A DNA stretch of 64,000 nt, taken from the NCBI GenBank assembly GCA_965221385.1, contig OZ244885.1, positions 2,177,334 through 2,241,333 of the forward strand, written 5' to 3'. The stretch is from Dehalococcoidia bacterium (GTDB lineage: Bacteria > Chloroflexota > Dehalococcoidia > Lucifugimonadales > UBA3495). The notes below the pieces were generated by a model. That model saw only the letters and a list, made by a program, of their open reading frames with translations, was not told the origin of the DNA and did not search any database. Shown in pieces: positions 1 through 64,000 of the stretch. A program made the position numbers and the translations under genes. Numbering within the stretch: position 1 is the stretch's first letter; the number at the start of each line of letters is the position of its first letter.

Positions 1-2057
1 TGATCTGCTCCGAGCTGGAACTTGGCCTGGGCGAGAACCACGACGGTATTGTCGAGCTGCCCGAGGATGCTCCCCTGGGTATGCCATTGGACGACTACCT
101 GGGCGACACGGTGCTGGACCTGGAGGTTACTCCCAACCGGCTGGACTGTTTCTCCATCCTGGGCGTGGCCCACGAAATTGCCGCCCTTACCGGCAAAAAG
201 GTGCGAATGCCCCAGGTCAGCTACAGCGAGGAGGGGCCGCCCATTGCCGAGCAGGCCCAAATCTCTGTGGCCGACCCCGATCTGTGCCACCGCTACACCG
301 CCAGCCTGATCCAGGGCCTGAAGATAGGTTCCTCACCCCAGTGGCTCCAGGACCGGCTAACCCGGGCCGGGTTGCGTCCCATCAACAATGTGGTGGACGT
401 TACCAACTACGTCATGCTGGAATTCAACCAGCCCCTTCATGCCTTCGACCTGGACCGGGTTCGTGACCGGACGGTCATCGTCCGCCGCGCCTCCTTCGGC
501 GAGACCCTGGAAACCTTGGACGGTGTACAGCGGGAACTCAATCCGGAGGTCCTGGTCATCGCCGACTCCCGGGACCCCATTGGCCTGGGTGGCGTAATCG
601 GCGGCGCCAACAGCGAAATTGGGCCCGACACAACCAACGTGCTGCTGGAGTCGGCCAATTTCAACAGCTACAACAATAGGCTCACTGCGGACACCTTCCG
701 CCTCCATACCGATGCTTCCCAGCGCTTCGAGAAGGGGCTGCGGCCGGAACTGGCTCCCATTGCCCTGCGCCGGGCCACCCAGTTGATTCAGCAGGTGGCC
801 GGGGGTACTGTCGCCCAGGGCATTTACGACATCTACCCGGATGCTGGTCAAACCCGACCGGGGGTAACCCTCACCCTGCGGCGGCTGAAGCAGGTACTGG
901 GAATGGATGTGGGGCTGGAACAGGTGGAAGAGGTCTTTCGCTCCCTGGAGTTTGACACGACCCGATTGGACGATGGCGCGGTGGAGGTTTCTGTCCCCTA
1001 CTGGCGCAGCGACATCAACATCGAGGAGGACCTGATCGAGGAGGTGGTGCGAATAATCGGGTACGACAGTGTTCCCACCACCATGCTGGCCACGCCAATA
1101 CCCCATCGCCAGCCGGCGCCCATGACCGAACTTCGCGCCCGCTTAAAGGCGGCCCTGGCCGATGCCGGCTTGCAGGAGGTCATCAGCTATCCCCTGGTCA
1201 GCATGGAGGATCTGAGCCGGGTTAACTACCCCACGGAGGATGTTATACCCCTGCGGGTGGCCAACCCCATGAGCGCCACCCACGACCACCTGCGGCCCAC
1301 CCTGTTGGCCAGCCTGCTGGGCACCCTGTCCTACAACGAGGGACATAACGAAGGTCCGTTCCGCTTCTTCGAGCAGGCGCGGGTGTTCCTGCCCCGACAG
1401 GGCCAGCTTCCCAGGGAGGTGGAGATGGCGGCCGGCGTAATCTCCGGCCTGCGGTCGGAACCCTCCTGGCTGGTGGATAACGGCCCCCTGGACTTCTTCG
1501 ACGCCAAGGGCATCCTATCTTCCGCCCTGGCCAGCCTGGGTCTGGGCAGTTCCTGTACCTGGGAACCGGCGGCTCCCGAAGATGCGCCGGCCCTGCACCC
1601 CGGTCGCACCGCCCGCATATTGTGTGATGGATCTCCCATTGGGCTGCTCGGCGAGCTGCATCCCACGGTGGCAGAGCGGTTCGACCTGCGCCATCGCCCG
1701 GTCACCGTGTTCCAACTATGTCTGGACGACCTGCTGGCCCTGCCGCCTCGCCCCGCCCGCAACTTCCGGTCACTGACCCGTTTCCCCGCCGCCCGCCGCG
1801 ACCTGGCCGTTACGGTGGCGGAAGACGTGCCGGCGGGAAGTGTGGAGGAGATACTGGTCCGGCACCGGCTGGTGGACCGGGTGGAGCTGTTCGATGTTTA
1901 CACCGGGGAGAACCTGGAGGCGGGCCGCCGGTCCCTGGCCTTCCACGTCTTCTTCCAATCACCGGAGCGTACCCTGACCGCCGAAGAAGTCAACCGTACC
2001 CTGGATGGACTGTTGCGCACTCTGCAGCGGGACTTGGGCGCGGTACTGAGGGATTAG
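1..2057 (+). CDS. pheT: phenylalanine--tRNA ligase beta subunit (5' end lies outside window)
   Basis: Frame 3 is open from nt 3 (ICSELELGLGENHDGIVELPEDAPLG precedes the Met at 81). Carries the PheT B3_4/B5 core and a C-terminal FDVY..GRRSLAF domain. TAG stop at 2055-2057. Confidence 0.9.
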   Translation, partial: ICSELELGLGENHDGIVELPEDAPLGMPLDDYLGDTVLDLEVTPNRLDCFSILGVAHEIAALTGKKVRMPQVSYSEEGPPIAEQAQISVADPDLCHRYTASLIQGLKIGSSPQWLQDRLTRAGLRPINNVVDVTNYVMLEFNQPLHAFDLDRVRDRTVIVRRASFGETLETLDGVQRELNPEVLVIADSRDPIGLGGVIGGANSEIGPDTTNVLLESANFNSYNNRLTADTFRLHTDASQRFEKGLRPELAPIALRRATQLIQQVAGGTVAQGIYDIYPDAGQTRPGVTLTLRRLKQVLGMDVGLEQVEEVFRSLEFDTTRLDDGAVEVSVPYWRSDINIEEDLIEEVVRIIGYDSVPTTMLATPIPHRQPAPMTELRARLKAALADAGLQEVISYPLVSMEDLSRVNYPTEDVIPLRVANPMSATHDHLRPTLLASLLGTLSYNEGHNEGPFRFFEQARVFLPRQGQLPREVEMAAGVISGLRSEPSWLVDNGPLDFFDAKGILSSALASLGLGSSCTWEPAAPEDAPALHPGRTARILCDGSPIGLLGELHPTVAERFDLRHRPVTVFQLCLDDLLALPPRPARNFRSLTRFPAARRDLAVTVAEDVPAGSVEEILVRHRLVDRVELFDVYTGENLEAGRRSLAFHVFFQSPERTLTAEEVNRTLDGLLRTLQRDLGAVLRD

Positions 2058-2120
2058 CCGCCTACGGGACTTTCCATCGCACTTGGCCCCACTGCAGCGC
2101 CACGGACTAGAGGACGCACT

Positions 2121-3491
2121 ATGCAATCGCATGACCACGGGCATCACCACTCGGATCGGCACGGACGCCAACACCAGCCGGCCCCCGACCACGGCCACCG
2201 GCACGTTGACGAGGACATGCTGTCGGTGGAAGAAGCCTACCGGCGAATAATGGAATGCTTTTCAACTCTGGAGACGGAGGAAAAGCCCATCCTTGATTGC
2301 CTGGGCCAGACCCTGGCGGCGGAGGTGCGCTCCCCCCTGGCCCTGCCGCCCCTGGCCAATTCGGGCATGGACGGCTACGCGGTTCGTAGGGATGACATAG
2401 CCGGCGCCTCCGAGGAATCCCCCCGCAACCTGCAGGTTATCGGCTTGGTCGCTGCGGGTCAGGTTTCCACCCAGACGGTTCAGCCCGGGCTCGCCATGCG
2501 AATAATGACCGGGGCGCCGCTGCCTGCCGGGGCGGATACGGTGGTTCCCTTCGAGGAAACCGACGAGGTTCAACGCCGCGCCTCGGGACGTCCCCTTACG
2601 GACATTGACATCCAGGCCGACCTGCCCTTCGGCTGCAATGTGCGGCCCGCCGGGGAAGACGTTCAGGCCGGCGACCTGGTCCTGGAATCCGGAACGGTGA
2701 TCCGAGCGGCGGAAATCGGGGTCATGGCCTCCCTGGGCCTGGCGCGCGCGCGGGTGGTGCGCCGTCCGTTGGTAGCGGTGCTTTCCACCGGCGACGAATT
2801 GGCCGCCCTGGGTGAGGAACTGGCCGGGGGCCAGATATATGACAGCAACAGCTACAGCGTCGCCGCATCGGTCGTGGCTGCCGGTGGCATTCCCAGGGTA
2901 CTGGGCATTGCCCGGGACAACCTGGATGACCTGCACCGCAGGCTGGAGGATGTGGCGGAGTCGGACCTGTTGATTACCTCCGCGGGCGTCTCCAAGGGCG
3001 ACTACGACATGGTAAAAGAGGTATTGACGGAACGGGGCGACATCAACTTCTGGTCGGTGCGAATGCGCCCGGCGAAACCCCTGGCCTTCGGGATGCTGCG
3101 GGGCGATGCCGTCCACGGCACCGGTAAACCCGTGCCGATGATGGGACTGCCGGGCAACCCGGTGAGCGCCATGGTTGCCTTCGAAATGTTTGCCCGCCCG
3201 GCGATCGGCATCATGCTGGGAAGGCGGCGTTTGGCCAGGCCGCAGGTGGAGGGCCGGCTGACCGGGCCCATCTACAACACCGACGGCCGCCGGGTTTATG
3301 CCCGCGTGGAAGTGGAGAATCGGGATGGTGTATATTATGCCAACCCCACCGGCCCCCAGGGTTCCAACATCCTCACCTCCATGTCCCGGGCCAATGCCCT
3401 GGCCATTTGCCCCGAGGATGTGCCTTTCATGGAAGCCGGCGAGTTGGTGCAGATTGTAATGCTTGACTGGAACGAAGAGGTAGATATATGA
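2121..3491 (+). CDS. moeA: molybdopterin molybdenumtransferase MoeA with His-rich N-terminal extension
   Basis: SVEEAYRRI..LANSGMDGYAVR and the full MoeA domain order. GAGGAC lies 5 nt upstream of ATG 2121. An alternative start is ATG 2217. Confidence 0.85.
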   Translation: MQSHDHGHHHSDRHGRQHQPAPDHGHRHVDEDMLSVEEAYRRIMECFSTLETEEKPILDCLGQTLAAEVRSPLALPPLANSGMDGYAVRRDDIAGASEESPRNLQVIGLVAAGQVSTQTVQPGLAMRIMTGAPLPAGADTVVPFEETDEVQRRASGRPLTDIDIQADLPFGCNVRPAGEDVQAGDLVLESGTVIRAAEIGVMASLGLARARVVRRPLVAVLSTGDELAALGEELAGGQIYDSNSYSVAASVVAAGGIPRVLGIARDNLDDLHRRLEDVAESDLLITSAGVSKGDYDMVKEVLTERGDINFWSVRMRPAKPLAFGMLRGDAVHGTGKPVPMMGLPGNPVSAMVAFEMFARPAIGIMLGRRRLARPQVEGRLTGPIYNTDGRRVYARVEVENRDGVYYANPTGPQGSNILTSMSRANALAICPEDVPFMEAGELVQIVMLDWNEEVDI

Positions 3492-3922
3492 CGGTTCCCA
3501 ACCCCGAAGCGCCCCTCCAGGAGGAGGAAACTTCACTTCTCTATCACGTCAGCTTTGACCGGTTGGAACAATTGAACCGGTCGGCTGTTGCCCTGCTGGC
3601 GGCGCGGCGCAGCCCCGGTTCCCCCTCTCTGCTGGAGCCAGACCATGAATTGGACAATCCCCAGGCGCTGGTGGACGAGATTGTCCAGTATGGCAGCCAG
3701 GAAGAGGAGTACATCAACTCCAACCTGCCAATCCAGGAGATAGTGTTCCGTACTCTCCTGCTCGGGGGAAACCAACCCATGTCGGTGGGGGATTTGCATC
3801 ACGAGTTGACGGAAAAGTGGTCCACACCGGTGCGCCCCATAAATGTTTCGGTACAGAGCCTGTTGCGCATCCTGGACAGCGACGACTACTACGGGTTTGC
3901 GCCAGTGGAGGCGGGGGAGTAA
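3488..3922 (+). CDS. hypothetical acidic protein, translationally coupled to moeA
   Basis: 144-aa ORF with GC3-rich codons. Its ATG overlaps the moeA stop (ATGA). I recognise no motif. Confidence 0.55.
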   Translation: MTVPNPEAPLQEEETSLLYHVSFDRLEQLNRSAVALLAARRSPGSPSLLEPDHELDNPQALVDEIVQYGSQEEEYINSNLPIQEIVFRTLLLGGNQPMSVGDLHHELTEKWSTPVRPINVSVQSLLRILDSDDYYGFAPVEAGE

Positions 3923-4006
3923 TACTCTGGGTAAGGGTTACCATCCCTTTAGTGGGTGGGGGCTAATCGGACAAGTCAAGATGCTCTACCTTCCAGGAGA
4001 GGACAC

Positions 4007-4399
4007 ATGTGGAAGCTATTTTGCGCATTTGTGGCCGTATTGGTACCCCTGACGGTTGCATGTGGGTTCGGGGCCGAGGTTGCACCCACTCCAGCGCCTA
4101 ATGCCAGACCTGTTCACGTCTTGCACATTTGGGACGATTATCAACAGAATGAACCCAGGGCAAACAAAGAGTGGAAGAAAAGGTGGATATATCTGGAGAT
4201 GCCAGTGGATGTCGTGGAAAACGAAGGGGCGGTATTTTACCTAACCGGATATCCTTTTGCTTTGTCAGAAAGGGCTCTCATGAGATTTACAGACGAAGAG
4301 CGACTCATTGAAATAGAGCCTGGTCAACAGTTGTACGCTACCTGTCGACTTTCAGGTTTAATCCTCGGCTATTTGTTGAGCTTCCGTGATTGCCAATGA
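4007..4399 (+). CDS. putative lipoprotein (130 aa)
   Basis: AGGAGAGG lies 4 nt upstream of ATG 4007. Signal peptide with lipobox LTVA|C. GC is visibly lower than the flanks. The last codons lie inside a degenerate repeat unit. Confidence 0.55.
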   Translation: MWKLFCAFVAVLVPLTVACGFGAEVAPTPAPNARPVHVLHIWDDYQQNEPRANKEWKKRWIYLEMPVDVVENEGAVFYLTGYPFALSERALMRFTDEERLIEIEPGQQLYATCRLSGLILGYLLSFRDCQ

Positions 4400-5181
4400 T
4401 AGCCGAGGAACCCCAACGGTGCAGGGTAACCGCCATTCCCATGACCAGCCCCTCTTGTTTGTCATTCCGAGCGTCAGCCGAGGAATCCCAACGGTGCGGG
4501 GAGAACCAACCTTCCTACGCCCAATCCCCACAGCCAGTCATTCCGAGCGACAGCCGGGGAACCCCAACCGTGCGGGGAGAACCAACCTTCCTACTCCCAA
4601 TCCCCACAGCCAGTCATTCCGAGCGACAGCCGAGGAATCCCAACGGTGCGGGGAGAACCAACCTTCCTACTCCCAATCCCCACAGCCAGTCATTCCGAGC
4701 GACAGCCGAGGAATCCCAACGGTGCGGGGAGAACCAACCTTCATACCCCCAATCCCCACAGCCAGTCATTCCGAGCGACAGCCGAGGAATCCCAACGGTG
4801 CGGGGACAAGGAACCTTCCTACCCCCAATCCCCACAGCCAGTGATTCCGAGCGACAGCCGAGGAATCCCAACGGTGCGGGGACAAGGAACCTTCCTACCC
4901 CCAATCCCCACAGCCAGTGATTCCGAGCGACAGCCGGGGAACCCCAACGGTGCGGGGAGAACCAACCTTCCTACTCCCAATCCCCACAGCTTGTCATTCC
5001 GAGCGACAGCCGAGGAATCCCAACGGTGCGGGGAGAACCAACCTTCATACCCCCAATCCCCACAACCAGTCATTCCGAGCGTCAGCAGAGGAATCCCAAC
5101 CGTAGGGAGGGAACCGGGCTTCCTACCCCAGAACGCCGTGGCCCTCACCGTTGGGATTCCTCGGCTGTCGATCGGAATGAC
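4378..5181. repeat. Family-A array A1: degenerate leading unit, nine direct 76-bp units, one inverted terminal core
   Basis: GTCATTCCGA core starts at 4461, 4537, 4613, 4689, 4765, 4841, 4917, 4993 and 5069 (exact 76-bp spacing). The inverted core GTTGGGATTCCTCGGCTGTCGATCGGAATGAC is at 5149-5181. Confidence 0.95.
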
Positions 5182-5224
5182 ATCGCTGTCTTTTGCCAGA
5201 CCTGTTCTACGAGCAAACAAGAAT

Positions 5225-5247
5225 GGGACCGGCTACTTGCCGGTCCC
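5225..5247. terminator. GC-rich hairpin with T-rich flanks on both strands (likely bidirectional terminator; serves rplT on the minus strand)
   Basis: GGGACCGGC-TACTT-GCCGGTCCC. Followed by TTTACTTTGT on the plus strand and ATTCTTGTTTG on the minus strand. Sits 69 nt downstream of the rplT stop. Confidence 0.5.
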
Positions 5248-5315
5248 TTTACTTTGTCTGCCCAACTAACTCTCAGGACTGGGTGTTGGCCACCCTCTGA
5301 AACTGTTTGCTGGCC

Positions 5316-5678
5316 TCACGCGGCCGTTTTGGCCTCTTCGGCAATGCCCACCAGCTTCTCGAACCCGGACGGGTCGTTGACCGCCAGGTCGGCCAGCATC
5401 TTGCGGTCCACCTCGATGCCGGCCACTTTCAGGCCGTGCATGAATTGGCTGTAAGTGGTACCCGACTGGCGGCAGGCGGCGCCGATGCGCACAATCCAAA
5501 GGCGGCGAAAATCTCCCTTGCGCTCCCGCCGATGACGGTAGGAATAGCTCCAGGCGTGGAGGAGGGCCTCCTTGGCCCACTTGTAGTTGCGGCTGGAGGA
5601 ACCTTGGAACCCCCTGGCTGCCGACAATACCTTCTTGTGACGGTGGCGCTTGGTGACGCCGCGCTTTACTCTGGACAC
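5316..5678 (-). CDS. rplT: 50S ribosomal protein L20
   Basis: SRVKRGVTKRHRHKKVL..RLWIVRI is canonical L20. GTG start preceded by GGAG. Confidence 0.95.
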   Translation of the reverse strand: MSRVKRGVTKRHRHKKVLSAARGFQGSSSRNYKWAKEALLHAWSYSYRHRRERKGDFRRLWIVRIGAACRQSGTTYSQFMHGLKVAGIEVDRKMLADLAVNDPSGFEKLVGIAEEAKTAA

Positions 5679-5708
5679 CTTGAATCTCCGGGATAGCAGG
5701 ATGGGGGG

Positions 5709-5909
5709 CTAGACGTCGTAGGGGATCAGCTGGCTGAGCCTCTTGACGTCCGCCTGGTCAACGGACAACTTGGCGGCGTACTTGCGAGTAACCTTCTTGG
5801 GCTTCTTGCGGCGCAGGTGGCTGCTCATGCGCTTGCGCCGCAGCATCTTGCCCGAGCCGGTGATGTGGAAACGGGCCTTGGCGCCCTTGTGCGTCTTAAG
5901 TTTCGGCAT
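5709..5909 (-). CDS. rpmI: 50S ribosomal protein L35
   Basis: MPKLKTHKGAKARFHITGSGK is canonical L35. Lies in conserved infC-rpmI-rplT order. Confidence 0.95.
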   Translation of the reverse strand: MPKLKTHKGAKARFHITGSGKMLRRKRMSSHLRRKKPKKVTRKYAAKLSVDQADVKRLSQLIPYDV

Positions 5910-6459
5910 TGGCTAGGTCTTCCACTTTCTTGTCGGATTTTTCGCCCCTGGCGGGGTTGGGAATCAGTATCATGGATAGGGCGCGCCCTTCCATTGCCGG
6001 AGGTTTCTCCAGCCGAACCTCTTCCTTCAGGTCGTCGGCAACTTTCTTGAGCAGCGACAACCCCAATTGCTGGTGGACTGCTTCCCGTCCCCGGAAACGC
6101 ACGGTCAACTTGACCTTGGAGCCATCGTCGATGAACTCCTTCACCTTGCGAAGCTTGGCGTCCAGGTCGTGGTCGCCAATATTGGGACGAAAGCGGACCT
6201 CCCTCAGTTCGGTGTTCTTCTGAGCCTTCTTGGATTCTCGTTCCTTCTTCGAGTACAGGTAGCGCAGTTTTCCGTAATCCAGCAGGCGACAAACCGGGGG
6301 GTCTGCATTGGGAGCCACTTCCACCAGGTCAACCCCACCCTCGCGGGCCATCTGCAGGGCCCGGTCCAGTGGCAACAGGCCAATCTGCTCGCCATTGTCT
6401 CCGATGACGCGAACACGGGGCGACCGAATCTGCTCGTTTACTCTATACTGCCTCGCTAT
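5896..6459 (-). CDS. infC: translation initiation factor IF-3, probable ATA start
   Basis: VNEQIRSPRVRVIGDNGEQIG.. and DPPVCRLLDYGKLRY motifs. The track ORF (TTG at 6375) lacks the N-domain. The frame is open up to an in-frame TAG at 6466-6468. ATA at 6459-6457 lies 9 nt after GGAGG. Confidence 0.8.
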   Translation of the reverse strand: MARQYRVNEQIRSPRVRVIGDNGEQIGLLPLDRALQMAREGGVDLVEVAPNADPPVCRLLDYGKLRYLYSKKERESKKAQKNTELREVRFRPNIGDHDLDAKLRKVKEFIDDGSKVKLTVRFRGREAVHQQLGLSLLKKVADDLKEEVRLEKPPAMEGRALSMILIPNPARGEKSDKKVEDLANAET

Positions 6460-6517
6460 TCTCTCCTACCTCCGAAGAAATTGGGCTACTATGCCCTTGA
6501 CCAGGAAGGGTTCAATC

Positions 6518-6547
6518 AATGTAGCACAAGCCCCAAAGGGTAGTCAA
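6518..6547 (-). promoter_or_regulatory. candidate promoter for infC operon (TTGACT-N18-TACATT)
   Basis: Minus-strand hexamers sit at 6547-6542 and 6523-6518, about 55 nt upstream of the proposed infC start. Confidence 0.3.
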
Positions 6548-6715
6548 TGCGCAGGTGTCACACGCAACGGTTGAGAATTGGTGGAGACACCAGCGATCCC
6601 GGTATCCTCCGGTATTACTCCCGTTCCTCCCCCTTCCACCCCGTTCCGCCTGGGAAGAGTCTTCGGGCAGGGGAGGGCGGGTGCGCCCCTTTGCGGCGCC
6701 CGTCCTCACCCGGCA

Positions 6716-6743
6716 TTGACCCGGCCCGGTTTGCGGCTATAAT
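6716..6743 (+). promoter_or_regulatory. candidate sigma70-type promoter (TTGACC-N16-TATAAT) for the hotdog gene pair
   Basis: Hexamers read directly at 6716-6721 and 6738-6743. ATG 6781 follows, with AGGAGTAGGG as its RBS. Confidence 0.45.
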
Positions 6744-6780
6744 GACTGGCAGGCACAGCATGGAATTAGGAGTAGGGTCA

Positions 6781-7206
6781 ATGGCCGAGCAGCAGCTTAA
6801 GCCTTTCATTTACGATGAGGTAGAAATTGGCGAGGAGTTGGGCAGCTACGAATACGTGCTGACCCAGGAGATGTTGGACAACTTCCGGGCGTCGGTGCAG
6901 GACCAGGATGCCTGTTTCCCGACCCTGGCGGTGAAGCACGACGCCACCGCCCTGAACATGGTGTACGACGACCAGACCGGCGGGGTGAACGCGGGCAACG
7001 AGGTGGAGTTCTTCAATCCTCCCATCGTTGGCAAGAGGGTTTTCGTGACGGGCCGAATTCACGACAAGTACCTGCGGCGGGACAAGCCCTACCTGGTTAT
7101 CGAAGCCACCGCCGTGGATGAAGACGGGCGCATGCTGGAACGGCTGCGCACCTATCAGATGAAAAAACCTGACGAGGTGGGAAAGAAATGGCATCCCAAA
7201 TCTTAG
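6781..7206 (+). CDS. hotdog-fold protein, MaoC-dehydratase N-terminal-like (non-catalytic, HadA-like)
   Basis: Start moved to ATG 6781 (RBS AGGAG; upstream of it the ORF crosses the promoter). Hotdog-like sequence without the D-x2-N-x-H motif. Confidence 0.65.
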   Translation: MAEQQLKPFIYDEVEIGEELGSYEYVLTQEMLDNFRASVQDQDACFPTLAVKHDATALNMVYDDQTGGVNAGNEVEFFNPPIVGKRVFVTGRIHDKYLRRDKPYLVIEATAVDEDGRMLERLRTYQMKKPDEVGKKWHPKS

Positions 7207-7610
7207 ACAATGCGGCTATCCCCACGCTTACCAAGTCCGTTACCCAGGAGAGCATCGACCAGTTCGAATCCTGCGGCATCCTGGACCGGCAGAACATCCA
7301 TAACAACATGGAAGTCGCCACCCAGAGGCTGGGTACCACCTACACCCTGGCATCCGGGCGCATGTCCATAACCTTCGCTTCCGAGGCCCTGCGCCGGTTC
7401 TTTGGGTCGGAGGTGTTCAACCACACGGGCAGCGTCAACCTCAAGTTCCTGCGCCCGGTGAAGCACGGGGACACGGTGACAGTGTCCGGCTCGGTCATCC
7501 AGCAGGATGCGGTGGAGAACGGCACCCAGGTTACCGTTCAGATCCAGTGCCAGAACCAGAACGGGGACACCACGGCCGTGGGCCAGGGCTACGCCACCGT
7601 ACCCAACTAG
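7188..7610 (+). CDS. MaoC-like (R)-specific enoyl hydratase/dehydratase (HadB-like)
   Basis: Hydratase-2 motif D-R-Q-N-I-H-N-N-M-E-V-A. Overlaps the upstream hotdog gene by 19 nt. Confidence 0.7.
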   Translation: MASQILDNAAIPTLTKSVTQESIDQFESCGILDRQNIHNNMEVATQRLGTTYTLASGRMSITFASEALRRFFGSEVFNHTGSVNLKFLRPVKHGDTVTVSGSVIQQDAVENGTQVTVQIQCQNQNGDTTAVGQGYATVPN

Positions 7611-7720
7611 CTGTCAGGAGCGGGGCGTGCCGGGTTCTCGTACCACTGCCCGCCTCAATTATCTGTTCTGACCGGCCCGCCTGTGGCGTTGGGCGGGTTC
7701 CACAACTTGGCCTTAAATTC

Positions 7721-7755
7721 CCGGCAGAGCGGTTGACTGCTCTGCCGGTTTCCTG
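7721..7755 (+). terminator. rho-independent terminator after the hotdog pair
   Basis: CCGGCAGAGC-GGTTGACT-GCTCTGCCGG (10-bp stem) followed by TTTCCTGTGTT. Confidence 0.6.
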
Positions 7756-7764
7756 TGTTGATGG

Positions 7765-7860
7765 CTAAAGGCCGCCGCCGGTGAACCGGAACAGGATGAA
7801 ATAGACGAGGAAGAACAGGGCCAGGAGAACCCCGATTATCAGGCAGCCGTACCGCAACAA
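7765..7860 (-). CDS. possible 31-aa hydrophobic peptide downstream of yedK
   Basis: GGAGGT lies 9 nt before TTG. Translates to LRYGCLIIGVLLALFFLVYFILFRFTGGGL with strongly GC3-biased codons. Too short for the ORF track. Confidence 0.3.
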   Translation of the reverse strand: MLRYGCLIIGVLLALFFLVYFILFRFTGGGL

Positions 7861-7894
7861 GGGGTTGTTACCTCCAGGTATTCAGATGCCAGCC

Positions 7895-8593
7895 TCAGAA
7901 CTGACCTTCGGGTATCAATAGACCCGGTACCGCCGGAACTATCAACTCGGGGCCGTTGTTGGTTGCCTTGTTGACCAGGGACGATACCTGGTACACCTCC
8001 ATCTCCTCCTCCTGGAAGGGTACCAGCACGTCGGACAGGGCCGCGGGGTCGGTTACTTCGCCATCCAGCCAGAACTCCTCCAACTCCCGGGGCAGAATCA
8101 CCGGCATCCGGGGATGGACGGGTCGGAGCAGGTCGTTGGCCTCGGTGGTGATGATGGTGCAGGAACGAACCAGGTCTCCCTCCGGGTCCTTCCAGATCTC
8201 CCACAGCCCGGCAAAGGCGAAGGGCTGGCGGGAACGGAGGACGATGCGCATGGGGGTCTTGCCCTTGCCCACCTTCTGCCACTCGTAGAACCCGTCGGCC
8301 AATACCAGGCAGCGGCGCCGCTGCAGGGCGGTGCGGAAGCTGGGCTTCTGGGCCACCGTTTCGCTGCGCGCGTTGATCATGCGGTTGCCGATGGAGGCAT
8401 CCTTGGCCCAGGATGGGATGAGTCCCCACCGCATCAGCTGGGCCTGCCTGCCCTCCTCCCGGTTGGTGACGGTAAGGGCCTGCTGGGTGGGGGCGATATT
8501 GTACCGGGGCAGATTTTCAAAGCCGGTCCCGTCGAACTGGAACTGTCGGGCCAACTCCTGAATGTCGGCAATGAGGCTGTATCGTCCGCACAT
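7895..8593 (-). CDS. yedK: SOS response-associated peptidase (SRAP/YedK, abasic-site processing protein)
   Basis: N-terminal MCGRY (Cys2 nucleophile) and a 232-aa SRAP-like sequence (..RWGLIPSW..RMINARSET..). Confidence 0.85.
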   Translation of the reverse strand: MCGRYSLIADIQELARQFQFDGTGFENLPRYNIAPTQQALTVTNREEGRQAQLMRWGLIPSWAKDASIGNRMINARSETVAQKPSFRTALQRRRCLVLADGFYEWQKVGKGKTPMRIVLRSRQPFAFAGLWEIWKDPEGDLVRSCTIITTEANDLLRPVHPRMPVILPRELEEFWLDGEVTDPAALSDVLVPFQEEEMEVYQVSSLVNKATNNGPELIVPAVPGLLIPEGQF

Positions 8594-8722
8594 GTTTTTT
8601 CCTGCGGTGAATCGAAATTCAGGTTATAATTTAGTGAGGTTATGTCTCTTTTAATGTTTTGCATAGTATCATTGTCCGGCTAGGAAGAACAGGGCATTTT
8701 CTTGGAGGTAGAACATATTCTT

Positions 8723-9733
8723 ATGCTTTCAACTATTATTCGGCAACTGGTTGGACCTTTGGATCGCACCTTAAGGAATGGGGTGTTTGGACGAATTTTC
8801 CATGGGAGAAGCAATATGGACGGGCAACGTCTTGAAGGCCGATCCAAAATGGCAACGTTGAGAAGGAAGTATAGTGAAACTGCATGTGAGGCTTATGGCG
8901 AAGAGATGGACCTAATGGATGACTTCCTGGTCCTGTTGGATGATTGGCGGCACGCATTTTTACATATCACTCCTTCGTCAGGCAATCCCATGAAGGACAA
9001 GGTTGCGAGTCGTGAGCAGGCGTTGGGAGCGCTTTTCGCTGAATGCGTCTTATCTTTGGGGGAAATATCGATAATGTTGCGCGCTGGCTTGGCGCGTCCG
9101 GCAATGTTTTCCCTCCGAAAACTCTATGAGACCTACGTGGATACACGGTTTATCGAACTTGATGGCTCGGGAGATGCCGCATTCAGGTGGGTTCACTGGG
9201 GAGTTGCAGAGAGATCAAAACTCAGGCCAGATGATTCGGTAGCCGCAAGGGAGCTTTCCTGGTCTAGGTCGTTAATTGATGACAAGAAGAACCTTGGGAA
9301 AGCCGGTTGCTGGGCGAGAGTGTGGGATGGCAAGGCATATAAGACGTACCGTGCCCTCTCAGACCGGGCCGAGTTTGTTGATAGGTCGAATAGCAACCTG
9401 TTTGGCTACGAGCAGGAGATGAGTGATTTTGCCAACATGGCTCGAAAGGAACTGTTGGATAAAACCAACGCATTGGCCCACCCTACTCTGGCAGGCAATG
9501 AAAATCTCTTTCCCCCTAAGCGCATCATATTTCTGGCTGTGTTTTATACCTTTTTTGCTTTGGTTGCATATAGGAACGGAATAGGAGATCATAGGGAATT
9601 GATTGAGAGCGGCCTTAGCAGCGGGGAGTCCTTGTTCGTATACCCCGAAGGAAATGACCATCTGGTTTCGCTGTCCAGAGAAGTCCATGAGGTTTTTAAC
9701 AGGCTGACTTCATCGATTCTTAAGTCAATGTAA
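8723..9733 (+). CDS. hypothetical protein in low-GC island (start uncertain: TTG 8702, ATG 8723, 8816 or 8849)
   Basis: Long ORF with AT-rich codon usage unlike its neighbours. Predicted mostly helical. I cannot assign a family. Confidence 0.6.
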   Translation: MLSTIIRQLVGPLDRTLRNGVFGRIFHGRSNMDGQRLEGRSKMATLRRKYSETACEAYGEEMDLMDDFLVLLDDWRHAFLHITPSSGNPMKDKVASREQALGALFAECVLSLGEISIMLRAGLARPAMFSLRKLYETYVDTRFIELDGSGDAAFRWVHWGVAERSKLRPDDSVAARELSWSRSLIDDKKNLGKAGCWARVWDGKAYKTYRALSDRAEFVDRSNSNLFGYEQEMSDFANMARKELLDKTNALAHPTLAGNENLFPPKRIIFLAVFYTFFALVAYRNGIGDHRELIESGLSSGESLFVYPEGNDHLVSLSREVHEVFNRLTSSILKSM

Positions 9734-9744
9734 ACGCTATTTCC

Positions 9745-12700
9745 CTAATGCCAGTCGTGGCCGTCGGGCATGGTGACCTGGGGGTTGATGGCCACCACGT
9801 CGGAGACCACCACGGTCGCGGCCCCATCCCGGTGGGAGACTATGCCCCGGGCCAGGATGACCTGGCTGTTCAACTGCCGCTTGCAACGCTCGAAGACGGC
9901 CGGCCAGACGATCAATTGGGTATCGCCCTCCTCGTCCTCGATGGTCACGAACACGGTGCCGTGGCGTCCCCGGGGGTGCTGCCGGGCCACCGGCCAGCCG
10001 GCCACCATAACCTCCCGTCCGTCCTCCAGGGACTCGACGGCGGTGGTGGGCAGCGTCCGGGGGTCCAGCCCTGGCCGGATGAATTGCATCAGGTGGCCGG
10101 AGGGGTAGATGCCCATTACCTGGTACTCGCCGGCCATTCGCTCGAAGTCGGTGAAATCGGGCAGCCGGGGCGCCCGGTCGGCGACGCTCAGGGGCAGGGC
10201 CGGCTGGCCGTTGCGGCCCGGTCGCGCGTCAACTCCGGCGTTCCACAGGGCCTGGCGCCGGTTGGATACCAGTCTATCGAAGGCCCCGGCCTGTACCAGG
10301 GACTGAAGGGCCTGGGACTTCAGGCCGGTGCGCCGCGCCAGGTCTGACGGGTCCCGGTAGTCCCCGCCCCGTTCCCGCTCGGCCACTATCGTCTCCGCTC
10401 CCCGGTCGCCCACGTCCTTGATGAACTTCAGGCCCAGCCGCACGGAACCCTCTTCGGGGCGACACCGTTCCAGGCTGCGGTTTACACAGGGGTTCAGGAA
10501 GGGTACCCCAAAACGGCGGGCATCCTGCTTCAGGGTTTCCCGGGGATAGAATCCCATGGGCTGGTTGTTCATCAGGGAGACGAAGAACTCCACCGGGTAG
10601 TAGCGTTTCAGCCAGGTGGCCTGGTAGGCGGTGACGGCAAAGGCGTGGGAGTGGGACTCCGGGAACATGTACTGGCCGTTGAGCTTGGCGAAGATCTTGG
10701 CGGCGGTTTCATCGGGGACATCCCGTTGCCGGGCGCCCTCCAGGAACCGCTGCCAGTGCTCTTCCAGCAGGTGCTTGTTGTTGGGGCGGGCAAAGGCCCG
10801 GCGCATTTCATCGGCCTGGGCGGCGGTCAGGCCGGCCACGTCCATAACCAACTGCACCACCTGTTCCTGCCAGACGATGATGCCGCAGCCCCGCTCCAAT
10901 GCCCGCCGCTCCAGGGGATGGTCGAATTCCCAGGATGCCCCGTACCGGTAGCGTTCCACGAACTGGGCCACGGCGCTGCCCTGGACACCCACCCCGGGCC
11001 GGATGAGGGCCACCTGGTAGGCCAGGTCCAGCAGGCAGCGGGACTTGAGCCGCTGGCCCATGTTCAGCTGGGCCGGAGACTGGAGCAGAAAGACCCCCTT
11101 GGACTTGCCCTGGTTGATCAGGTCATATACCTGGGGGTCTTCCGGGTCTATCCGGCTGATGTCGGGGCGGTGGCCCTCCCTGGCTTCGATCAGGTCCAGG
11201 GCCTCTTCCAGTTGGTCCAGGACGGGCAGGGACAGCAGGTCTATCTTGGCGAACCCGGCGTCGGATACGCTGTCCTTGTTCCAGTCCATGATGTAGCGAC
11301 CCTCCATGGCCCCGGCCCGGATGGGTACCATCTCCGGAATGGGGGAACTGCTGAGGACCATGCCGCCCACGTGCTGGCTCAGCAGCTTGGGGGCGCCCAT
11401 CAACTGGGGGGCCAGGTGAACCAGGTCCCGCCACCCCGGAGCTTCCACCTTGTCCCGGAAGGCGGGCAGTTCCCGCATCTCCTGCTCCAGGTCCTCGGCC
11501 TTGTGGGAGTACAGTTGCTTGGACAGCAGGGTCAGTTCCTCCCGGGGCAGCCCCAGGGCCTTGCCCAGGTCTTGGATGATGCCCCGGACGGTGTAGGTGA
11601 AGATGGCCCCGGTGAGGATGGCATACTCCCGTCCGAAGCGCTGGTGCACCCGGGTAATCAGCTCGTCCCGCAGGTTGCGGGGGAAATCCAGGTCTATGTC
11701 CGGCAGCAGGCTGGTATCCTCGGAGATGAACCGCTCCAGGGTGAGCCCCCACTGCAGCGGGTCCACGTGGCTGATGCCGATCAGGTAGCCCACCAGCAGG
11801 GCCACCGAGGAACCCCGTCCCCGGCCCGGCGGCCGTTCCTCCAGGGGAGTTTCCGGGTGGGACAGCCCCCGCTCCTCCATGATTTGCTGGGCCAGCAGGA
11901 CGATTTCCCGGTACAGTAGCAGGAAGCCGGCCATGCCATGCAGTTCGATGAGGCCAAACTCCTCCTGAAGCCGTTCCTCCACTTGCCGGGTCACCGAGCC
12001 GTAGCGGCGCTGGGCGCTCTCCCGGCAAAGTTGCTGTAGATACCCCATAGGGGTATAGCCGGGGGGTACCTGGGGCTCGGGCAGGGTGTAGCCGAGGTCG
12101 GCGCTCAGGTTGAACCGGCACTGCTCGGCGATGCGCCGGGTGTTGGCCACCGCTTCCGGGTATTCCTCGAAGAGTTGCGCCATGCTGCGGGGAGACTTGA
12201 GGCAGAGGTGGCGGTTGGGGTGGATGAAGGGCAGGGCCTGGTCCATGGTGGTATTGTGTTTGGCGGCCACCAGGGCGTGCTGCAGTCGGTAGCGGTCGGG
12301 ACTGTGGTAATGAACGTCGTTGGTGGCCACCAGGGGGACACCGGCCCGGGCCGCCAGTCCGGCCAACTCCCGGTTGCGCCCGCCGTCGCCCTGAAGGAAG
12401 TTCTGCTGCAACTCCACGAACACCGAGTCCTGGCCGAACCAGGTCAGGTAGTCGTGCAGCAGTTGCAGGGCCTCGGCGCCCCGGTCTTCCGCCAGCAGCC
12501 GTTCCAGGGGCCCGCCCCGTCCGCCGGTGAGCAGGACAACCCCGGCGGCATGCCCGGCCAGGTGGGTAGAGTCCAGCGTTGGTTCCCGGCGGTCGGCGGC
12601 GTTGGCCAGGGTGAAGAGCCGGGAGATGTTGGCGTAGCCCTCCCGGGTGCGGGCCAGCAATACCAGGCGACCGCCGTCGGCCAGGGTCAATTCGCCGCCG

Positions 12701-12891
12701 GTGATGGGGTGTATGCCCAGGCTGGCGGCCAGTCTGGCAAACTCCAGGGCCCCGCAGAGATTGGTGTCGGTCAGGGCCAGGGCATCATAGCCATACTCCT
12801 GGGCCTGGGCCAGCAATTCATGGGCGTGGGAGGCCCCCAGCCCAAAGGAATAGAAGCTCTTGGCGTGAAGTTCCACGTAATCGGAGGCCAT
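9745..12891 (-). CDS. dnaE2: error-prone DNA polymerase III alpha-type subunit DnaE2 (ImuC)
   Basis: 1048 aa. N-terminal PHP motif YVELHAKSFYSFGLGASH. Lies immediately downstream of imuB. Confidence 0.9.
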   Translation of the reverse strand: MASDYVELHAKSFYSFGLGASHAHELLAQAQEYGYDALALTDTNLCGALEFARLAASLGIHPITGGELTLADGGRLVLLARTREGYANISRLFTLANAADRREPTLDSTHLAGHAAGVVLLTGGRGGPLERLLAEDRGAEALQLLHDYLTWFGQDSVFVELQQNFLQGDGGRNRELAGLAARAGVPLVATNDVHYHSPDRYRLQHALVAAKHNTTMDQALPFIHPNRHLCLKSPRSMAQLFEEYPEAVANTRRIAEQCRFNLSADLGYTLPEPQVPPGYTPMGYLQQLCRESAQRRYGSVTRQVEERLQEEFGLIELHGMAGFLLLYREIVLLAQQIMEERGLSHPETPLEERPPGRGRGSSVALLVGYLIGISHVDPLQWGLTLERFISEDTSLLPDIDLDFPRNLRDELITRVHQRFGREYAILTGAIFTYTVRGIIQDLGKALGLPREELTLLSKQLYSHKAEDLEQEMRELPAFRDKVEAPGWRDLVHLAPQLMGAPKLLSQHVGGMVLSSSPIPEMVPIRAGAMEGRYIMDWNKDSVSDAGFAKIDLLSLPVLDQLEEALDLIEAREGHRPDISRIDPEDPQVYDLINQGKSKGVFLLQSPAQLNMGQRLKSRCLLDLAYQVALIRPGVGVQGSAVAQFVERYRYGASWEFDHPLERRALERGCGIIVWQEQVVQLVMDVAGLTAAQADEMRRAFARPNNKHLLEEHWQRFLEGARQRDVPDETAAKIFAKLNGQYMFPESHSHAFAVTAYQATWLKRYYPVEFFVSLMNNQPMGFYPRETLKQDARRFGVPFLNPCVNRSLERCRPEEGSVRLGLKFIKDVGDRGAETIVAERERGGDYRDPSDLARRTGLKSQALQSLVQAGAFDRLVSNRRQALWNAGVDARPGRNGQPALPLSVADRAPRLPDFTDFERMAGEYQVMGIYPSGHLMQFIRPGLDPRTLPTTAVESLEDGREVMVAGWPVARQHPRGRHGTVFVTIEDEEGDTQLIVWPAVFERCKRQLNSQVILARGIVSHRDGAATVVVSDVVAINPQVTMPDGHDWH

Positions 12892-12930
12892 GTTCCCTTC
12901 CCTGCCGGTCCCGACCGGCCTGGCGGTGGT

Positions 12931-14376
12931 CTAACGGCCCTGCTGGTACCAGCAGTCTTCCCGCTGGTCCCGGAACAGGACAACTTGCCTCCCATCCTCC
13001 CGGTCCACCCGGTAGTAGGTCCTGGTGAGGGGCTTGGGCAGCCACCACAGGTCGAAGCTCCACCGCTCGGAAATACGGTCCACCCGGCGCCAGAGATTGC
13101 CAACTCGCATGGCGGCCGGCTGGTGGTCGGGGCTTTCCCGCACCAGCACCGGCACCGGCGCCAGCAGGGGACGGATGCCCCCGGAACCCAGCCGGTCCAG
13201 GGGAGCCTGCACCGCCCGCATCTCCGGGGCCGGGTGCCAGGGGGCCACGTTGACCACCCGGTACAGGGTGGGAGAAGCGGCGCCGCGGCCCTGCAATCGC
13301 CGTTCCACCTGGGCCAGTTGCCGATGCCGGCTGTCCCGTACCTCGGGCAGCAGGCTCAACTGGGCGCCGGACTCGCCGGTGAAGCTGGACAGGGTCAGGG
13401 TCAGGTCGTCTATGGGTACCTGGGGCGGCTCGGCCTCCAGGCGGCTGCGAACTATGAAGGAGGCCCGCTCCCACCGGTTCACCCCCTCCTGGAAGACGAT
13501 GGACTTCTGCCAGGGAGCGGCGCGGAATACGGCGCATTCCAGGAGAACCCGGCCGGCGTAGCGTCCCCGTATCTCCGGGCGGGCGTAGGCCCGGCGGAGC
13601 AGGGTATCCACGGCCACCTGCAGCAATTCCAGGGACGTTGAGGAGAAGGGCAGCGAGGTACGCTCCACCACCGTCTCCTCCTGCCGGATGGGAACCAGGG
13701 GGCTGTCGTCGTCGCCCCGGGCCAAGGTCCAGGCCACCCAGCCCTCCCGTCCAAAGCGATCCACCAGCGTGGCGGAGGGCAGGGCGGCCAGCTGGCCCAG
13801 GGTGTGAAGGCCAAAACGGTGCAGGGCCTCGCGGGTGCCCGTCGATACGGGCAGCAGGTCCACCGAGTGGGATGCCAGGAATGCCGCCTGGTCTGCCGGC
13901 GCCCGGGTGGCGCCCAACCCCTGGCTGACGCGGGCGGCCACCAGGGCCGGGAACTTGCCCTCGCCGACGCCGAAGCGGGGATTCAGCCAACCGGGAATGG
14001 CGTTCAGCAGGGTGGCGACCAGGCGGGCCTCGCCGCCGTACATCTGCTCCAGACCGTCTATGCCCACGTAGGCAATGCCCAAATCCGCCGCCTCCACCCG
14101 GTCGCTGACCCCCATCAGGGAGGTGAGGACCTGGCGGAAAACCCGATGATAGTGGGGAGTATCGGCGTCCAGGGCCAGGGAATTGGGCTGGAGAGCCAGG
14201 GCCTGCTCCAGGGTGATTCCCGGCGCCACCGCCGAGGCCTCCGGGGAACTGTCAATCACCAGGGGACGGGTGGAGGCCCGGTCAACTATAATGGTTGGCA
14301 GGCCCTCCAGGCCGGGCTGGCGTTTCAGTTCTGCCTTGAGATGGAAATGGGTAATCAGCGCACAGGCGACCTTCAT
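12931..14376 (-). CDS. imuB: ImuB, Y-family polymerase-like protein lacking the catalytic acidic N-terminal motif
   Basis: 481 aa. N-terminus MKVACALITHFHLKAELKR replaces the D-x-D..F(F/Y)A motif of active Y-family enzymes. Operonic with dnaE2 (39-nt gap). Confidence 0.8.
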   Translation of the reverse strand: MKVACALITHFHLKAELKRQPGLEGLPTIIVDRASTRPLVIDSSPEASAVAPGITLEQALALQPNSLALDADTPHYHRVFRQVLTSLMGVSDRVEAADLGIAYVGIDGLEQMYGGEARLVATLLNAIPGWLNPRFGVGEGKFPALVAARVSQGLGATRAPADQAAFLASHSVDLLPVSTGTREALHRFGLHTLGQLAALPSATLVDRFGREGWVAWTLARGDDDSPLVPIRQEETVVERTSLPFSSTSLELLQVAVDTLLRRAYARPEIRGRYAGRVLLECAVFRAAPWQKSIVFQEGVNRWERASFIVRSRLEAEPPQVPIDDLTLTLSSFTGESGAQLSLLPEVRDSRHRQLAQVERRLQGRGAASPTLYRVVNVAPWHPAPEMRAVQAPLDRLGSGGIRPLLAPVPVLVRESPDHQPAAMRVGNLWRRVDRISERWSFDLWWLPKPLTRTYYRVDREDGRQVVLFRDQREDCWYQQGR

Positions 14377-14420
14377 TTCTTCCCGGCAACGCTCAATATG
14401 GGGTGCGCATTGCCGGGATA

Positions 14421-14449
14421 ATTATATGAACGTATGTTCTAAAAGTCAA
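14421..14449 (-). promoter_or_regulatory. sigma70-type promoter TTGACT-N17-TATAAT of imuB-dnaE2
   Basis: Minus-strand -35 at 14449-14444 and -10 at 14426-14421, with exactly 17 nt between. ATG 14376 lies about 45 nt downstream. Confidence 0.75.
14427..14440. promoter_or_regulatory. LexA (SOS/Cheo-type) box tGAACGTATGTTCt inside the promoter spacer
   Basis: Matches GAAC-N4-GTTC. 12 of 14 positions fit CGAACRNRYGTTYC, and only the two outermost bases differ. Confidence 0.75.
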
Positions 14450-14506
14450 CGTCCGGGCTTTTTCAGTAGGCCTTTTGAGGGCTGCCCTTTTTTCCTCAAA
14501 AGGCCT

Positions 14507-14626
14507 GTCATTCCGAGCGCCAAAGGCGTCGAGGAATCCCAACGGTATGGAGAAGGAGGTTTCTTATGGGAATGGTCTTGCCCACTGCGGTTGGGATTCC
14601 TCGACGCCTTTGGCGCTCGGAATGAC
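14507..14626. repeat. Family-A locus A2: single element with perfect 37-bp inverted arms and a 46-nt loop
   Basis: GTCATTCCGAGCGCCAAAGGCGTCGAGGAATCCCAAC at 14507-14543 and its exact reverse complement at 14590-14626. Confidence 0.95.
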
Positions 14627-14790
14627 AGTGACTGGGGGGAATGCGCCCGGAATGGCCCCGGGACAGGCATCAACGGGGAGAGGCATCGCCGGGGAAAGGG
14701 GAAGGCCCACCTGCAAGGCTTCAACAGCAGGTGGGCCGACTTTATGACCGTCCGTAAGACGGGCTGGACCGGAAGACGGGCGGTTGGTGG

Positions 14791-15363
14791 TTACCGGTCC
14801 ATCACCGTCATGGTGTTCGCATCCGGGTTGTACTGGTAGCGTACCAGGCGGTCCAGCTTCTGGGACTCCAGACGCACCACCAGGGCGCGGCCGCCGGTGA
14901 CGTTGCGGGTGTTGTGAATTTCGCCGGGGAGGAAGAAGGCCACCGCTCCGGCCTTCTGTACGAACTGGCCGGTCTCCTTCAGCTGCAGGCGGTCAACACC
15001 CTCGCCGGGATAGTACCAGCGCCACTTGGTCTGTTCGATGGCTCCATCGTACACGCCATAGACGACCCAGGCATTGCCGTGGTCGTGGGGCAGATTGTCG
15101 CGGCCATCCTCCTGAACCGAAGCCATCAGCCAGAAACCGGGCTTGGGATGGCCGGCATCCTCTTCCAGGTGCAGGCTCTTGGGGCCATAGCCGCCCTCTT
15201 CTGGCAGGTCCAGCATTTCCTCAAGCCAGCCGGGCGTGTTGATCAGGGTCTTCAGGTTGTCGGCCACGGCCTGAGCCTGGGCCATGGGGTCGCTGGTGGT
15301 GGCGAAAGTCTCCCTCACGTCGTCCAGAAAAGCATCCATGGTGTAAGCGGTCGCCGTTGTCAT
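14791..15363 (-). CDS. cupin-fold metalloprotein (cysteine-dioxygenase-like)
   Basis: 190 aa. Has ..LPHDHGNAW.. and ..FFLPGEIHNTRN.. His-containing beta-barrel motifs. Confidence 0.5.
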   Translation of the reverse strand: MTTATAYTMDAFLDDVRETFATTSDPMAQAQAVADNLKTLINTPGWLEEMLDLPEEGGYGPKSLHLEEDAGHPKPGFWLMASVQEDGRDNLPHDHGNAWVVYGVYDGAIEQTKWRWYYPGEGVDRLQLKETGQFVQKAGAVAFFLPGEIHNTRNVTGGRALVVRLESQKLDRLVRYQYNPDANTMTVMDR

Positions 15364-15500
15364 AACCAGCCTCCTTATTCTGGGGAGAATTCAAGCTTGT
15401 GGAGATTGCCGTACATTGTCGTTGAAGTTTGCTTTAACGTCAACCACAGTTGAGTGCAAGTAACGGTTTGGAATCGCGGGAGAATTGGGCAAACCCGGTT

Positions 15501-15540
15501 GTCGGCGTAGGGGCGCACGGCCGTGCGCCCCTACGCCGAC
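15501..15540. repeat. Family-B palindrome (perfect 40-nt)
   Basis: GTCGGCGTAGGGGCGCACGG|CCGTGCGCCCCTACGCCGAC. Lies 43 nt past the ornithine cyclodeaminase stop. Confidence 0.9.
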
Positions 15541-15582
15541 AGTCAACCATCAAATCGCTGCCCTGCCAGGCCTGACCATTCC

Positions 15583-16536
15583 CTAGAAGGGGAGTTCCTG
15601 GCCGATGCCCTGGTCCCGGGCCTTGCGGTACACCAGCTGGGCGGCGGCGATGTCTTCCAGGGCCACCCCCATGGACTCGAACAGGGTTACCGCCTGGTCG
15701 TCTGGACGACCCTTCACCCGTCCTGCCAGGATGTCCTGCAGTTCGCAGACCATGTCCCAGCGAAACTCGCCCCTCGCTTCCGGCCAGAGCAGGTCGCCGC
15801 ACTCTACCTTGGCCTGGTCCAGGTCATCCACGGCGATTACTGCCGAGCGCAACACCGTCGCCTCGTCCACCTCCCGGCGCATCCAGTGGTTGCCGCCGGC
15901 GGCGTTGACGTGGGTTCCCGGCGCCAGCCATTCCCCCTCCAGCACCGGGTCCCGCGCGGAGGTGATGGTGATGGCAACGGCCACATCGGAAACGCACTCC
16001 TGGGCGCTGTCCACCGGGGTAATTTCGATGTTGAGCTGCTCGCTCATCCGCTGGGCGAAAGACTCTCGCCGTTCCTGGCGGCGGCTGTAAACCTTGGCGC
16101 GCTTGATGTCCCGGACGGCGCAGACAGCTTCCAATTGGGTGCGGGCCTGAAAGCCGGAGCCGATGACGCCCACGCTGTCGGCGTCGGCCCGGGCCATGTA
16201 CCGGGATGCCAGCCCCGAGGCGGCGCCGGTGCGGATCTGCCCCAGCCGGCCGCCCTCCATGCAGGAGAGCAACTCGCCCGTTTCGTAGTCGTAGAGCATC
16301 ACGATCATCTTCGCGCCGCCGGCGAAGGAGGGGTAGGCCTTGTAGCCAAACACCTGGTGTCCAGCATCGGCGGCGGCCATGAAGTGGAAGAAGCCGCCGG
16401 GCATTCGGATGCGGGAACGGGGCTTGATATCCACCTGGCCGGCCCCGGCGTGGGCAAAGGCCTCGTCCAGCGCCTCCACGCATTCCGACATGGGCAGCAG
16501 CTGCACCACCTCTTGTTCGTTCAAATAGAGAGCCAT
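15583..16536 (-). CDS. ornithine cyclodeaminase / mu-crystallin family protein
   Basis: Full-length family-like sequence (..GRLGQIRTGAASGLASRYMA..GSGFQA..). Start moved to ATG 16536 (GGAGGA RBS). Confidence 0.85.
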   Translation of the reverse strand: MALYLNEQEVVQLLPMSECVEALDEAFAHAGAGQVDIKPRSRIRMPGGFFHFMAAADAGHQVFGYKAYPSFAGGAKMIVMLYDYETGELLSCMEGGRLGQIRTGAASGLASRYMARADADSVGVIGSGFQARTQLEAVCAVRDIKRAKVYSRRQERRESFAQRMSEQLNIEITPVDSAQECVSDVAVAITITSARDPVLEGEWLAPGTHVNAAGGNHWMRREVDEATVLRSAVIAVDDLDQAKVECGDLLWPEARGEFRWDMVCELQDILAGRVKGRPDDQAVTLFESMGVALEDIAAAQLVYRKARDQGIGQELPF

Positions 16537-16783
16537 ATATTCCTCCAGAGTCTCAGTCCTGTACGTCGGACTTGGCAACGGGGGTTAGTATAGCATCGGC
16601 AGGGGTGGGAAGGGATGGCCGGAGTGTCCTGCGCCACCACCCAACCTCTCCCATTTGTGGAAACCCCCGGAAAACGGGGGAAACAACGTAGAAAACATAG
16701 ATTCCCTTTGTTAATATCTGCTGAAGACAGTCGGTAATGGTCTTGCCGGTCTTTGACGGATTCAAATCAATCACAGAACAAAG

Positions 16784-17788
16784 GTGGCCATTGTGAGCAG
16801 CAGGCCCCGCGTTTTCGTTACCCGCCGCATCATGCAGGATGCCCTGGACCTGATCGACCGCAGCGCAGACATGGAGGTCTGGCCCGACGAGGAGCCTCCC
16901 TCGCCTCAGGTCCTGCGGGAAAGGGCCGCCGGCGTGGACGGCATTCTGACCAACATCATGGACCGGGTGGATGCCCCCCTTCTGGACGCGGCCCCGGGTT
17001 TGAGGGTGATTAGCCAGTTGGCGGTGGGGCTGGACAACGTGGACGTGGCGGAGGCCACCCGGCGGGGCATTCCCGTGGGGTACACGCCGGGGGTATTGGC
17101 GAAGGCTACCGCCGACGTGGGTTTCGCCCTGCTGATGTCCGCGGCCCGGCGCATTGGAGAGAGCGACCGGTGGGTGCGGGACGGCCAGTGGACCCTGGCC
17201 TTCCATCCCCTGCGCTGGTTGGGCGTGGACATTCACGACAAGACCCTGGGCATCATCGGGCTGGGCCAGATTGGGCTGGAGATGGCCCGCCGGGGCCGGG
17301 GCTTCGACATGAGAATCCTCTACCACTCCCGCACTCGGCGCCCCGACCTGGAAGGGGAATACGGCTTGGAATACGTGGACCTGTCCACGCTGCTTTCGGA
17401 ATCGGACTTTGTTTCCCTGCACGTTCCGCTGACGCCGGAAACCCGGCACTACATCGGTGAGGCGGAATTGCGGCAGATGAAGTCCACGGCCATACTGGTC
17501 AACGTGGCCCGGGGGCCGGTGGTGGATTCCAGAGCCCTCTACCGGGCCTTGAAAGAGGGGTGGATTTACGGGGCCGGGTTGGACGTGACCGATCCGGAAC
17601 CCATACCCGCCGATGATCCGTTGCTGACCCTGGATAACGTGGTGATTTCGCCCCACGTGGGCAGCGCTTCCCTGGCCTCGCGGGGGGCCATGTGCATGCT
17701 GGCGGCCCGCAACCTGCTGTCGGGACTGGCTGGCCGGCCAATGGAGAGCTGCGCCAACCCGGAGGCGCTAAGCCGGAGTGGCTCCTAG
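16784..17788 (+). CDS. D-2-hydroxyacid dehydrogenase (glyoxylate/hydroxypyruvate reductase-like)
   Basis: GIIGLGQIGLEMARR NAD-binding motif and ..ARG..VD..AL..HV.. catalytic region. GTG start at 16784 or 16793. Confidence 0.85.
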   Translation: MAIVSSRPRVFVTRRIMQDALDLIDRSADMEVWPDEEPPSPQVLRERAAGVDGILTNIMDRVDAPLLDAAPGLRVISQLAVGLDNVDVAEATRRGIPVGYTPGVLAKATADVGFALLMSAARRIGESDRWVRDGQWTLAFHPLRWLGVDIHDKTLGIIGLGQIGLEMARRGRGFDMRILYHSRTRRPDLEGEYGLEYVDLSTLLSESDFVSLHVPLTPETRHYIGEAELRQMKSTAILVNVARGPVVDSRALYRALKEGWIYGAGLDVTDPEPIPADDPLLTLDNVVISPHVGSASLASRGAMCMLAARNLLSGLAGRPMESCANPEALSRSGS

Positions 17789-17828
17789 CAGTCAGTCAAG
17801 TTTGGTTTGATAGGGTAATTGAAGTTTT

Positions 17829-17929
17829 GTCATTCCGAGCGCCAGTCGAGGAATCCCAACGGAGCGGGGGAACCGGTATCGCGATGCCAACGCCCCTTGT
17901 TTGTCATTCCTCGGCAGGCTCGAAATGGC
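17829..17929. repeat. Family-A locus A3: one forward core plus one divergent reverse core
   Basis: GTCATTCCGAGCGCCAGTCGAGGAATCCCAAC at 17829-17860. ATTCCTCGGCAGGCTCGAAATGGC at 17903-17929. Confidence 0.8.
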
Positions 17930-17990
17930 AGGCGTGAGTTGCCAATGTGCCATCGGTATTCATGAGTATTGAACCCAGGGGGAACCGGAA

Positions 17991-18596
17991 ATGACCAAGC
18001 GAAACATGTTCATCTCCGCCGCGATCGTCATACTGATCCCGGTGGCGGCGGCGGCCTGGTGGATGTTGTCTCCATTGTTCATCAGCACCACGGTGGACGA
18101 GGAGTTCCCCATGGCGGCGAGCGCCGATGTGCCATCCAACCTCACCATGTCCCAGGTGGAGACCGTGATGACGGTGATGGCCCAGATGGACCAACCCACC
18201 ATGGAAGAGGCCATGCCGTCGGAAGGGGACGGAGACGCTGGCCCCGTGGTGGTGGCGTCGGGTTCCTTCCGGGGCGCCGACTCCTTCCACCAGGGCAGCG
18301 GGACGGCCACCATCTACCGGATTGCAGACGGCAGTCACATCCTGCGGTTCGAGGACTTCATGGTTACCAACGGGCCCGATCTGCGGGTGTTGCTGGCCAA
18401 GCCTCGGGACCCGCAGAGCCGCAACGAGTTGCAGGACGGGGGATACATTAACTTGGCCAAGCTTAAGGGGAATATCGGCAACCAGAACTACGAGATTCCG
18501 GCGGACATCGACCTTGCTGAGCAGGGCAGCATAGTCATCTACTGCATGCCCTTCCACGTTATCTTCAGCGTGGCCTCCCTGGACTCTGCGGGATAG
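17991..18596 (+). CDS. DM13 domain-containing protein with N-terminal membrane anchor
   Basis: GSFRGADSFHQGSGTATIY..LRFEDFMVTNGPDLRVLL matches the DM13 pattern. One N-terminal TM helix. Confidence 0.7.
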   Translation: MTKRNMFISAAIVILIPVAAAAWWMLSPLFISTTVDEEFPMAASADVPSNLTMSQVETVMTVMAQMDQPTMEEAMPSEGDGDAGPVVVASGSFRGADSFHQGSGTATIYRIADGSHILRFEDFMVTNGPDLRVLLAKPRDPQSRNELQDGGYINLAKLKGNIGNQNYEIPADIDLAEQGSIVIYCMPFHVIFSVASLDSAG

Positions 18597-18660
18597 CCCT
18601 ATTCAACAGAGAGTTGTCAGGGATGAGAGGACTGGGAATAGGGGGCAAGGGCGACGTGAC

Positions 18661-18692
18661 CCGTAGGGGCGCACAGCCGTGCGCCCCTACGG
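18661..18692. repeat. Family-B palindrome
   Basis: CCGTAGGGGCGCAC-AGCC-GTGCGCCCCTACGG. Lies 65 nt past the DM13 gene stop. Confidence 0.9.
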
Positions 18693-18734
18693 TGCATTTG
18701 GCTGTGTGTTTGGTATTAGCAGCCCCCCTTGTTT

Positions 18735-19662
18735 GTCATTCCGAGCGCCAGCCGAGGAATCCCAACCCACCGGGGCAGCTACGCCACCCACCACAAACCA
18801 ACCACCCCTGTCATTCCGAGCGCCGCAGGCGTCGAGGAATCCCAACCGTCCGGGTAAACCATCCATCCCACCACAAACCAATCACCCCTGTCATTCCGAG
18901 CGCCAGTCGAGGAATCCCGACGGTGCGGGGGGAACCGTGATTGCCATGGGCAGGCCTTCTTGTCTGTCGCTCGCATGACAGGCAAGGTTGGCTTGGAGTG
19001 GGATGGATGGTTTACCCGGACGGTTGGGATTCCTCGACGCCTGCGGCACTCGGAATGACAATCAGAGGGGCTGGGCGCTGGAGAGCATCGTTGTTCCCCA
19101 GGGTTGGGATTCCTCGACGCCTGCGGCGCTCGGAATGACAATCAGAGGGGCTGGGCGCTGGAGAGCATCGTTGTTCCCCACCGTTGGGATTCCTCGACGC
19201 CTGCGGCGCTCGGAATGACAATCAGAGGGGCTGGGCGCTGGAGAGCATCGTTGTTCCCCACCGTTGGGATTCCTCGACGCCTGCGGCGCTCGGAATGACA
19301 ATCAGAGGGGCTGGGCGCTGGAGAGCATCGTTGTTCCCCACCGTTAGGATTCCTCGACGCCTGCGGCGCTCGGAATGACAATCAGAGGGGCTGGGCGCTG
19401 GAGAGCATCGTTGTTCCCCACGGTTGGGATTCCTCGACGCCTGCGGCGCTCGGAATGACAATCCGAGGGGCTGGGCGCTGGAGAGCATCGTTGTTCCCCA
19501 CGGTTGGGATTCCTCGACGCCTGCGGCGCTCGGAATGACAATCCGAGGGGCTGGGCGCTGGAGAGCATCGTTGTTCCCCACGGTTGGGATTCCTCGGCGC
19601 CTGCGGCGCTCGGAATGACAATCAGAGGGGCTGGGGTTCCGCGGCCGTCGCTCGGAATGTCA
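18735..19662. repeat. Family-A array A4: three forward units, then eight reverse 80-bp units plus partial copies
   Basis: Forward cores at 18735, 18810 and 18890. Reverse cores (GTTGGGATTCCTCGACGCCTGCGGCGCTCGGAATGAC) at 19023, 19103, 19183, 19263, 19343, 19423, 19503 and 19583. Confidence 0.95.
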
Positions 19663-19713
19663 ATGTCCCCTGCTGACCTGATCGTCCAGCCTTGACCAGG
19701 CAGAATTCCGCGG

Positions 19714-21108
19714 CTACAGTCCCAGTTTTCCGGGGTTCATAATGTTGGAGGGGTCCAGGACTTCCTTGATCTGACGCATCACCTCATGCCCCGCGCCCAT
19801 TTCACGGGCCAGCAGGTGGTTCAGCTTCATGCCCACCCCGTGACAATATTCCATCACGCCGCCCAAGTCCTGGGCCAGGGTCAACACCTCTTCCACCGCC
19901 TCGGCCAAGTTGGCCCGGAAATCCTCCTCTTTCCCGCCGGTATCCTCCGGAACCACCATCATCGAAAAGAACTCCGGCCGGCTCCAGATGGCGTATTCGA
20001 CGATGCGGATGCCCCGGTCGGCCAGCATTTCCTGGCAGCGACGGCGGTATTCCAAAACCTGGGAAGTGGGCAACGCCATGTGCAGGTAATCGAAACTGCG
20101 GCCCCATTGCCGGTTCCAACGTTCCTCCCGGGGTCGGCCCAGGGCGTTCCGCTTGTAGCGGTGGCCCGAATCATGGCGGCCCTCCCAGTATTCCAGGGTA
20201 TCCTCCGGGCCAATGTCCCGGCCGCCAAACTGGGCGCAGATGGCCATGGCCCGCCGATGCCGGGCTTCCACTCCCTCCCGGTAGCCCTCGAAGAGCAGGA
20301 ACATCCGCACCAGGTCGTCCTCCTCGGTCAGGTCCAACAGGGTGGGGTGCAGGTCCAGAGCCTTCATTTCGGCGGCTGCGTCAAAGCCCTGGTCAAAGGT
20401 GTCGAAGGCTGCCGTGGCGAATACCTGCGCCTCGGGTATGCGAAAGACCTTTATGGTGGCCCTGGTGATTATGCCGAAGACCCCCTCGCCACCGATGAAC
20501 AGATGGTTGAAGTTGGGGGCCGATGAGTACTTGGGTACCGAGCGAGAGTCCAGGATGCGGCCGTCGGGCAGTACCACCTGCAACGCCACAACCTGCTGTC
20601 CCATGGGCCCGAAGGCGCTGGCCCGGTAGCCCACGCCGTTGGTGGATATGGTTCCCGCCACGGTGGCAATGGGAACGCTGTAGGGGTCGTGGCCAATCAT
20701 CAAATCATGCTCGGCCAGCGCGTCGGCCAGATCCTGGAGGACCACGCCCGGTTCCACGGTGGCGGTCATGTCCCGGGGGCTGATTTCCAGGATGCGGTTG
20801 AGACGCTTCACGTCAACCACCACGCCCCCCGCGACGGGCAGGACGCCTCCCATGACGCCGGTGCCGCCCCCGTAGGGAACCAGGGGGATTGCTTCGGCGG
20901 TGGCCAGGGCCGCAATGCGAGATACTTCCTCAACGGAACCGGGACGCACCACCACGTCGGCCAGTCGCTCGAAGGCGTAACCGGACCGGAAGGCTCGGAA
21001 GGGAGTCAGGGCGTCGGCGGAGTAGCGGTCCAGGTCGTATGGGGCCGTTAACACATGGTTTTCGCCAACTATGCGGGCCAGGGATTCAACGATGGAGGTA
21101 GCTATCAT
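19714..21108 (-). CDS. FAD-binding PCMH-type oxidoreductase (GlcD / alkyl-DHAP-synthase-like)
   Basis: 464 aa. ..VVRPGSVEEVSRI..VPYGGGTG.. FAD-binding domain and C-terminal ..HGVG..K motif. Confidence 0.8.
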   Translation of the reverse strand: MIATSIVESLARIVGENHVLTAPYDLDRYSADALTPFRAFRSGYAFERLADVVVRPGSVEEVSRIAALATAEAIPLVPYGGGTGVMGGVLPVAGGVVVDVKRLNRILEISPRDMTATVEPGVVLQDLADALAEHDLMIGHDPYSVPIATVAGTISTNGVGYRASAFGPMGQQVVALQVVLPDGRILDSRSVPKYSSAPNFNHLFIGGEGVFGIITRATIKVFRIPEAQVFATAAFDTFDQGFDAAAEMKALDLHPTLLDLTEEDDLVRMFLLFEGYREGVEARHRRAMAICAQFGGRDIGPEDTLEYWEGRHDSGHRYKRNALGRPREERWNRQWGRSFDYLHMALPTSQVLEYRRRCQEMLADRGIRIVEYAIWSRPEFFSMMVVPEDTGGKEEDFRANLAEAVEEVLTLAQDLGGVMEYCHGVGMKLNHLLAREMGAGHEVMRQIKEVLDPSNIMNPGKLGL

Positions 21109-21182
21109 GAGTTAGCCGATACTCGCCAGCAGAAATAGGGATGAAGGACAAAGGGAAACGAGTCGATGCTGAATGCGTTTCC

Positions 21183-21211
21183 ATTATGGCAAAGGCGCCG
21201 GCAAAGGGCAA
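21183..21211 (-). promoter_or_regulatory. candidate promoter TTGCCC-N17-CATAAT for the FAD oxidoreductase gene
   Basis: Minus-strand hexamers at 21211-21206 and 21188-21183. Confidence 0.35.
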
Positions 21212-21282
21212 CAAGGCCGTCGCTCTGGTGAGGGCTCAGTGGGGAGCGGCGTGGGGAAAGCGCCCAATTGACGGGCTGAGAG

Positions 21283-22665
21283 TTACCGCTGGTAACGCCA
21301 CAGGGTTCCCTGGGCCGTGTCTTCGAGGACGACGCCCTGGGCCGCAAGTTCATCGCGGATCTGGTCCGCCAGGGCGAACTGGCGGGCCTGACGCAGTTCG
21401 GTGCGGGTATTCACCAGCAGGTCGATGAAGGGTTTGGCGGCCAACTGGTTACCGGCGGTCTCCGGTTCTGCGAAGGTCAGCCCCAGCACTGCGCCCAGCT
21501 CCCGCAGGGTTTCCTGGGCATCGGCGACGCCGTTGCCGTTGTCCTTTTCCCGGTTGATCTCCCGGGCCATGTCGAACAGGGACGCGATGGCCTGGGGCGT
21601 GTTCAGGTCATCGTCCATGGCGCCGATGAACCGTTGGCGGTAGGGTTCCGGGTCCAGGGCTTCGACATCCTTTGTGGCGTTACCGTCGGGCTGGGAACGA
21701 AGGGCGTGGTGGAATCGGTCCATGCTGCGTTCCATGGCCGCCGAACCCTCGTCGCTGTACTGCAGGGGACTGCGGTAGTGGGAACTCAGGAAGTAGATGC
21801 GCAGAGCATCGGCGCTGTAGTTGGCCAATGCCTCTTCCACCGACACCAGGTTGCCCAAGGACTTGCTCATCTTGTCCTCGCCCAGTTGCAGGAGGCCGTT
21901 GTGAACCCAGTGGTGGGCGAAGGGGGTGATGCCGGTGTGGGCTTCGCTCTGGGCGATTTCGTTCTCGTGATGGGGGAAAATCAGGTCCTGGCCCCCGCCG
22001 TGGATGTCCAGGGGATAGTCCAGGTAGCGTAGGGACATGGCGGTGCATTCGATGTGCCAGCCGGGGCGGCCCGGTCCCCAGGGACTCTCCCAGGAGGGTT
22101 CGCCCGGCTTGGCGCCCTTCCAGAGAACGAAGTCCATGGGGTGTTCTTTGTCCTCATCCACCTGAATGCGCGCGCCGGCAATCATGCCGTCCAGGGTGCG
22201 GTGGCTGAGCTTGCCGTAGTCCTCCTTGCAATTCACCCGGAAATAGACGTCCCCGTTGGCGGGATAGGCATAGCCCTTGTCCACCAGACTCTGTATCGTT
22301 TCCACTATGGGGCCGATTTCCTGGGTGGCCCGGGGGTAAACGTCGGCGCGGAGGATGTTCAGGGCGTCCATGGTGTGGAAGAAATCGTCGATGTAACGGG
22401 CTGTCAGGGCCTCCTCGCTGATTCCGGCTTCCAGGGCGCGTTGGATTATCTTGTCGTCCACATCGGTGAAGTTCTGAATGTGCTTGACCTGGTAACCCTG
22501 GTATTCCAGGTAGCGGCGAAGGGTATCGAAGACGACGTAGCTGAGGGCATGGCCGACATGGGTGGAGGAATAGGGCGTGACGCCGCAGACATACATTTTC
22601 ACGGTGTTGCCGTCGGCGGGGACGAACTCCTTTTCCTCGCCGGTCAGCGTGTTGTAGAGACGCAT
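21283..22665 (-). CDS. cysS: cysteine--tRNA ligase
   Basis: HIGH-type THVGH and KMSKS motifs. Full-length 460 aa. Confidence 0.95.
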   Translation of the reverse strand: MRLYNTLTGEEKEFVPADGNTVKMYVCGVTPYSSTHVGHALSYVVFDTLRRYLEYQGYQVKHIQNFTDVDDKIIQRALEAGISEEALTARYIDDFFHTMDALNILRADVYPRATQEIGPIVETIQSLVDKGYAYPANGDVYFRVNCKEDYGKLSHRTLDGMIAGARIQVDEDKEHPMDFVLWKGAKPGEPSWESPWGPGRPGWHIECTAMSLRYLDYPLDIHGGGQDLIFPHHENEIAQSEAHTGITPFAHHWVHNGLLQLGEDKMSKSLGNLVSVEEALANYSADALRIYFLSSHYRSPLQYSDEGSAAMERSMDRFHHALRSQPDGNATKDVEALDPEPYRQRFIGAMDDDLNTPQAIASLFDMAREINREKDNGNGVADAQETLRELGAVLGLTFAEPETAGNQLAAKPFIDLLVNTRTELRQARQFALADQIRDELAAQGVVLEDTAQGTLWRYQR

Positions 22666-22741
22666 AGCCTTGCCGTAAATCCTGCTCTCTTGCCGTTCCT
22701 GCCGCCCCCCGGAGGCTGGGCGCCGCTTGCACCTGGCGACC

Positions 22742-23263
22742 CTAACGCCCTGAAGCGGGTGGCTGCCCTTGTGGTTTGTAGAGGGTGGCCACTGCCAGAG
22801 CGGCGATACCCTCCTCCCGGCCCACGAATCCCAGGTAATCGGTGGTGGTTACCTTGACGCTGATCCGGTCTTCGGAGATGCCCATAGACCCGGCGATTCG
22901 CGTCCGCATTTCCGGTATGAAGGGGGCCAGCCGGGGCTGCTGCGCCAGTATTGTAGCATCTGCATTAGCTACCCGCCAACCGGCAGCCGCCACCTGGACG
23001 CCCACCCGTTCCAGCAGCAGCAGGCTGGAGATTCCCCGCAGGCTGTCATCGGAGGAGGGGAAATGCTGACCCTTGTCGCCCAGGTTGGCGGCCCCCAGCA
23101 GCGCGTCCATCAGGGCATGAACCAGCACGTCGCCATCGCTGTGACCCACCAGCCCCCGGTCGCAAGGAACATCCACCCCGCCCAGAACCAGGGGCCGGTC
23201 CGGTCCCAGGGCATGGGAATCGAAACCTATGCCGGTGCGGATGGGTGGGATGTCCTGCTCCAT
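22742..23263 (-). CDS. ispF: 2-C-methyl-D-erythritol 2,4-cyclodiphosphate synthase
   Basis: GIGFDSHAL and GHSDGDVLVHAL motifs. Confidence 0.95.
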   Translation of the reverse strand: MEQDIPPIRTGIGFDSHALGPDRPLVLGGVDVPCDRGLVGHSDGDVLVHALMDALLGAANLGDKGQHFPSSDDSLRGISSLLLLERVGVQVAAAGWRVANADATILAQQPRLAPFIPEMRTRIAGSMGISEDRISVKVTTTDYLGFVGREEGIAALAVATLYKPQGQPPASGR

Positions 23264-23275
23264 GAATTCGCTGCC

Positions 23276-23980
23276 TCACTCCCCGCCGGGCAGTTGCCGC
23301 CCTCGCAAGGTTGCTTCCATTACCGCCCAGTCCTCCGGCGTGGTTACCTTCAGGTTTTCGTAAGAACCGGGGAACATGGCTATCGGAACGCCCAGCGATT
23401 CTACCATCATGGCGTCGTCGGTGGCGAAGCCGTCAAACTGGGCGTGGGCCCGTTCCAGCAGGGAATATTCGAATATCTGCGGGGTCTGGGCAGCCCACAG
23501 GGATTCCCGTGGTGGGGTGCCGGTTATCAGTCCGTCCGTCCCGACCACCTTGATGGTGTCCTTGACTGGAACCCCGGCGATGGCGGCGCCCCCCGGCGAG
23601 GCAGCCACCGCCTCCAGGCCCCGCTGCAGCAGGGCCGCGTCCAGCCCGGGGCGGGCGCCGTCGTGAACCATGACCCAACGGCGGGGACTCAGCCGGCCCA
23701 AGCCGGCCCTTACCGAATCCTGGCGGCGGGCGCCCCCAGCGCACACGCTGGTGACCTTCTGGTAGCCTTGCTGTTCCACAAGTTGTCTGCCCACCTCCAC
23801 CGAAGCGGCGGCGACCACCAGGACGATTTCGGAAACGGCGGGGAAGGTCTCAAATACGTCCAGGGTGTGGGCGATCAGTGGCCGTCCCAACAGGGACGCG
23901 AAAATCTTGTCCACGCCGGCCATGCGGGTACTCTCCCCGGCGGCGACGACAATCACGCCAACGCTCCCTTCGCTAACCAC
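23276..23980 (-). CDS. ispD: 2-C-methyl-D-erythritol 4-phosphate cytidylyltransferase
   Basis: VVAAGESTRM.. (A-A-G-x-G/S-x-R-M type). Adjacent to ispF. Confidence 0.9.
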   Translation of the reverse strand: MVSEGSVGVIVVAAGESTRMAGVDKIFASLLGRPLIAHTLDVFETFPAVSEIVLVVAAASVEVGRQLVEQQGYQKVTSVCAGGARRQDSVRAGLGRLSPRRWVMVHDGARPGLDAALLQRGLEAVAASPGGAAIAGVPVKDTIKVVGTDGLITGTPPRESLWAAQTPQIFEYSLLERAHAQFDGFATDDAMMVESLGVPIAMFPGSYENLKVTTPEDWAVMEATLRGRQLPGGE

Positions 23981-24019
23981 GCTGCCTTCCCGCCCTACGG
24001 ACGCGACCGTACAGGCTGG

Positions 24020-25081
24020 CTAATTGTTCCGGGATTGGGCGAAGATGATGCGACCGGCGGCGGTCTGAAGCACCCGGGTAACCGTGACGTTGTGGGAGGC
24101 GTTGATGTAACGCTTGCCACCCTCGACTACGACCATGGTGCCGTCGTCCAGGTAGGCGACCCCCTGACCCAGCTCCTTGCCCTCCTGCACAATATCGACC
24201 CGCATTTCCTCGCCGGGCAAAACGATGGACTTCAGGGCGTTGGCCAACTCGTTGACATTGAGAACCTGCACCCCCTGGAATTCGGCCACCCGGTTCAGGT
24301 TGTAGTCGGTGGTGAGGATGGGGCACTTCATGGACCTCGCCATCTGGACCAGCATCGAGTCCACCTCGTCTCCATTGGACACGCCCACGTCCATGATGTC
24401 CAGCGTCACGTTGTCATCCCGGCGGAGGCGCCCCAGTACCTCCAGGCCCCGGCGGCCCCGGTTCCGGCGCAGAGGGTCGCTGGAGTCGGCGATGTGACGC
24501 AGTTCGTCGAGGATGAAGCGGGGAACGACCAGGGTGCCATCCACGAAGCCGGTGCCGGTCAGGTCGGCGATGCGTCCATCGATGATGACGCTGGTGTCCA
24601 CCAGTATCTTTCCGGCTCGATTATCGTGGGCAACGCCGTTGGAACTGTAGCTGGTATGCTCCAGGGCGGGAAACACGGCCTGAACGTCCCTGCCTCGGAT
24701 TCCGCCGAGCAGCAGGCCAACCATACCAAAGGAAAGGCTGACCATGATGGGAATACCCCAACTCATCCAGCCATCGATGTTGTAGAAGGGAATAGAGATC
24801 AAGGCCGCAAAGACCAGGCCAATCAGGGCGCCAAAGGCCGAGGAGAGAAGGGTGGATCCGGGAATGGAATTAATGTAGTTGACGACTTTCCGCCAGGGGC
24901 GAAGCAGCAGGTAGGGAGTAATAAAGGCGCCCACCGGGATGCCAACGAGGGCCAGGACTATGCCCCAAGGGATGATCTGCTTGCTGTCGGCTGGGAAATC
25001 GGGCATATAGGGCCCCAACCGGTACCCCAGGGCGCCCAGGCCGCCAGCGCCAATAATTCGTAAGGTCCATACATCGAACAC
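24020..25081 (-). CDS. yacL: membrane-anchored PIN/TRAM domain protein (YacL-like)
   Basis: N-terminal TM helices, a PIN region (ILVDTSVIIDGRI), and a C-terminal TRAM-like beta domain. GTG start with GAAGGAG RBS. Sits upstream of ispD-ispF as in Bacillus. Confidence 0.75.
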   Translation of the reverse strand: MFDVWTLRIIGAGGLGALGYRLGPYMPDFPADSKQIIPWGIVLALVGIPVGAFITPYLLLRPWRKVVNYINSIPGSTLLSSAFGALIGLVFAALISIPFYNIDGWMSWGIPIMVSLSFGMVGLLLGGIRGRDVQAVFPALEHTSYSSNGVAHDNRAGKILVDTSVIIDGRIADLTGTGFVDGTLVVPRFILDELRHIADSSDPLRRNRGRRGLEVLGRLRRDDNVTLDIMDVGVSNGDEVDSMLVQMARSMKCPILTTDYNLNRVAEFQGVQVLNVNELANALKSIVLPGEEMRVDIVQEGKELGQGVAYLDDGTMVVVEGGKRYINASHNVTVTRVLQTAAGRIIFAQSRNN

Positions 25082-25569
25082 GAAAAACTACTCCTTCGCC
25101 CACGCCGGTCGTCGCCCGACGGATATCTTCTTCCGGTTCGATCTACGCGACAGCTACACCACCCTTCCCGGCCACACCGCAAATGCCACGCCCTGGTGAA
25201 CCATGGCGACGGTCAACGCAGGACAGTCTTGAGAATATGGAATATCGTTGACGGCATGCCCATTCCCTTTGCAGCCCCAATGGACGAAGAATAGCGAGAT
25301 ATGGGTTGGGAAGGTAACGCCGTCCGGCTTCGAATCCACCCAAATGGCAATGGTAGATGGAGCCAAGCGAAGCATAACATAACAACGATGGTTTAGGAAG
25401 CTCCCGCAACGTACCTTTTCCCGTTGGTGGAATGCGGGTGAAGCCCTTCGGTCGAAGCAGCCATGGCGTTCCTGCCCGGCCAATACGGTGTTGACGGATA
25501 TGCAGTCGGTCAACCAGGGTTTATCAGGAACAAAAGAATGGGAATAATGAGGGTAAGTGGATGTTACTC

Positions 25570-25597
25570 GTAGGGGCGCACAGCCGTGCGCCCCTAC
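25570..25597. repeat. Family-B palindrome
   Basis: GTAGGGGCGCAC-AGCC-GTGCGCCCCTAC. Confidence 0.9.
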
Positions 25598-25739
25598 CCG
25601 ACCAGGCAACCATATATCCCATTCATTTCGGTCATTCTTGGGTTGACCGACTGGGTTGGAACAGGGGGGTTGCTCTTAATGTATCGCGATGCCTGAGGGA
25701 TGGCGATGTAGCTTTCCTGGCCGGTGACCGCCCGGGCAA

Positions 25740-25778
25740 GGATAAACGGCGAAACCTAGGCGGTTTCGCCGTTTATCC
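25740..25778. other. perfect 17-bp-stem hairpin (no U-tract)
   Basis: GGATAAACGGCGAAACC-TAGGC-GGTTTCGCCGTTTATCC. Confidence 0.8.
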
Positions 25779-25926
25779 ATCGGGAACCTTCCATTGTTCC
25801 ATTGTTGAGATTGACCGTTTTCAGGGCCAACCCAACGCTGGCTGATCTTCAGTGATGGGCTTCGACAAAGGTCTCTGCCGAGACACTGGTGCTGGGGGTC
25901 GCCACGGCGACCGAACCGTAGAGGGG

Positions 25927-26298
25927 TCAACGGCGTTTCCACTGGTCAACCAGGTACTGGCCCTGGTCCTCGTCCAGCCCCCAGAGTTGGAAATGGACCC
26001 GGATGTCGTCGTACACGCTGACGTTGCCAGCGTCGGCAATAGCGGCCCGGTCGGGGTCCCGGTAGGCCTCGACACTGACATCCATCCAGTTTAGGGGTAT
26101 TTCCTCTCCGGTGGCGATGCGCTCCACCATGTTGACGGCGCAGGCGGTAATGCCGGAAAGAAACAGTTCCCCGGCGCCCACCTCTTCGCCGCCCGAACCG
26201 TCGGCAACCCAGTGGTGATTGCGGGTGTTGCAGATGGCGCGCCCCGGAGTGCCGGTGCTGTAGCTCCTTACCCGATAAGCCAAGGTTAGTTCCGCCAT
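25927..26298 (-). CDS. OsmC/Ohr family peroxiredoxin-like protein
   Basis: Start moved to ATG 26298 (GGAGG RBS). ..GAGELFLSGITACAVNM.. is typical of OsmC. Upstream of this, the track ORF runs through a repeat. Confidence 0.7.
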   Translation of the reverse strand: MAELTLAYRVRSYSTGTPGRAICNTRNHHWVADGSGGEEVGAGELFLSGITACAVNMVERIATGEEIPLNWMDVSVEAYRDPDRAAIADAGNVSVYDDIRVHFQLWGLDEDQGQYLVDQWKRR

Positions 26299-26424
26299 GT
26301 TCCGAACCTCCTGTTTGGCCTGGTTTCTCCAAGGGATGGCTAATATTAGCGACAACCCGACCCTGGGCGCAACCTCGGCGAAGCGGAAGCGACAGTTCAG
26401 GGCAAGGTCAAAGCCGGCAATGCT

Positions 26425-26535
26425 GTCATTCGGAGCGATTGTGCTTGTCATTCCGAGCGACAGTCGAGGAATCCCAACGGTGCTGGGAACCATGCCACCC
26501 ACCCCAAACCAACCAAGCCTGTCGCTCGGAATGAC
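26425..26535. repeat. Family-A locus A5: partial forward, full forward and partial reverse cores
   Basis: GTCATTCGGAGCG at 26425. GTCATTCCGAGCGACAGTCGAGGAATCCCAAC at 26447-26478. CCTGTCGCTCGGAATGAC at 26518-26535. Confidence 0.9.
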
Positions 26536-26689
26536 AAAAAAGGGGGTCTGGGCATTGAAATGTCGGCTTCCCTCCAATGCGCGCGGTTGCTGCCGAAGGC
26601 GCTGCCCCGCCCGGTCGTTCCCCTGTGTTATATTTACCAATCAATGCCTCTTGAACTGATTGCCCCAATCCCCTAGCGGAGGAGATGAA

Positions 26690-27706
26690 ATGAAGCTGGT
26701 GACCTATGATGCCGGTATGGGCCCTCGCTGCGGTGTGCTGCAGCAGGATTCGGTGGTGGACGTGAGCGCCCTGGTCGGGGCGTCCCCGCCCCTGCGGGAC
26801 GTTCAGGCCCTGCTGGAGACGGGCGACCAGGCCTTGGACCAGGTGCGGGCTGCCCTCCAACAGGGCAACGCCGGCGCCCCAGTCTTTGCCCTGGAAGATG
26901 TGCAACTGCGCTCGCCCATCCTGCGACCACCGACGATCCGCGACTTCATGATCTTCGAGGAGCACGCCACCCAGCAGGGTACCAGGGAACGGGAAGAGGC
27001 CTGGTACCGGATGCCCATCTTCTATTTCTCCAATCCCCTGTGCGTTTACGGGCCGGAGGACACCGTTCCCCATCCCTCCGCTTCCAACATGCTGGACTAC
27101 GAACTGGAAATCGGCTGCGTCATCGGCAAGGAGGGTTCCAACGTGGCGGAGGCCGATGCCCTGGATTACATCGCCGGGTTCCTGATCTTCAACGACTGGA
27201 GCGCCCGGGACCTGCAGCGAGACGAGAGCGCCGTGGGCTTGGGGCCGGCCAAGGGCAAAGACACTGCTTCCTCCCTGGGCCCCTACCTGGTCACCACCGA
27301 CGAACTGGCCCCATACATCCGCGATGGCAGGCTCCACGTCAAGTGCTCCGCCCGGGTCAACGGCGTGCCCTGGGTGGAAGAGAGCGACGGCAGCCTTTCC
27401 TACCACACCTGGGGGGCCATGGTGGAGCGGGCCTCCAAGGATAGCCGCATTGCCGTGGGGGACGTGCTGGGATGTGGCACCGTGGGCGGCGGCTCCATCG
27501 GCGAGGCCATCCGCAAGGGGTACGAGGCTCGCTTCCTGCAGCCGGGCGACGTGGTGGAGTTCGAGGTCGAGGCCCTGGGAACCCTGCGCAATACCGTAGG
27601 CCCCAAGGTGGGTGAAGACCCCAACTACCGCTACGGGGTGGGTATCCAGGTTGACATGCCGGCGCCGGGCGTGGCCCGGGGCTACGTCTATGAACTGAAA
27701 ATCTAG
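26690..27706 (+). CDS. fumarylacetoacetate hydrolase (FAH) family protein
   Basis: Start at ATG 26690 (GGAGGAG RBS). FAH-type C-terminal domain (..DYELE..G..NDWSARD..). Confidence 0.8.
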   Translation: MKLVTYDAGMGPRCGVLQQDSVVDVSALVGASPPLRDVQALLETGDQALDQVRAALQQGNAGAPVFALEDVQLRSPILRPPTIRDFMIFEEHATQQGTREREEAWYRMPIFYFSNPLCVYGPEDTVPHPSASNMLDYELEIGCVIGKEGSNVAEADALDYIAGFLIFNDWSARDLQRDESAVGLGPAKGKDTASSLGPYLVTTDELAPYIRDGRLHVKCSARVNGVPWVEESDGSLSYHTWGAMVERASKDSRIAVGDVLGCGTVGGGSIGEAIRKGYEARFLQPGDVVEFEVEALGTLRNTVGPKVGEDPNYRYGVGIQVDMPAPGVARGYVYELKI

Positions 27707-27748
27707 GGCGCGGTCCTGCGCAAAAGGCTGACCTGAGGAGGAATTCCC

Positions 27749-28408
27749 ATGCCAAACAAGAAGGGTACCGGGCTGTTGATGGTCTGGGCCGATGTTCCCG
27801 CCGACAAGGAAGGGGACTTCAACGCCTGGTACAACGAGGAACACATTCCGGAACTGCTGGCCATTCCGGGCATTCTGAACGCCGCTCGCTACGAGGCAGT
27901 GAAGAGCGGCCCCAAGCATCTGGCCTGTTATGAGCTGGAGAGTCCGGCGGTGGTGGAGACTGAGGCCTTCCGAAACCGGCCCCGCTCCGAATGGGCGCAA
28001 CGGGCCTCGGCGCCGGCCATCGCCACCACCCTAATCAGCAACGTGTATGAAATGATCCACCCCACGGAGTTGACGGCGGAGATCGCCGGCAGCGACATGG
28101 CCCCGGCGTTGCAGATCGGCCGCATGGACGTGGGACCGGAAAACGAGGCGGAATGGAACCGCTGGTACAGCGAGATATACGTTCCCAACTACGAGAAGGT
28201 TCCGGGCGTCATCCGGGGGCGACGGTACCGGGCGGTGCGGGGTACGCCCATGTATGCCACCGTGTACGAGTTCGACCACGAACGGGTTTCGGAAAGCGAT
28301 GAGTGGGAGCGCCAGCGAGACATCGACCCCTCCAATCAGCGAGTCCGTCCCATGATGACTCACGCAACGGGTTCCCCCGGAGTGTGGCGGAAGACCTTCC
28401 AGGTATAG
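27749..28408 (+). CDS. tandem EthD/ABM-like (dimeric alpha/beta-barrel) domain protein, tentative
   Basis: Two internally similar halves, each with (F/W)N.WY..(E/I)(H/Y)(I/V)P....PG...(A/G)RRY.AV. Confidence 0.5.
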   Translation: MPNKKGTGLLMVWADVPADKEGDFNAWYNEEHIPELLAIPGILNAARYEAVKSGPKHLACYELESPAVVETEAFRNRPRSEWAQRASAPAIATTLISNVYEMIHPTELTAEIAGSDMAPALQIGRMDVGPENEAEWNRWYSEIYVPNYEKVPGVIRGRRYRAVRGTPMYATVYEFDHERVSESDEWERQRDIDPSNQRVRPMMTHATGSPGVWRKTFQV

Positions 28409-28710
28409 GGAAGCCTTCTGCTCGCCGACCCATAATCACGAAAGTTGCCCTCCAGTGGCAGACTTTCCGAGGCCAACCGCGACGGGGGAGGTATCTCCAT
28501 GGCAACGAGGCCCGTGGGCCAGTTTCGTCCCAACTACGGGCTTCAACTATGAGTTGTAGTCCCGACAATGCATGGAATCTGCTAAACTGGTAGTTGGAGT
28601 CTTTTAGGGTCAACGGCGAGCGAATGCCCGAACCCGTTGATCTGCTGGCCTTCCCTCCCCTTTGCGCCAGCAAAAATCAGGGGGACCTGCTGGAAGGTCG
28701 AGGAACCCAA

Positions 28711-29295
28711 TTGCACCGCAATCTCAATGCCCTTCTGCTGGCAGCCATCGGCTCCCTGATTCTCCTCCTGCCCCTGGCCCCCCCGGTTGCTCAGGCCCAG
28801 GAGGGGGTCGAACTGGACGATGTTTCCGGGCCGATTCGCATCGACCGCAACGTGGTGGTGGGAGGCTACAGCCTGTTCGTGGAGGCCGAAGCCTCCAACC
28901 TGTCCCTGGGTACCGCCCTGGTTAGTGTGGCCGTGCTCAATGCCATCACCGGGGAACCCGTTCCCGGCGCCAGGGTTGAAATTCTCACTGTCCACGATGA
29001 ATCGGACGAAACTGGATGGGCCACCGCCCTGCCCGTGCCGGAGCGGCCCGAAATATACCGGGCCCGCATGAAGCTGGAGCGCCCCGGACGGTGGGACTTC
29101 AGCGTGGAGGTGGACGGCCCCTTGGGCCGGGAGAATGCGCCCGTTGGTATGGTTACCATTCCCCAGCCGCGCCAATATTGGGTGGGTTCGGTGGTGTTCG
29201 CCGGAATGTCCGTCGTGCTGCTGTGCGGGTTGGCCTACGTGGTCTGGACCATCCGCCGCGCGCAAAAGCGCCTCAAAGCGGTGAATGATGTTTAA
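28711..29295 (+). CDS. secreted FixH/YtkA-like Ig-fold protein with C-terminal TM anchor
   Basis: TTG 28711 after GAGGAA. Signal peptide ..PVAQAQE, a beta-rich middle, and a terminal TM helix. Overlaps ctaG by 11 nt. Confidence 0.5.
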   Translation: MHRNLNALLLAAIGSLILLLPLAPPVAQAQEGVELDDVSGPIRIDRNVVVGGYSLFVEAEASNLSLGTALVSVAVLNAITGEPVPGARVEILTVHDESDETGWATALPVPERPEIYRARMKLERPGRWDFSVEVDGPLGRENAPVGMVTIPQPRQYWVGSVVFAGMSVVLLCGLAYVVWTIRRAQKRLKAVNDV

Positions 29296-30355
29296 CCTTC
29301 CATTTCCCAATCAAGGGTCGAACCCCAATACCAAGAATGCCGAGCATGGCGCCTTCCGGGCCACCGGTTCCGGAAACCCGGCGCCGATCCTCAAGTTTGC
29401 CCGGCGGGCGGGCTGGTCCGCGGTGGCGCTGGGTGTCGTGTTCCTGTGGCAGTTGATTGTCGATGTTCCCGCGGCCCTGGCCCATGGGGGAGTTGACCCC
29501 GGCGATAACCTTTGGCTTGCCTGGAATACGGGCAACCTCCTGCCCACCCTGTTCCTCTTCGCGGCGGCTTATCTCTACGTAAACGGGCTGGGAAGGTGGG
29601 AACGCCCCAGCCATCCCATTACGACCTGGCATAAGGTGTCCTTCTTCTCGGGGCTGCTGGTCATATTCCTGGCGTTGCAGTCCCCCATCGACCCGTTGGC
29701 GGAGCACTATTTCTTCGTGCACCAGGCCCAGCACCTGATGATTCGCATGGTGGGGCCGATGCTGGTGCTGTTGGGCGCCCCGCTGACGCCCATGCTGCGG
29801 GGGTTGCCCCTGTGGCTGCTCCAGGGGGGTGTGCGTTCCCTGGTGCGGCGGCGATGGGCCCGGAATGCCTACTACCGGCTGACCAATCCGATCTTTGCCG
29901 TGGGTATGTTCCTGGGCGCGTTGTACCTGTGGCAAGTCCCGTTCCTCCACGATGCGGCGGTGCGGAACGATTACATCCACGAGCTGATGCACGTCACCAT
30001 GCTCTTTTCCGGCTTCCTCTTCTGGTGGCTGGTGATTGACCCCAAACCCCACCGTTCCCGGATGCACTACGGGCTGCGGGTGTTGTACCTGGGGCTGATT
30101 GTTCTGCCCAATACGGTTCTGGGGGCCGCAATCACCTTTTCCCGGGGACTCATGTACCAATCCTACAGCGACTTTCCCCAGCCCATCATGCTTGACGCTA
30201 TAATCGACCAGCAACTGGGCGGGCTGCTGCTGTGGGTGGTGGGGGACATGATGAGCATCGTGGCCGCCGGCATCGTCATGGTTATGTGGTACCAGAAGGA
30301 ACAGGAAAGAGATCGATTGGAAGCGGCTCAGAGAGGCAGTCAAACGGGCCGATAA
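29285..30355 (+). CDS. ctaG: cytochrome c oxidase assembly factor CtaG (Bacillus caa3 type, polytopic membrane)
   Basis: ..SPIDPLAEHYFFVHQAQHLMIRMVGPMLVLLGAP.. and ..HELMH.. are motifs typical of the Caa3_CtaG family. Multiple TM helices. Confidence 0.7.
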   Translation: MMFNLPFPNQGSNPNTKNAEHGAFRATGSGNPAPILKFARRAGWSAVALGVVFLWQLIVDVPAALAHGGVDPGDNLWLAWNTGNLLPTLFLFAAAYLYVNGLGRWERPSHPITTWHKVSFFSGLLVIFLALQSPIDPLAEHYFFVHQAQHLMIRMVGPMLVLLGAPLTPMLRGLPLWLLQGGVRSLVRRRWARNAYYRLTNPIFAVGMFLGALYLWQVPFLHDAAVRNDYIHELMHVTMLFSGFLFWWLVIDPKPHRSRMHYGLRVLYLGLIVLPNTVLGAAITFSRGLMYQSYSDFPQPIMLDAIIDQQLGGLLLWVVGDMMSIVAAGIVMVMWYQKEQERDRLEAAQRGSQTGR

Positions 30356-30551
30356 GGGTTCGGGTTAACGGTAGCCTGGGTTGGTAAGGGGGCCGTCCCC
30401 TACGCTGGGGGGCGCCGCTCCGCTGAAAATGACGGAACTTGGCGCCGGTATCCCGCTATCGCCCGAATTCAGGTAGAATCCCCAGGACACGCCGGGTTCA
30501 CCTTGGGTGGTGCGCCGGCAAAGAATCTCATGCCAGCCCGGCGGATCGAGT

Positions 30552-33500
30552 ATGAACTGGATTGGCGCCCTATTCTGGCTCTTGCCCCGGCGCCTGCGGT
30601 CATCGTGGGCGTTGCTGACCATCACCGGGGTCGGTGTCCTGGCGGCGGTAACCCTGATGTCGTTGGGGGCCGTGTACACCCGCGCGCTGGCAGAGGCCGG
30701 GCTGCGTCATAGCCTGGAGTCCACCAACAGCGAAATCCTCAACGTCCACCTAATTTCCCAAAACCGTCCCCTGGGGCCGGAGGACTACGACCGGCTGCGC
30801 TCCACCCTGGAGACGATCTACCAAGAACACCTGGGGTTCATGATCCGGGATGTGCAACGGTACGGCCGGCCTCAGCCGGAAATTCTCCTGGTGCGCGAAC
30901 CCTTCGACCCTTCCCAGCTTTTGGGAGCGCCCTCGGCCCGGCCCTTCTTCCTCACCGACTTCCAGGAACACGCCCGGTTGATCGACGGGCGCTGGCCGTC
31001 CCCGACTCCCACGGAAGACGAAGGTCGGCTATCCATTGAGGTTGCCGTGGGTGAGGACACCGCCTCCGTAATGTTCTGGGAACTGGGTTCAGAGGCGGTA
31101 ATACTGCCCTACCGATCCGACTTCGACCAGCAGATCCACCTGAAGGTGGTGGGCCTGATTGAGCCCATTGACCCGGAAGAAGAGTACTGGATGGGGTTCT
31201 ACGACTACTTTGGGCCTCAGGAAGCCGGGGAAGTGGTGCTGATGCCCCTGTACGTTCCCGAGGAGCTCTTCTTCAACGGCATTGGCGCGCGCTATCCCAC
31301 CCTGGTGGGGGACTTTGGCTGGTACCTGTTCCTGGAAACCGACCTGTTGAACGCCGACCTGGTGCAGCCAACCCGGAACGCCTTCCAGGAAATGGAAACG
31401 GACATCAACAAGGGGGTTCCCCGTTCGCTGGTGCTGACCCGGCTGGAGAACAGCCGCGATACGGGGTTGCTGGCCAGCTATCAACGGGCGGTAACCCGCG
31501 CCCGCGCCCCCATCTACCTTTTCATTTCCCTGGTGACAGTGGCAATTCTGTACTTCCTGGCCGTGGTGACCAGCCTGCTGGCCAGGACCCGCAGCGAGGA
31601 GGCAGGGCTTCTGCGCAGTCGGGGCGCCAGCATGCTCCAGGTGGGCGGCGTGATTACGTTGGCCGAAGCCCTGCTGGTTGCCGTCGCCACGGCGTTGGGG
31701 CCCCTGTTGGCCCTGCTGGTCTTCCAGTGGGCCCTGCTGGATACCCTAAACCCCACGGGGGGAGCGGCAACCCTGAACATCGGTCTTCGGGCCGATATGT
31801 TCCTGATGGGTGGAGTCGGCGGCCTGATGAGCCTGGCGGTGCTGCTGGCGGCCAACTTCAACCTGACCCGCCTGGGCCTGCTGGACTTTCTGCGGGAACG
31901 GGCCCGGCCGCCAACGGTTCCCTTCCTGCAACGCTACTACATCGACATCCTGGTGGTGGCGGCCCTGGCCCTGGTCTGGTGGCAATTGGAGCAGCGGGGT
32001 TCCTTCCTGGAACGCAACCTTACCACCGGGTATTCGCAGTTGGACCTCAGCCTGCTGGTGGCTCCCTCCCTGGCGCTGCTGACCGCCGCCTTCATCGTGC
32101 TGCGTCTGTTGCCTCTGGCGGTGCGGATGTTGGCCTGGGTGGCCCGGCTGGTGGCTCCGGCTTGGGCCGCCCTTGCCCTGTCCCGCATTGCGCGGGACCC
32201 CCTGCCCTATGGTTCCCTGACGGTTATCGTAATGCTGGCGGCGGCCCTGGGCGTCTTTGGGGCGTCCTTCCAGTCCACCCTGGGCCGGAGCCAGCTGGAG
32301 CAGGCCCTGTACCGGGCCGGCGGGGATCTGGAGGTGGTGGTCATTGCTCCCACCAGCGACACGGAAAGCAACCTGGCCTCCCTCCCTTCCCTACATACCT
32401 TCACCCCGGTGCAGCGGGAGTCGGTAACCCTATTGGATGTCCTGCCGGGTTCCTCCTCCGCCCTGCTGGCCATTGATCCGGTGGCGCTGCCCGATGTGGT
32501 CTGGTACCGGGGAGACTTCTCAACTTCGAACAAGACCCTGTCGGAACTGGTCACTCCCCTGCGGCGGGGCCAATCGCGGCTGCCGGACCTGAGCGGAAAC
32601 CTGGCCACCGGAATTCCCATCCCGGAAGCGGCAACGAGTATCGGCGTATGGATCAACAGCGAGACCTTCGTCGACAGCTCGGTGCAGCAGTCGCTGAACC
32701 TGTGGCTGCGGGTGGCCGATACCGATGGCAGCCACGAAAACCTGGACATGGGAGCCGTGGAAATTTCCCCCGGGGGGTTGCAGCGGGATAGCCAGGGGGG
32801 AGAGTGGTCCTACTTCGAGGCGCCCCTGCCGGAGGAAAAGATCTGGCTGGACCCGCCCTTCAACCTGGTGGCCATCTACCTGGTGGGTCGGTCCCTGTAC
32901 CGGATGCCTCCAGGCTCCCTCTACGTGGACGACATCACCGTGCGGCTGGACCCCCGCCAACTGGGACCGGATGGCGATGGAGCAACGGAACAGGTCATCG
33001 AGGATTTTGAGGACATGGGCCGATGGGTGGCCCTGCCTCACGAAGGAGACACGCCGGACGACCTATCCATCAGCCGCCGGGCTGGTCGGGTCGACGGGTT
33101 GGGGCTGGAATTCCGGTGGCAAGACCCTTTGCTGCAGGCGCCCCGGGGCCTGCTGATTCCGCCGGGCGACTTCCCCCTGGCCGCCATCGGCAGCAGCGCC
33201 CTGGGCAACGGCCAGACCCTGCGGTTGAATACCGGTACCCAACTGGTCCCCGTGTCCATCCACGACACTATTGATTACTTCCCCACCGTATTGCAGCGTA
33301 ACCAGCCCTTCCTGCTGGTCTCCCTCAAGTCCTTCCAGGACTACAGCAGGCGAATCCCGCGGGGCCAGCCTTCACCGCCGCGGGAGTACTGGCTGGCCCT
33401 GGAGGATGGGCTGGAGGACCGGGAGGCGGCAATCCGCTCGGTGAGGGAGGCGACCTCCATTTCCGCCACCATTCGGGACCGCTCCGTTCTGGTGGAGCGA

Positions 33501-33950
33501 TACCAGCAGGACCCCCTCGCCGGGGGCGGATGGAACGGGCTGACCCTGCTGGGGTTGGGATCCCTTACCCTGGTGGTAACCCTGGCCCTGGCGACCCATG
33601 CCATTGTGGCGGTCAACGGGGCGCGGGTGGAATTGACGGTTACCCGGGCATTGGGATTTTCCCGGCGCCAACTGGTAGGACTGCTGGCCCTGGAGCGACT
33701 GCTGGTGGCCGGAATGGGCCTGGTCGTCGGCGCCTCCATCGGTTATTTCCTGGGACGCTGGACCCTGGGTTACATGGGCCTGACCCCCGGCGGTCTGTCC
33801 ATAGTTCCGCCCATGACGCTGACTGTCCAGACCTGGTTGATTGGCCTGGTGGTGGTGAACCTGGCAATCGCCACGGTACTGGCCATGGTTGTGGCTGCGA
33901 TGGTCGTGGGTCGGCTGCGGCCCTCTGATATACTGCGCAATAGGGAGTAG
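30552..33950 (+). CDS. FtsX/MacB-family ABC permease, 10-TM double-FtsX type with two large extracytoplasmic domains (P1)
   Basis: Two FtsX 3-helix bundles (..RSRGASMLQV.. and ..TRALGFSRRQL..), each preceded by a long soluble loop. A TTG at 30507 is possible, but ATG 30552 is preferred. Confidence 0.8.
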   Translation: MNWIGALFWLLPRRLRSSWALLTITGVGVLAAVTLMSLGAVYTRALAEAGLRHSLESTNSEILNVHLISQNRPLGPEDYDRLRSTLETIYQEHLGFMIRDVQRYGRPQPEILLVREPFDPSQLLGAPSARPFFLTDFQEHARLIDGRWPSPTPTEDEGRLSIEVAVGEDTASVMFWELGSEAVILPYRSDFDQQIHLKVVGLIEPIDPEEEYWMGFYDYFGPQEAGEVVLMPLYVPEELFFNGIGARYPTLVGDFGWYLFLETDLLNADLVQPTRNAFQEMETDINKGVPRSLVLTRLENSRDTGLLASYQRAVTRARAPIYLFISLVTVAILYFLAVVTSLLARTRSEEAGLLRSRGASMLQVGGVITLAEALLVAVATALGPLLALLVFQWALLDTLNPTGGAATLNIGLRADMFLMGGVGGLMSLAVLLAANFNLTRLGLLDFLRERARPPTVPFLQRYYIDILVVAALALVWWQLEQRGSFLERNLTTGYSQLDLSLLVAPSLALLTAAFIVLRLLPLAVRMLAWVARLVAPAWAALALSRIARDPLPYGSLTVIVMLAAALGVFGASFQSTLGRSQLEQALYRAGGDLEVVVIAPTSDTESNLASLPSLHTFTPVQRESVTLLDVLPGSSSALLAIDPVALPDVVWYRGDFSTSNKTLSELVTPLRRGQSRLPDLSGNLATGIPIPEAATSIGVWINSETFVDSSVQQSLNLWLRVADTDGSHENLDMGAVEISPGGLQRDSQGGEWSYFEAPLPEEKIWLDPPFNLVAIYLVGRSLYRMPPGSLYVDDITVRLDPRQLGPDGDGATEQVIEDFEDMGRWVALPHEGDTPDDLSISRRAGRVDGLGLEFRWQDPLLQAPRGLLIPPGDFPLAAIGSSALGNGQTLRLNTGTQLVPVSIHDTIDYFPTVLQRNQPFLLVSLKSFQDYSRRIPRGQPSPPREYWLALEDGLEDREAAIRSVREATSISATIRDRSVLVERYQQDPLAGGGWNGLTLLGLGSLTLVVTLALATHAIVAVNGARVELTVTRALGFSRRQLVGLLALERLLVAGMGLVVGASIGYFLGRWTLGYMGLTPGGLSIVPPMTLTVQTWLIGLVVVNLAIATVLAMVVAAMVVGRLRPSDILRNRE

Positions 33951-34125
33951 CACCTTCCGGCCTTGCGGCGGCAGCCGGTGGGGCCGAAGGATTGTCGAGG
34001 CCGTCCGGCAGGGGCGGCACAGGAAGGAAACGGGGACTCGCGCTCGCCGGCCAGTTCCGTTTCCGGTTCCATTCGGGGCCTGTTCGGGTTCTGTTCCGGT
34101 CCCATACGGGTCCCATTGAGGAAGC

Positions 34126-37100
34126 ATGTCCTTTCTGCAATTGGCCTATACCATGGCGCGACGGAGAATCGCCACCGCCTGGCGGCTGGAACTGGTGCTC
34201 TTCCTGGGCATTCTCCTGTCGGTGGCCCTGTTGTCCAGCAGCGTAGTCTTCTCCGACCTGCTGGCCGAGGCGGCCCTGCGCCGAACCCTGCGGGAGGCCG
34301 ATGCCGGGGACGTCAACTTCTGGGTTCGTATCTTCATGAACCTGGAAGAGCCGACCATTTCCGCCCGGAGGGCTTCCATCTACCAATCCAGTACGGAGCT
34401 GGTGGATGACCGGGTGACCGCTAATTTCGAGCCCTACCTGGCCGACCACGCCCGGCTCCTGGAGACTTCCACCTTCTTCTACACGGGCGATTCCCGCTTC
34501 GACAGGGACCAGAACACCAGGCCCCGGGGCCGCATCCAGTTCATGACTCGGCTGTTCGACCCAGACCGCAGCCGACTGCTGGAGGGACGATGGCCCACCG
34601 GAGATTCGGCAGACGCCGATCAGCCCCTGGAGGTGGTGGTGGAGCGGGTGGGCACCGACCTGGTGGATATGTCGCTGGGTGAGGTAGTGGCCATTCATCC
34701 GGCAACGGGGAACACGGAGAGCAAGATCATCCACGCGCGCATTGTGGGCATCTTCGAGCGCATTGATCCGGAGGATGATTTCTGGTACGGGCGCAACCAT
34801 AACTTCAGCAATCACAATGGCGATTGGCCCACCGTGCCCATGTTCACCACCGAGGCCGCCATCCTCAACCGGGTGGCCACCGAGTACCCCGGCATCTACT
34901 CCAACGTAACCTGGATCTACGACCTGGACCGGCAGGGGTTCAGCTTCGACCAGGTGGACCAGGTACAGCAGACCATCCTCCGCATGCGGCAGGACTTGGT
35001 GGCCCGGCTGGATAACTCCACCATCTCAATGAGGTTGGACCGGCTGCTGGACGACTATTCGGAGCAGTTGGTCCTGTCCCGCATCCCCCTGTACCTGATG
35101 GTGTTCCTGGTGGTGGGGATACTGGCCTACTACCTGGCCCTGGTTTCGGCGCTGACCATCCGTTCCCGCAGTTCTGAAATCGCCATGCTGAAGAGCCGGG
35201 GGGCCACCACCTGGCAGGTGGGCCTGACCATTTTCGTGGAGGGGGTGTTGCTGGCCGTGCCGGCCGTGGCTGTCGGAACCCTGCTGGCGGCGCCCGTGGC
35301 CGGATTGCTGGGCAACCTCTTCTTCGATGTGCGGGGCGACGGCATCCTGATTGCCCTCTCCACCCGCGCCTTCCTGCTGGGAGCCGCCGGAGCGTTGCTG
35401 GCCGTGTCGGTACTGACCCTCTCCACCATGGTTGCGGCGCGCCAGAGCATCGTGGAGTTTCGCCAGGCGGGGGCACGTCCGGCCCGGGCGCCCCTGCTGC
35501 ACCGCTACTACCTGGACATTCTGTTGCTGGCGCTGATCGCCTTCATCTGGTGGCAAATTCAGAACCGCAGCGCCTTCCTGCTGCGGCCGGTGGGCCGAGG
35601 TGAGCTGGAGATAGACTTCACTCTCCTGGTGGGTCCCGTACTGGGATTGCTGGCCCTGGGGCTGATAGTCCTGCGGTTCTTCCCCCTGGCGGTGGCGCTG
35701 TTGGCCCGGCTGATGGAACCGGTGGGTCCAGTTTGGCTGGTCCAGGGCCTGCGACGGGTGGGCCGGGACCCGATAGCTCCGGGAAGCCTGGTGGTTTTAC
35801 TGATGCTGGCCACTGCCCTGGGGGTTATTGGCAGCGCCTTCGGTTCAACCCTGGAGCGGAGCCAGGAAGACCGGGCCCGCTACCAGGTGGGCGCCGACGT
35901 GCGAGTGACCCATACGGGTAACCGACTGCCGGTCTCCTCCCTGGGACTGGCGGATGTTGGTCTGCAAGACTTGCCTCAACTGGAGGTGGCCGAGGTCTCG
36001 CGCCTGACGGGCAACCTGCTGACCCAGGGTTTCAGCAGCGAGAGATTCGACCTTCTAGCGGTGGACAGTTCCCGGTTCGACCGGGTGGCCTGGTTCCGGC
36101 CCGATTTCGTGGAGGGCCAGTCCCTCTCCTCCCTGATGCGCCTGATTCAAACACCGCCGGGGTTGACCCAGGAACGGCAACCGGCGGAGCTGCAAATCTC
36201 GGCGGCGGCCTTGCCAGGAGGTGGAGCCGGGCTGCCGCTGCCCCCCGATGCCACCGGGCTTTCCCTGTGGGCCAACCCCAGTCAGCCCCGGGCGCGGCTG
36301 GCCATCGGGGCGCGACTGCGGGACGGCCAGGGATACACCTACGACACCCTGATCGGCGAGCCGACCGAGGCAGGGTGGCAGAAGATTACCGGCGACTTGG
36401 CGCCCCGGCCCACCCGCGCCAACCGGGAACCGCCGCCGGTGGAACCCCCCTTCACCCTGGTCAACCTTCAGGTCTTCAGCCGGTTTGGGCTGAGCGACCC
36501 GGGAGCGCTTTTCCTGGACGAATTGACGGCCGTAACCCCCGACGGCGAAACGACGCTCTTTGACTTCCAGTCCCTGGACGGTTGGGCAGTGGTGGAGGAC
36601 TACACCCGCCCCGGCCTCTATGCCCTGGAGTCCAGCCGGGCGGTCAGTCGGGCAGAGGGGCGCCAGTCGGCGGCCTACAGCTGGGCGCCGGGCGGAGTCA
36701 GCCTCCGGGCCATCCGGCCGGGGCCAGCCGATTCCCCCATAGCGGCCATCGTTTCGCCGAGAATCCTCGAATTGGCCGACGTTTCCGTTGGCGACGTGAT
36801 CAGCCTCGGCACTTCCAACATGGCATTTCCCATCAGGGTAGTGGCGGTGGCGGAATACTTCCCCACCCTCGATCCCCGGCAACGGCCCTTCATCATCGTG
36901 GACCTGGAAACCTTCAACCTGTACAGTGACCGGTTGGGAAGGCGGCCGGGGTCCGGCCCCAACGAGGTATGGGCCTCGGCGGTGGACGAGGGGATGGCGG
37001 CGGCGGAACTATCCCGAATCCTGTCTAAAATGGGTGTGACCGTAGAGCGTTCCCTCACCGCCTCGGAGGAAGTGCGGCTTCGGGTGGAGCAGCCCCTGGC

Positions 37101-37536
37101 CAACGCCAGTTGGGGCGGCCTGCTGGCGCTGATGTTCCTGGCCCTGGCGCTGGCCAGCGCCTCGGGCGTGATACTCTTTTCCTACGTGGATACGGGGGAG
37201 CGGCGCACCGAGTTCGCCCTGCTCCGCACCCTGGGTTCCTCCGCCGGGCAGGTGAACCGGATGGTTTGGTTCAACCTGCTGCTGATGGTGGTATGCGGGG
37301 TGGCCCTGGGTACCTGGGCCGGCCAGCAGATTGGCGTAACCCTGCTGCCGGTGCTGGAGGTGTCCGAGGGCGGAGTGCGGGTCACGCCGCCCATGTCCCT
37401 CCAGACCAACTGGATAACCCTGCTGGTCGCCTACCTGGCCCTGGCCGCCGTTGCCCTGGCCAACGTGGCGTGGCTGGCCTGGTTCACCGGAAGGTTGAAT
37501 ATCCAGCAGGTGCTTCGGGCCGGCGAGGCGGGATGA
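34126..37536 (+). CDS. FtsX/MacB-family ABC permease, paralog of P1 (P2)
   Basis: Collinear with P1 (KSRGATTWQV, HRYYLDILLLALIAFIWWQ, LRTLGSSAGQV). GAGGAAG RBS. Confidence 0.8.
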   Translation: MSFLQLAYTMARRRIATAWRLELVLFLGILLSVALLSSSVVFSDLLAEAALRRTLREADAGDVNFWVRIFMNLEEPTISARRASIYQSSTELVDDRVTANFEPYLADHARLLETSTFFYTGDSRFDRDQNTRPRGRIQFMTRLFDPDRSRLLEGRWPTGDSADADQPLEVVVERVGTDLVDMSLGEVVAIHPATGNTESKIIHARIVGIFERIDPEDDFWYGRNHNFSNHNGDWPTVPMFTTEAAILNRVATEYPGIYSNVTWIYDLDRQGFSFDQVDQVQQTILRMRQDLVARLDNSTISMRLDRLLDDYSEQLVLSRIPLYLMVFLVVGILAYYLALVSALTIRSRSSEIAMLKSRGATTWQVGLTIFVEGVLLAVPAVAVGTLLAAPVAGLLGNLFFDVRGDGILIALSTRAFLLGAAGALLAVSVLTLSTMVAARQSIVEFRQAGARPARAPLLHRYYLDILLLALIAFIWWQIQNRSAFLLRPVGRGELEIDFTLLVGPVLGLLALGLIVLRFFPLAVALLARLMEPVGPVWLVQGLRRVGRDPIAPGSLVVLLMLATALGVIGSAFGSTLERSQEDRARYQVGADVRVTHTGNRLPVSSLGLADVGLQDLPQLEVAEVSRLTGNLLTQGFSSERFDLLAVDSSRFDRVAWFRPDFVEGQSLSSLMRLIQTPPGLTQERQPAELQISAAALPGGGAGLPLPPDATGLSLWANPSQPRARLAIGARLRDGQGYTYDTLIGEPTEAGWQKITGDLAPRPTRANREPPPVEPPFTLVNLQVFSRFGLSDPGALFLDELTAVTPDGETTLFDFQSLDGWAVVEDYTRPGLYALESSRAVSRAEGRQSAAYSWAPGGVSLRAIRPGPADSPIAAIVSPRILELADVSVGDVISLGTSNMAFPIRVVAVAEYFPTLDPRQRPFIIVDLETFNLYSDRLGRRPGSGPNEVWASAVDEGMAAAELSRILSKMGVTVERSLTASEEVRLRVEQPLANASWGGLLALMFLALALASASGVILFSYVDTGERRTEFALLRTLGSSAGQVNRMVWFNLLLMVVCGVALGTWAGQQIGVTLLPVLEVSEGGVRVTPPMSLQTNWITLLVAYLALAAVALANVAWLAWFTGRLNIQQVLRAGEAG

Positions 37537-37654
37537 GCTTGGCTGCCCTTGGGAACTGGCGGCCGCCCCAAATCTGTTGGCGTTTGCCGGTATTGACTGA
37601 TTTTTTGGCGCATCAATTGGGATTCGTTCATTCATATCATTAAGGGAAGATTCA

Positions 37655-38836
37655 ATGGCGACAGTAGGGATACAAGGTTCCTCCTCCACCCCTGGCCAGC
37701 CCTTTCCCGTACCGGCTCCCGGAGGGGATGGTCATGCTCTGCCATACGTGGAATGCCGGGACCTGTTCAAGATATTCAAGCTGGCCGACCTGGAAGTGGT
37801 GGCCCTGCGGGGGGTTGACCTGGAAATTGGCTCCGGAGAAGTTACCGCCATCGTGGGAGCCAGTGGCAGCGGCAAGACTACCCTGCTCAACATCTTGGCC
37901 GGCCTGGAGCGGCCCTCGGCGGGACAGGTGCGCGTGGGCGACCGGGACTTGCTGAACATTTCCGACCGGGAACTGGTCATCTACCGGCGGCAGGAGGTGG
38001 GGTTCGTGTGGCAATCCACCTCCCGCAACCTGGTGCCCTACCTGAACGTGCGGGACAATATTGAACTGCCAATGGCCATCGCCAAGATGCCCCGGTCGCA
38101 ACGGCGCCAGCGCAGCGGGGAACTGTTGGCCGCCATGCAAATGGAGGACAAGGCCCACCGCTTTCCGCATCAGCTCTCCGGGGGAGAACAGCAGCGCGTG
38201 GCCATCGGGGTGGCCCTGGCCAATCGCCCGCCCCTGTTGCTGGCGGACGAACCCACCGGCGAACTGGATAACCAGATGGCCGACCAGATTTTCGATCTGC
38301 TGCAGGAGATGAACCGCACCTTCGGCGTGACGGTGGTGGTTGTAACCCACTACCCCGGCGTCGCTCGCCACGTCAACCGGGTGGTTCACATTCGGGACGG
38401 GCGCATCAGCGCAGAGAGTTTCATGCAAACCACCTATCGCCGCCCGGGAGACCTGGTTCAGCAGGAATTCCTGGTGGTGGACCGGGTGGGCCGCTTGCAA
38501 CTGCCCCCCGACCAGGTGGAGCAGCTGCGCCGCAGCGGCCTGGTGGGCTTGGCCTCTTCCGACTATCTGGATGGCCAGGTGGCGATTAGGCCGGCGGGGA
38601 GGCCCGACGTTGCGCCGGCTCCGGTCCCGACGGGGTCGGTTTCACCGGAGTCCCCCCAACCAATCGTCCAGGAATCGCCGCAACAGTCGGCACCGGCAAC
38701 CCCGTTGGGGGTCAACGGGCCGGAAGGGGAAACCATGCCTCAGGGGGAGGCCCCGGTCGTCCCGGAATCGGATCCCCATGCCATGTTCCGCCGACCGACG
38801 CCAAATGTTGAAACCGGTGGGGAAGGCGATTCCTGA
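37655..38836 (+). CDS. ABC transporter ATP-binding protein (MacB/LolD type) with AbrB-like segment and Pro/Glu-rich tail (A1)
   Basis: Walker A GASGSGKTT, signature [11 protein letters not shown] and Walker [13 protein letters not shown]. Carries about 140 extra C-terminal residues. Confidence 0.85.
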   Translation: MATVGIQGSSSTPGQPFPVPAPGGDGHALPYVECRDLFKIFKLADLEVVALRGVDLEIGSGEVTAIVGASGSGKTTLLNILAGLERPSAGQVRVGDRDLLNISDRELVIYRRQEVGFVWQSTSRNLVPYLNVRDNIELPMAIAKMPRSQRRQRSGELLAAMQMEDKAHRFPHQLSGGEQQRVAIGVALANRPPLLLADEPTGELDNQMADQIFDLLQEMNRTFGVTVVVVTHYPGVARHVNRVVHIRDGRISAESFMQTTYRRPGDLVQQEFLVVDRVGRLQLPPDQVEQLRRSGLVGLASSDYLDGQVAIRPAGRPDVAPAPVPTGSVSPESPQPIVQESPQQSAPATPLGVNGPEGETMPQGEAPVVPESDPHAMFRRPTPNVETGGEGDS

Positions 38837-38912
38837 CTCCATGCCATGACAATCCGGCCCGGCCCTTCGCTTCTGAATTGAAGAGGGCAGCAGCCCCAGG
38901 AGACGTATATCG

Positions 38913-39662
38913 ATGAATCGGCCTACCTACGCAGGAACCCGTCCCGACGCTCCCTCCCCGGATGCGCCCATCCCCGCCGGCTGCGTAATTTCGGCCCGGG
39001 GCCTGACCAAGGTGTTCGGCGCGGATGATCAGGCGGTGGCCGCGGTTAACGGGGTGGATCTGGACATCATGCCCGGTGAGTTCCTGGCGGTTACGGGCCG
39101 TTCCGGATCGGGCAAGACCACCCTGCTGAACCTGCTGGCCGGTCTGGACCTGCCCAGTTCGGGCCGGGTGGTCTTCGAGGGCAGCAACTTGGCCGAGTTC
39201 TCCGAGGCCGACCTGGTCAATTTGCGCCGCACCCGCATCGCCTTTGTCTTCCAGTCCTTTGGGCTTATTCCCCTGCTCTCGGCCTTCGAGAACGTGGAAC
39301 TGCCCCTGCACATTGGCGGCGCCGGCTGGCGGGAACGCCGGCAGCGAGCTTCGGAAGCGTTGGAATTGGTGGGATTGGGTTCCCGTACCGGCCATCGCCC
39401 CTATGAACTTTCCGGCGGTGAGCAGCAGCGGGTGGCCATTGCCCGGGCCCTGGTAACCGGGCCGTCGGTGCTGTTCGCCGACGAACCCACCGGGGAATTG
39501 GACAGCGTTACCGGCATCTCCATCGCCACCATCCTGCGGGACATCGCCCGGGAGCGGGGGGTAACCGTCATTACCGCCACCCACGACCTGGCGCTGGCCG
39601 GGATGGGCAGCCGCCGGGTGGAGATGGCCGACGGGGTTCTAACCAGCCAGGACGAGCAGTGA
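38913..39662 (+). CDS. ABC transporter ATP-binding protein (MacB/LolD type) (A2)
   Basis: Walker [10 protein letters not shown], signature [11 protein letters not shown] and Walker [13 protein letters not shown]. Confidence 0.9.
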
Positions 39663-39811
39663 GGGATAGCAGTGAGGATTATCGGTGGCTGGGTTGGCCC
39701 GGTTCGCCCCCAGTCTAAGCTGTTGCCTGCGACCTGGCTTTCTTGCCTTCCCACTGGCGGTATGATAGATTGTGAGATAATGACTATCCTCTCTGTAGAA
39801 AGGAGAATTTA

Positions 39812-39997
39812 ATGGCCTTTGTAACTCCCCGTGAAGGCGAAAGCCCGGAAAGCCTGGTGAACCGGTTCCGCGCATCGGTGCAGCACGCCGGCATCCTGCG
39901 CGAGTTGAAGGACCGCCGGTTCTTCCGTTCCAAGGCCCAGAAGGAACGCTTAGCCGCCCAGCGCGCCGCGCGCCGCCGCCGCCGCCAGCGCCGGTAG
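39812..39997 (+). CDS. rpsU: 30S ribosomal protein S21
   Basis: ..ESLVNRFRASVQHAGILRELKDRRFF..K.. with a basic tail. AAGGAGAA RBS. Confidence 0.9.
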   Translation: MAFVTPREGESPESLVNRFRASVQHAGILRELKDRRFFRSKAQKERLAAQRAARRRRRQRR

Positions 39998-40036
39998 GTC
40001 CCGACCCCCTCGGAATATTCAGCGCCTTGGTGAAAT

Positions 40037-40060
40037 GGCCCGTTTCGCGGGCCGTTTTTT
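40037..40060 (+). terminator. rho-independent terminator of rpsU
   Basis: GGCCCG-TTTCG-CGGGCC followed by GTTTTTT. Confidence 0.75.
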
Positions 40061-40142
40061 CGTTGGAATATTGGTTCCATTGCCATGTCCCAAATTCCAC
40101 GACCCGTTCCCCTGACCCATTACTGCGCCAGGAGGTGGCCCG

Positions 40143-41336
40143 TTGACCCGATCGCGCACCGCCATCAACGACACCCTGAATGCCTTTGTGCCCGGTGACG
40201 ATACCTGGCTGTCGGGTGGCGACGGCCCTCTGCAGGGATTGACCTTCGCCGCCAAGGACATTTTCGACGTGGTGGGAAAAGTCACCGGGGCGGGCAACCC
40301 CGCGTGGGCTGCCACCCACACTCCGGCGGAGGCCAACGCCTGGGTGGTGCAGCAGCTATTGGACGCCGGGGCGGAACTGGTGGGCAAGACCATCACCGAC
40401 GAACTTACCCGCGGCATCTTCGGGGAAAACGTTCACTACGGAACACCGGTCAATCCCCGCGCGCCCGGTCGGGTGCCGGGCGGTTCATCCAGCGGCTCGG
40501 CCGCCGCCGTAGCCGGGGGGTTGGTGGATTTTGCCCTGGGCTCCGATACCGGTGGGTCGGTGCGGGTTCCGGCCAGCTTTTGCGGTCTGTACGGCCTGCG
40601 CCCCACCCATGGGCGCATCCCCAGGGCGGGAATGCTGCTGCAGGCTCCCAGCTACGACACCATCGGCTGGTTTGCCCGCGACCCCGATACTTTCCACCGG
40701 GTGGGGGAGATCCTGTTAGATTCAAGCGGCGACCCGACCGTGCCGTCCCACCTGGTCATCGCCGAGGACGCCTTCGATCTGGCCGAACCGGAAACCCGGA
40801 CCGTGTTGATGGCGGCAGTCGAAGCCATCGCGGGCCAATTCCAATCTGTCGTCACGGTACGGCTGTCGCCCACCGACCTGACCGACTGGTCCAACCAGCA
40901 GCAGATCCTCCAGAGCCGGGAGGCGTGGGAAGCCGTAAGAGAATGGATTGACCAGGTGAACCCGGCCTTCAGTTTCGAGGTCTCTGACCGGTACGTAATG
41001 GCCCGGGCCGTTACCGACGAACAGGTGGCGGCGGCCCAACTGCGTCGCGAGGAAATAGTAGCCCGGGTCAACGAGGTTTTCCGGGAAGGAGGCCGGGTGG
41101 TTTGCCTGCCCACCACCATCGGCCCGGCGCCGCCCAAGGGTCAGGCAGTTTCCCAGCGCCACCAATTGCGGCTCCGAAACAGCGCCCTAACCTCCATCGC
41201 TGGCAACACGGGCCGGCCGCAGATCACGCTGCCCCTGATCGAGGTTGATGGGCTTCCCGTGGGCCTGTCCTTCCTGGGGGACCGGGGTTCGGACGTGGGG
41301 TTGATTGCATTGGCGAGGAAGGTCGCCGAGGGTTAG
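40143..41336 (+). CDS. amidase (amidase-signature family)
   Basis: GGSSSGSAAAVAGG..GSDTGGSVRVPASFCG signature. TTG start after GGAGGTGG. Confidence 0.85.
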   Translation: MTRSRTAINDTLNAFVPGDDTWLSGGDGPLQGLTFAAKDIFDVVGKVTGAGNPAWAATHTPAEANAWVVQQLLDAGAELVGKTITDELTRGIFGENVHYGTPVNPRAPGRVPGGSSSGSAAAVAGGLVDFALGSDTGGSVRVPASFCGLYGLRPTHGRIPRAGMLLQAPSYDTIGWFARDPDTFHRVGEILLDSSGDPTVPSHLVIAEDAFDLAEPETRTVLMAAVEAIAGQFQSVVTVRLSPTDLTDWSNQQQILQSREAWEAVREWIDQVNPAFSFEVSDRYVMARAVTDEQVAAAQLRREEIVARVNEVFREGGRVVCLPTTIGPAPPKGQAVSQRHQLRLRNSALTSIAGNTGRPQITLPLIEVDGLPVGLSFLGDRGSDVGLIALARKVAEG

Positions 41337-41386
41337 ATTGGACAAGGCAGAAAGGGTCGGCAGTCATGGTTTACGATGCAGACGGA

Positions 41387-41644
41387 TCAGGGCAGAAAGT
41401 CTTCGTTGCGGTCGTGAAGGAAGCGCGAGTAGTCACCCCTCTGGGCCGCTTCCGCATCCGCGCGATGCCTGGCGTCCCGCCGGGGCCGTATTCTCCCTCC
41501 CGCCAGGGACAGGAAGATTATGAGGGCGACGGCAACCACAAAGATTGCTATCAGGAAGGGCAGGTAGTACAGGGCAAGCGTAGAGCCCACAACCAGCCCC
41601 ATTCCCACCAAGGCCAACGCAAGCAATTTGGTTCTTGGTTTCAT
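41387..41644 (-). CDS. small membrane protein (85 aa, two TM helices)
   Basis: Start moved to ATG 41644. MKPRTKLLALALVGMGLVV..FLIAIFVVAVALIIFL, followed by a charged tail. Confidence 0.45.
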   Translation of the reverse strand: MKPRTKLLALALVGMGLVVGSTLALYYLPFLIAIFVVAVALIIFLSLAGGRIRPRRDARHRADAEAAQRGDYSRFLHDRNEDFLP

Positions 41645-41809
41645 CAGTCTCTCACCACCTGAAACACTGGGGCTTCCGAATCCGATTGTATTTGACAGAG
41701 GCCCCGCCCAATGATAGATTGGTTCAAGAATTATCAACAGACCGGATGATTACATTAGGGATGAGCCGACGGCTGTTGGCCGGGCGCAGTTGTCCCCGGG
41801 AGGAATGAA

Positions 41810-42124
41810 TTGCCCCGCTACGATTACCAGTGTACCAGCTGCGACCTCCAGTTTGAACTAGTCCAGAGTTTCAAGGATGCCGGTTCCGGTACCTGCCCCG
41901 AATGCTCCGGAGAAGGGCGCCGGGTGTTCCACGCCGTCCCCGTTATCTACAAGGGTTCCGGCTTCTACACCACCGACTACGGGCGTCCCAAGTCTCCTCC
42001 GCCCGAAACCAAGGAGAAGGACAGTTCCCCGTCGGAAAGCAAATCTTCCAGTTCATCCAGCGACTCCTCTTCGGAGTCCAAGAGCGACTCCACCACGGCG
42101 GCTCCCGCCGAGACCACTGCGTAA
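41810..42124 (+). CDS. FmdB-family zinc-ribbon protein with Ser-rich tail
   Basis: MPRYDYQCTSC..CPECSG CxxC..CxxC ribbon. TTG start after GGAGGAATGAA. Confidence 0.8.
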   Translation: MPRYDYQCTSCDLQFELVQSFKDAGSGTCPECSGEGRRVFHAVPVIYKGSGFYTTDYGRPKSPPPETKEKDSSPSESKSSSSSSDSSSESKSDSTTAAPAETTA

Positions 42125-42149
42125 GTATTACGGCCCGAAAACGTGAGCG

Positions 42150-42200
42150 CGCACAACCAGGCCCGGGGAAACCGATGGGTCCGGTTGTGCGGGCGATTCT
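42150..42200 (+). terminator. hairpin plus T-rich tract after the zinc-ribbon gene
   Basis: CGCACAACC..GGTTGTGCG (9-bp stem, structured loop) followed by GGCGATTCTTTTCTG. Confidence 0.45.
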
Positions 42201-42228
42201 TTTCTGAAACGCCGGTGGCAGGTTAGGT

Positions 42229-42690
42229 TTGAGGCTGTTGCTCCAGAGGGTAAATCACGCCTCGGTCACGGTGAACGACCATGAAGTTGGGCGCATTGGC
42301 CCGGGACTGGTTGGCCTGCTCGGCGTGTGCACGGAGGATGACGAGGCCGACGCCCAGTACCTGGTGGAGAAGACGGTCAACCTGCGTGTGTTCCCCGACG
42401 ACCGCAACCGTTTTGACCTGTCCGCTAATGACGTAAACGCCCAATTGTTGGTGGTGAGCCAGTTCACCCTGTACGGGGATACTCGCAAGGGCCGCCGTCC
42501 CGACTTCACCAATGCCGCACCGCCGGAGCAGGCGCGCCGGCTGTACGAACACGCGGTTTCGCTGTTCCGCGCCACCGGCCTGACCGTGGCCACCGGAGTT
42601 TTCCAGGAATACATGCAGCTGACGTTGCAGAACGACGGCCCCGTTACCATCATGCTGGACAGCGCCGACCGCCACCGGCCCCGAAGGTAG
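42229..42690 (+). CDS. dtd: D-aminoacyl-tRNA deacylase
   Basis: MRLLLQRV..VVSQFTL.GD..KG.RP.F is canonical Dtd. Confidence 0.9.
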   Translation: MRLLLQRVNHASVTVNDHEVGRIGPGLVGLLGVCTEDDEADAQYLVEKTVNLRVFPDDRNRFDLSANDVNAQLLVVSQFTLYGDTRKGRRPDFTNAAPPEQARRLYEHAVSLFRATGLTVATGVFQEYMQLTLQNDGPVTIMLDSADRHRPRR

Positions 42691-42799
42691 GGGCGGGTAT
42701 TCAGTTAACCCCGGTACGTCATTGGCCGGTCAACCCGATCGCCCCTTCCTTGTAATTCCGTGCGCCCCTCTTTCTGCCATCCCGCAGCTCCTCTTGTTT

Positions 42800-43297
42800 G
42801 TCATTCCGAGCGACAGCCGAGGAATCCCAACGGCGCCCACCCAACCAACCTTGCCATCCCGCAGCCCCCCAGGACTGTCATTCCGAGCGACAGCCGAGGA
42901 ATCCCAACGGCGCCCACCCAACCAACCTTGCCATCCCGCAGCCCCCCAGGACTGTCATTCCGAGCGACAGCCGAGGAATCCCAACGGCGCCCACCCAACC
43001 AACCTTGCCATCCCGCAGCCCCCCAGGACTGTCATTCCGAGCGACAGCCGAGGAATCCCAACGGTGCGGGGGGAACGGAGTCGCGGAGCAGGAAGCCCGC
43101 TTGCCTCCCTACCGTTGGGATTCCTCGGCTGTCGCTCGGAATGACAGGCGCGGTTGGTTGGTGGTGGGTGGAGTGATAGCCCCCGTACGGTTTGGGATTC
43201 CTCGAAGGGCTTGGAATGACAGGCGCGGTTGGTTGGTGGTGGGTGGAGTGATAGCCCCCGCACGGATGGGGATTCCTTGGCTGTCGCTCGGAATGAC
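42800..43297. repeat. Family-A array A6: four forward 77-bp units, then three reverse 75-77-bp units
   Basis: Forward cores at 42800, 42877, 42954 and 43031. Reverse cores end at 43145, 43220 and 43297. Confidence 0.95.
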
Positions 43298-43368
43298 AGG
43301 CTTGGGGGGATGCGGCACGAAGCATGACTGAGGGGTGTGGTTGCGTGGCCCTTAGGCGGGCGTTGTCC

Positions 43369-43396
43369 GTAGGGGCGCACGACTTTGCGCCCCTAC
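43369..43396. repeat. Family-B palindrome (variant loop)
   Basis: GTAGGGGCGCA-CGACTT-TGCGCCCCTAC. Lies 50 nt past the DinB-family gene stop. Confidence 0.85.
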
Positions 43397-43445
43397 CCCA
43401 CCAGGCAGCCATACATCCCGTCTGTTCCTGAGAGAGGTCGTGGTA

Positions 43446-43976
43446 CTAGCGCGGGTACCAGCCCATTCCCTGGTAATAGCCTCGCAGGTAGGCGATTTGG
43501 CCGCCGTGGGCCACGTTGTCCCAGGTTCGCTGACCGATGGCGGCGCCCACCGAGCGGGGTTCGGTAATCGGGGGAATAACGATGGGCCTTTCCAGTTCCT
43601 CCAGGGTTACGGTGGACAGGTATTGCAACGCCTGGGCCTTTACTGCCTTGTAGTAGCCCAACTGCACGTCCACCGGCGGCGCCCGCCAGGCGGCCACCTG
43701 CTCTGCCGACCAGCCCACGCCCCGCTGGTCGGGATCGGCGGGCATGCCGAACTTCTCATGCCAGCCGTCCCGAATCCACAGTTGCGGCGTTTCCAGCAGC
43801 CAGATGTTCAACAGGGCGTCCCAAACCCGGTTCATGTGCCAGAGAATCCAGGAAACCGAGTTGGAGGAGTCATTGGGACGCCGGGCCATGGTCTCGTAGT
43901 CCATGCCCTCCAACGCCCGGTCCACCATGTCCCAGTTGCGTTCCAGGGCGGTAACGATTCCGTCCGTGACGGCCAT
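43446..43976 (-). CDS. DinB-family (DinB_2) four-helix-bundle protein
   Basis: ..SVSWILWHMNRVWD..H.GQIAYLRG.. is the DinB-like His pattern. AAGGAG RBS. Confidence 0.7.
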   Translation of the reverse strand: MAVTDGIVTALERNWDMVDRALEGMDYETMARRPNDSSNSVSWILWHMNRVWDALLNIWLLETPQLWIRDGWHEKFGMPADPDQRGVGWSAEQVAAWRAPPVDVQLGYYKAVKAQALQYLSTVTLEELERPIVIPPITEPRSVGAAIGQRTWDNVAHGGQIAYLRGYYQGMGWYPR

Positions 43977-43996
43977 GACAGGACTCCTTGCTAAAG

Positions 43997-44545
43997 CTAA
44001 TCTACGATTTCAGCCTTGGCGCCCTCCGGCAGTTCCACCTCGAAGGCGGTCAGAATCTGGCCCACCAGCAGGTAGTGGCCGATGAGGCCGGTGATGTCCA
44101 CCGTGTTCTGGGTGCCGAACCGCTCCATGACCGCGTTGAAGGTGGCGTCGCTGATCTTGCGGTTCTGGAGCAACTCCTGGACGTATTTCACCACCAGGGC
44201 TTCGTCGCCGGTCAGGCCGGCGGGAGCCGTGCCGCGGGCGATGGCGCCGATGGTATCCTCGGTGACGCCGTGACCCCGGGCCAGGCGAGCGTGGGCGGCG
44301 AATTCGTACTGGTTGCGAATTTCCCGGGCCGTGGCGATGATTATCACTTCCTTCAGCGCTTCGGGAATGTCGAAGTCGAAGCGGACGTAGGTTCCGGTGT
44401 GGGCCACCCGGGCCGCCAGCTTGGGGCTGTGCAGCAGGACGCCGTAGGGTCCGCGGACGCTGCCCCGGCTGCCCACGATTTCATCGAAAAAGTGCTGGTC
44501 CTCGGTGTTGAGCTCTTCCCTGGTGACATTGGCTAGTCGCGCCAT
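43997..44545 (-). CDS. carboxymuconolactone decarboxylase (AhpD-like) family protein
   Basis: Two CMD-type helical repeats (..EVIIIATAREIRNQYEFAAH..). AAGGAGA RBS. Confidence 0.75.
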   Translation of the reverse strand: MARLANVTREELNTEDQHFFDEIVGSRGSVRGPYGVLLHSPKLAARVAHTGTYVRFDFDIPEALKEVIIIATAREIRNQYEFAAHARLARGHGVTEDTIGAIARGTAPAGLTGDEALVVKYVQELLQNRKISDATFNAVMERFGTQNTVDITGLIGHYLLVGQILTAFEVELPEGAKAEIVD

Positions 44546-44653
44546 CTTTACATTCTCCTTGCAGCGATTCTGAATTCAATCATCTTTCAGTCTTCGACCA
44601 ATTTCAAGGGTTAAACCGCCCCGACAGGACGGCCTGGCTACGGGCGTTGGGGG

Positions 44654-45508
44654 CTATGGGAATTCCAGGTCCAGGCTGATGTCAAGGGCCTGGGTGGAGT
44701 GGGTCAGCCCTCCGATGGAGATCAGGTGGACGCCCGTTTCCGCCACGGCCCGCACCGTTTCCGAGTTGATGCCCCCGGAAGCCTCCACCACCGCCCGGTC
44801 GCCGATGATATTCATGGCTTCCTGCATCATGGGGACGGGCATGTTGTCCAGCATGATGATATGCGCCCCGGCGTCCAGGGCATCGCGGACACCCTCCAGC
44901 GATTCCACTTCCACCTCCACCTTGATGGTGTGGGATGCCCGTTCCAGGGCCAACTGCACCACCTGCCGCAGCCCCATTTCCCTCGATGCCAGGGCCTCCA
45001 GGTGATTGTCCTTTATCAATATACCATCTGCCAGGTTCAGCCGGTGATTGTGGCCGCCGCCCATCCGTACCGAGTACTTGTCCAGGTAGCGGTGGCCCGG
45101 CGCCGTCTTGCGGGTATCGACTATTCTGGCCCGGCAACCCTCGATGGCCCGCACATACCGGTTGGTATCGCTGGCAATGCCGCTCATGCGCTGCATGAAG
45201 TTCAGGGCAATCCGTTCCGCCCGCAGAATGCTGCCAGCCGAGCCCTCCACCCGGGCAATGTCATCGCCGGGCGCCAGGGCATCGCCGTCTGCCAACAGGG
45301 GCTGGTAGGCGAGGTCGGGGTCAACCCGATGGAAGACGGCCCCGGTCACATCCAGCCCGGACAGCACTCCGGTCGCCTTGGCCCGCAGCATTCCCACACC
45401 GACGACCTCCGGGGGTATGAGCAGGCCGGTAGTGGGGTCGTTGAAGGTCTCGTCCTCGGTGAGGGCCGCGTCGATGAGGCTGAACACCTCCGGGGGCAAT
45501 TGGCTCAT
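44654..45508 (-). CDS. nadC: nicotinate-nucleotide diphosphorylase (quinolinate phosphoribosyltransferase)
   Basis: Full-length NadC-like sequence (..RTALNFLQ-type ..ERIALNFMQRMSGIA..DTRKT.PG.R..). Its start abuts the nadB stop. Confidence 0.9.
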   Translation of the reverse strand: MSQLPPEVFSLIDAALTEDETFNDPTTGLLIPPEVVGVGMLRAKATGVLSGLDVTGAVFHRVDPDLAYQPLLADGDALAPGDDIARVEGSAGSILRAERIALNFMQRMSGIASDTNRYVRAIEGCRARIVDTRKTAPGHRYLDKYSVRMGGGHNHRLNLADGILIKDNHLEALASREMGLRQVVQLALERASHTIKVEVEVESLEGVRDALDAGAHIIMLDNMPVPMMQEAMNIIGDRAVVEASGGINSETVRAVAETGVHLISIGGLTHSTQALDISLDLEFP

Positions 45509-45509
45509 G

Positions 45510-47066
45510 CTAAACCTCCTCCTGGGTCAATGCCACGTGGGTTTCCCAGGCCGGGCTGGAATCGGGGAAGTCCTCCCGGAAATGGGAACCCCGGCTTTCC
45601 TGGCGCAGCAGCGCCGACTCGGTCATCAGCCGGGCCAACAGGACCAAGTTTCCCAATTCCCAGGACTGTCGGTCGGTGGGCGCCGGCAACATACGCTGCC
45701 ACAGGTTGAGGATACGCGCCGTCAGCAGCAGCCGGCTACCGTTGCGGTTGATGCCCACATTTCGCCATGTCAGGTCCTGCAGGTTTTCCAGGCTGGGACA
45801 GGGCATGGTGGCACAAACGGGCGCCCGTTGGGGAACTGGCCGCAATACCAGGTTCTCATCGTTTGCGTGGGACACTTCCGGGGCCTGTCCCAGGCTGCTT
45901 TCAACCAGCCGGCGGGCGAACACCAGGGTGTCCAGCAGGGAGTTGCTGGCCAGGCGATTGGCCCCGTGGACGGCGGAACAGGCGGCTTCCCCGCAGGCGT
46001 ACAGGCCGGGCACATTGGTGCGGCCCCAAGTATCGATTCGGATGCCCCCCATCATGTAGTGGGCGGCGGGGGCCACCGGCGCCGGTTCCCGGGTGATGTC
46101 CAGTCCGTAGTCCAGGCAGAAACGGTAGATGGTGGGAAAGCGGCCCTGGATCACGTCGCTGGAAAGGTGGGAAATGTCCAGGAACACGGCGTCTCCGTCC
46201 TCCCTTTCCATTTCCGAGGCAATGGCCCGCGACACCACGTCCCTGGGGGCCAGGTCGGCCAGGGGGTGGTAGTCGGCCATGAAGGCCCTTCCCTGGCCGT
46301 TTCGCAGCACCGCGCCTTCGCCCCGCATAGCCTCGGACAGCAGGAAGGTGGGCGCCCCCTGCAGCCTCAGGGCAGTGGGGTGAAACTGGTAGAACTCCAT
46401 GTCCATCACCTGGGCGCCAGCCATAAAGGCCAGGGCCACGCCATCGCCGGTCGCCACTTCCGGATTGGTGGTGTACTTGAACAGCCGGCCGGCGCCGCCC
46501 GTTCCCACGACGATGTGGCGGCCCCGGTAAATTTCCCGCTCTCCCGTTTCGCAGTTGAGGGTTTCCACGGCGCAGGCCCGGCCATCTTCCACCACTAGGC
46601 GGGTGGCCAGGGTGAATTCCAGAACCTGGATGTCGGATTCGGCAACCCGATCGGCCAGGGCCAATTCGATGTGCTGGCCCGTAGCGTCGCCGCCGGCATG
46701 TAAGATTCGGGGACGGCTGTGGGCGCCCTCCATGCCCAGGGAAATCTCCCCGTGCATCGTGTCGAAGGGGACACCCCACTGGATGAGATTGGCAACCCGC
46801 TGGGGTCCCTCGCTGGTCAGGACTTCCACCGCCTCACGGTCGCAGAGACCGGCGCCAGCGGTCAGCGTGTCCTGCATGTGCAGGGTGGGGGTATCCCCGG
46901 CGCCGATGGCCGCGGCTATGCCGCCCTGGGCGTAGCGGGTGTTGCAGTCGTCCACCCGCCCCTTGGTGAGGATCAGGGTGGAACCATGCTCGCGGGCCAG
47001 CAGGGCGGTGTTCAGACCGGCGATGCCGCTGCCGATGATTATGTAGTCGTAGATGCTGTCCGGCAT
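45510..47066 (-). CDS. nadB: L-aspartate oxidase
   Basis: DYIIIGSGIAGL FAD motif and ..YAQGGIAA.. over a 518-aa NadB-like length. Confidence 0.9.
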   Translation of the reverse strand: MPDSIYDYIIIGSGIAGLNTALLAREHGSTLILTKGRVDDCNTRYAQGGIAAAIGAGDTPTLHMQDTLTAGAGLCDREAVEVLTSEGPQRVANLIQWGVPFDTMHGEISLGMEGAHSRPRILHAGGDATGQHIELALADRVAESDIQVLEFTLATRLVVEDGRACAVETLNCETGEREIYRGRHIVVGTGGAGRLFKYTTNPEVATGDGVALAFMAGAQVMDMEFYQFHPTALRLQGAPTFLLSEAMRGEGAVLRNGQGRAFMADYHPLADLAPRDVVSRAIASEMEREDGDAVFLDISHLSSDVIQGRFPTIYRFCLDYGLDITREPAPVAPAAHYMMGGIRIDTWGRTNVPGLYACGEAACSAVHGANRLASNSLLDTLVFARRLVESSLGQAPEVSHANDENLVLRPVPQRAPVCATMPCPSLENLQDLTWRNVGINRNGSRLLLTARILNLWQRMLPAPTDRQSWELGNLVLLARLMTESALLRQESRGSHFREDFPDSSPAWETHVALTQEEV

Positions 47067-47144
47067 GGAAGCGCACTACAGGAAGGCTGGATAAGCGTCT
47101 GGCGGGGTCGGCACGGATGCCAGACTGGGTGAAGCCGGCAGGGT

Positions 47145-48038
47145 TTACTGGCTGTCGGCGGGCTGGTCGAATCCCAGGTCCAGGTCCCGCAGAAACTCCT
47201 CGATGTTGGTGGCGAGGGGCGGCGGAGGCGGTTCCCCCTGCCTCTGCTCCCGGTCGTAGTGTTCCTCCAGTTGCTGCAGGAGGGAGGATACATCCTCGCC
47301 CTCGTCGCGCACCATGTCGGCGATGGAATCGTACTGTTCCCGTCCCCGCTCCGGTTCGATGAGCCGGTCCGGGAGATTGTACTGGGTACAGAGAAGCTCC
47401 ATCAGGCGGGCGGTGCCCATCAGGTCCTCATCCACCTGGAAGTACTGGGGCAGGTGGACCACGAAGGTGCGGGTCTCAATGCCTTCCCTGGCGGCTTCCT
47501 GGGGGATAAGGTAGGTGATGGTGGATGGCCCTTCGTAGTCGCTGGCGCGAACCCGGAATTGTTGCTGCTCCTCCTCCAGTTTGCCGCCCACCCCTGAGCC
47601 GGAAACCAGCAGGGGGCGGGTGTGGGGAACCATGTCGTACATGGCCCCCACCAGGGAGTAGCGTTTCACGCCCATGTGGTCCAGCAGTTCCAGCATGGCA
47701 TCGGCGTAGTCCTCGCCGTAGAGGTGAGGTTCCAGCAGGTGGGCCAGCAGCAGGTCGGGCCCTTCCTCCCGTTCCACGTACCGGACTATGGTATTGGGGA
47801 TGGACACTTCCCGCTTGCCCTGGTTGAAGTAGGAACGCGGGCGGTAACGGGTGAAGTCGTAGAAGAGCCCGGGCCGGTGTAGGCGGCCCAACTCCTTGGC
47901 ATGAAGGTGCCGTTCGATGCGACCCAGGCTGAGACTGCCCACCCGTCCCACGTCGATCCAGGGCCTCAGGACTGCCACCAAGTGGGGGTCTTTGAGTTCG
48001 GGAAGGGGTTCGTTGAGTTCGAATTCACCAAGTCTCAT
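47145..48038 (-). CDS. PAC2 (proteasome assembly chaperone 2-like) family protein
   Basis: ..LKDPHLVAVLRPWIDVGRVGS.. has an N-terminal pattern typical of bacterial PAC2 proteins. Acidic tail. Confidence 0.6.
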   Translation of the reverse strand: MRLGEFELNEPLPELKDPHLVAVLRPWIDVGRVGSLSLGRIERHLHAKELGRLHRPGLFYDFTRYRPRSYFNQGKREVSIPNTIVRYVEREEGPDLLLAHLLEPHLYGEDYADAMLELLDHMGVKRYSLVGAMYDMVPHTRPLLVSGSGVGGKLEEEQQQFRVRASDYEGPSTITYLIPQEAAREGIETRTFVVHLPQYFQVDEDLMGTARLMELLCTQYNLPDRLIEPERGREQYDSIADMVRDEGEDVSSLLQQLEEHYDREQRQGEPPPPPLATNIEEFLRDLDLGFDQPADSQ

Positions 48039-48250
48039 GGCCTATAGTTTGACAGCGACAGGTTCCATTTACAAGTCCTTCCTGTTCCGGCAACTGCGCC
48101 CCTGCCCTCAACGGGCGCTGGGCCGACCACTTGCTTAACGGCCGGCTTGCCCAATTGGAAGGGGGGTGGGATACTGTAGCCCTTTGCGCCAAGCTCCCAA
48201 AGGTGCAGTTGAGATGCGCGAGAGGATTACTGCTTTGAAGGATTTTTGCC

Positions 48251-49252
48251 ATGAAAGTTGTTGACGTCCACAGCCACATTGTCCCCGACTGCTTCTGGAA
48301 TGCCAATGATGAGAGGGGCGACTGGTATGGGGCCAGCCTGTTCACCCGAAACGACATTCTGTACATCAACGCCATGAACCGGGTGGCTGGCCCCATCGAC
48401 GAGAAATGGCGGTTCACACCAGAACAGCGGGTGGCCTTCATGGATGGCCAGGGGGTAGATGTCCATGTCCTGTCGGTGGCGCCCTATCTGACCAACTACC
48501 ACCTGGAGCCTGGGGAGGGCCTGGCCTCGGCCCGCGAATTGAATGATGGTATTGCCGAGTTCGCCCGCGCCCGCCCCGACCGCTTCATCGGGCTGGGCAC
48601 CGTTCCCATGCAGGACACGGCGGCGGCCGTTGGCGAACTGGAGCGGTGCATGGGCGACCTGGGCCTCGCCGGCCTGGAACTCAACACCAACATGGAGGGC
48701 TGCAACTGGGACGAGGAAAGGTTCCTGCCCTTCTTCCAGGCGGCGGAGCGGTCGGGAGCCTTCCTCTTCTTTCATCCCCACAACCCGGCCGGGTCCGACC
48801 GGGCCAGCCGCTACTACCTGTCCAACTTGATCAGTTTCCCCCTGGACACCACCATCGCCATCGCCTCGTTCATCTTTGGCGGTGTGCTGGATAAGTGCCC
48901 CAACCTGAAACTCTGCTTCTCCCACGGAGGTGGGTACGCCTGCTTTGGCATTGGCCGCATGGACTTTGGCGCTGAGGTTCGCCCGGAACCCAAGGTGAAC
49001 CAGTTGAAGGGTATGCCCAGCGACTACCTGCAAACCCTTTACTATGACAGCATTACCCATAGCGACGAGGCCCTGAAGTACCTGGTTGACCGGGTGGGCG
49101 CCGACCGGGTGATGCTGGGCGATGATTTCCCCTTCGACATGGGCCCGCCGGACCCAGTGGCCTGGCTGAAGTCGCTGAACCACCTGAACGATTTTGAGAA
49201 GCGGCGCATCCTGGGGGAGAACGCCCAGGAGGTGTTCGGGTTGGAGGGTTAG
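48251..49252 (+). CDS. amidohydrolase-2 family (ACMSD-like decarboxylase/hydratase)
   Basis: MKVVDVHSHIVP.. metal-binding HxH, then ..FHPH.. and ..D.PF.. motifs. Confidence 0.75.
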   Translation: MKVVDVHSHIVPDCFWNANDERGDWYGASLFTRNDILYINAMNRVAGPIDEKWRFTPEQRVAFMDGQGVDVHVLSVAPYLTNYHLEPGEGLASARELNDGIAEFARARPDRFIGLGTVPMQDTAAAVGELERCMGDLGLAGLELNTNMEGCNWDEERFLPFFQAAERSGAFLFFHPHNPAGSDRASRYYLSNLISFPLDTTIAIASFIFGGVLDKCPNLKLCFSHGGGYACFGIGRMDFGAEVRPEPKVNQLKGMPSDYLQTLYYDSITHSDEALKYLVDRVGADRVMLGDDFPFDMGPPDPVAWLKSLNHLNDFEKRRILGENAQEVFGLEG

Positions 49253-49282
49253 GTGGCTCCAGGCAGGGGAACATCCACCATT

Positions 49283-49428
49283 GTCATTCCGAGCGCCAAA
49301 GGCGTCGAGGAATCCCAACGGTGCGGGGAAGTCATCATGCCTATGCCCAGCCCCCCAAGTCTGTCATTCCGAGCGACAGCCGAGGAATCCCAACGGTGTG
49401 GGGGTCGAGGCGTTAGGTTGGGAATGAC
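49283..49428. repeat. Family-A locus A7: two forward units (80-bp spacing) plus a partial reverse core
   Basis: Cores at 49283 (identical over 40 nt to the A2 arm) and 49363. GTTAGGTTGGGAATGAC at 49412-49428. Confidence 0.9.
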
Positions 49429-49533
49429 AGCTGTCTCTACTGCCATTGCCCTGCCGATTTGACCCAGCATCTGAAACCTGGGCGGCAGACTTGAAGCAGA
49501 AGCAATTGCGATCCAACAGCAGGAGGGTATGCC

Positions 49534-50988
49534 ATGCCAGCCAGAACCGGAGCGGAATACCTGGAACGCCTGCGGGAATCCTCACCCGAAATCTACCTGG
49601 AAGGCCAGCGGATCCAAGACCCCACTTCCCACCCCACCCTGGCCAACGGCGCCCGTACCCTGGCCTCCCTCTATGACCTCCAACACGACCCGGAAGTCGG
49701 GCCGGAGATGACCTTCCCCTCGCCCTCCACCGGAGACCCGGTGGGGTTGTCCTTCATCATACCCAAGTCCGGTGATGACCTGGCCCGCCGAGGCGCCATG
49801 ATGCGCCACTGGGCAAAAATTACCCGCGGTATGATGGGTCGAACCCCTGACTTCCTCAACGTGGCGGTCATGTCCATGGCGGCGGCCAGCGACTTCTGCG
49901 GGCAGAACCGGTCGGAGTTCAAGCAGAACATCGAAAACTACTTCGAGTACATCCGGGAGAACGACCTGACCCTGACCCATACCCTGGTCAATCTTCAGCG
50001 TAGCCGCAACCCGGTGGGCACGGCCCTGGAGGACCGGACCGACGTGGCCCTGTCCGTGGTCAAGGAAACTGACGCCGGCATCATCGTCAACGGGGCGCGG
50101 GTGCTGGCCACCCTCGGCCCTCTTTCCGACGAGATCATCGTCTATCCGGCCCGCACCCACCGGCTGCCGGGAAATGCGGGTGAGCGGTATGCCTTTGGAT
50201 TCGCCCTGCCCTGCAACACCCCCGGCATGAAGTTCATGTGCCGGGAGAGCTTCGACCTGGGCCGCTCCCACTTCGACCATCCCCTGGGGTCCCGCTTTGA
50301 GGAAATGGACGCGGTGGTTTTCTTCGACAACGTGCTGGTGCCCTGGGAGCGGGTATTCCTGCTGGGCGACGTGCACCTGGCCAACACCTGGGCCGAGGCC
50401 ACCAACCGCAACGCCCACACCGGTCACCAGGTGGTCACCAAAAACGTGGTGAAGTGCGAGTATATGCTGGGCCTGGCCAACCTGATGACCCATACTTTGG
50501 GCTCCACCCAGTTGCAGCAGGTGCAGCAGATGGTGGCCGAGATAATCCAGAACCTGGAAATTACCCGCGCCCTGCTGAAAACTGCCGAGTCCGAGGCTGA
50601 GATTGACCAGTGGGGCGTGATGTGCCCGCCCTATATGCCCCTGCTGGTGGCCCGCAGTCTGTTCATTCAGATGTACCCCCGCATGGCCGAGATTCTGCAC
50701 TTCCTGGGTTCCAGCAGCCTGATGGCCCTGCCCACCGAGGCCGACCTGAACGGTCCCCTGGGGGAGGACATCCGACGGTACCTGGATACCGACACGGCCA
50801 CCGCCGAGGAGCGGGTGCGCCTGTTCCGCCTGGCCTGGGATACCTGTTGCAGTTCCTTTGCCTCCCGGCAGGTGCTGTACGAGCGGTACTTCGGTGGCGA
50901 CCACATTCGCAACGCCGCCGTCCTCTACAGCCTCTACGACAAGGAACCGGCCACCGAGTGGGTGCGGGAGTTCCTGGAGATGGAATAG
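49534..50988 (+). CDS. 4-hydroxyphenylacetate 3-monooxygenase oxygenase-component family (HpaB-like, FADH2-dependent)
   Basis: 484 aa. N-terminus ..RTGAEYLERLR....IYL.G..I.D is typical of HpaB. AGGAGGG RBS. Confidence 0.8.
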   Translation: MPARTGAEYLERLRESSPEIYLEGQRIQDPTSHPTLANGARTLASLYDLQHDPEVGPEMTFPSPSTGDPVGLSFIIPKSGDDLARRGAMMRHWAKITRGMMGRTPDFLNVAVMSMAAASDFCGQNRSEFKQNIENYFEYIRENDLTLTHTLVNLQRSRNPVGTALEDRTDVALSVVKETDAGIIVNGARVLATLGPLSDEIIVYPARTHRLPGNAGERYAFGFALPCNTPGMKFMCRESFDLGRSHFDHPLGSRFEEMDAVVFFDNVLVPWERVFLLGDVHLANTWAEATNRNAHTGHQVVTKNVVKCEYMLGLANLMTHTLGSTQLQQVQQMVAEIIQNLEITRALLKTAESEAEIDQWGVMCPPYMPLLVARSLFIQMYPRMAEILHFLGSSSLMALPTEADLNGPLGEDIRRYLDTDTATAEERVRLFRLAWDTCCSSFASRQVLYERYFGGDHIRNAAVLYSLYDKEPATEWVREFLEME

Positions 50989-51401
50989 GGGTTGGAGTCG
51001 GTTCCCAATGGTTGGGCGGGTCTGCGGCCACTCGTCCCTGCCTAACCGAATGGCCCGTTTAGTCCGTCGGGTCGGGAGCCGAAAGTGGTCTCCCTGGCCC
51101 ATGTTCTCATTGCACTGCCCCCATCTATCATCCGGGTACCGTCCATCCCTGACCGTCCCTGCTGGTGGCAGTCGCGGCGGCCGGTTGCCGCGGGTTTGTG
51201 GCGTCCCTGCTGCAAAGGCTGTCGTGGGCCGTTGGTGACTTGCCATAAATCCGGTCTCGTGGCCAGTGCGCCGGTCAACCGGCCAAAATTCTCCCATTGC
51301 CCTGTCCCGATTGTGTAGCATCCGATTGCTATGCAACATATAATCTACAAACGTAAAGTCGAAATTTGAAGAGAAGCCGACAAAGCCGGTCAATTCGTGC
51401 C

Positions 51402-51431
51402 GTTAGGAATCCTCGGCAAGCACGGAATGAT
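51402..51431. repeat. Family-A solitary reverse-type core (degenerate)
   Basis: GTTAGGAATCCTCGGCAAGCACGGAATGAT. Confidence 0.6.
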
Positions 51432-51492
51432 AGTTGTCCCATCTGTCCTATATTTCCGAAGTTGACATAGCGCCGAGCGCCGGAGGTTATTG

Positions 51493-53346
51493 ATGCCCTA
51501 CCTGCCTATTGAAGACTATGGAATCATCGGCAACATGCACACCGTGGCGTTGGTTGGGACGAACGGGTCAATTGACTGGTTCTGCTCCCCCAACTTCGAC
51601 TCGCCCAGCGTGTTTGCTGCCATCCTGGATGAGCAGAAGGGGGGATATTTCAAGATCTCTCCGGTGTTCCAGTCCGAGGAAGTTACCACCAAGCAGATGT
51701 ATTGGCCGGAAACAAATGTCCTGGTAACCCGCTTCCTGTCGCCGGAAGGGGTGGCCGAGGTGATTGACTTCATGCCCGTGGGTGAGCACCACGCCCAGCA
51801 CAACCACAACGAACTGATCCGCCGGGTCAACGTGGTGCGAGGCAGCATGGCATTTCGTATGGAGTGCTTTCCCGCCTTCAACTTTGCCCGCAACAGCCAC
51901 GAAATCCACCTGAACGGGGATGGCGCGGACCTGGTTTCCGAAGGCATTACCATCCGCCTCACCTGCTCCACGCCCCTGGAGCGCCAGGGGGACGGGGTAG
52001 TCTCGGAATTCACCCTCCACGAAGGGCAGGTCGCCACCTTTGCCCTGGACGAAACCAGCAACAACGTGGGGGTTTCCCATCCCTTCAGTGAGGAGGAGAG
52101 CGAACGGCTCTTCAACGATACGGTGGCCTACTGGCGCAATTGGCTGTCCCAGTGCACCTACCGGGGCCGGTGGCGTGAGATGGTTCACCGGTCCGCCCTG
52201 GTGTTGAAATTGCTCACCTACGACCCCACGGGCGCCATCGTTGCCGCTCCCACCTGCAGCCTGCCCGAAGACCTGGGGGGCGTCCGCAATTGGGACTACC
52301 GCTACACCTGGATCCGGGATGCGGCGTTCACGCTGTACGCCCTGCTGCGAATCGGGTTCACCGAGGAAGCCACCAAGTTCATGAAGTTCATAGAGGCCCG
52401 GGCCAGCGAACTGAACCCCGATGGTTCCCTGCAGATAATGTACGGCATAGACGGCCGCCACGAACTTACCGAGGAGAACCTGTGGCACCTGGAGGGTTAC
52501 CGGGGGTCGGTTCCCGTCCGCATCGGCAACGGAGCCTACGACCAACTGCAGTTGGACATCTACGGCGAACTGATGGATTCGGTTTACATCTACAACCGCC
52601 ACGCCGAACCCATATCCTTTGACTTCTGGTTGCACCTCCGCCGCCTAACCGATTGGGTGGTGGAGAATTGGCGTCGGGAAGACGAGGGGATATGGGAGGT
52701 AAGGGGAGGACGCAAGCACTTCGTCTATTCCAAGCTGATGTGCTGGGTGGCGGTGGACCGGGCCATCCGCCTGGCCGAGACCCGCTCTTTCCCCGCCGAC
52801 CGGCAAAGATGGGAAGAGGCCCGGGATGCCATCTACGAGGAGATCATGGAGCGGGGCTGGAACGAAGAACTCCAGGCCTTCGTCCAGTCCTACGACAGCG
52901 ATTGCCTGGACGCCTCATGCCTGCTGATGCCCCTGGTGTTCTTCGTGGCGCCCTCGGACCCCCGGATACTGACGACGGTGGAGGCCATCAACCGCTCGCC
53001 TGAGAAGGGGGGCCTGGTCTCCAACAGCCTGGTCTATCGCTACAACCTGGAGTCCTCGCCCGATGGGTTGATGGGCTACGAGGGTTCCTTCAATATGTGC
53101 ACCTTCTGGCTGGTGGAGGCCATGAGCCGGGCTGGCAGGTTCGACCCCGATTGCCTGGACCAGGCGCGGCTTATCTTCGAGAAGATGTTGAGCTACGCCA
53201 ACCACCTGGGGTTGTATGCGGAGGAAACGGGGCATAGCGGGGAGAGTCTGGGCAACTTCCCCCAGGCCTTCACCCACCTGGCCCTGATCAGCGCCGCCTG
53301 CAACCTGGACCGGGACATAGACACGGCGGGAAAGGTGGACTGGTAG
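51493..53346 (+). CDS. glycoside hydrolase family 15 (glucoamylase/trehalase-like)
   Basis: ..[38 protein letters not shown].. is typical of GH15. GGAGG RBS. Confidence 0.85.
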
Positions 53347-53384
53347 CCGGTGGCAAGGCGTTTCCCGGTGCACCGCAACCCAGG

Positions 53385-53849
53385 CCTGTCGCTCGGAGTG
53401 ACAGACAAGAGGGGCAGCATAACTATTACGTCGAGAAAGGAACCGTAGGGGCGCACAGCCGTTCGCCCCTACCCCCATTAACCATTTTTCCCTCCACAGA
53501 CCCCCCTTCCTGCTCATTCCGAGCGACAGACTAGGAATCCCAACCGCACCCTTCAACCACGCCACCTACCCAAAACCATCCATGACTGTCATTCCGAGCG
53601 GCAGCCGAGGAATCCAAACCGCGCCCTTCAGCCATGCCACCTACCCAAAACCATCCATGCCTGTTATTCCGAGCAGCAGCGGAGGAATCCCAACCGTGGG
53701 GATCAAACCGGGCTTTCTACCCTGAAACGCCTTGGCCCCGCACGGTTGGGATTCCTCGACTTTCGCTCGGAATGACAAACGGGGGGCTGGGCATAACAAT
53801 GATGGTTCCATCCCCACGGTTGGGATTCCTCGACTGTCGCTCGGAATGA
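53385..53849. repeat. Family-A array A9: reverse half-core, embedded Family-B palindrome, three forward and two reverse units (74-75 bp spacing)
   Basis: Forward cores at 53513, 53588 and 53662. Reverse cores at 53744-53775 and 53818-53849. Confidence 0.9.
53445..53472. repeat. Family-B palindrome (one arm mismatch)
   Basis: GTAGGGGCGCAC-AGCC-GTTCGCCCCTAC. Lies 99 nt past the GH15 stop. Confidence 0.85.
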
Positions 53850-53911
53850 CAAGGACGGCGGCGGGAATGACCACCGTCCCCCTACCCGGTTACACCTTGC
53901 TTGCCTGAACC

Positions 53912-55315
53912 CTAACCCAGCTTTCGGCGATCCTCCAGGCGGCGGGCCTTGGGCAGCACGCCCGCGCCGGTCAGGGGCGCCAGGCTGTCCGGTTCCACCA
54001 TTTCCACCCGTATTCCCACGTTCAGCCGGTCGCGGAAGGTACGCTCCAAGTCCTGCCGGATGTGGTCCAAATCGGTGGCTTCCGGAGTGTGTTCCACCTG
54101 CACGGTCATCTCTTCCCGGTTGCCCAGCCGCTCCACGACGCAGTAGTACTCACCGGTCAGGCCGCTCTTGGTGGCCACGATGGCGCCGCATCCCTCTGGC
54201 CAGACGTTTACCCCCCTCAGCTTGACCATGAAATCGGACCGGCCATGGATGGGGTCAATCTTCTGCATCCAGCTGCCGCACTTGCATTGACCCTGGGGCC
54301 ACAGACGGGTGACGTCCTTTATGTCGTAGCGGACTATGGGGTAGTTCTCCTTGTAGAGGGCCGTAACGATCATCGTGCCAACTTCACCCGGCGCCACCGG
54401 CTCGTAGGTGTCCGGGTCCGCGATTTCCACGATGAAGGCATCTTCCCAGATGTGGTGGCCGCCACCGTAGGGGCACTCGGAGGAGATGGCCTGCACCTCG
54501 TGCATGCCGTAGGTGTCGTAGGCGGGAACGCCCCAGGCCTCTCGAACCAAATCCGACTTGCCGAAGCATTCCACCAGCTTCAGCTTCAGGTCCTTGCCCA
54601 CCTCCAGGCCCATGTCCTTGGCCACCTGGGACATGTGCAGCAGGTACTCGGGGAAGCCCACCAGCGCGTTTACCTGCCACTTCTGGGCAATTTCCAGGGC
54701 GCGGGTGGTGCGGGTAACCACTCCGGCGCTGGTGGTGACCGGAATGCAGCCCAGCCACTGCCACAGGGACTCATGGGCGGAATAGGCGGCATTGTGGGTG
54801 GAATAGAGCAGGGTGTTCATCACCACGTCGCCGGGCTTGAAACCATGCCAGTAGTAGGAGCGGGACCGCAGGATGTTGCCCACTTCCCGGTCCCAGGGGG
54901 TGTAGAAGGTGGGACGGGGTTCCCCCGCCGTGCCGCCACTGGAATGAATGCGCCAGGGGATTTCCCCGGCCAGCACGTCGCGGCCCACGTAGTCGCCAAA
55001 GGGAGGGTGGGCGTCAACGCTCTGGCGGATGTCCTCCACCGTGTACATGGGGGCGCGCTTCAGGTCCTCGATGGTCTTGATGTCGTTGGGTTCGATACCG
55101 GCTTCATCCCACATGCGGCGATAGAAGGGAACCTGGTAGGCCCGATGCACGGCCTCCCGCATCCGCCGGGTCTGGAGTTCGCGGATTTCCTCCACGCCCA
55201 GCATGAAGACGCCCCGGAAGAAATCGGGGGCTGGCGGGTATTCACGCACCAATTGTTCGAAGTCAATGGCCTTATAGTAAAAGGGAACATCGTGCAACTC
55301 TGCGTTCTTCAGCAC
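53912..55315 (-). CDS. phenylacetate--CoA ligase family (PaaK / coenzyme F390 synthetase-like adenylating enzyme)
   Basis: 467 aa. ..SSGGTAGEPR.. AMP-binding P-loop-like motif. GTG start after AGGAGG. Confidence 0.75.
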   Translation of the reverse strand: MLKNAELHDVPFYYKAIDFEQLVREYPPAPDFFRGVFMLGVEEIRELQTRRMREAVHRAYQVPFYRRMWDEAGIEPNDIKTIEDLKRAPMYTVEDIRQSVDAHPPFGDYVGRDVLAGEIPWRIHSSGGTAGEPRPTFYTPWDREVGNILRSRSYYWHGFKPGDVVMNTLLYSTHNAAYSAHESLWQWLGCIPVTTSAGVVTRTTRALEIAQKWQVNALVGFPEYLLHMSQVAKDMGLEVGKDLKLKLVECFGKSDLVREAWGVPAYDTYGMHEVQAISSECPYGGGHHIWEDAFIVEIADPDTYEPVAPGEVGTMIVTALYKENYPIVRYDIKDVTRLWPQGQCKCGSWMQKIDPIHGRSDFMVKLRGVNVWPEGCGAIVATKSGLTGEYYCVVERLGNREEMTVQVEHTPEATDLDHIRQDLERTFRDRLNVGIRVEMVEPDSLAPLTGAGVLPKARRLEDRRKLG

Positions 55316-55484
55316 GGAAATCCTCCTTGTTGGTTGAGGGGTAGTGTTACGGGGACGCGGCCGAATTCTGCAAAGACCGCGCGCCTGGTCAATTCCCCCG
55401 ACCCATCTTCATGCTTCCAGGGATTCGACGGCATCGGCAACTATCTTGCCTATCAAGCGTCGGTCTTCCCTGTCGCTCTAAACC

Positions 55485-56390
55485 CTACAGCTTCAGCGCC
55501 TTTATGGCGTTGGTGCGGACGAACTTCTCGTACACTTGCGGCGTGATGGTTCGATGGGCGCCGCCCCAGTCGAACCCGTTGTCCACTATCTTTTGGTAAT
55601 CCTCCAGCCAGACCTTGGGGTTTATGGCCGGGTAGTCGCTGCCGAAGACCAGCTTGTCCTGCAGCACCGTGGTCATATGCTGGAACACGAGAGGCTGGGT
55701 GGCGATGATATATCGGGGCAGCCAACCCGACAGGTCCATGTACACGTTCTCGTGTCGCCAACAGACGGCCAGACCCTCCTCGGTCCAGGGCCAGCCGAAG
55801 TGGGTCATGATGATGCGCAGGTCGGGGAAGGCGACGGCCACGTCATCCAGCATTACCGGGCGACAACCGTTGATGGTGCAGCGGGTCATGCGGGTCGTGC
55901 CGGTGTGCACCAGGATGGCAATATCCAGCTCCACGCACTTGGCATAGATGTCCCACATCAGGGCTTTGTCATTGGGGCAGAACTCCTGGTAGGCGGGATG
56001 GAACTTCAAGCCCTTGCAACCCAGCTCCTTGGCGGCCCGCTCGATCTCCCGCAGTGCGAGGGGCCCCATGTGCGGGTCCACGCCGGCGAAGGGGATGAAA
56101 AGGTCCGGGTACTTTTCCGCGTACAGGGCCAGGTAGTCGTTTGGCAGCGCCCGCCCCCACTGATTGTAGGAAACCATGTTGACGATTACCGCCTTGTCCA
56201 CGCCGGCCTGCTGGAAGGTTTCGTAGGTCTCGTCAATGGTGATGAACTGCTTGCCGTGGTGGGGAGCGTCGGGACTGCGCCCGAAGAAGTCGTAGTGGGC
56301 TTCGGTATAGGACGGGCCATGACCCAGGCAGGTTTCCTGGGTAAAGGGATGGATGTGAATGTCGATGGGCTTGATGTCCGGGGTGGTCAT
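55485..56390 (-). CDS. amidohydrolase-2 family metal-dependent hydrolase
   Basis: ..IDIHIHPF.. HxH motif in a TIM-barrel-hydrolase-like sequence. AGGAGG RBS. Confidence 0.7.
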   Translation of the reverse strand: MTTPDIKPIDIHIHPFTQETCLGHGPSYTEAHYDFFGRSPDAPHHGKQFITIDETYETFQQAGVDKAVIVNMVSYNQWGRALPNDYLALYAEKYPDLFIPFAGVDPHMGPLALREIERAAKELGCKGLKFHPAYQEFCPNDKALMWDIYAKCVELDIAILVHTGTTRMTRCTINGCRPVMLDDVAVAFPDLRIIMTHFGWPWTEEGLAVCWRHENVYMDLSGWLPRYIIATQPLVFQHMTTVLQDKLVFGSDYPAINPKVWLEDYQKIVDNGFDWGGAHRTITPQVYEKFVRTNAIKALKL

Positions 56391-56618
56391 TGATACCTCC
56401 TGAAAGGAAGGGGGAAATTTCCGCCTATCTTATACTGTCGCTCCAATGGGGGCAAGGCAACCTGAGGCGCCGATCTGTGCGCGGTCAGCTATACATTACC
56501 TTCCCCCGGCGGGTACAATAGCGCCGTACAACGGAAAGGTAGTGCCTAACTGATCCGGTAAGTCGCCCCTTGACCACCGGATGGTTATTCACCTTCGCCC
56601 AAAGGGAGGAGGCCAGAA

Positions 56619-57383
56619 ATGACGGCCAAACCCATACCTAATACAGAAGAAGCGCAGTACCAGGGCTACGTGCTGCCCTGGCCGCCCGAGCGCAAACCCG
56701 AGGATATGACCAGTTCCAAACACCTAGCGAAGAGTGGCAGCGTACATCACCTGATAGCCCACCTGGGAAACCCGGAAAGAACGATAGTGGAATCGGAGAG
56801 ATTTCTGGTGCCACGTCCAGGCGTTCCATTAGTTGGGCGCCGGATACCGGATCTAATGGTATCGTTCAACGCCGACCCGGAGATGTACGAGAGGGACAAC
56901 GGGTACATAATCACGAATCAGGGAAAGCCGCCGGACTTCGTGCTGGAGATAGCCTCCCCGTCGACGGGATCGGTGGACCTGGTGGAGAAGCGGGAATACT
57001 ACGCGGCCATGGGAGTGGTTGAGTATTGGCGATTTGACGAAACTGGTCAGCATCATGGGGAATACCTGGCTGGGGATGGGCTGGTGGATGGCCGATACGA
57101 GGCCATAGCGGTGGAAACGCTGGGGGATGGTTCCCGTCAGGGATACAGCCGGGCGTTGAATCTGCATCTGCGGTGGGAGAACGGCCAACTGGGGTGGTAC
57201 GATCCACAGACGGGCAACCACATAGCCACCTTTGAGTCAGAGCGGCAGGCCCGAATGGAAGAACGCCGGGCTCGGCTGGAGGAGCGGCAGGCCCGGCTGG
57301 AATCGGAACGAGCCCGTCAAATGGCCGAGAGTCGCATTCGGGAGTTGGAAGCCGAGTTGGAGCGGTTGCGTCGGGGAGGGTAA
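56619..57383 (+). CDS. Uma2-family (PD-(D/E)xK) endonuclease with C-terminal coiled-coil
   Basis: ..PDLMV.. and ..PPDFVLEIASPST..EYW.. motifs. The tail is ERQARMEERRARLEERQARLESERARQ. Confidence 0.75.
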   Translation: MTAKPIPNTEEAQYQGYVLPWPPERKPEDMTSSKHLAKSGSVHHLIAHLGNPERTIVESERFLVPRPGVPLVGRRIPDLMVSFNADPEMYERDNGYIITNQGKPPDFVLEIASPSTGSVDLVEKREYYAAMGVVEYWRFDETGQHHGEYLAGDGLVDGRYEAIAVETLGDGSRQGYSRALNLHLRWENGQLGWYDPQTGNHIATFESERQARMEERRARLEERQARLESERARQMAESRIRELEAELERLRRGG

Positions 57384-57459
57384 CTGCGGCAGTAATAACC
57401 GCCGACCCATCGGAATTTACTGCGATTGGGCTGCACGTCGATCCTCTGAGGAGCGCCAA

Positions 57460-58572
57460 ATGCACACGCCGGCAATGCCATTGGCCAGGGAATTGGACCG
57501 GGTTCCCTCCAGCCAAGTGCCTCTCGATGCCAGCCAGGAAATCCGATTCCGCACGCTGGTGGAAGATTCGACAATGATCGACGTCCACCAGCACCCCATG
57601 ATTTTGCCGGAAGACGTGAGCCGCCTCACCGAGTACCTGCGTGGGAACATCTACGGCTGGGGCTACGAGGCGGTACGGCAAGGTGGCTGGTCGGCAGTCA
57701 CCACGGCCAACATGTTCCGGTGTCTGGTTAACAACCCCGATATGTCATTCGCCGAGTTCGACGACATCCTGACCGAGGTGGGGTTGATGCTGTCGGACAT
57801 GGAGCGGCGGGAGGATGTGGTGAAGGTGACCAGCGCCGCCGGAATCGAGGCGGCCCGGCAGCATGGCAAGATAGGCTTCATGCCCACCCTGGAACATCTG
57901 GCCATTGGCAGCGACATCAATAGACTGGACATTCTCCATGGCGCCGGTGTTCGCCTGGCCGGGCTAACCTACAACCGTAGGAACTACATCGGCGACGGCC
58001 AACAGGAACGCAACCCCGGCGGCCTCAGCGAGTTCGGAGTGGAAGTTGTGCGGCGCATGAACCAACTGGGCATGGCCATTGACGTGTCCCACGCTTCCAT
58101 TCCCACGGCCATGGACGCCATCCAGTTTTCCGAGGCGCCCATAACCTTCAGTCACAACGCTTCCTACACCCTTCGCCCCACCACTCGCACCCGGCGGGAT
58201 GAGGAACTGGCCGCGTGTGCGCATAAGGGCGGCCTCATCGCCATCACTGCGGTGCCCAATTCCCTCAGCGACGACCCCAAGCAGGACATCGAGTGCGTCC
58301 TGGACCATTACGATTACATGGTTAACCTGGTGGGAGCGGACCACGTGGCCATCGGCACCGACACCAACGTGGGCGACCACGTGGCCTTTCACCATTACGT
58401 CCTGAACCGCTCCTACGAAGAACTGCCCGCTCCATACTTGGACGGCCTGGAATCGCCAGCCGACGGGGAGAACATTATCCGGGGCCTGGTCAGCCGGGGC
58501 CACTCGGACGATGCCATACGCAAGATTGTAGGGGGCAACGCCCTGGCCTTCTTCAGGCGGGTGATGGGGTAG
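57460..58572 (+). CDS. membrane dipeptidase (peptidase M19) family
   Basis: Start moved to ATG 57460 (GAGGAG RBS). ..IDVHQHP.., ..GLTYNRRN.. and ..DVSHAS.. motifs. Confidence 0.75.
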   Translation: MHTPAMPLARELDRVPSSQVPLDASQEIRFRTLVEDSTMIDVHQHPMILPEDVSRLTEYLRGNIYGWGYEAVRQGGWSAVTTANMFRCLVNNPDMSFAEFDDILTEVGLMLSDMERREDVVKVTSAAGIEAARQHGKIGFMPTLEHLAIGSDINRLDILHGAGVRLAGLTYNRRNYIGDGQQERNPGGLSEFGVEVVRRMNQLGMAIDVSHASIPTAMDAIQFSEAPITFSHNASYTLRPTTRTRRDEELAACAHKGGLIAITAVPNSLSDDPKQDIECVLDHYDYMVNLVGADHVAIGTDTNVGDHVAFHHYVLNRSYEELPAPYLDGLESPADGENIIRGLVSRGHSDDAIRKIVGGNALAFFRRVMG

Positions 58573-58686
58573 CGCGCGCCGCGCCGGGTTCTCCCCCTCG
58601 GGTGTATAATGGCCCCGCGCCCAGCGCAATACACCTAACCAATCACCAATCCAAACCGCCAAATTCACTGCCGGAGGTATGTTCCA

Positions 58687-59379
58687 GTGAAGCTATTGGT
58701 AATCAGCGGGGGACGCCACCCCTACGAGGAATCCACTCCCATTCTCGACCAGTTCCTCACAGCCGCGGGTCACGAAGTTACCGTCACCGAGGATGCTTCC
58801 GTGCTGGCCGATTCCGCTCGGATGGGCAGCTACGATGCCCTGGTGTTCAATACCCGCCGGGAGAACATCGAAGGCTTCGGCGATTGGGCCCTACAGCCCG
58901 CCGAGTGCGAGGGCATGGCCAACTACATCAAGTCAGGGAAGGGCTTCGTCTGCATCCACATTTCCACCTGCCTCTCTGCCACCTGGCCCGAGTACCACCA
59001 GATTACCGGCGGCGGGTGGATTTCCGGCACCAGCTACCATCCGCCCTACGGGGAATTCACCGTCAACGTTAGCCAGGGCAGCCACCCGGGTGTCCAGGGC
59101 GTGTCCGACTTCTCCACCAACGATGAGCTGTACATGGGCCTGGCCTATGGCGAGGGCAACGACATCTTTCTGACCGGAGATTCGGAGGACGGCACCTGGC
59201 CCTGGGGGCCTGACCGGAATCCCATGTTCATGGCCGGTGGCACCTACCCCCTGGCCTGGACCCGATCCTACGGCGATGGAAAGGTCTTCGTCCTGCTCCT
59301 TGGACACGACGGCCGCAGTTTTGAGACGCCAGAGTTCCAGAAGATAGTGCTCAACGGTGTGAATTGGGCCACCGCCTGA
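58687..59379 (+). CDS. ThuA (trehalose-utilisation) domain protein
   Basis: MKLLVISGGRHPYE.. class-I glutamine-amidotransferase-like fold pattern. GTG start after GGAGGT. Confidence 0.6.
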   Translation: MKLLVISGGRHPYEESTPILDQFLTAAGHEVTVTEDASVLADSARMGSYDALVFNTRRENIEGFGDWALQPAECEGMANYIKSGKGFVCIHISTCLSATWPEYHQITGGGWISGTSYHPPYGEFTVNVSQGSHPGVQGVSDFSTNDELYMGLAYGEGNDIFLTGDSEDGTWPWGPDRNPMFMAGGTYPLAWTRSYGDGKVFVLLLGHDGRSFETPEFQKIVLNGVNWATA

Positions 59380-59482
59380 CCCTTGCCATTTCCCTAAAGC
59401 AGACTGGGCCGGGACATGCGTCCCGGCCCTTCAATTACCCCAATCGGCGCAGTTCAACTGCCCTTCTTATCCCCCGGGATGT

Positions 59483-60331
59483 TCAATACCCCCGGAAACT
59501 CTCGGTGAATAGCAGAGCCTTTTCCAGTGGCCCGTCGATCTCAAGCTTCACCGGAACCGAGCCGGAGCTGATGTCCAGCCGGCCGAATATCAGCAGCACG
59601 TAGGCGCTGGCGTTGGACCGGAAGGTAACGTCGGGAGCAACCTCACCGGCCGGTTCGATTCGGTACGAATTCCCTTCCAGAACCACGTCCTCGCTCATGC
59701 TGAACTCATCGCTCACCGCAAACCGGAAGCGGGCATTGGCCCCGCCCTCCAGGGGTACGAAGCAGGCATTCAGCCATCGGTGGGCGACGTTGATAATCAA
59801 CTCGGCGGCGCCACTGGTCATTTCCGCCGCCGGATCGAAGGCGGAGCGCATGTCCCAGCCGTGGATGGCGATTTCCTGGATCCGGCGCGTCACGTTTTCA
59901 TGGACGGGGATTACGCCACGACGGTGGAAGGAGGGTTTCTCCCAATCTTCCGGTGTGAGTCGGCCGGTGGCGGCCATAAGGTCTTCCAGCCCCTCCCGAA
60001 AGGCTGCCAGCAATTCCGGGCCTCCCTGACCACCCCGGAAAGAAATGGCCCTGTCCGCCGTTGATTCCGAAGCCCGCTCCCCGGGATCCAGGAACCGGGC
60101 CCCCTCAGGCGGGTCGCTGATTCCCTGCTGGGCTCGGGCCAGGGCGGTACCCGTTCCGCTTCCGCCCTGGGCCAGATGAGCCACCACGTCACCCACCTTC
60201 CAGGCGGTGCAGGCGCTGTCCCGCTCCCACGCTTCCGCTGACAGGCCGGACAGGAACTCAATCAACCGGTCCGCCTCTGCCTTAAGGGTTGCAATAACCT
60301 TTTCCATATCTGGGGCTTTGCTGGAAACCAT
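59483..60331 (-). CDS. maleylpyruvate isomerase-family (MDMPI/DinB-like N-domain) protein
   Basis: ..W.VGDVVAHLAQG.. is the N-terminal metal-binding pattern of MDMPI_N. AGGAGG RBS. Confidence 0.65.
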   Translation of the reverse strand: MVSSKAPDMEKVIATLKAEADRLIEFLSGLSAEAWERDSACTAWKVGDVVAHLAQGGSGTGTALARAQQGISDPPEGARFLDPGERASESTADRAISFRGGQGGPELLAAFREGLEDLMAATGRLTPEDWEKPSFHRRGVIPVHENVTRRIQEIAIHGWDMRSAFDPAAEMTSGAAELIINVAHRWLNACFVPLEGGANARFRFAVSDEFSMSEDVVLEGNSYRIEPAGEVAPDVTFRSNASAYVLLIFGRLDISSGSVPVKLEIDGPLEKALLFTESFRGY

Positions 60332-60396
60332 GGTTCCTCCTTGTTTTCTCCGTAGGTGCGCAAAGAGTACGACATCTTGCGCGAAGGCTGCCGCCC

Positions 60397-61365
60397 TCAG
60401 TTTCTCGTTGCGGCGCGGTACAGGCTACCGTCCACCGTGGTAACGTACAGGTCCCTGCCGTCGTTGCCACCAAAAGCGCAGTTGGTTGGCGTCTCCGGCA
60501 AGTGGTGGGAGGACAGTATCCTCCCTTCCGGAGTCATGACCCAGGCCATTGGCCCCGGGCCGGCGTTCTCCCCACCGCCCACTGCCACCAGGTTGCCCTC
60601 CTCGTCCAGGCAGATGCCATAGATGCCCCGGTGCACGCCATCCCGACCCCGTCCGCCGTCCTCGCCCAGGGTGTGCAACAGTCGGTAGGGTCCCACCGCG
60701 CCTGACTCCAGAATGGGGTAGGCGCGCAACTCTCGGGTACCGCCGGGTTCCTCGCTGGTTTCGGCCACGTACAGAGTGGTCTCATCGGGGGACAGGGCAA
60801 GGGCCATGGGCGCGTCGGTGTCGTGGGTAATTCGGGTAATGGGCGCATCCAGGGTGGGAGCCTCCAGCCGCAGCACGGAAGCATGGTCCAGCTTGTCGTG
60901 AATCTGGGGATTCATCGCCTGCCGCAGGTCACCGTGAGGGTCGCAGAACCAGATGCGATCCCGGCTGTCCACCACCAGATCTCTCGGCTGGTTGTGGTAG
61001 ATGCCGCCCAGCTTGTGGGCCAGGGGCGACGTGGTACCATTGGCATTGAACCGCACCAGCCGTCGTCCCGCGCTCTGGGCCCCGTAAAGTTCGCCGGAGC
61101 GAGATAAGGCCAGGCCGCAGGTTCGGTTGGTCCAACGGCGAAAATCGTTCGTCTCTCCGGTAGCGGGATTGAAGCGCAGGATTCGGTTGTTTGCGGCGTT
61201 AAAGGGAAAGGTCAGTTGAGTAAAGAGCAACGCCTGGCCATCCCATACCGGGCCATCGGTGGGGCTGCCATAGGGTCCCGCGACGCGTTGAAAATCCCAG
61301 GGCAAGACATCATCCCTTGTCAGCTTGATTGGTGGGATTTTAGGAGGGGGCAGGTGTAGTGTCAA
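60397..61365 (-). CDS. SMP-30/gluconolactonase/LRE-like beta-propeller protein (start uncertain)
   Basis: ..NCAFGGNDGRDLYVTT.. and ..LYVAETS.. motifs. TTG 61365 lacks a clear RBS. Confidence 0.7.
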   Translation of the reverse strand: MTLHLPPPKIPPIKLTRDDVLPWDFQRVAGPYGSPTDGPVWDGQALLFTQLTFPFNAANNRILRFNPATGETNDFRRWTNRTCGLALSRSGELYGAQSAGRRLVRFNANGTTSPLAHKLGGIYHNQPRDLVVDSRDRIWFCDPHGDLRQAMNPQIHDKLDHASVLRLEAPTLDAPITRITHDTDAPMALALSPDETTLYVAETSEEPGGTRELRAYPILESGAVGPYRLLHTLGEDGGRGRDGVHRGIYGICLDEEGNLVAVGGGENAGPGPMAWVMTPEGRILSSHHLPETPTNCAFGGNDGRDLYVTTVDGSLYRAATRN

Positions 61366-61541
61366 GGCAAAGCAAAGAAGGCTGTCGGGCCCCTAACTTG
61401 TGAGGGAGCCGGCGGGGATAATAGGCGCTGGTTTGCCAGGGGGTATTGGGTTGGACTTTCGGTTGCCAATTCCACCCGCCAATGCTAATCTGCCCCAAGA
61501 ATCAGGATGTAAGATTCCGAGATACGAGGTAGGTGAAAGGT

Positions 61542-62501
61542 ATGGCAGAGCAACGAATTGGCGTCGCGGCCATGGGCGGCGACGTCCGCGCCGTGGTGGC
61601 CCGTATCCAGGATTTGGAGGAGCGGGGGATACAGGCGGCGTGGTTGACCTCCGGCGGCGCCGGTCCCGATGCCTTGACCACTTTCGCCGCTGCCGCGGCC
61701 ACCACCGACCGCATCCTGCTGGGAACCAGCATCATTCCCACCTACCCCCGACATCCTATAGTGTCGGTGGCCCAGACCCAAGTGGTGGCCCAGCTGGCCC
61801 CCGGTCGCTTCCGGTTGGGACTGGGGCCGAGCCACAAAGTTAGCATCGAGCCCATGTTCGGCATCGAGCATCACGCTCCCTTGACCAACCTGCGGGAGTA
61901 CATCCAGGTGGTGAAGGCCCTGTTGTGGGAGGGCCAGGTGGACTACGACGGAACTCAATACCAGGGCCACGCCTCCCTGCCCGGCCCCACATCTCCCGAT
62001 GTGCCGGTGATGGCATCGGCCCTGCGCCGCCGGTCTTTCCGGCTGTGCGGCGAGGTGGCCGACGGGGCCATCAGCTGGGTCTGCCCCGGCCAATACCTCA
62101 GGGACGTGGCCCTGCCGGAGATGCAGCGGGGGGCCGCAAGGGCCGGCCGGGAAACGCCGCCCCTGATTGCCCACGCCCCGGTCTGCGTCCATGACAAGCC
62201 CGAAGAGGTTCGGGAAGCTGCCCGCGCCCAGTTGGCCAACTACCCGCGCTCTCCCTTCTACCAGGAGATGTTCGCCGCCTCAGGGCATCCGGAAGCCAGG
62301 GATGGCAACTGGAGCGACGGTATGATCGAGGATGTGGTTCTGATGGGGGACGAGGAGACGGTGGCTGGACGCCTGCGGGAACTGTTCAGTTGGGGAGCCA
62401 CGGAAATTCTGGCCCACCCGTTGACGGCCGGGAGCGACGCCCAGGCGTCCACGGAACGGAACCTGAACCTGATAGCCACCGTAAGCCAGGGGTTGGGGTA
62501 G
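61542..62501 (+). CDS. luciferase-like monooxygenase (LLM) class flavin/F420-dependent oxidoreductase
   Basis: ..FRLGLGPSH.. LLM pattern and TIM-barrel length. GTG 61533 is an alternative start. Confidence 0.7.
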   Translation: MAEQRIGVAAMGGDVRAVVARIQDLEERGIQAAWLTSGGAGPDALTTFAAAAATTDRILLGTSIIPTYPRHPIVSVAQTQVVAQLAPGRFRLGLGPSHKVSIEPMFGIEHHAPLTNLREYIQVVKALLWEGQVDYDGTQYQGHASLPGPTSPDVPVMASALRRRSFRLCGEVADGAISWVCPGQYLRDVALPEMQRGAARAGRETPPLIAHAPVCVHDKPEEVREAARAQLANYPRSPFYQEMFAASGHPEARDGNWSDGMIEDVVLMGDEETVAGRLRELFSWGATEILAHPLTAGSDAQASTERNLNLIATVSQGLG

Positions 62502-62592
62502 AACGTCTGCGGAGGAACTCTGCCTGCACGGGCGGGGTATCCTAGCTAAGCAGCCTGTTAGCGCGGGCGAGTTTCCGGTTTTCAAAGGACCA

Positions 62593-62695
62593 GTTGTTCC
62601 GAGCGGAGTCGAGGACTCCCTACCGCAGGGGTTAAGGTGTTTCCTAAGGGAGTATTCCTGACCCCCTGCCGCCGCGATTCCTCGGCAGTCGGCGG
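62593..62695. repeat. Family-A degenerate forward plus reverse cores
   Basis: GTTGTTCCGAGCGGAGTCGAGGACTCCCTAC at 62593-62623. CGATTCCTCGGCAGTCGGCGG at 62675-62695. Confidence 0.5.
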
Positions 62696-62967
62696 TCTAG
62701 ACAGAGTTTGCCAGGCCCCCTACAAAGGAGAAGTGGTATCAAGACCCCAGGCCGCGGCCTGGGGTGTGATATACTGGTTTGTAGACAGATATGAGCAGCG
62801 GAAAGCTTTCGCCTGGTCATTAGAGTAGCGAATGAGGCATCCCCTGAGCTGTCGATCGCCTTACTAGGCCTTCTGACCAGATACCGCAACGAGAACCCGG
62901 AGATTGAGTGTCGGCTGGCTGCTGGCCAATCGGATTCCTCCAGGGCCTGCATACCATAACATCACAC

Positions 62968-64000
62968 ATGGAAACCTTCTTCATAGCGGCCATCGCCTTT
63001 ATCCCCATGCTGGTGATGCTGGTGGTCATTCACGAATGGGGGCACTTTTTCACCGCCAAGGCCTTTGGCGTCAAGGTCCTGGAGTTCGGTATAGGCTATC
63101 CCCCCCGTGCCTTCGGCTTCTACACCGGCCGTACCCGCGTCCTGCTCGATTCGGAAACCCGCTGCGCCAACCTTTCCGGCCCTTCTGAAATCCTTACGGG
63201 CGCCATGGTGCGCATCCATTCCGGCGAGGACGCTCACGGGAATCTGGTGGCCCGGTTGGTGGAGGGCGGCCAGTCCGGTGGTTTGCAGCGTCCCACATCG
63301 CTGCAGGATATGTCCACCGACGAACTTCTACGCCACGAGGGGATTGTCCGGGAGGTTAACCCGGATAGCCTGGTGGTGTCCGACATGGCCTACACCGTCA
63401 ACTGGCTGCCCCTGGGCGGTTTCGTCCGGTTGGCTGGCGAAAACAACCCCGCCGTGCCTCGCAGCCTGGCGGCAAAGGGGCCCGGCCCGCGGGCCATAAT
63501 TCTCGCGGCGGGTTCGTTCATGAACGCCATCTTTCCTCTGGTGGCCTTCACCCTTCTATTCATGATTCCCCAGGACGTTGCCGTGGGCAACGTGCAGGTT
63601 GACTTGGTGGAACCCAATTCCCCGGCGCAGGTGGCTGGGCTGCAGCCCGGCGACCTGGTAATGGTTGCCGGTGACCGCCCCATAGAACAGGCTTCCGACC
63701 TGGTGCGCGCCACCACGCTCAATGCCGGTTCGCCAATGGAGTGGACCATCCAGCGGGATGGCGTAGATGCCGTTGTCCAATTGACGCCCAGGGCAAATCC
63801 TCCTCCCGGGCAGGGGGCAACCGGTATCCAGATTAGCCTGGTCAACGAACGCTCCGAAACCCGATTTGAACCTCCCTGGACCGCCGCCTGGCTGGCCGCC
63901 AACAGCGCCTGGGAGATGCTCACCCTGCTGCGTCAGGAAGTATCCTCGTGGATCACCGGGTCGCGGGCGCCCCAACTGTCAGGCCCCGTGGGCATTGCCC
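62968..64000 (+). CDS. rseP: RIP site-2 metalloprotease RseP (peptidase M50), 3' end outside window
   Basis: I translated it by hand because it has no stop in the window and so is absent from the ORF track. HEWGH zinc motif, NWLPLGGFV, and PDZ segment NSPAQVAGLQPGDLV. Confidence 0.85.
   Translation, partial: METFFIAAIAFIPMLVMLVVIHEWGHFFTAKAFGVKVLEFGIGYPPRAFGFYTGRTRVLLDSETRCANLSGPSEILTGAMVRIHSGEDAHGNLVARLVEGGQSGGLQRPTSLQDMSTDELLRHEGIVREVNPDSLVVSDMAYTVNWLPLGGFVRLAGENNPAVPRSLAAKGPGPRAIILAAGSFMNAIFPLVAFTLLFMIPQDVAVGNVQVDLVEPNSPAQVAGLQPGDLVMVAGDRPIEQASDLVRATTLNAGSPMEWTIQRDGVDAVVQLTPRANPPPGQGATGIQISLVNERSETRFEPPWTAAWLAANSAWEMLTLLRQEVSSWITGSRAPQLSGPVGIA

Follow-up and report, generated by a model that had tools for sequence, protein, structure and literature searches.

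Ten intergenic loci share a core repeat

The window analysed here, a 64-kb stretch of a genome of ~2.9 Mb, contains ten loci of a core repeat, GTCATTCCGAGCG-N3-9-CGAGGAATCCCAAC, which is a genuine interspersed, non-coding and non-CRISPR repeat. A combined search of the window located 39 full cores of 30–37 nt in the ten loci (chance expectation ~0.1); taken separately, the 5′ half GTCATTCCGAGCG gave 41 matches with at most one mismatch (0.09 expected), and the 3′ half CGAGGAATCCCAAC gave 37 (0.05 expected). The ten intergenic loci listed in an earlier note on this DNA were thereby recovered, as was its estimate of ~3.3 kb or ~5% of the window (summed length 3306 bp, 5.2%). The first array, however, was found to start with a degenerate core at 4386–4417, and the element at 51402–51431, listed before as a lone half, is a nearly full-length reverse core (see the first and tenth entries below). 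The GTC is preceded by T in 30 of the 39 cores. The core forms an imperfect hairpin made up of a TGTC tag, a stem that opens with A-T/T-A pairs (ATTCC/GGAAT), a CGAG/CGAG segment with tandem G.A, an inner stem-loop whose loop is of the GCGNNAGC type, and a tail reading CCCA. The features are as follows:

4386–4460, forward: degenerate core (4386–4417) with a-type tail, heading the first array; sequence inspection, tail 70–74% identical to those of other loci
4461–5100, forward: nine-core arm, each 76-bp unit combining a 32-nt core and a 44-nt tail; tandem repeats and unit difference matrix
5101–5181, no single strand: 49-nt conserved centre (5101–5149) and reverse core (5150–5181), forming a head-to-head dimer with core 5069–5100; inverted repeat of 35 nt, 89%
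14505–14628, no single strand: solitary head-to-head dimer of 37-nt cores with 46-nt centre, between an imuB-like gene and the upstream 190-aa gene; 39-nt arms, 100% complementary
17829–17929, no single strand: head-to-head dimer of 32-nt forward core, a-type tail and degenerate reverse core; core search and sequence inspection
18735–18964, forward: arm of three units (32-, 37- and 32-nt cores, C-rich b-type tails) plus centre
18965–19661, reverse: arm of inner half-core, one b-type unit, seven near-identical 80-bp units (37-nt cores) and outer half-core
26425–26535, no single strand: forward half-core, forward core, b-type tail and reverse half-core; core search and gene calls
42800–43062, forward: four-core arm (32-nt cores, unit length 77 bp) whose three complete units do not differ; 43063–43297, reverse: centre (43063–43113) and arm of three cores in 75-bp units; 49283–49428, no single strand: two forward units (37-nt, then 32-nt core), then a reverse core with internal deletion
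51402–51431, reverse: degenerate core, nearly full-length; 3′-half match and sequence inspection
53385–53402, reverse: truncated core, 40 nt past the stop codon of the GH15 gene
53513–53850, no single strand: forward arm (three 75-bp units), conserved centre (53695–53744) and reverse arm (two units)
62593–62695, no single strand: diverged head-to-head dimer of forward-like core, centre and reverse-like remnant

Gene calls place the four large arrays between convergent 3′ ends, in agreement with the earlier note (gaps unknown gene/rplT, DM13/FAD oxidase, dtd/DinB and GH15/AMP-binding). Four of the eight convergent gaps are occupied, against six of the 44 others (Fisher p = 0.035 in this small sample), which supports an enrichment of the repeat in convergent gaps. 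The locus 26425–26535 occupies a divergent gap, preceding both an OsmC-like gene and an FAA hydrolase gene, and 62593–62695 lies in a co-directional gap. As previously observed, no transposase domain occurs in any called gene of the window.

Tandem arrays amplified in situ

Tandem Repeats Finder recovered arrays with periods of 76 bp (8.8 copies, 4461–5129), 80 bp (2.4 copies, 18734–18918, and 7.7 copies, 19020–19635), 77 bp (3.8 copies, 42775–43064) and 75 bp (2.2 copies, 43134–43301, and 2.4 copies, 53514–53696). With such periods, the arrays do not maintain one reading frame throughout. The units of one array are 92–100% identical, and unit variants are common to neighbouring units or shared in register, with blocks of identical neighbours. 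For example, the unit difference matrix of 4461–5100 revealed near-identity both between the adjacent units 4765/4841 and between the non-adjacent units 4689/4993. The arrays of 75–80 bp units, their broken frame and their amplification in situ, all claimed before, are thus borne out. The earlier note had also named a collapse of the arrays upon reassembly as grounds for doubt, and none was seen in a second assembly (ERZ26695579, contigs L001 and L136, 99.98% identical): L136 covers the arrays at 42800–43297, 49283–49428 and 53385–53850 entirely and with unchanged layout, and L001 is colinear up to its end within the 19020–19635 array, after ~7.5 units.

Head-to-head dimers and shared modules

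Every locus that has both orientations carries its full forward cores on the left and its full reverse cores on the right, and the loci form large imperfect palindromes (e.g. 86-nt arms, 91% complementary, at 18809–19060), both as stated in the earlier note. The polarity is real, but it is not peculiar to the arrays: the same outward-tag dimer was found as a single copy at nine of 22 other loci inspected, most in Chloroflexota genomes, with partners that often have different stems. These nine comprise eight among the 18 loci recovered by the core pattern and one in the syntenic locus of a relative (L143). The rule that the GTCATT ends face outward is the usual head-to-head REP dimer, and it would hold for the arrays because the founder was such a dimer, each arm of which was duplicated. 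The tails, in turn, proved not to be locus-specific as had been thought, since a few module types recur between loci with 73–80% identity, compared with 48 ± 10% for shuffles. The centre at 5101–5149 is 76% identical to 53695–53744 and 73% identical to 43063–43113 (reverse complement). Tail and centre modules are common to several loci, and their comparison shows a dispersed unit that is apparently larger than the core alone.

A covarying hairpin

The core is a member of a widespread GTCAT-N3-GAGCG-NAG-CGA-N3-ATC hairpin family, whose stems show compensatory changes. When the stem triplets were left free in the pattern GTCATNNNGANCG..CGANNNATC, 139 matches were obtained in viral contigs, and the triplets were fully complementary in 62 of the 139, where 1/64 is expected (p = 7e-73). 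Among the triplets were TCT/AGA, CCT/AGG, TCC/GGA, CCC/GGG, GCT/AGC and GTC/GAC, and the inner pair covaries as well, GAGCG..CGA alternating with GAACG..TGA while the tandem GA is retained. The hairpin structure therefore appears to be under selection. Nearest-neighbour folding gave weak energies and modest z-scores (−0.9 to −1.7 for the window cores, and +0.2 under DNA parameters for the shorter 25-nt consensus form), with no strand asymmetry under DNA folding parameters, so support for the hairpin comes from covariation and the special-motif literature rather than from computed stability. In the mini-hairpin work of Hirao, GCGNAGC/GCGNNAGC-type and tandem G.A motifs are reportedly unusually stable DNA hairpins. 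CGAG/CGAG tandem sheared G.A and GCGNAGC/GCGNNAGC are known as such motifs (PMC13037366, PMC10085684). We infer that the core hairpin may act in the form of single-stranded DNA. The Rfam search suggested in the earlier note was run and no Rfam family was matched by the repeat; a sub-threshold miRNA-model match spans the long hairpin at 43063–43297.

A probable recent, lineage-specific burst

In three relatives (L141–L143) the orthologue of the FAD oxidase is 83–89% identical. No repeat copy was found in the syntenic stretches of L141 and L142 that correspond to 10.5–30 kb of the window, where the window has four loci, nor in the stretch of L143 compared, which covers only ~15.6–21.1 kb. Alignment with the three relatives showed that the 17829–17929 dimer is missing from their short orthologous spacer; their intergenic DNA is too diverged for empty-site boundaries to be placed. 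This lack of copies points to a recent burst specific to the lineage and not to a conserved regulatory device, and the comparison shows repeats that seem dispensable and recent in this lineage. A three-gene block adjoining the largest array is inverted relative to the three relatives, with repeats at both breakpoints.

Relationship to known repeats and proposed origin

The repeats are probably REP-type hairpins that were recently dispersed as head-to-head dimers and expanded by local duplication of the arms. They constitute a new family, but the kind of bacterial repeat is one described before, and no new type of system is involved. The earlier note held that simple REP elements do not explain the loci, but the core resembles the published CGTC/TGTC-tagged REP superfamily, including Neisseria dRS3/NIME, in most though not all features. 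According to the published survey (Di Nocera, De Gregorio and Rocco 2013, PMC3733652), these REPs have an unpaired [C/T]GTC tag, a stem starting with A-T/T-A and a short unpaired CCA-like 3′ tail, form mostly tag-outward head-to-head dimers, often heterodimers, lie in intergenic, preferentially convergent or unidirectional gaps without association to a transposase, and include clusters "reiterated in tandem along with flanking DNA", all of which is also seen here; dRS3 is classed there as CGTC-1. In contrast, the window stem is broken by the conserved tandem G.A at two non-Watson-Crick positions, the loop either is of the GCGNAGC/GCGNNAGC type or is lengthened to 14 nt, CGTC repeats are not listed for the phylum of the Chloroflexota-like host, and most window cores are head-to-tail, an arrangement negligible in the CGTC families surveyed. 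The survey discarded repeats with more than one stem mismatch, a filter that the core would not pass, so that formal membership in CGTC-1 to CGTC-4, compared by description only, is not established.

Compared with the Neisseria repeats (Bentley et al. 2007, PMC1797815), the window core has ATTCC...GGAAT arms almost like those of dRS3 (ATTCCC-N8-GGGAAT). NIME arrays, built of dRS3 and 50–150-bp spacers, are likewise long, intergenic and of dynamic length, and their hairpins are separated by short non-coding spacers. However, the window core measures 32–37 nt against 20 bp for dRS3, its spacers of 40–45 nt are near-identical within an array whereas NIME is a mosaic of >100 RS families, the window arrays are missing from close relatives whereas NIME is syntenic across species, and neither a filamentous prophage nor an IS110-type recombinase was seen in the window. 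Escherichia coli REP/BIME and Pseudomonas REPIN-RAYT also consist of 5′-tagged imperfect palindromes in inverted dimers able to form long hairpins, with mosaic clusters of few extra-palindromic modules and lineage-specific copy number, but their tag is GTAG instead of TGTC, no RAYT gene was seen in the window, and BIME arrays alternate in orientation whereas each window arm is a direct array. Correia (Neisseria), ERIC (enterobacterial) and BOX elements (pneumococcal, with variable boxB number) are comparable in their ~100–150 bp, terminal inverted repeats and internal module of variable tandem number; they differ in that no target-site duplication is visible here and that each terminal repeat is a covarying hairpin also found singly.

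We propose that the basic dispersed element would be a head-to-head dimer of ~115–120 bp, i.e. a tag-outward core, a 46–51-nt centre and an inverted core, which may have reached about ten intergenic sites recently in this lineage, presumably via an enzyme whose gene lies elsewhere in the genome and which would act on the hairpin in single-stranded DNA form. As soon as two cores were directly repeated, core plus tail could be duplicated, either by replication slippage or by misaligned recombination between the 32–37-bp cores, giving a direct array on each dimer arm, with the forward-left, reverse-right order as an automatic result. The largest arrays would last between convergent genes because insertion and expansion there hit no promoter, and the arrays would influence transcript 3′ ends, supercoiling or recombination only secondarily, if at all.

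A role as functional RNA or terminator, which the earlier note had considered, seems unlikely. In such a reading, transcription from each convergent gene would enter sense cores (G.A hairpin) and then C-rich, G-poor spacers, which would be 3′-end stabilisers or Rho-loading (rut-like) sites and would make each locus a bidirectional terminator or insulator. The gene-adjoining arm is indeed in sense orientation in all four large arrays, but a palindromic founder automatically yields this. The b-type tails contain 47–53% C and 7–18% G on the tag strand, although the tails are not all C-rich as had been claimed (31–37% C in the eight-unit array, 19023–19619; C 37% and G 28% in the largest reverse array). 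The Rho hexamer engages an RNA length near the 75–80 nt period. The REP survey also reports that these repeats are transcribed and are mostly found downstream of genes (PMC3733652). On the other hand, a bidirectional terminator-like canonical hairpin at 5225–5247 already separates rplT from its array, hairpins of the wider family in co-directional gaps do not favour one orientation with respect to the genes beside them (14 antisense, 9 sense), one locus sits in a divergent promoter gap, no Rfam match was obtained, and the elements are missing from those syntenic stretches of the relatives that were compared.

We regard as quite unlikely that the arrays bind proteins with a chromosomal function, as do E. 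coli BIME-2 arrays, to which gyrase binds at sites of positive supercoil accumulation between convergent genes, or NIME arrays, proposed to be site-specific recombinase targets promoting exchange of neighbouring genes. The hairpin plus 40–45-nt spacer resembles dRS3 plus RS (PMC1797815), all large arrays are in convergent gaps, and the inverted block has repeats at its breakpoints; yet no recombinase or phage integrase was found nearby, the spacers within an array are no many-family mosaic, and close relatives manage without arrays.

The earlier suggestion of a MITE-like element expanding by slippage agrees with the non-autonomous behaviour and in situ growth. A classical MITE, i.e. a deletion derivative of a DDE-transposase IS that has the cores as its 32–39-bp terminal inverted repeats and depends for its mobility on a full-length copy acting in trans from elsewhere, is nevertheless improbable. 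Perfect or near-perfect terminal inverted repeats on ~115–120 bp elements, their recent intergenic presence and absence from relatives in the stretches compared, and a transposase-free window would fit, but no direct target-site duplication flanks the solitary dimers 14505–14628, 17829–17929 and 26425–26535, lone single cores occur in many genomes and viral contigs, and transposase-binding repeats need neither compensatory changes nor dimer partners with different stems.

Finally, a CRISPR-like array, coding repeat, type III toxin-antitoxin RNA array or assembly artefact, suggested by the CRISPR-like sizes (repeat 32–37 nt, spacer 40–45 nt) and by gene callers running ORFs through the arrays, is refuted, in line with the earlier exclusion of CRISPR and coding repeats, by spacers 92–100% identical within an array, the absence of cas and toxN-like genes, frame-breaking periods of 76, 77 and 80 bp, and the same layout in the second assembly (three loci whole, ~7.5 units of the fourth).

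A separate family of GTAG-tagged palindromes is also present in the window.

Repeat census and independent assembly

A combined fuzzy search recovered 39 full cores of 30-37 nt at ten loci, bearing out the intergenic hairpin family proposed in the earlier note, and both half-cores far exceeded expectation (5′ half-core, 41 matches in the window at ≤1 mismatch versus 0.09 expected; 3′ half-core, 37 versus 0.05). The ten loci total 3306 bp, i.e. 5.2% of the window (G+C content, 62.6%), close to the previous estimate of about 3.3 kb or some 5%. Tandem Repeats Finder identified six tandem arrays with periods of 75, 76, 77 and 80 bp, at most 8.8 copies and 81-98% matches (92-98% for the long arrays). 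An assembly artefact could be rejected, since the layout recurs in contigs of a second metagenome assembly (ERZ26695579) that share 99.98% identity with the window, indicating that the arrays first noted are not the product of one assembly. One contig (L136) crosses three repeat loci whole, arranged as in the window, and another (L001) is colinear for ~7.5 units of the largest reverse array, inside which the contig ends. At arrays of this kind short-read assemblies will probably break, and the family accounts for several over-extended gene calls as well as for 5% of the window.

Structure of the core and the wider hairpin family

The 32-nt core reads T-GTC-ATTCC-GA-GCGACAGC-C-GA-GGAAT-CCCAAC. 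The GTC tag is invariant in the consensus and is preceded by T in 30 of the 39 window cores (A in 8, G in 1). In the predicted folds the ATTCC and GGAAT arms, with 22-27 nt between them, pair with each other and a small inner stem-loop is closed, the inner helix being longer in the 37-nt form. At stem positions 6-7 a conserved tandem G.A would form two non-standard pairs: two CGAG tetranucleotides face each other, so that the stem holds a tandem G.A/A.G between C-G pairs. At the apex the window core has GCGNNAGC, and the commoner 25-nt relatives have GCGNAGC. The loop can be drawn as a 4-nt GACA plus a bulged C in the 32-nt form, is 3 nt on an extra 4-5-bp helix in the 37-nt form, and is a 3-nt GNA loop in the common 25-nt form. 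Folding energies were weak, with modest, barely significant z-scores (RNA and DNA parameters, both strands), and no strand asymmetry was seen under DNA parameters; standard nearest-neighbour models do not capture these special motifs, and folding energy was left out of the evidence. No Rfam model matched the window at its gathering threshold. The sub-threshold matches were only of plant and animal miRNA hairpin models to long palindromes (43025-43151 and 53639-53870, matched by MIR9672 and MIR7533); MIR9672 reached 58 bits (E = 6e-9; its gathering score is 74) and matched on both strands. A miRNA identity was rejected because MIR9672 matches both strands, a generic long-hairpin effect, although miRNA-precursor models can evidently pick up bacterial palindromes.

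When viral contigs were scanned with a pattern fixing only GTCAT, GA, CG, CGA and ATC, leaving both stem triplets free, the triplets were fully complementary in 62 of the 139 viral-contig matches listed, versus 1 in 64 by chance (p = 7e-73). The complementary matches form one family, GTCAT-YCY-GAGCG-NAG(Y)-CGA-RGR-ATC, with stems TCT/AGA, CCT/AGG, TCC/GGA, CCC/GGG, GCT/AGC, GTC/GAC and GTT/AAC. Covariation extends to the inner pair (GAGCG..CGA with GAACG..TGA); the tandem GA stays unchanged. Judged by these sequence comparisons, the predicted hairpin is shown to be under structural selection. Beyond the hairpin, conservation is confined to a T before GTC (50 of 60 in the wider family) and to C-T after AT; the bases 3′ of GGAAT are CCCAAC in the window family, and CT(C) stands at this place in the wider one. 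The motif is mostly intergenic in viral contigs, where crude ORF calls revealed no orientation preference relative to flanking genes.

This hairpin is widespread: the first 120 viral contigs (L016-L135) yielded over 60 structured copies, and a contig often has several of them in the same orientation within short spacers between genes. Further copies are at genome loci (L002-L015). It unites the CGAG/CGAG tandem G.A with the GCGNAGC DNA mini-hairpin, and loops of the latter kind are reportedly very stable according to the work of Hirao. Both the mini-hairpin (PMC13037366) and the CGAG-type tandem sheared G.A (PMC10085684) are described as unusually stable DNA structures. Literature searches found no account of the GTCAT-YCY-GAGCG-NAG-CGA-RGR-ATC hairpin, and full-text searches for the core and related sequences returned nothing relevant. 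The exact window-type core is rare elsewhere: it was found at 14 loci in 185,579 species-representative genomes and at four in JGI metagenomes, always in one or two copies, and the named genome records are mostly Chloroflexota MAGs, among them Ardenticatenaceae, Anaerolineae, Dehalococcoidia and Oscillochloris. One low-G+C metagenome contig (L138, Ga0268276_1045207) carries the core twice at 400-830, 183 bp apart, in an apparent proline/threonine-rich repetitive coding region (…VIPSGSEESQP…); these copies may be an intragenic REP insertion, as reported for other REP families.

Dimers, polarity and array growth

In the window, each of the six loci that carry both orientations has its tags facing outward, as the earlier note had stated. 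Outside the window, 9 of the 22 other loci inspected (8 of them among the 18 recovered by the core pattern, the ninth in a relative's syntenic stretch, L143) have a second hairpin of this type, but with a different stem, 15-70 nt to the right and inverted, so that the GTCAT tags again face outward. At three of the big loci the innermost forward and reverse cores flank a 49-51-nt centre that is 73-76% identical across loci and occurs in either orientation. Since this centre is kept between the innermost cores, the dispersed founder was a tag-outward dimer of about 115-120 bp. A solitary dimer is found at 14505-14628, with 39-nt arms that are 100% complementary. Whichever arm of such a dimer is duplicated, the forward cores can only come to lie left of the reverse ones; the polarity rule therefore stands as an observation but needs no special property beyond a dimer founder, which the nine outside dimers match.

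The arrays arose locally. Units within one array differ at 0-9 positions, with no differences among the three complete units at 42800-43030. Within the 80-bp array adjacent units form variant-sharing blocks, whereas in the 76-bp array the units at 4689 and 4993 are one site apart and the GGGGAACCCC variant occurs at 4537 and again at 4917, a recurrence that fits multi-unit, in-register duplication. Such sharing of variants suggests that cores in direct orientation underwent misaligned recombination or slippage. The 40-45-nt tails had been described as locus-specific, which did not hold: two tail types, the a-type (…ATGCCCAGCCCCCCTTGTTT) and the C-rich b-type (…GCCACCCACCACAAACCAACC…CCT), are both found at more than one locus with 70-80% identity, versus 48 +/- 10% for shuffled sequences. 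These shared tails imply that the loci are mosaics of a few modules, i.e. the core, two tail types and the centre.

Absence from syntenic stretches of relatives

The FAD oxidase beside the largest array (464 aa, P0001) has orthologues that are 89, 87 and 83% identical on megabase contigs, and the relatives compared were ERZ18545484 ptg001023l, ERZ25084387 ctg36556c and ERZ25069191 ctg586883. Their syntenic stretches (L141-L143) contain no core, no tandem array and no GTAG palindrome (a second repeat of the window, see below); L141 and L142 correspond to window 10.5-30 kb, which holds four of the window loci, and L143 is alignable only over ~15.6-21.1 kb. The spacer between the 2-hydroxyacid dehydrogenase and DM13 genes measures ~35-70 bp in the relatives, depending on the choice of ends, versus ~200 bp including a dimer in the window. 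The missing repeats and the short spacer indicate that the family expanded recently in this lineage and is dispensable to the relatives, whose spacers are too diverged in alignment for empty-site boundaries. The family is recent, and also non-autonomous within the window: Pfam scans and gene calls found no transposase, integrase or Cas domain there, in keeping with the earlier statement that the 64 kb hold no transposase.

In one of the relatives, two contigs of the same sample (L143, at 6656-7702, and L144) differ by an insertion sequence with a DDE_5/DDE_Tnp_1 transposase. It adjoins an isocitrate/isopropylmalate dehydrogenase gene and represents an insertion polymorphism within that population.

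Relation to known repeat families

According to Di Nocera et al. (PMC3733652), REPs of the CGTC-tagged superfamily have an unpaired CGTC tag, often TGTC (a CCTC variant is also published), stems of 8-9 bp that almost always begin with complementary A and T (the survey allowed ≤1 mismatch), a loop of 4-5 nt and a short CCA tail. They are described there as mostly head-to-head dimers, often heterodimers, that favour convergent or unidirectional gaps and have no associated transposase, and their CGTC-1 family includes the Neisseria dRS3. The window core shares with these REPs, so described, the tag, the AT start, the ATTCC/GGAAT arms, the tail and the dimer habit, and its family is likewise tag-outward with no transposase domain in the 64-kb window. 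These likenesses speak against the earlier view that simple REP elements do not explain the repeats. However, the tandem G.A interrupts the paired stem, and the survey's one-mismatch filter would drop the core; the host phylum and the dominance of head-to-tail arrays in the window also differ, and the loop may do so, depending on the form. Given both the likenesses and the differences, we file the family near the CGTC/TGTC REPs without a named family: it works like, and is probably related to, that class. The repeat family is real, new and of the REP/BIME/NIME kind.

Membership in other described groups was rejected, each lacking agreement in at least one defining feature. In Neisseria NIME arrays the hairpin is the 20-bp dRS3, ATTCCC-N8-GGGAAT, flanking RS elements of 50-150 bp that belong to many families in mosaic arrays (PMC1797815); the arms are alike, but those of the window core lie 22-27 nt apart, and the window spacers measure 40-45 nt, fall into a few types and hardly vary inside any one array. 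Classical (DDE) MITEs share terminal inverted repeats with the window elements but not the target-site duplication, as no such direct repeat was present in the sequence flanking 14505-14628, 17829-17929 or 26425-26535. REP orientation alternates in E. coli BIMEs, whereas all cores within an arm here are direct. REPIN-RAYT systems have a GTAG-type tag where the window core has TGTC, and no RAYT gene flanked by repeats occurs in the 64-kb window. A CRISPR array, already excluded by the earlier note, is incompatible with within-array spacers that are 92-100% identical and with the lack of Cas domains in the window, and coding-repeat and type III toxin-antitoxin readings were likewise rejected.

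Gene context and possible mobilization

Gene context was taken from crude GC3-based calls, Pfam scans and gene calls on the second-assembly contigs. The neighbourhood is a housekeeping one (pheT, moeA, rplT-rpmI-infC, an imuB-dnaE2 cassette, cysS, ispDF, nadBC, dtd, ABC transporters and others). The four large arrays all lie in convergent gaps, as first noted, while five smaller loci are in co-directional gaps and one (26425-26535) in a divergent gap; overall, elements occupy 4 of 8 convergent gaps versus 6 of 44 other gaps (p = 0.035). A GC-rich hairpin of 9 bp, bordered on either side by T-rich runs (5225-5247), resembles a bidirectional intrinsic terminator; it lies to the right of the first array, before the stop codon of rplT is reached.

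RNA-level or chromosomal functions of the arrays are possible as secondary effects. They are made less likely by the absence of the elements from relatives and by the independent terminator adjoining rplT. The base composition of the tails (C 37%, G 28% in the largest reverse array) also counts against them, as does the finding that the wider family shows no orientation bias. We favour instead a mobile hairpin. GTCAT-N3-GA-GCGNAGC-GA-N3-ATC joins two DNA-specific hyperstable motifs, the tandem sheared G.A (in a Y-GA-R context) and the GCGNAGC mini-hairpin, and with such motifs the hairpin would act as single-stranded DNA, moved by an enzyme encoded elsewhere in the genome. Big arrays would survive in convergent gaps because little harm is done there.

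A more far-reaching reading holds jointly that this motif defines a very widespread unnamed REP superfamily, which some enzyme not yet found copies as single-stranded DNA, that an active enzyme is still present in this genome, and that the direct arrays are its copying footprint and not ordinary slippage. Taken as a whole, we consider this reading improbable. If it were true, the fresh burst, missing from relatives at 83-89% identity, would mean that the genome still carries the active enzyme. To our knowledge, no mobilizing enzyme is known for CGTC/TGTC-type REPs, and the main value of the burst is that it could help to find it: with the repeats in one genome and none in the relatives' syntenic stretches examined, gene-content subtraction could nominate a candidate. 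The combination of tandem G.A and mini-hairpin loop also yields a concrete structural hypothesis, a hairpin formed by single-stranded DNA such as d(TGTCATTCCGAGCGACAGCCGAGGAATCCC).

GTAG palindromes and other observations

The window contains another family of repeats, a perfect palindrome of 28 nt that is tagged GTAG, GTAGGGGCGCAC-N4-GTGCGCCCCTAC, and has a stem of 12 bp. It is present in five copies versus 0.01 expected:

15507-15534, GTAG palindrome
18663-18690, GTAG palindrome
25570-25597, GTAG palindrome
43369-43396, GTAG palindrome
53445-53472, GTAG palindrome

Three of the five lie between a gene end and a big array. In its sequence the palindrome resembles classical GTAG REPs, hinting at a possible RAYT elsewhere in the genome. 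Relative to L141, L142 and L143, a block at 15583-18612 comprising the ornithine cyclodeaminase, 2-hydroxyacid dehydrogenase and DM13 genes is inverted with respect to its flanks, with the palindrome at 15507 at one breakpoint and that at 18663 plus the largest array at the other; the repeats may thus have mediated the inversion of this three-gene block. Two relatives have an isochorismatase gene that is not seen here.

ORFs are called through repeats at 25927-26640 (minus strand), 4386-5269 and 42722-43412. The OsmC-like gene is 237 aa long in the window, where it overlaps the repeat locus 26425-26535, and 123 aa in relatives. A GH15 ORF of 618 aa in the window is split by a frameshift in a low-coverage assembly. 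A putative gene at 3956-4399 (147 aa, signal-peptide-like N-terminus, no Pfam match) has a weaker codon-position G+C bias than its neighbours, and its last codons overlap the degenerate first core. Adjoining the solitary dimer 14505-14628 and ~50 nt upstream of the imuB-like/dnaE2 pair, GAACGTATGTTC at ~14428-14439 was recognized by eye as a palindrome, GAAC-N4-GTTC, like that of the LexA box (Cheo box); searching with a strict LexA-box pattern did not pick it up upstream of the imuB-like gene. A gene for an SOS-response-associated peptidase lies near this palindrome, at 7895-8593.
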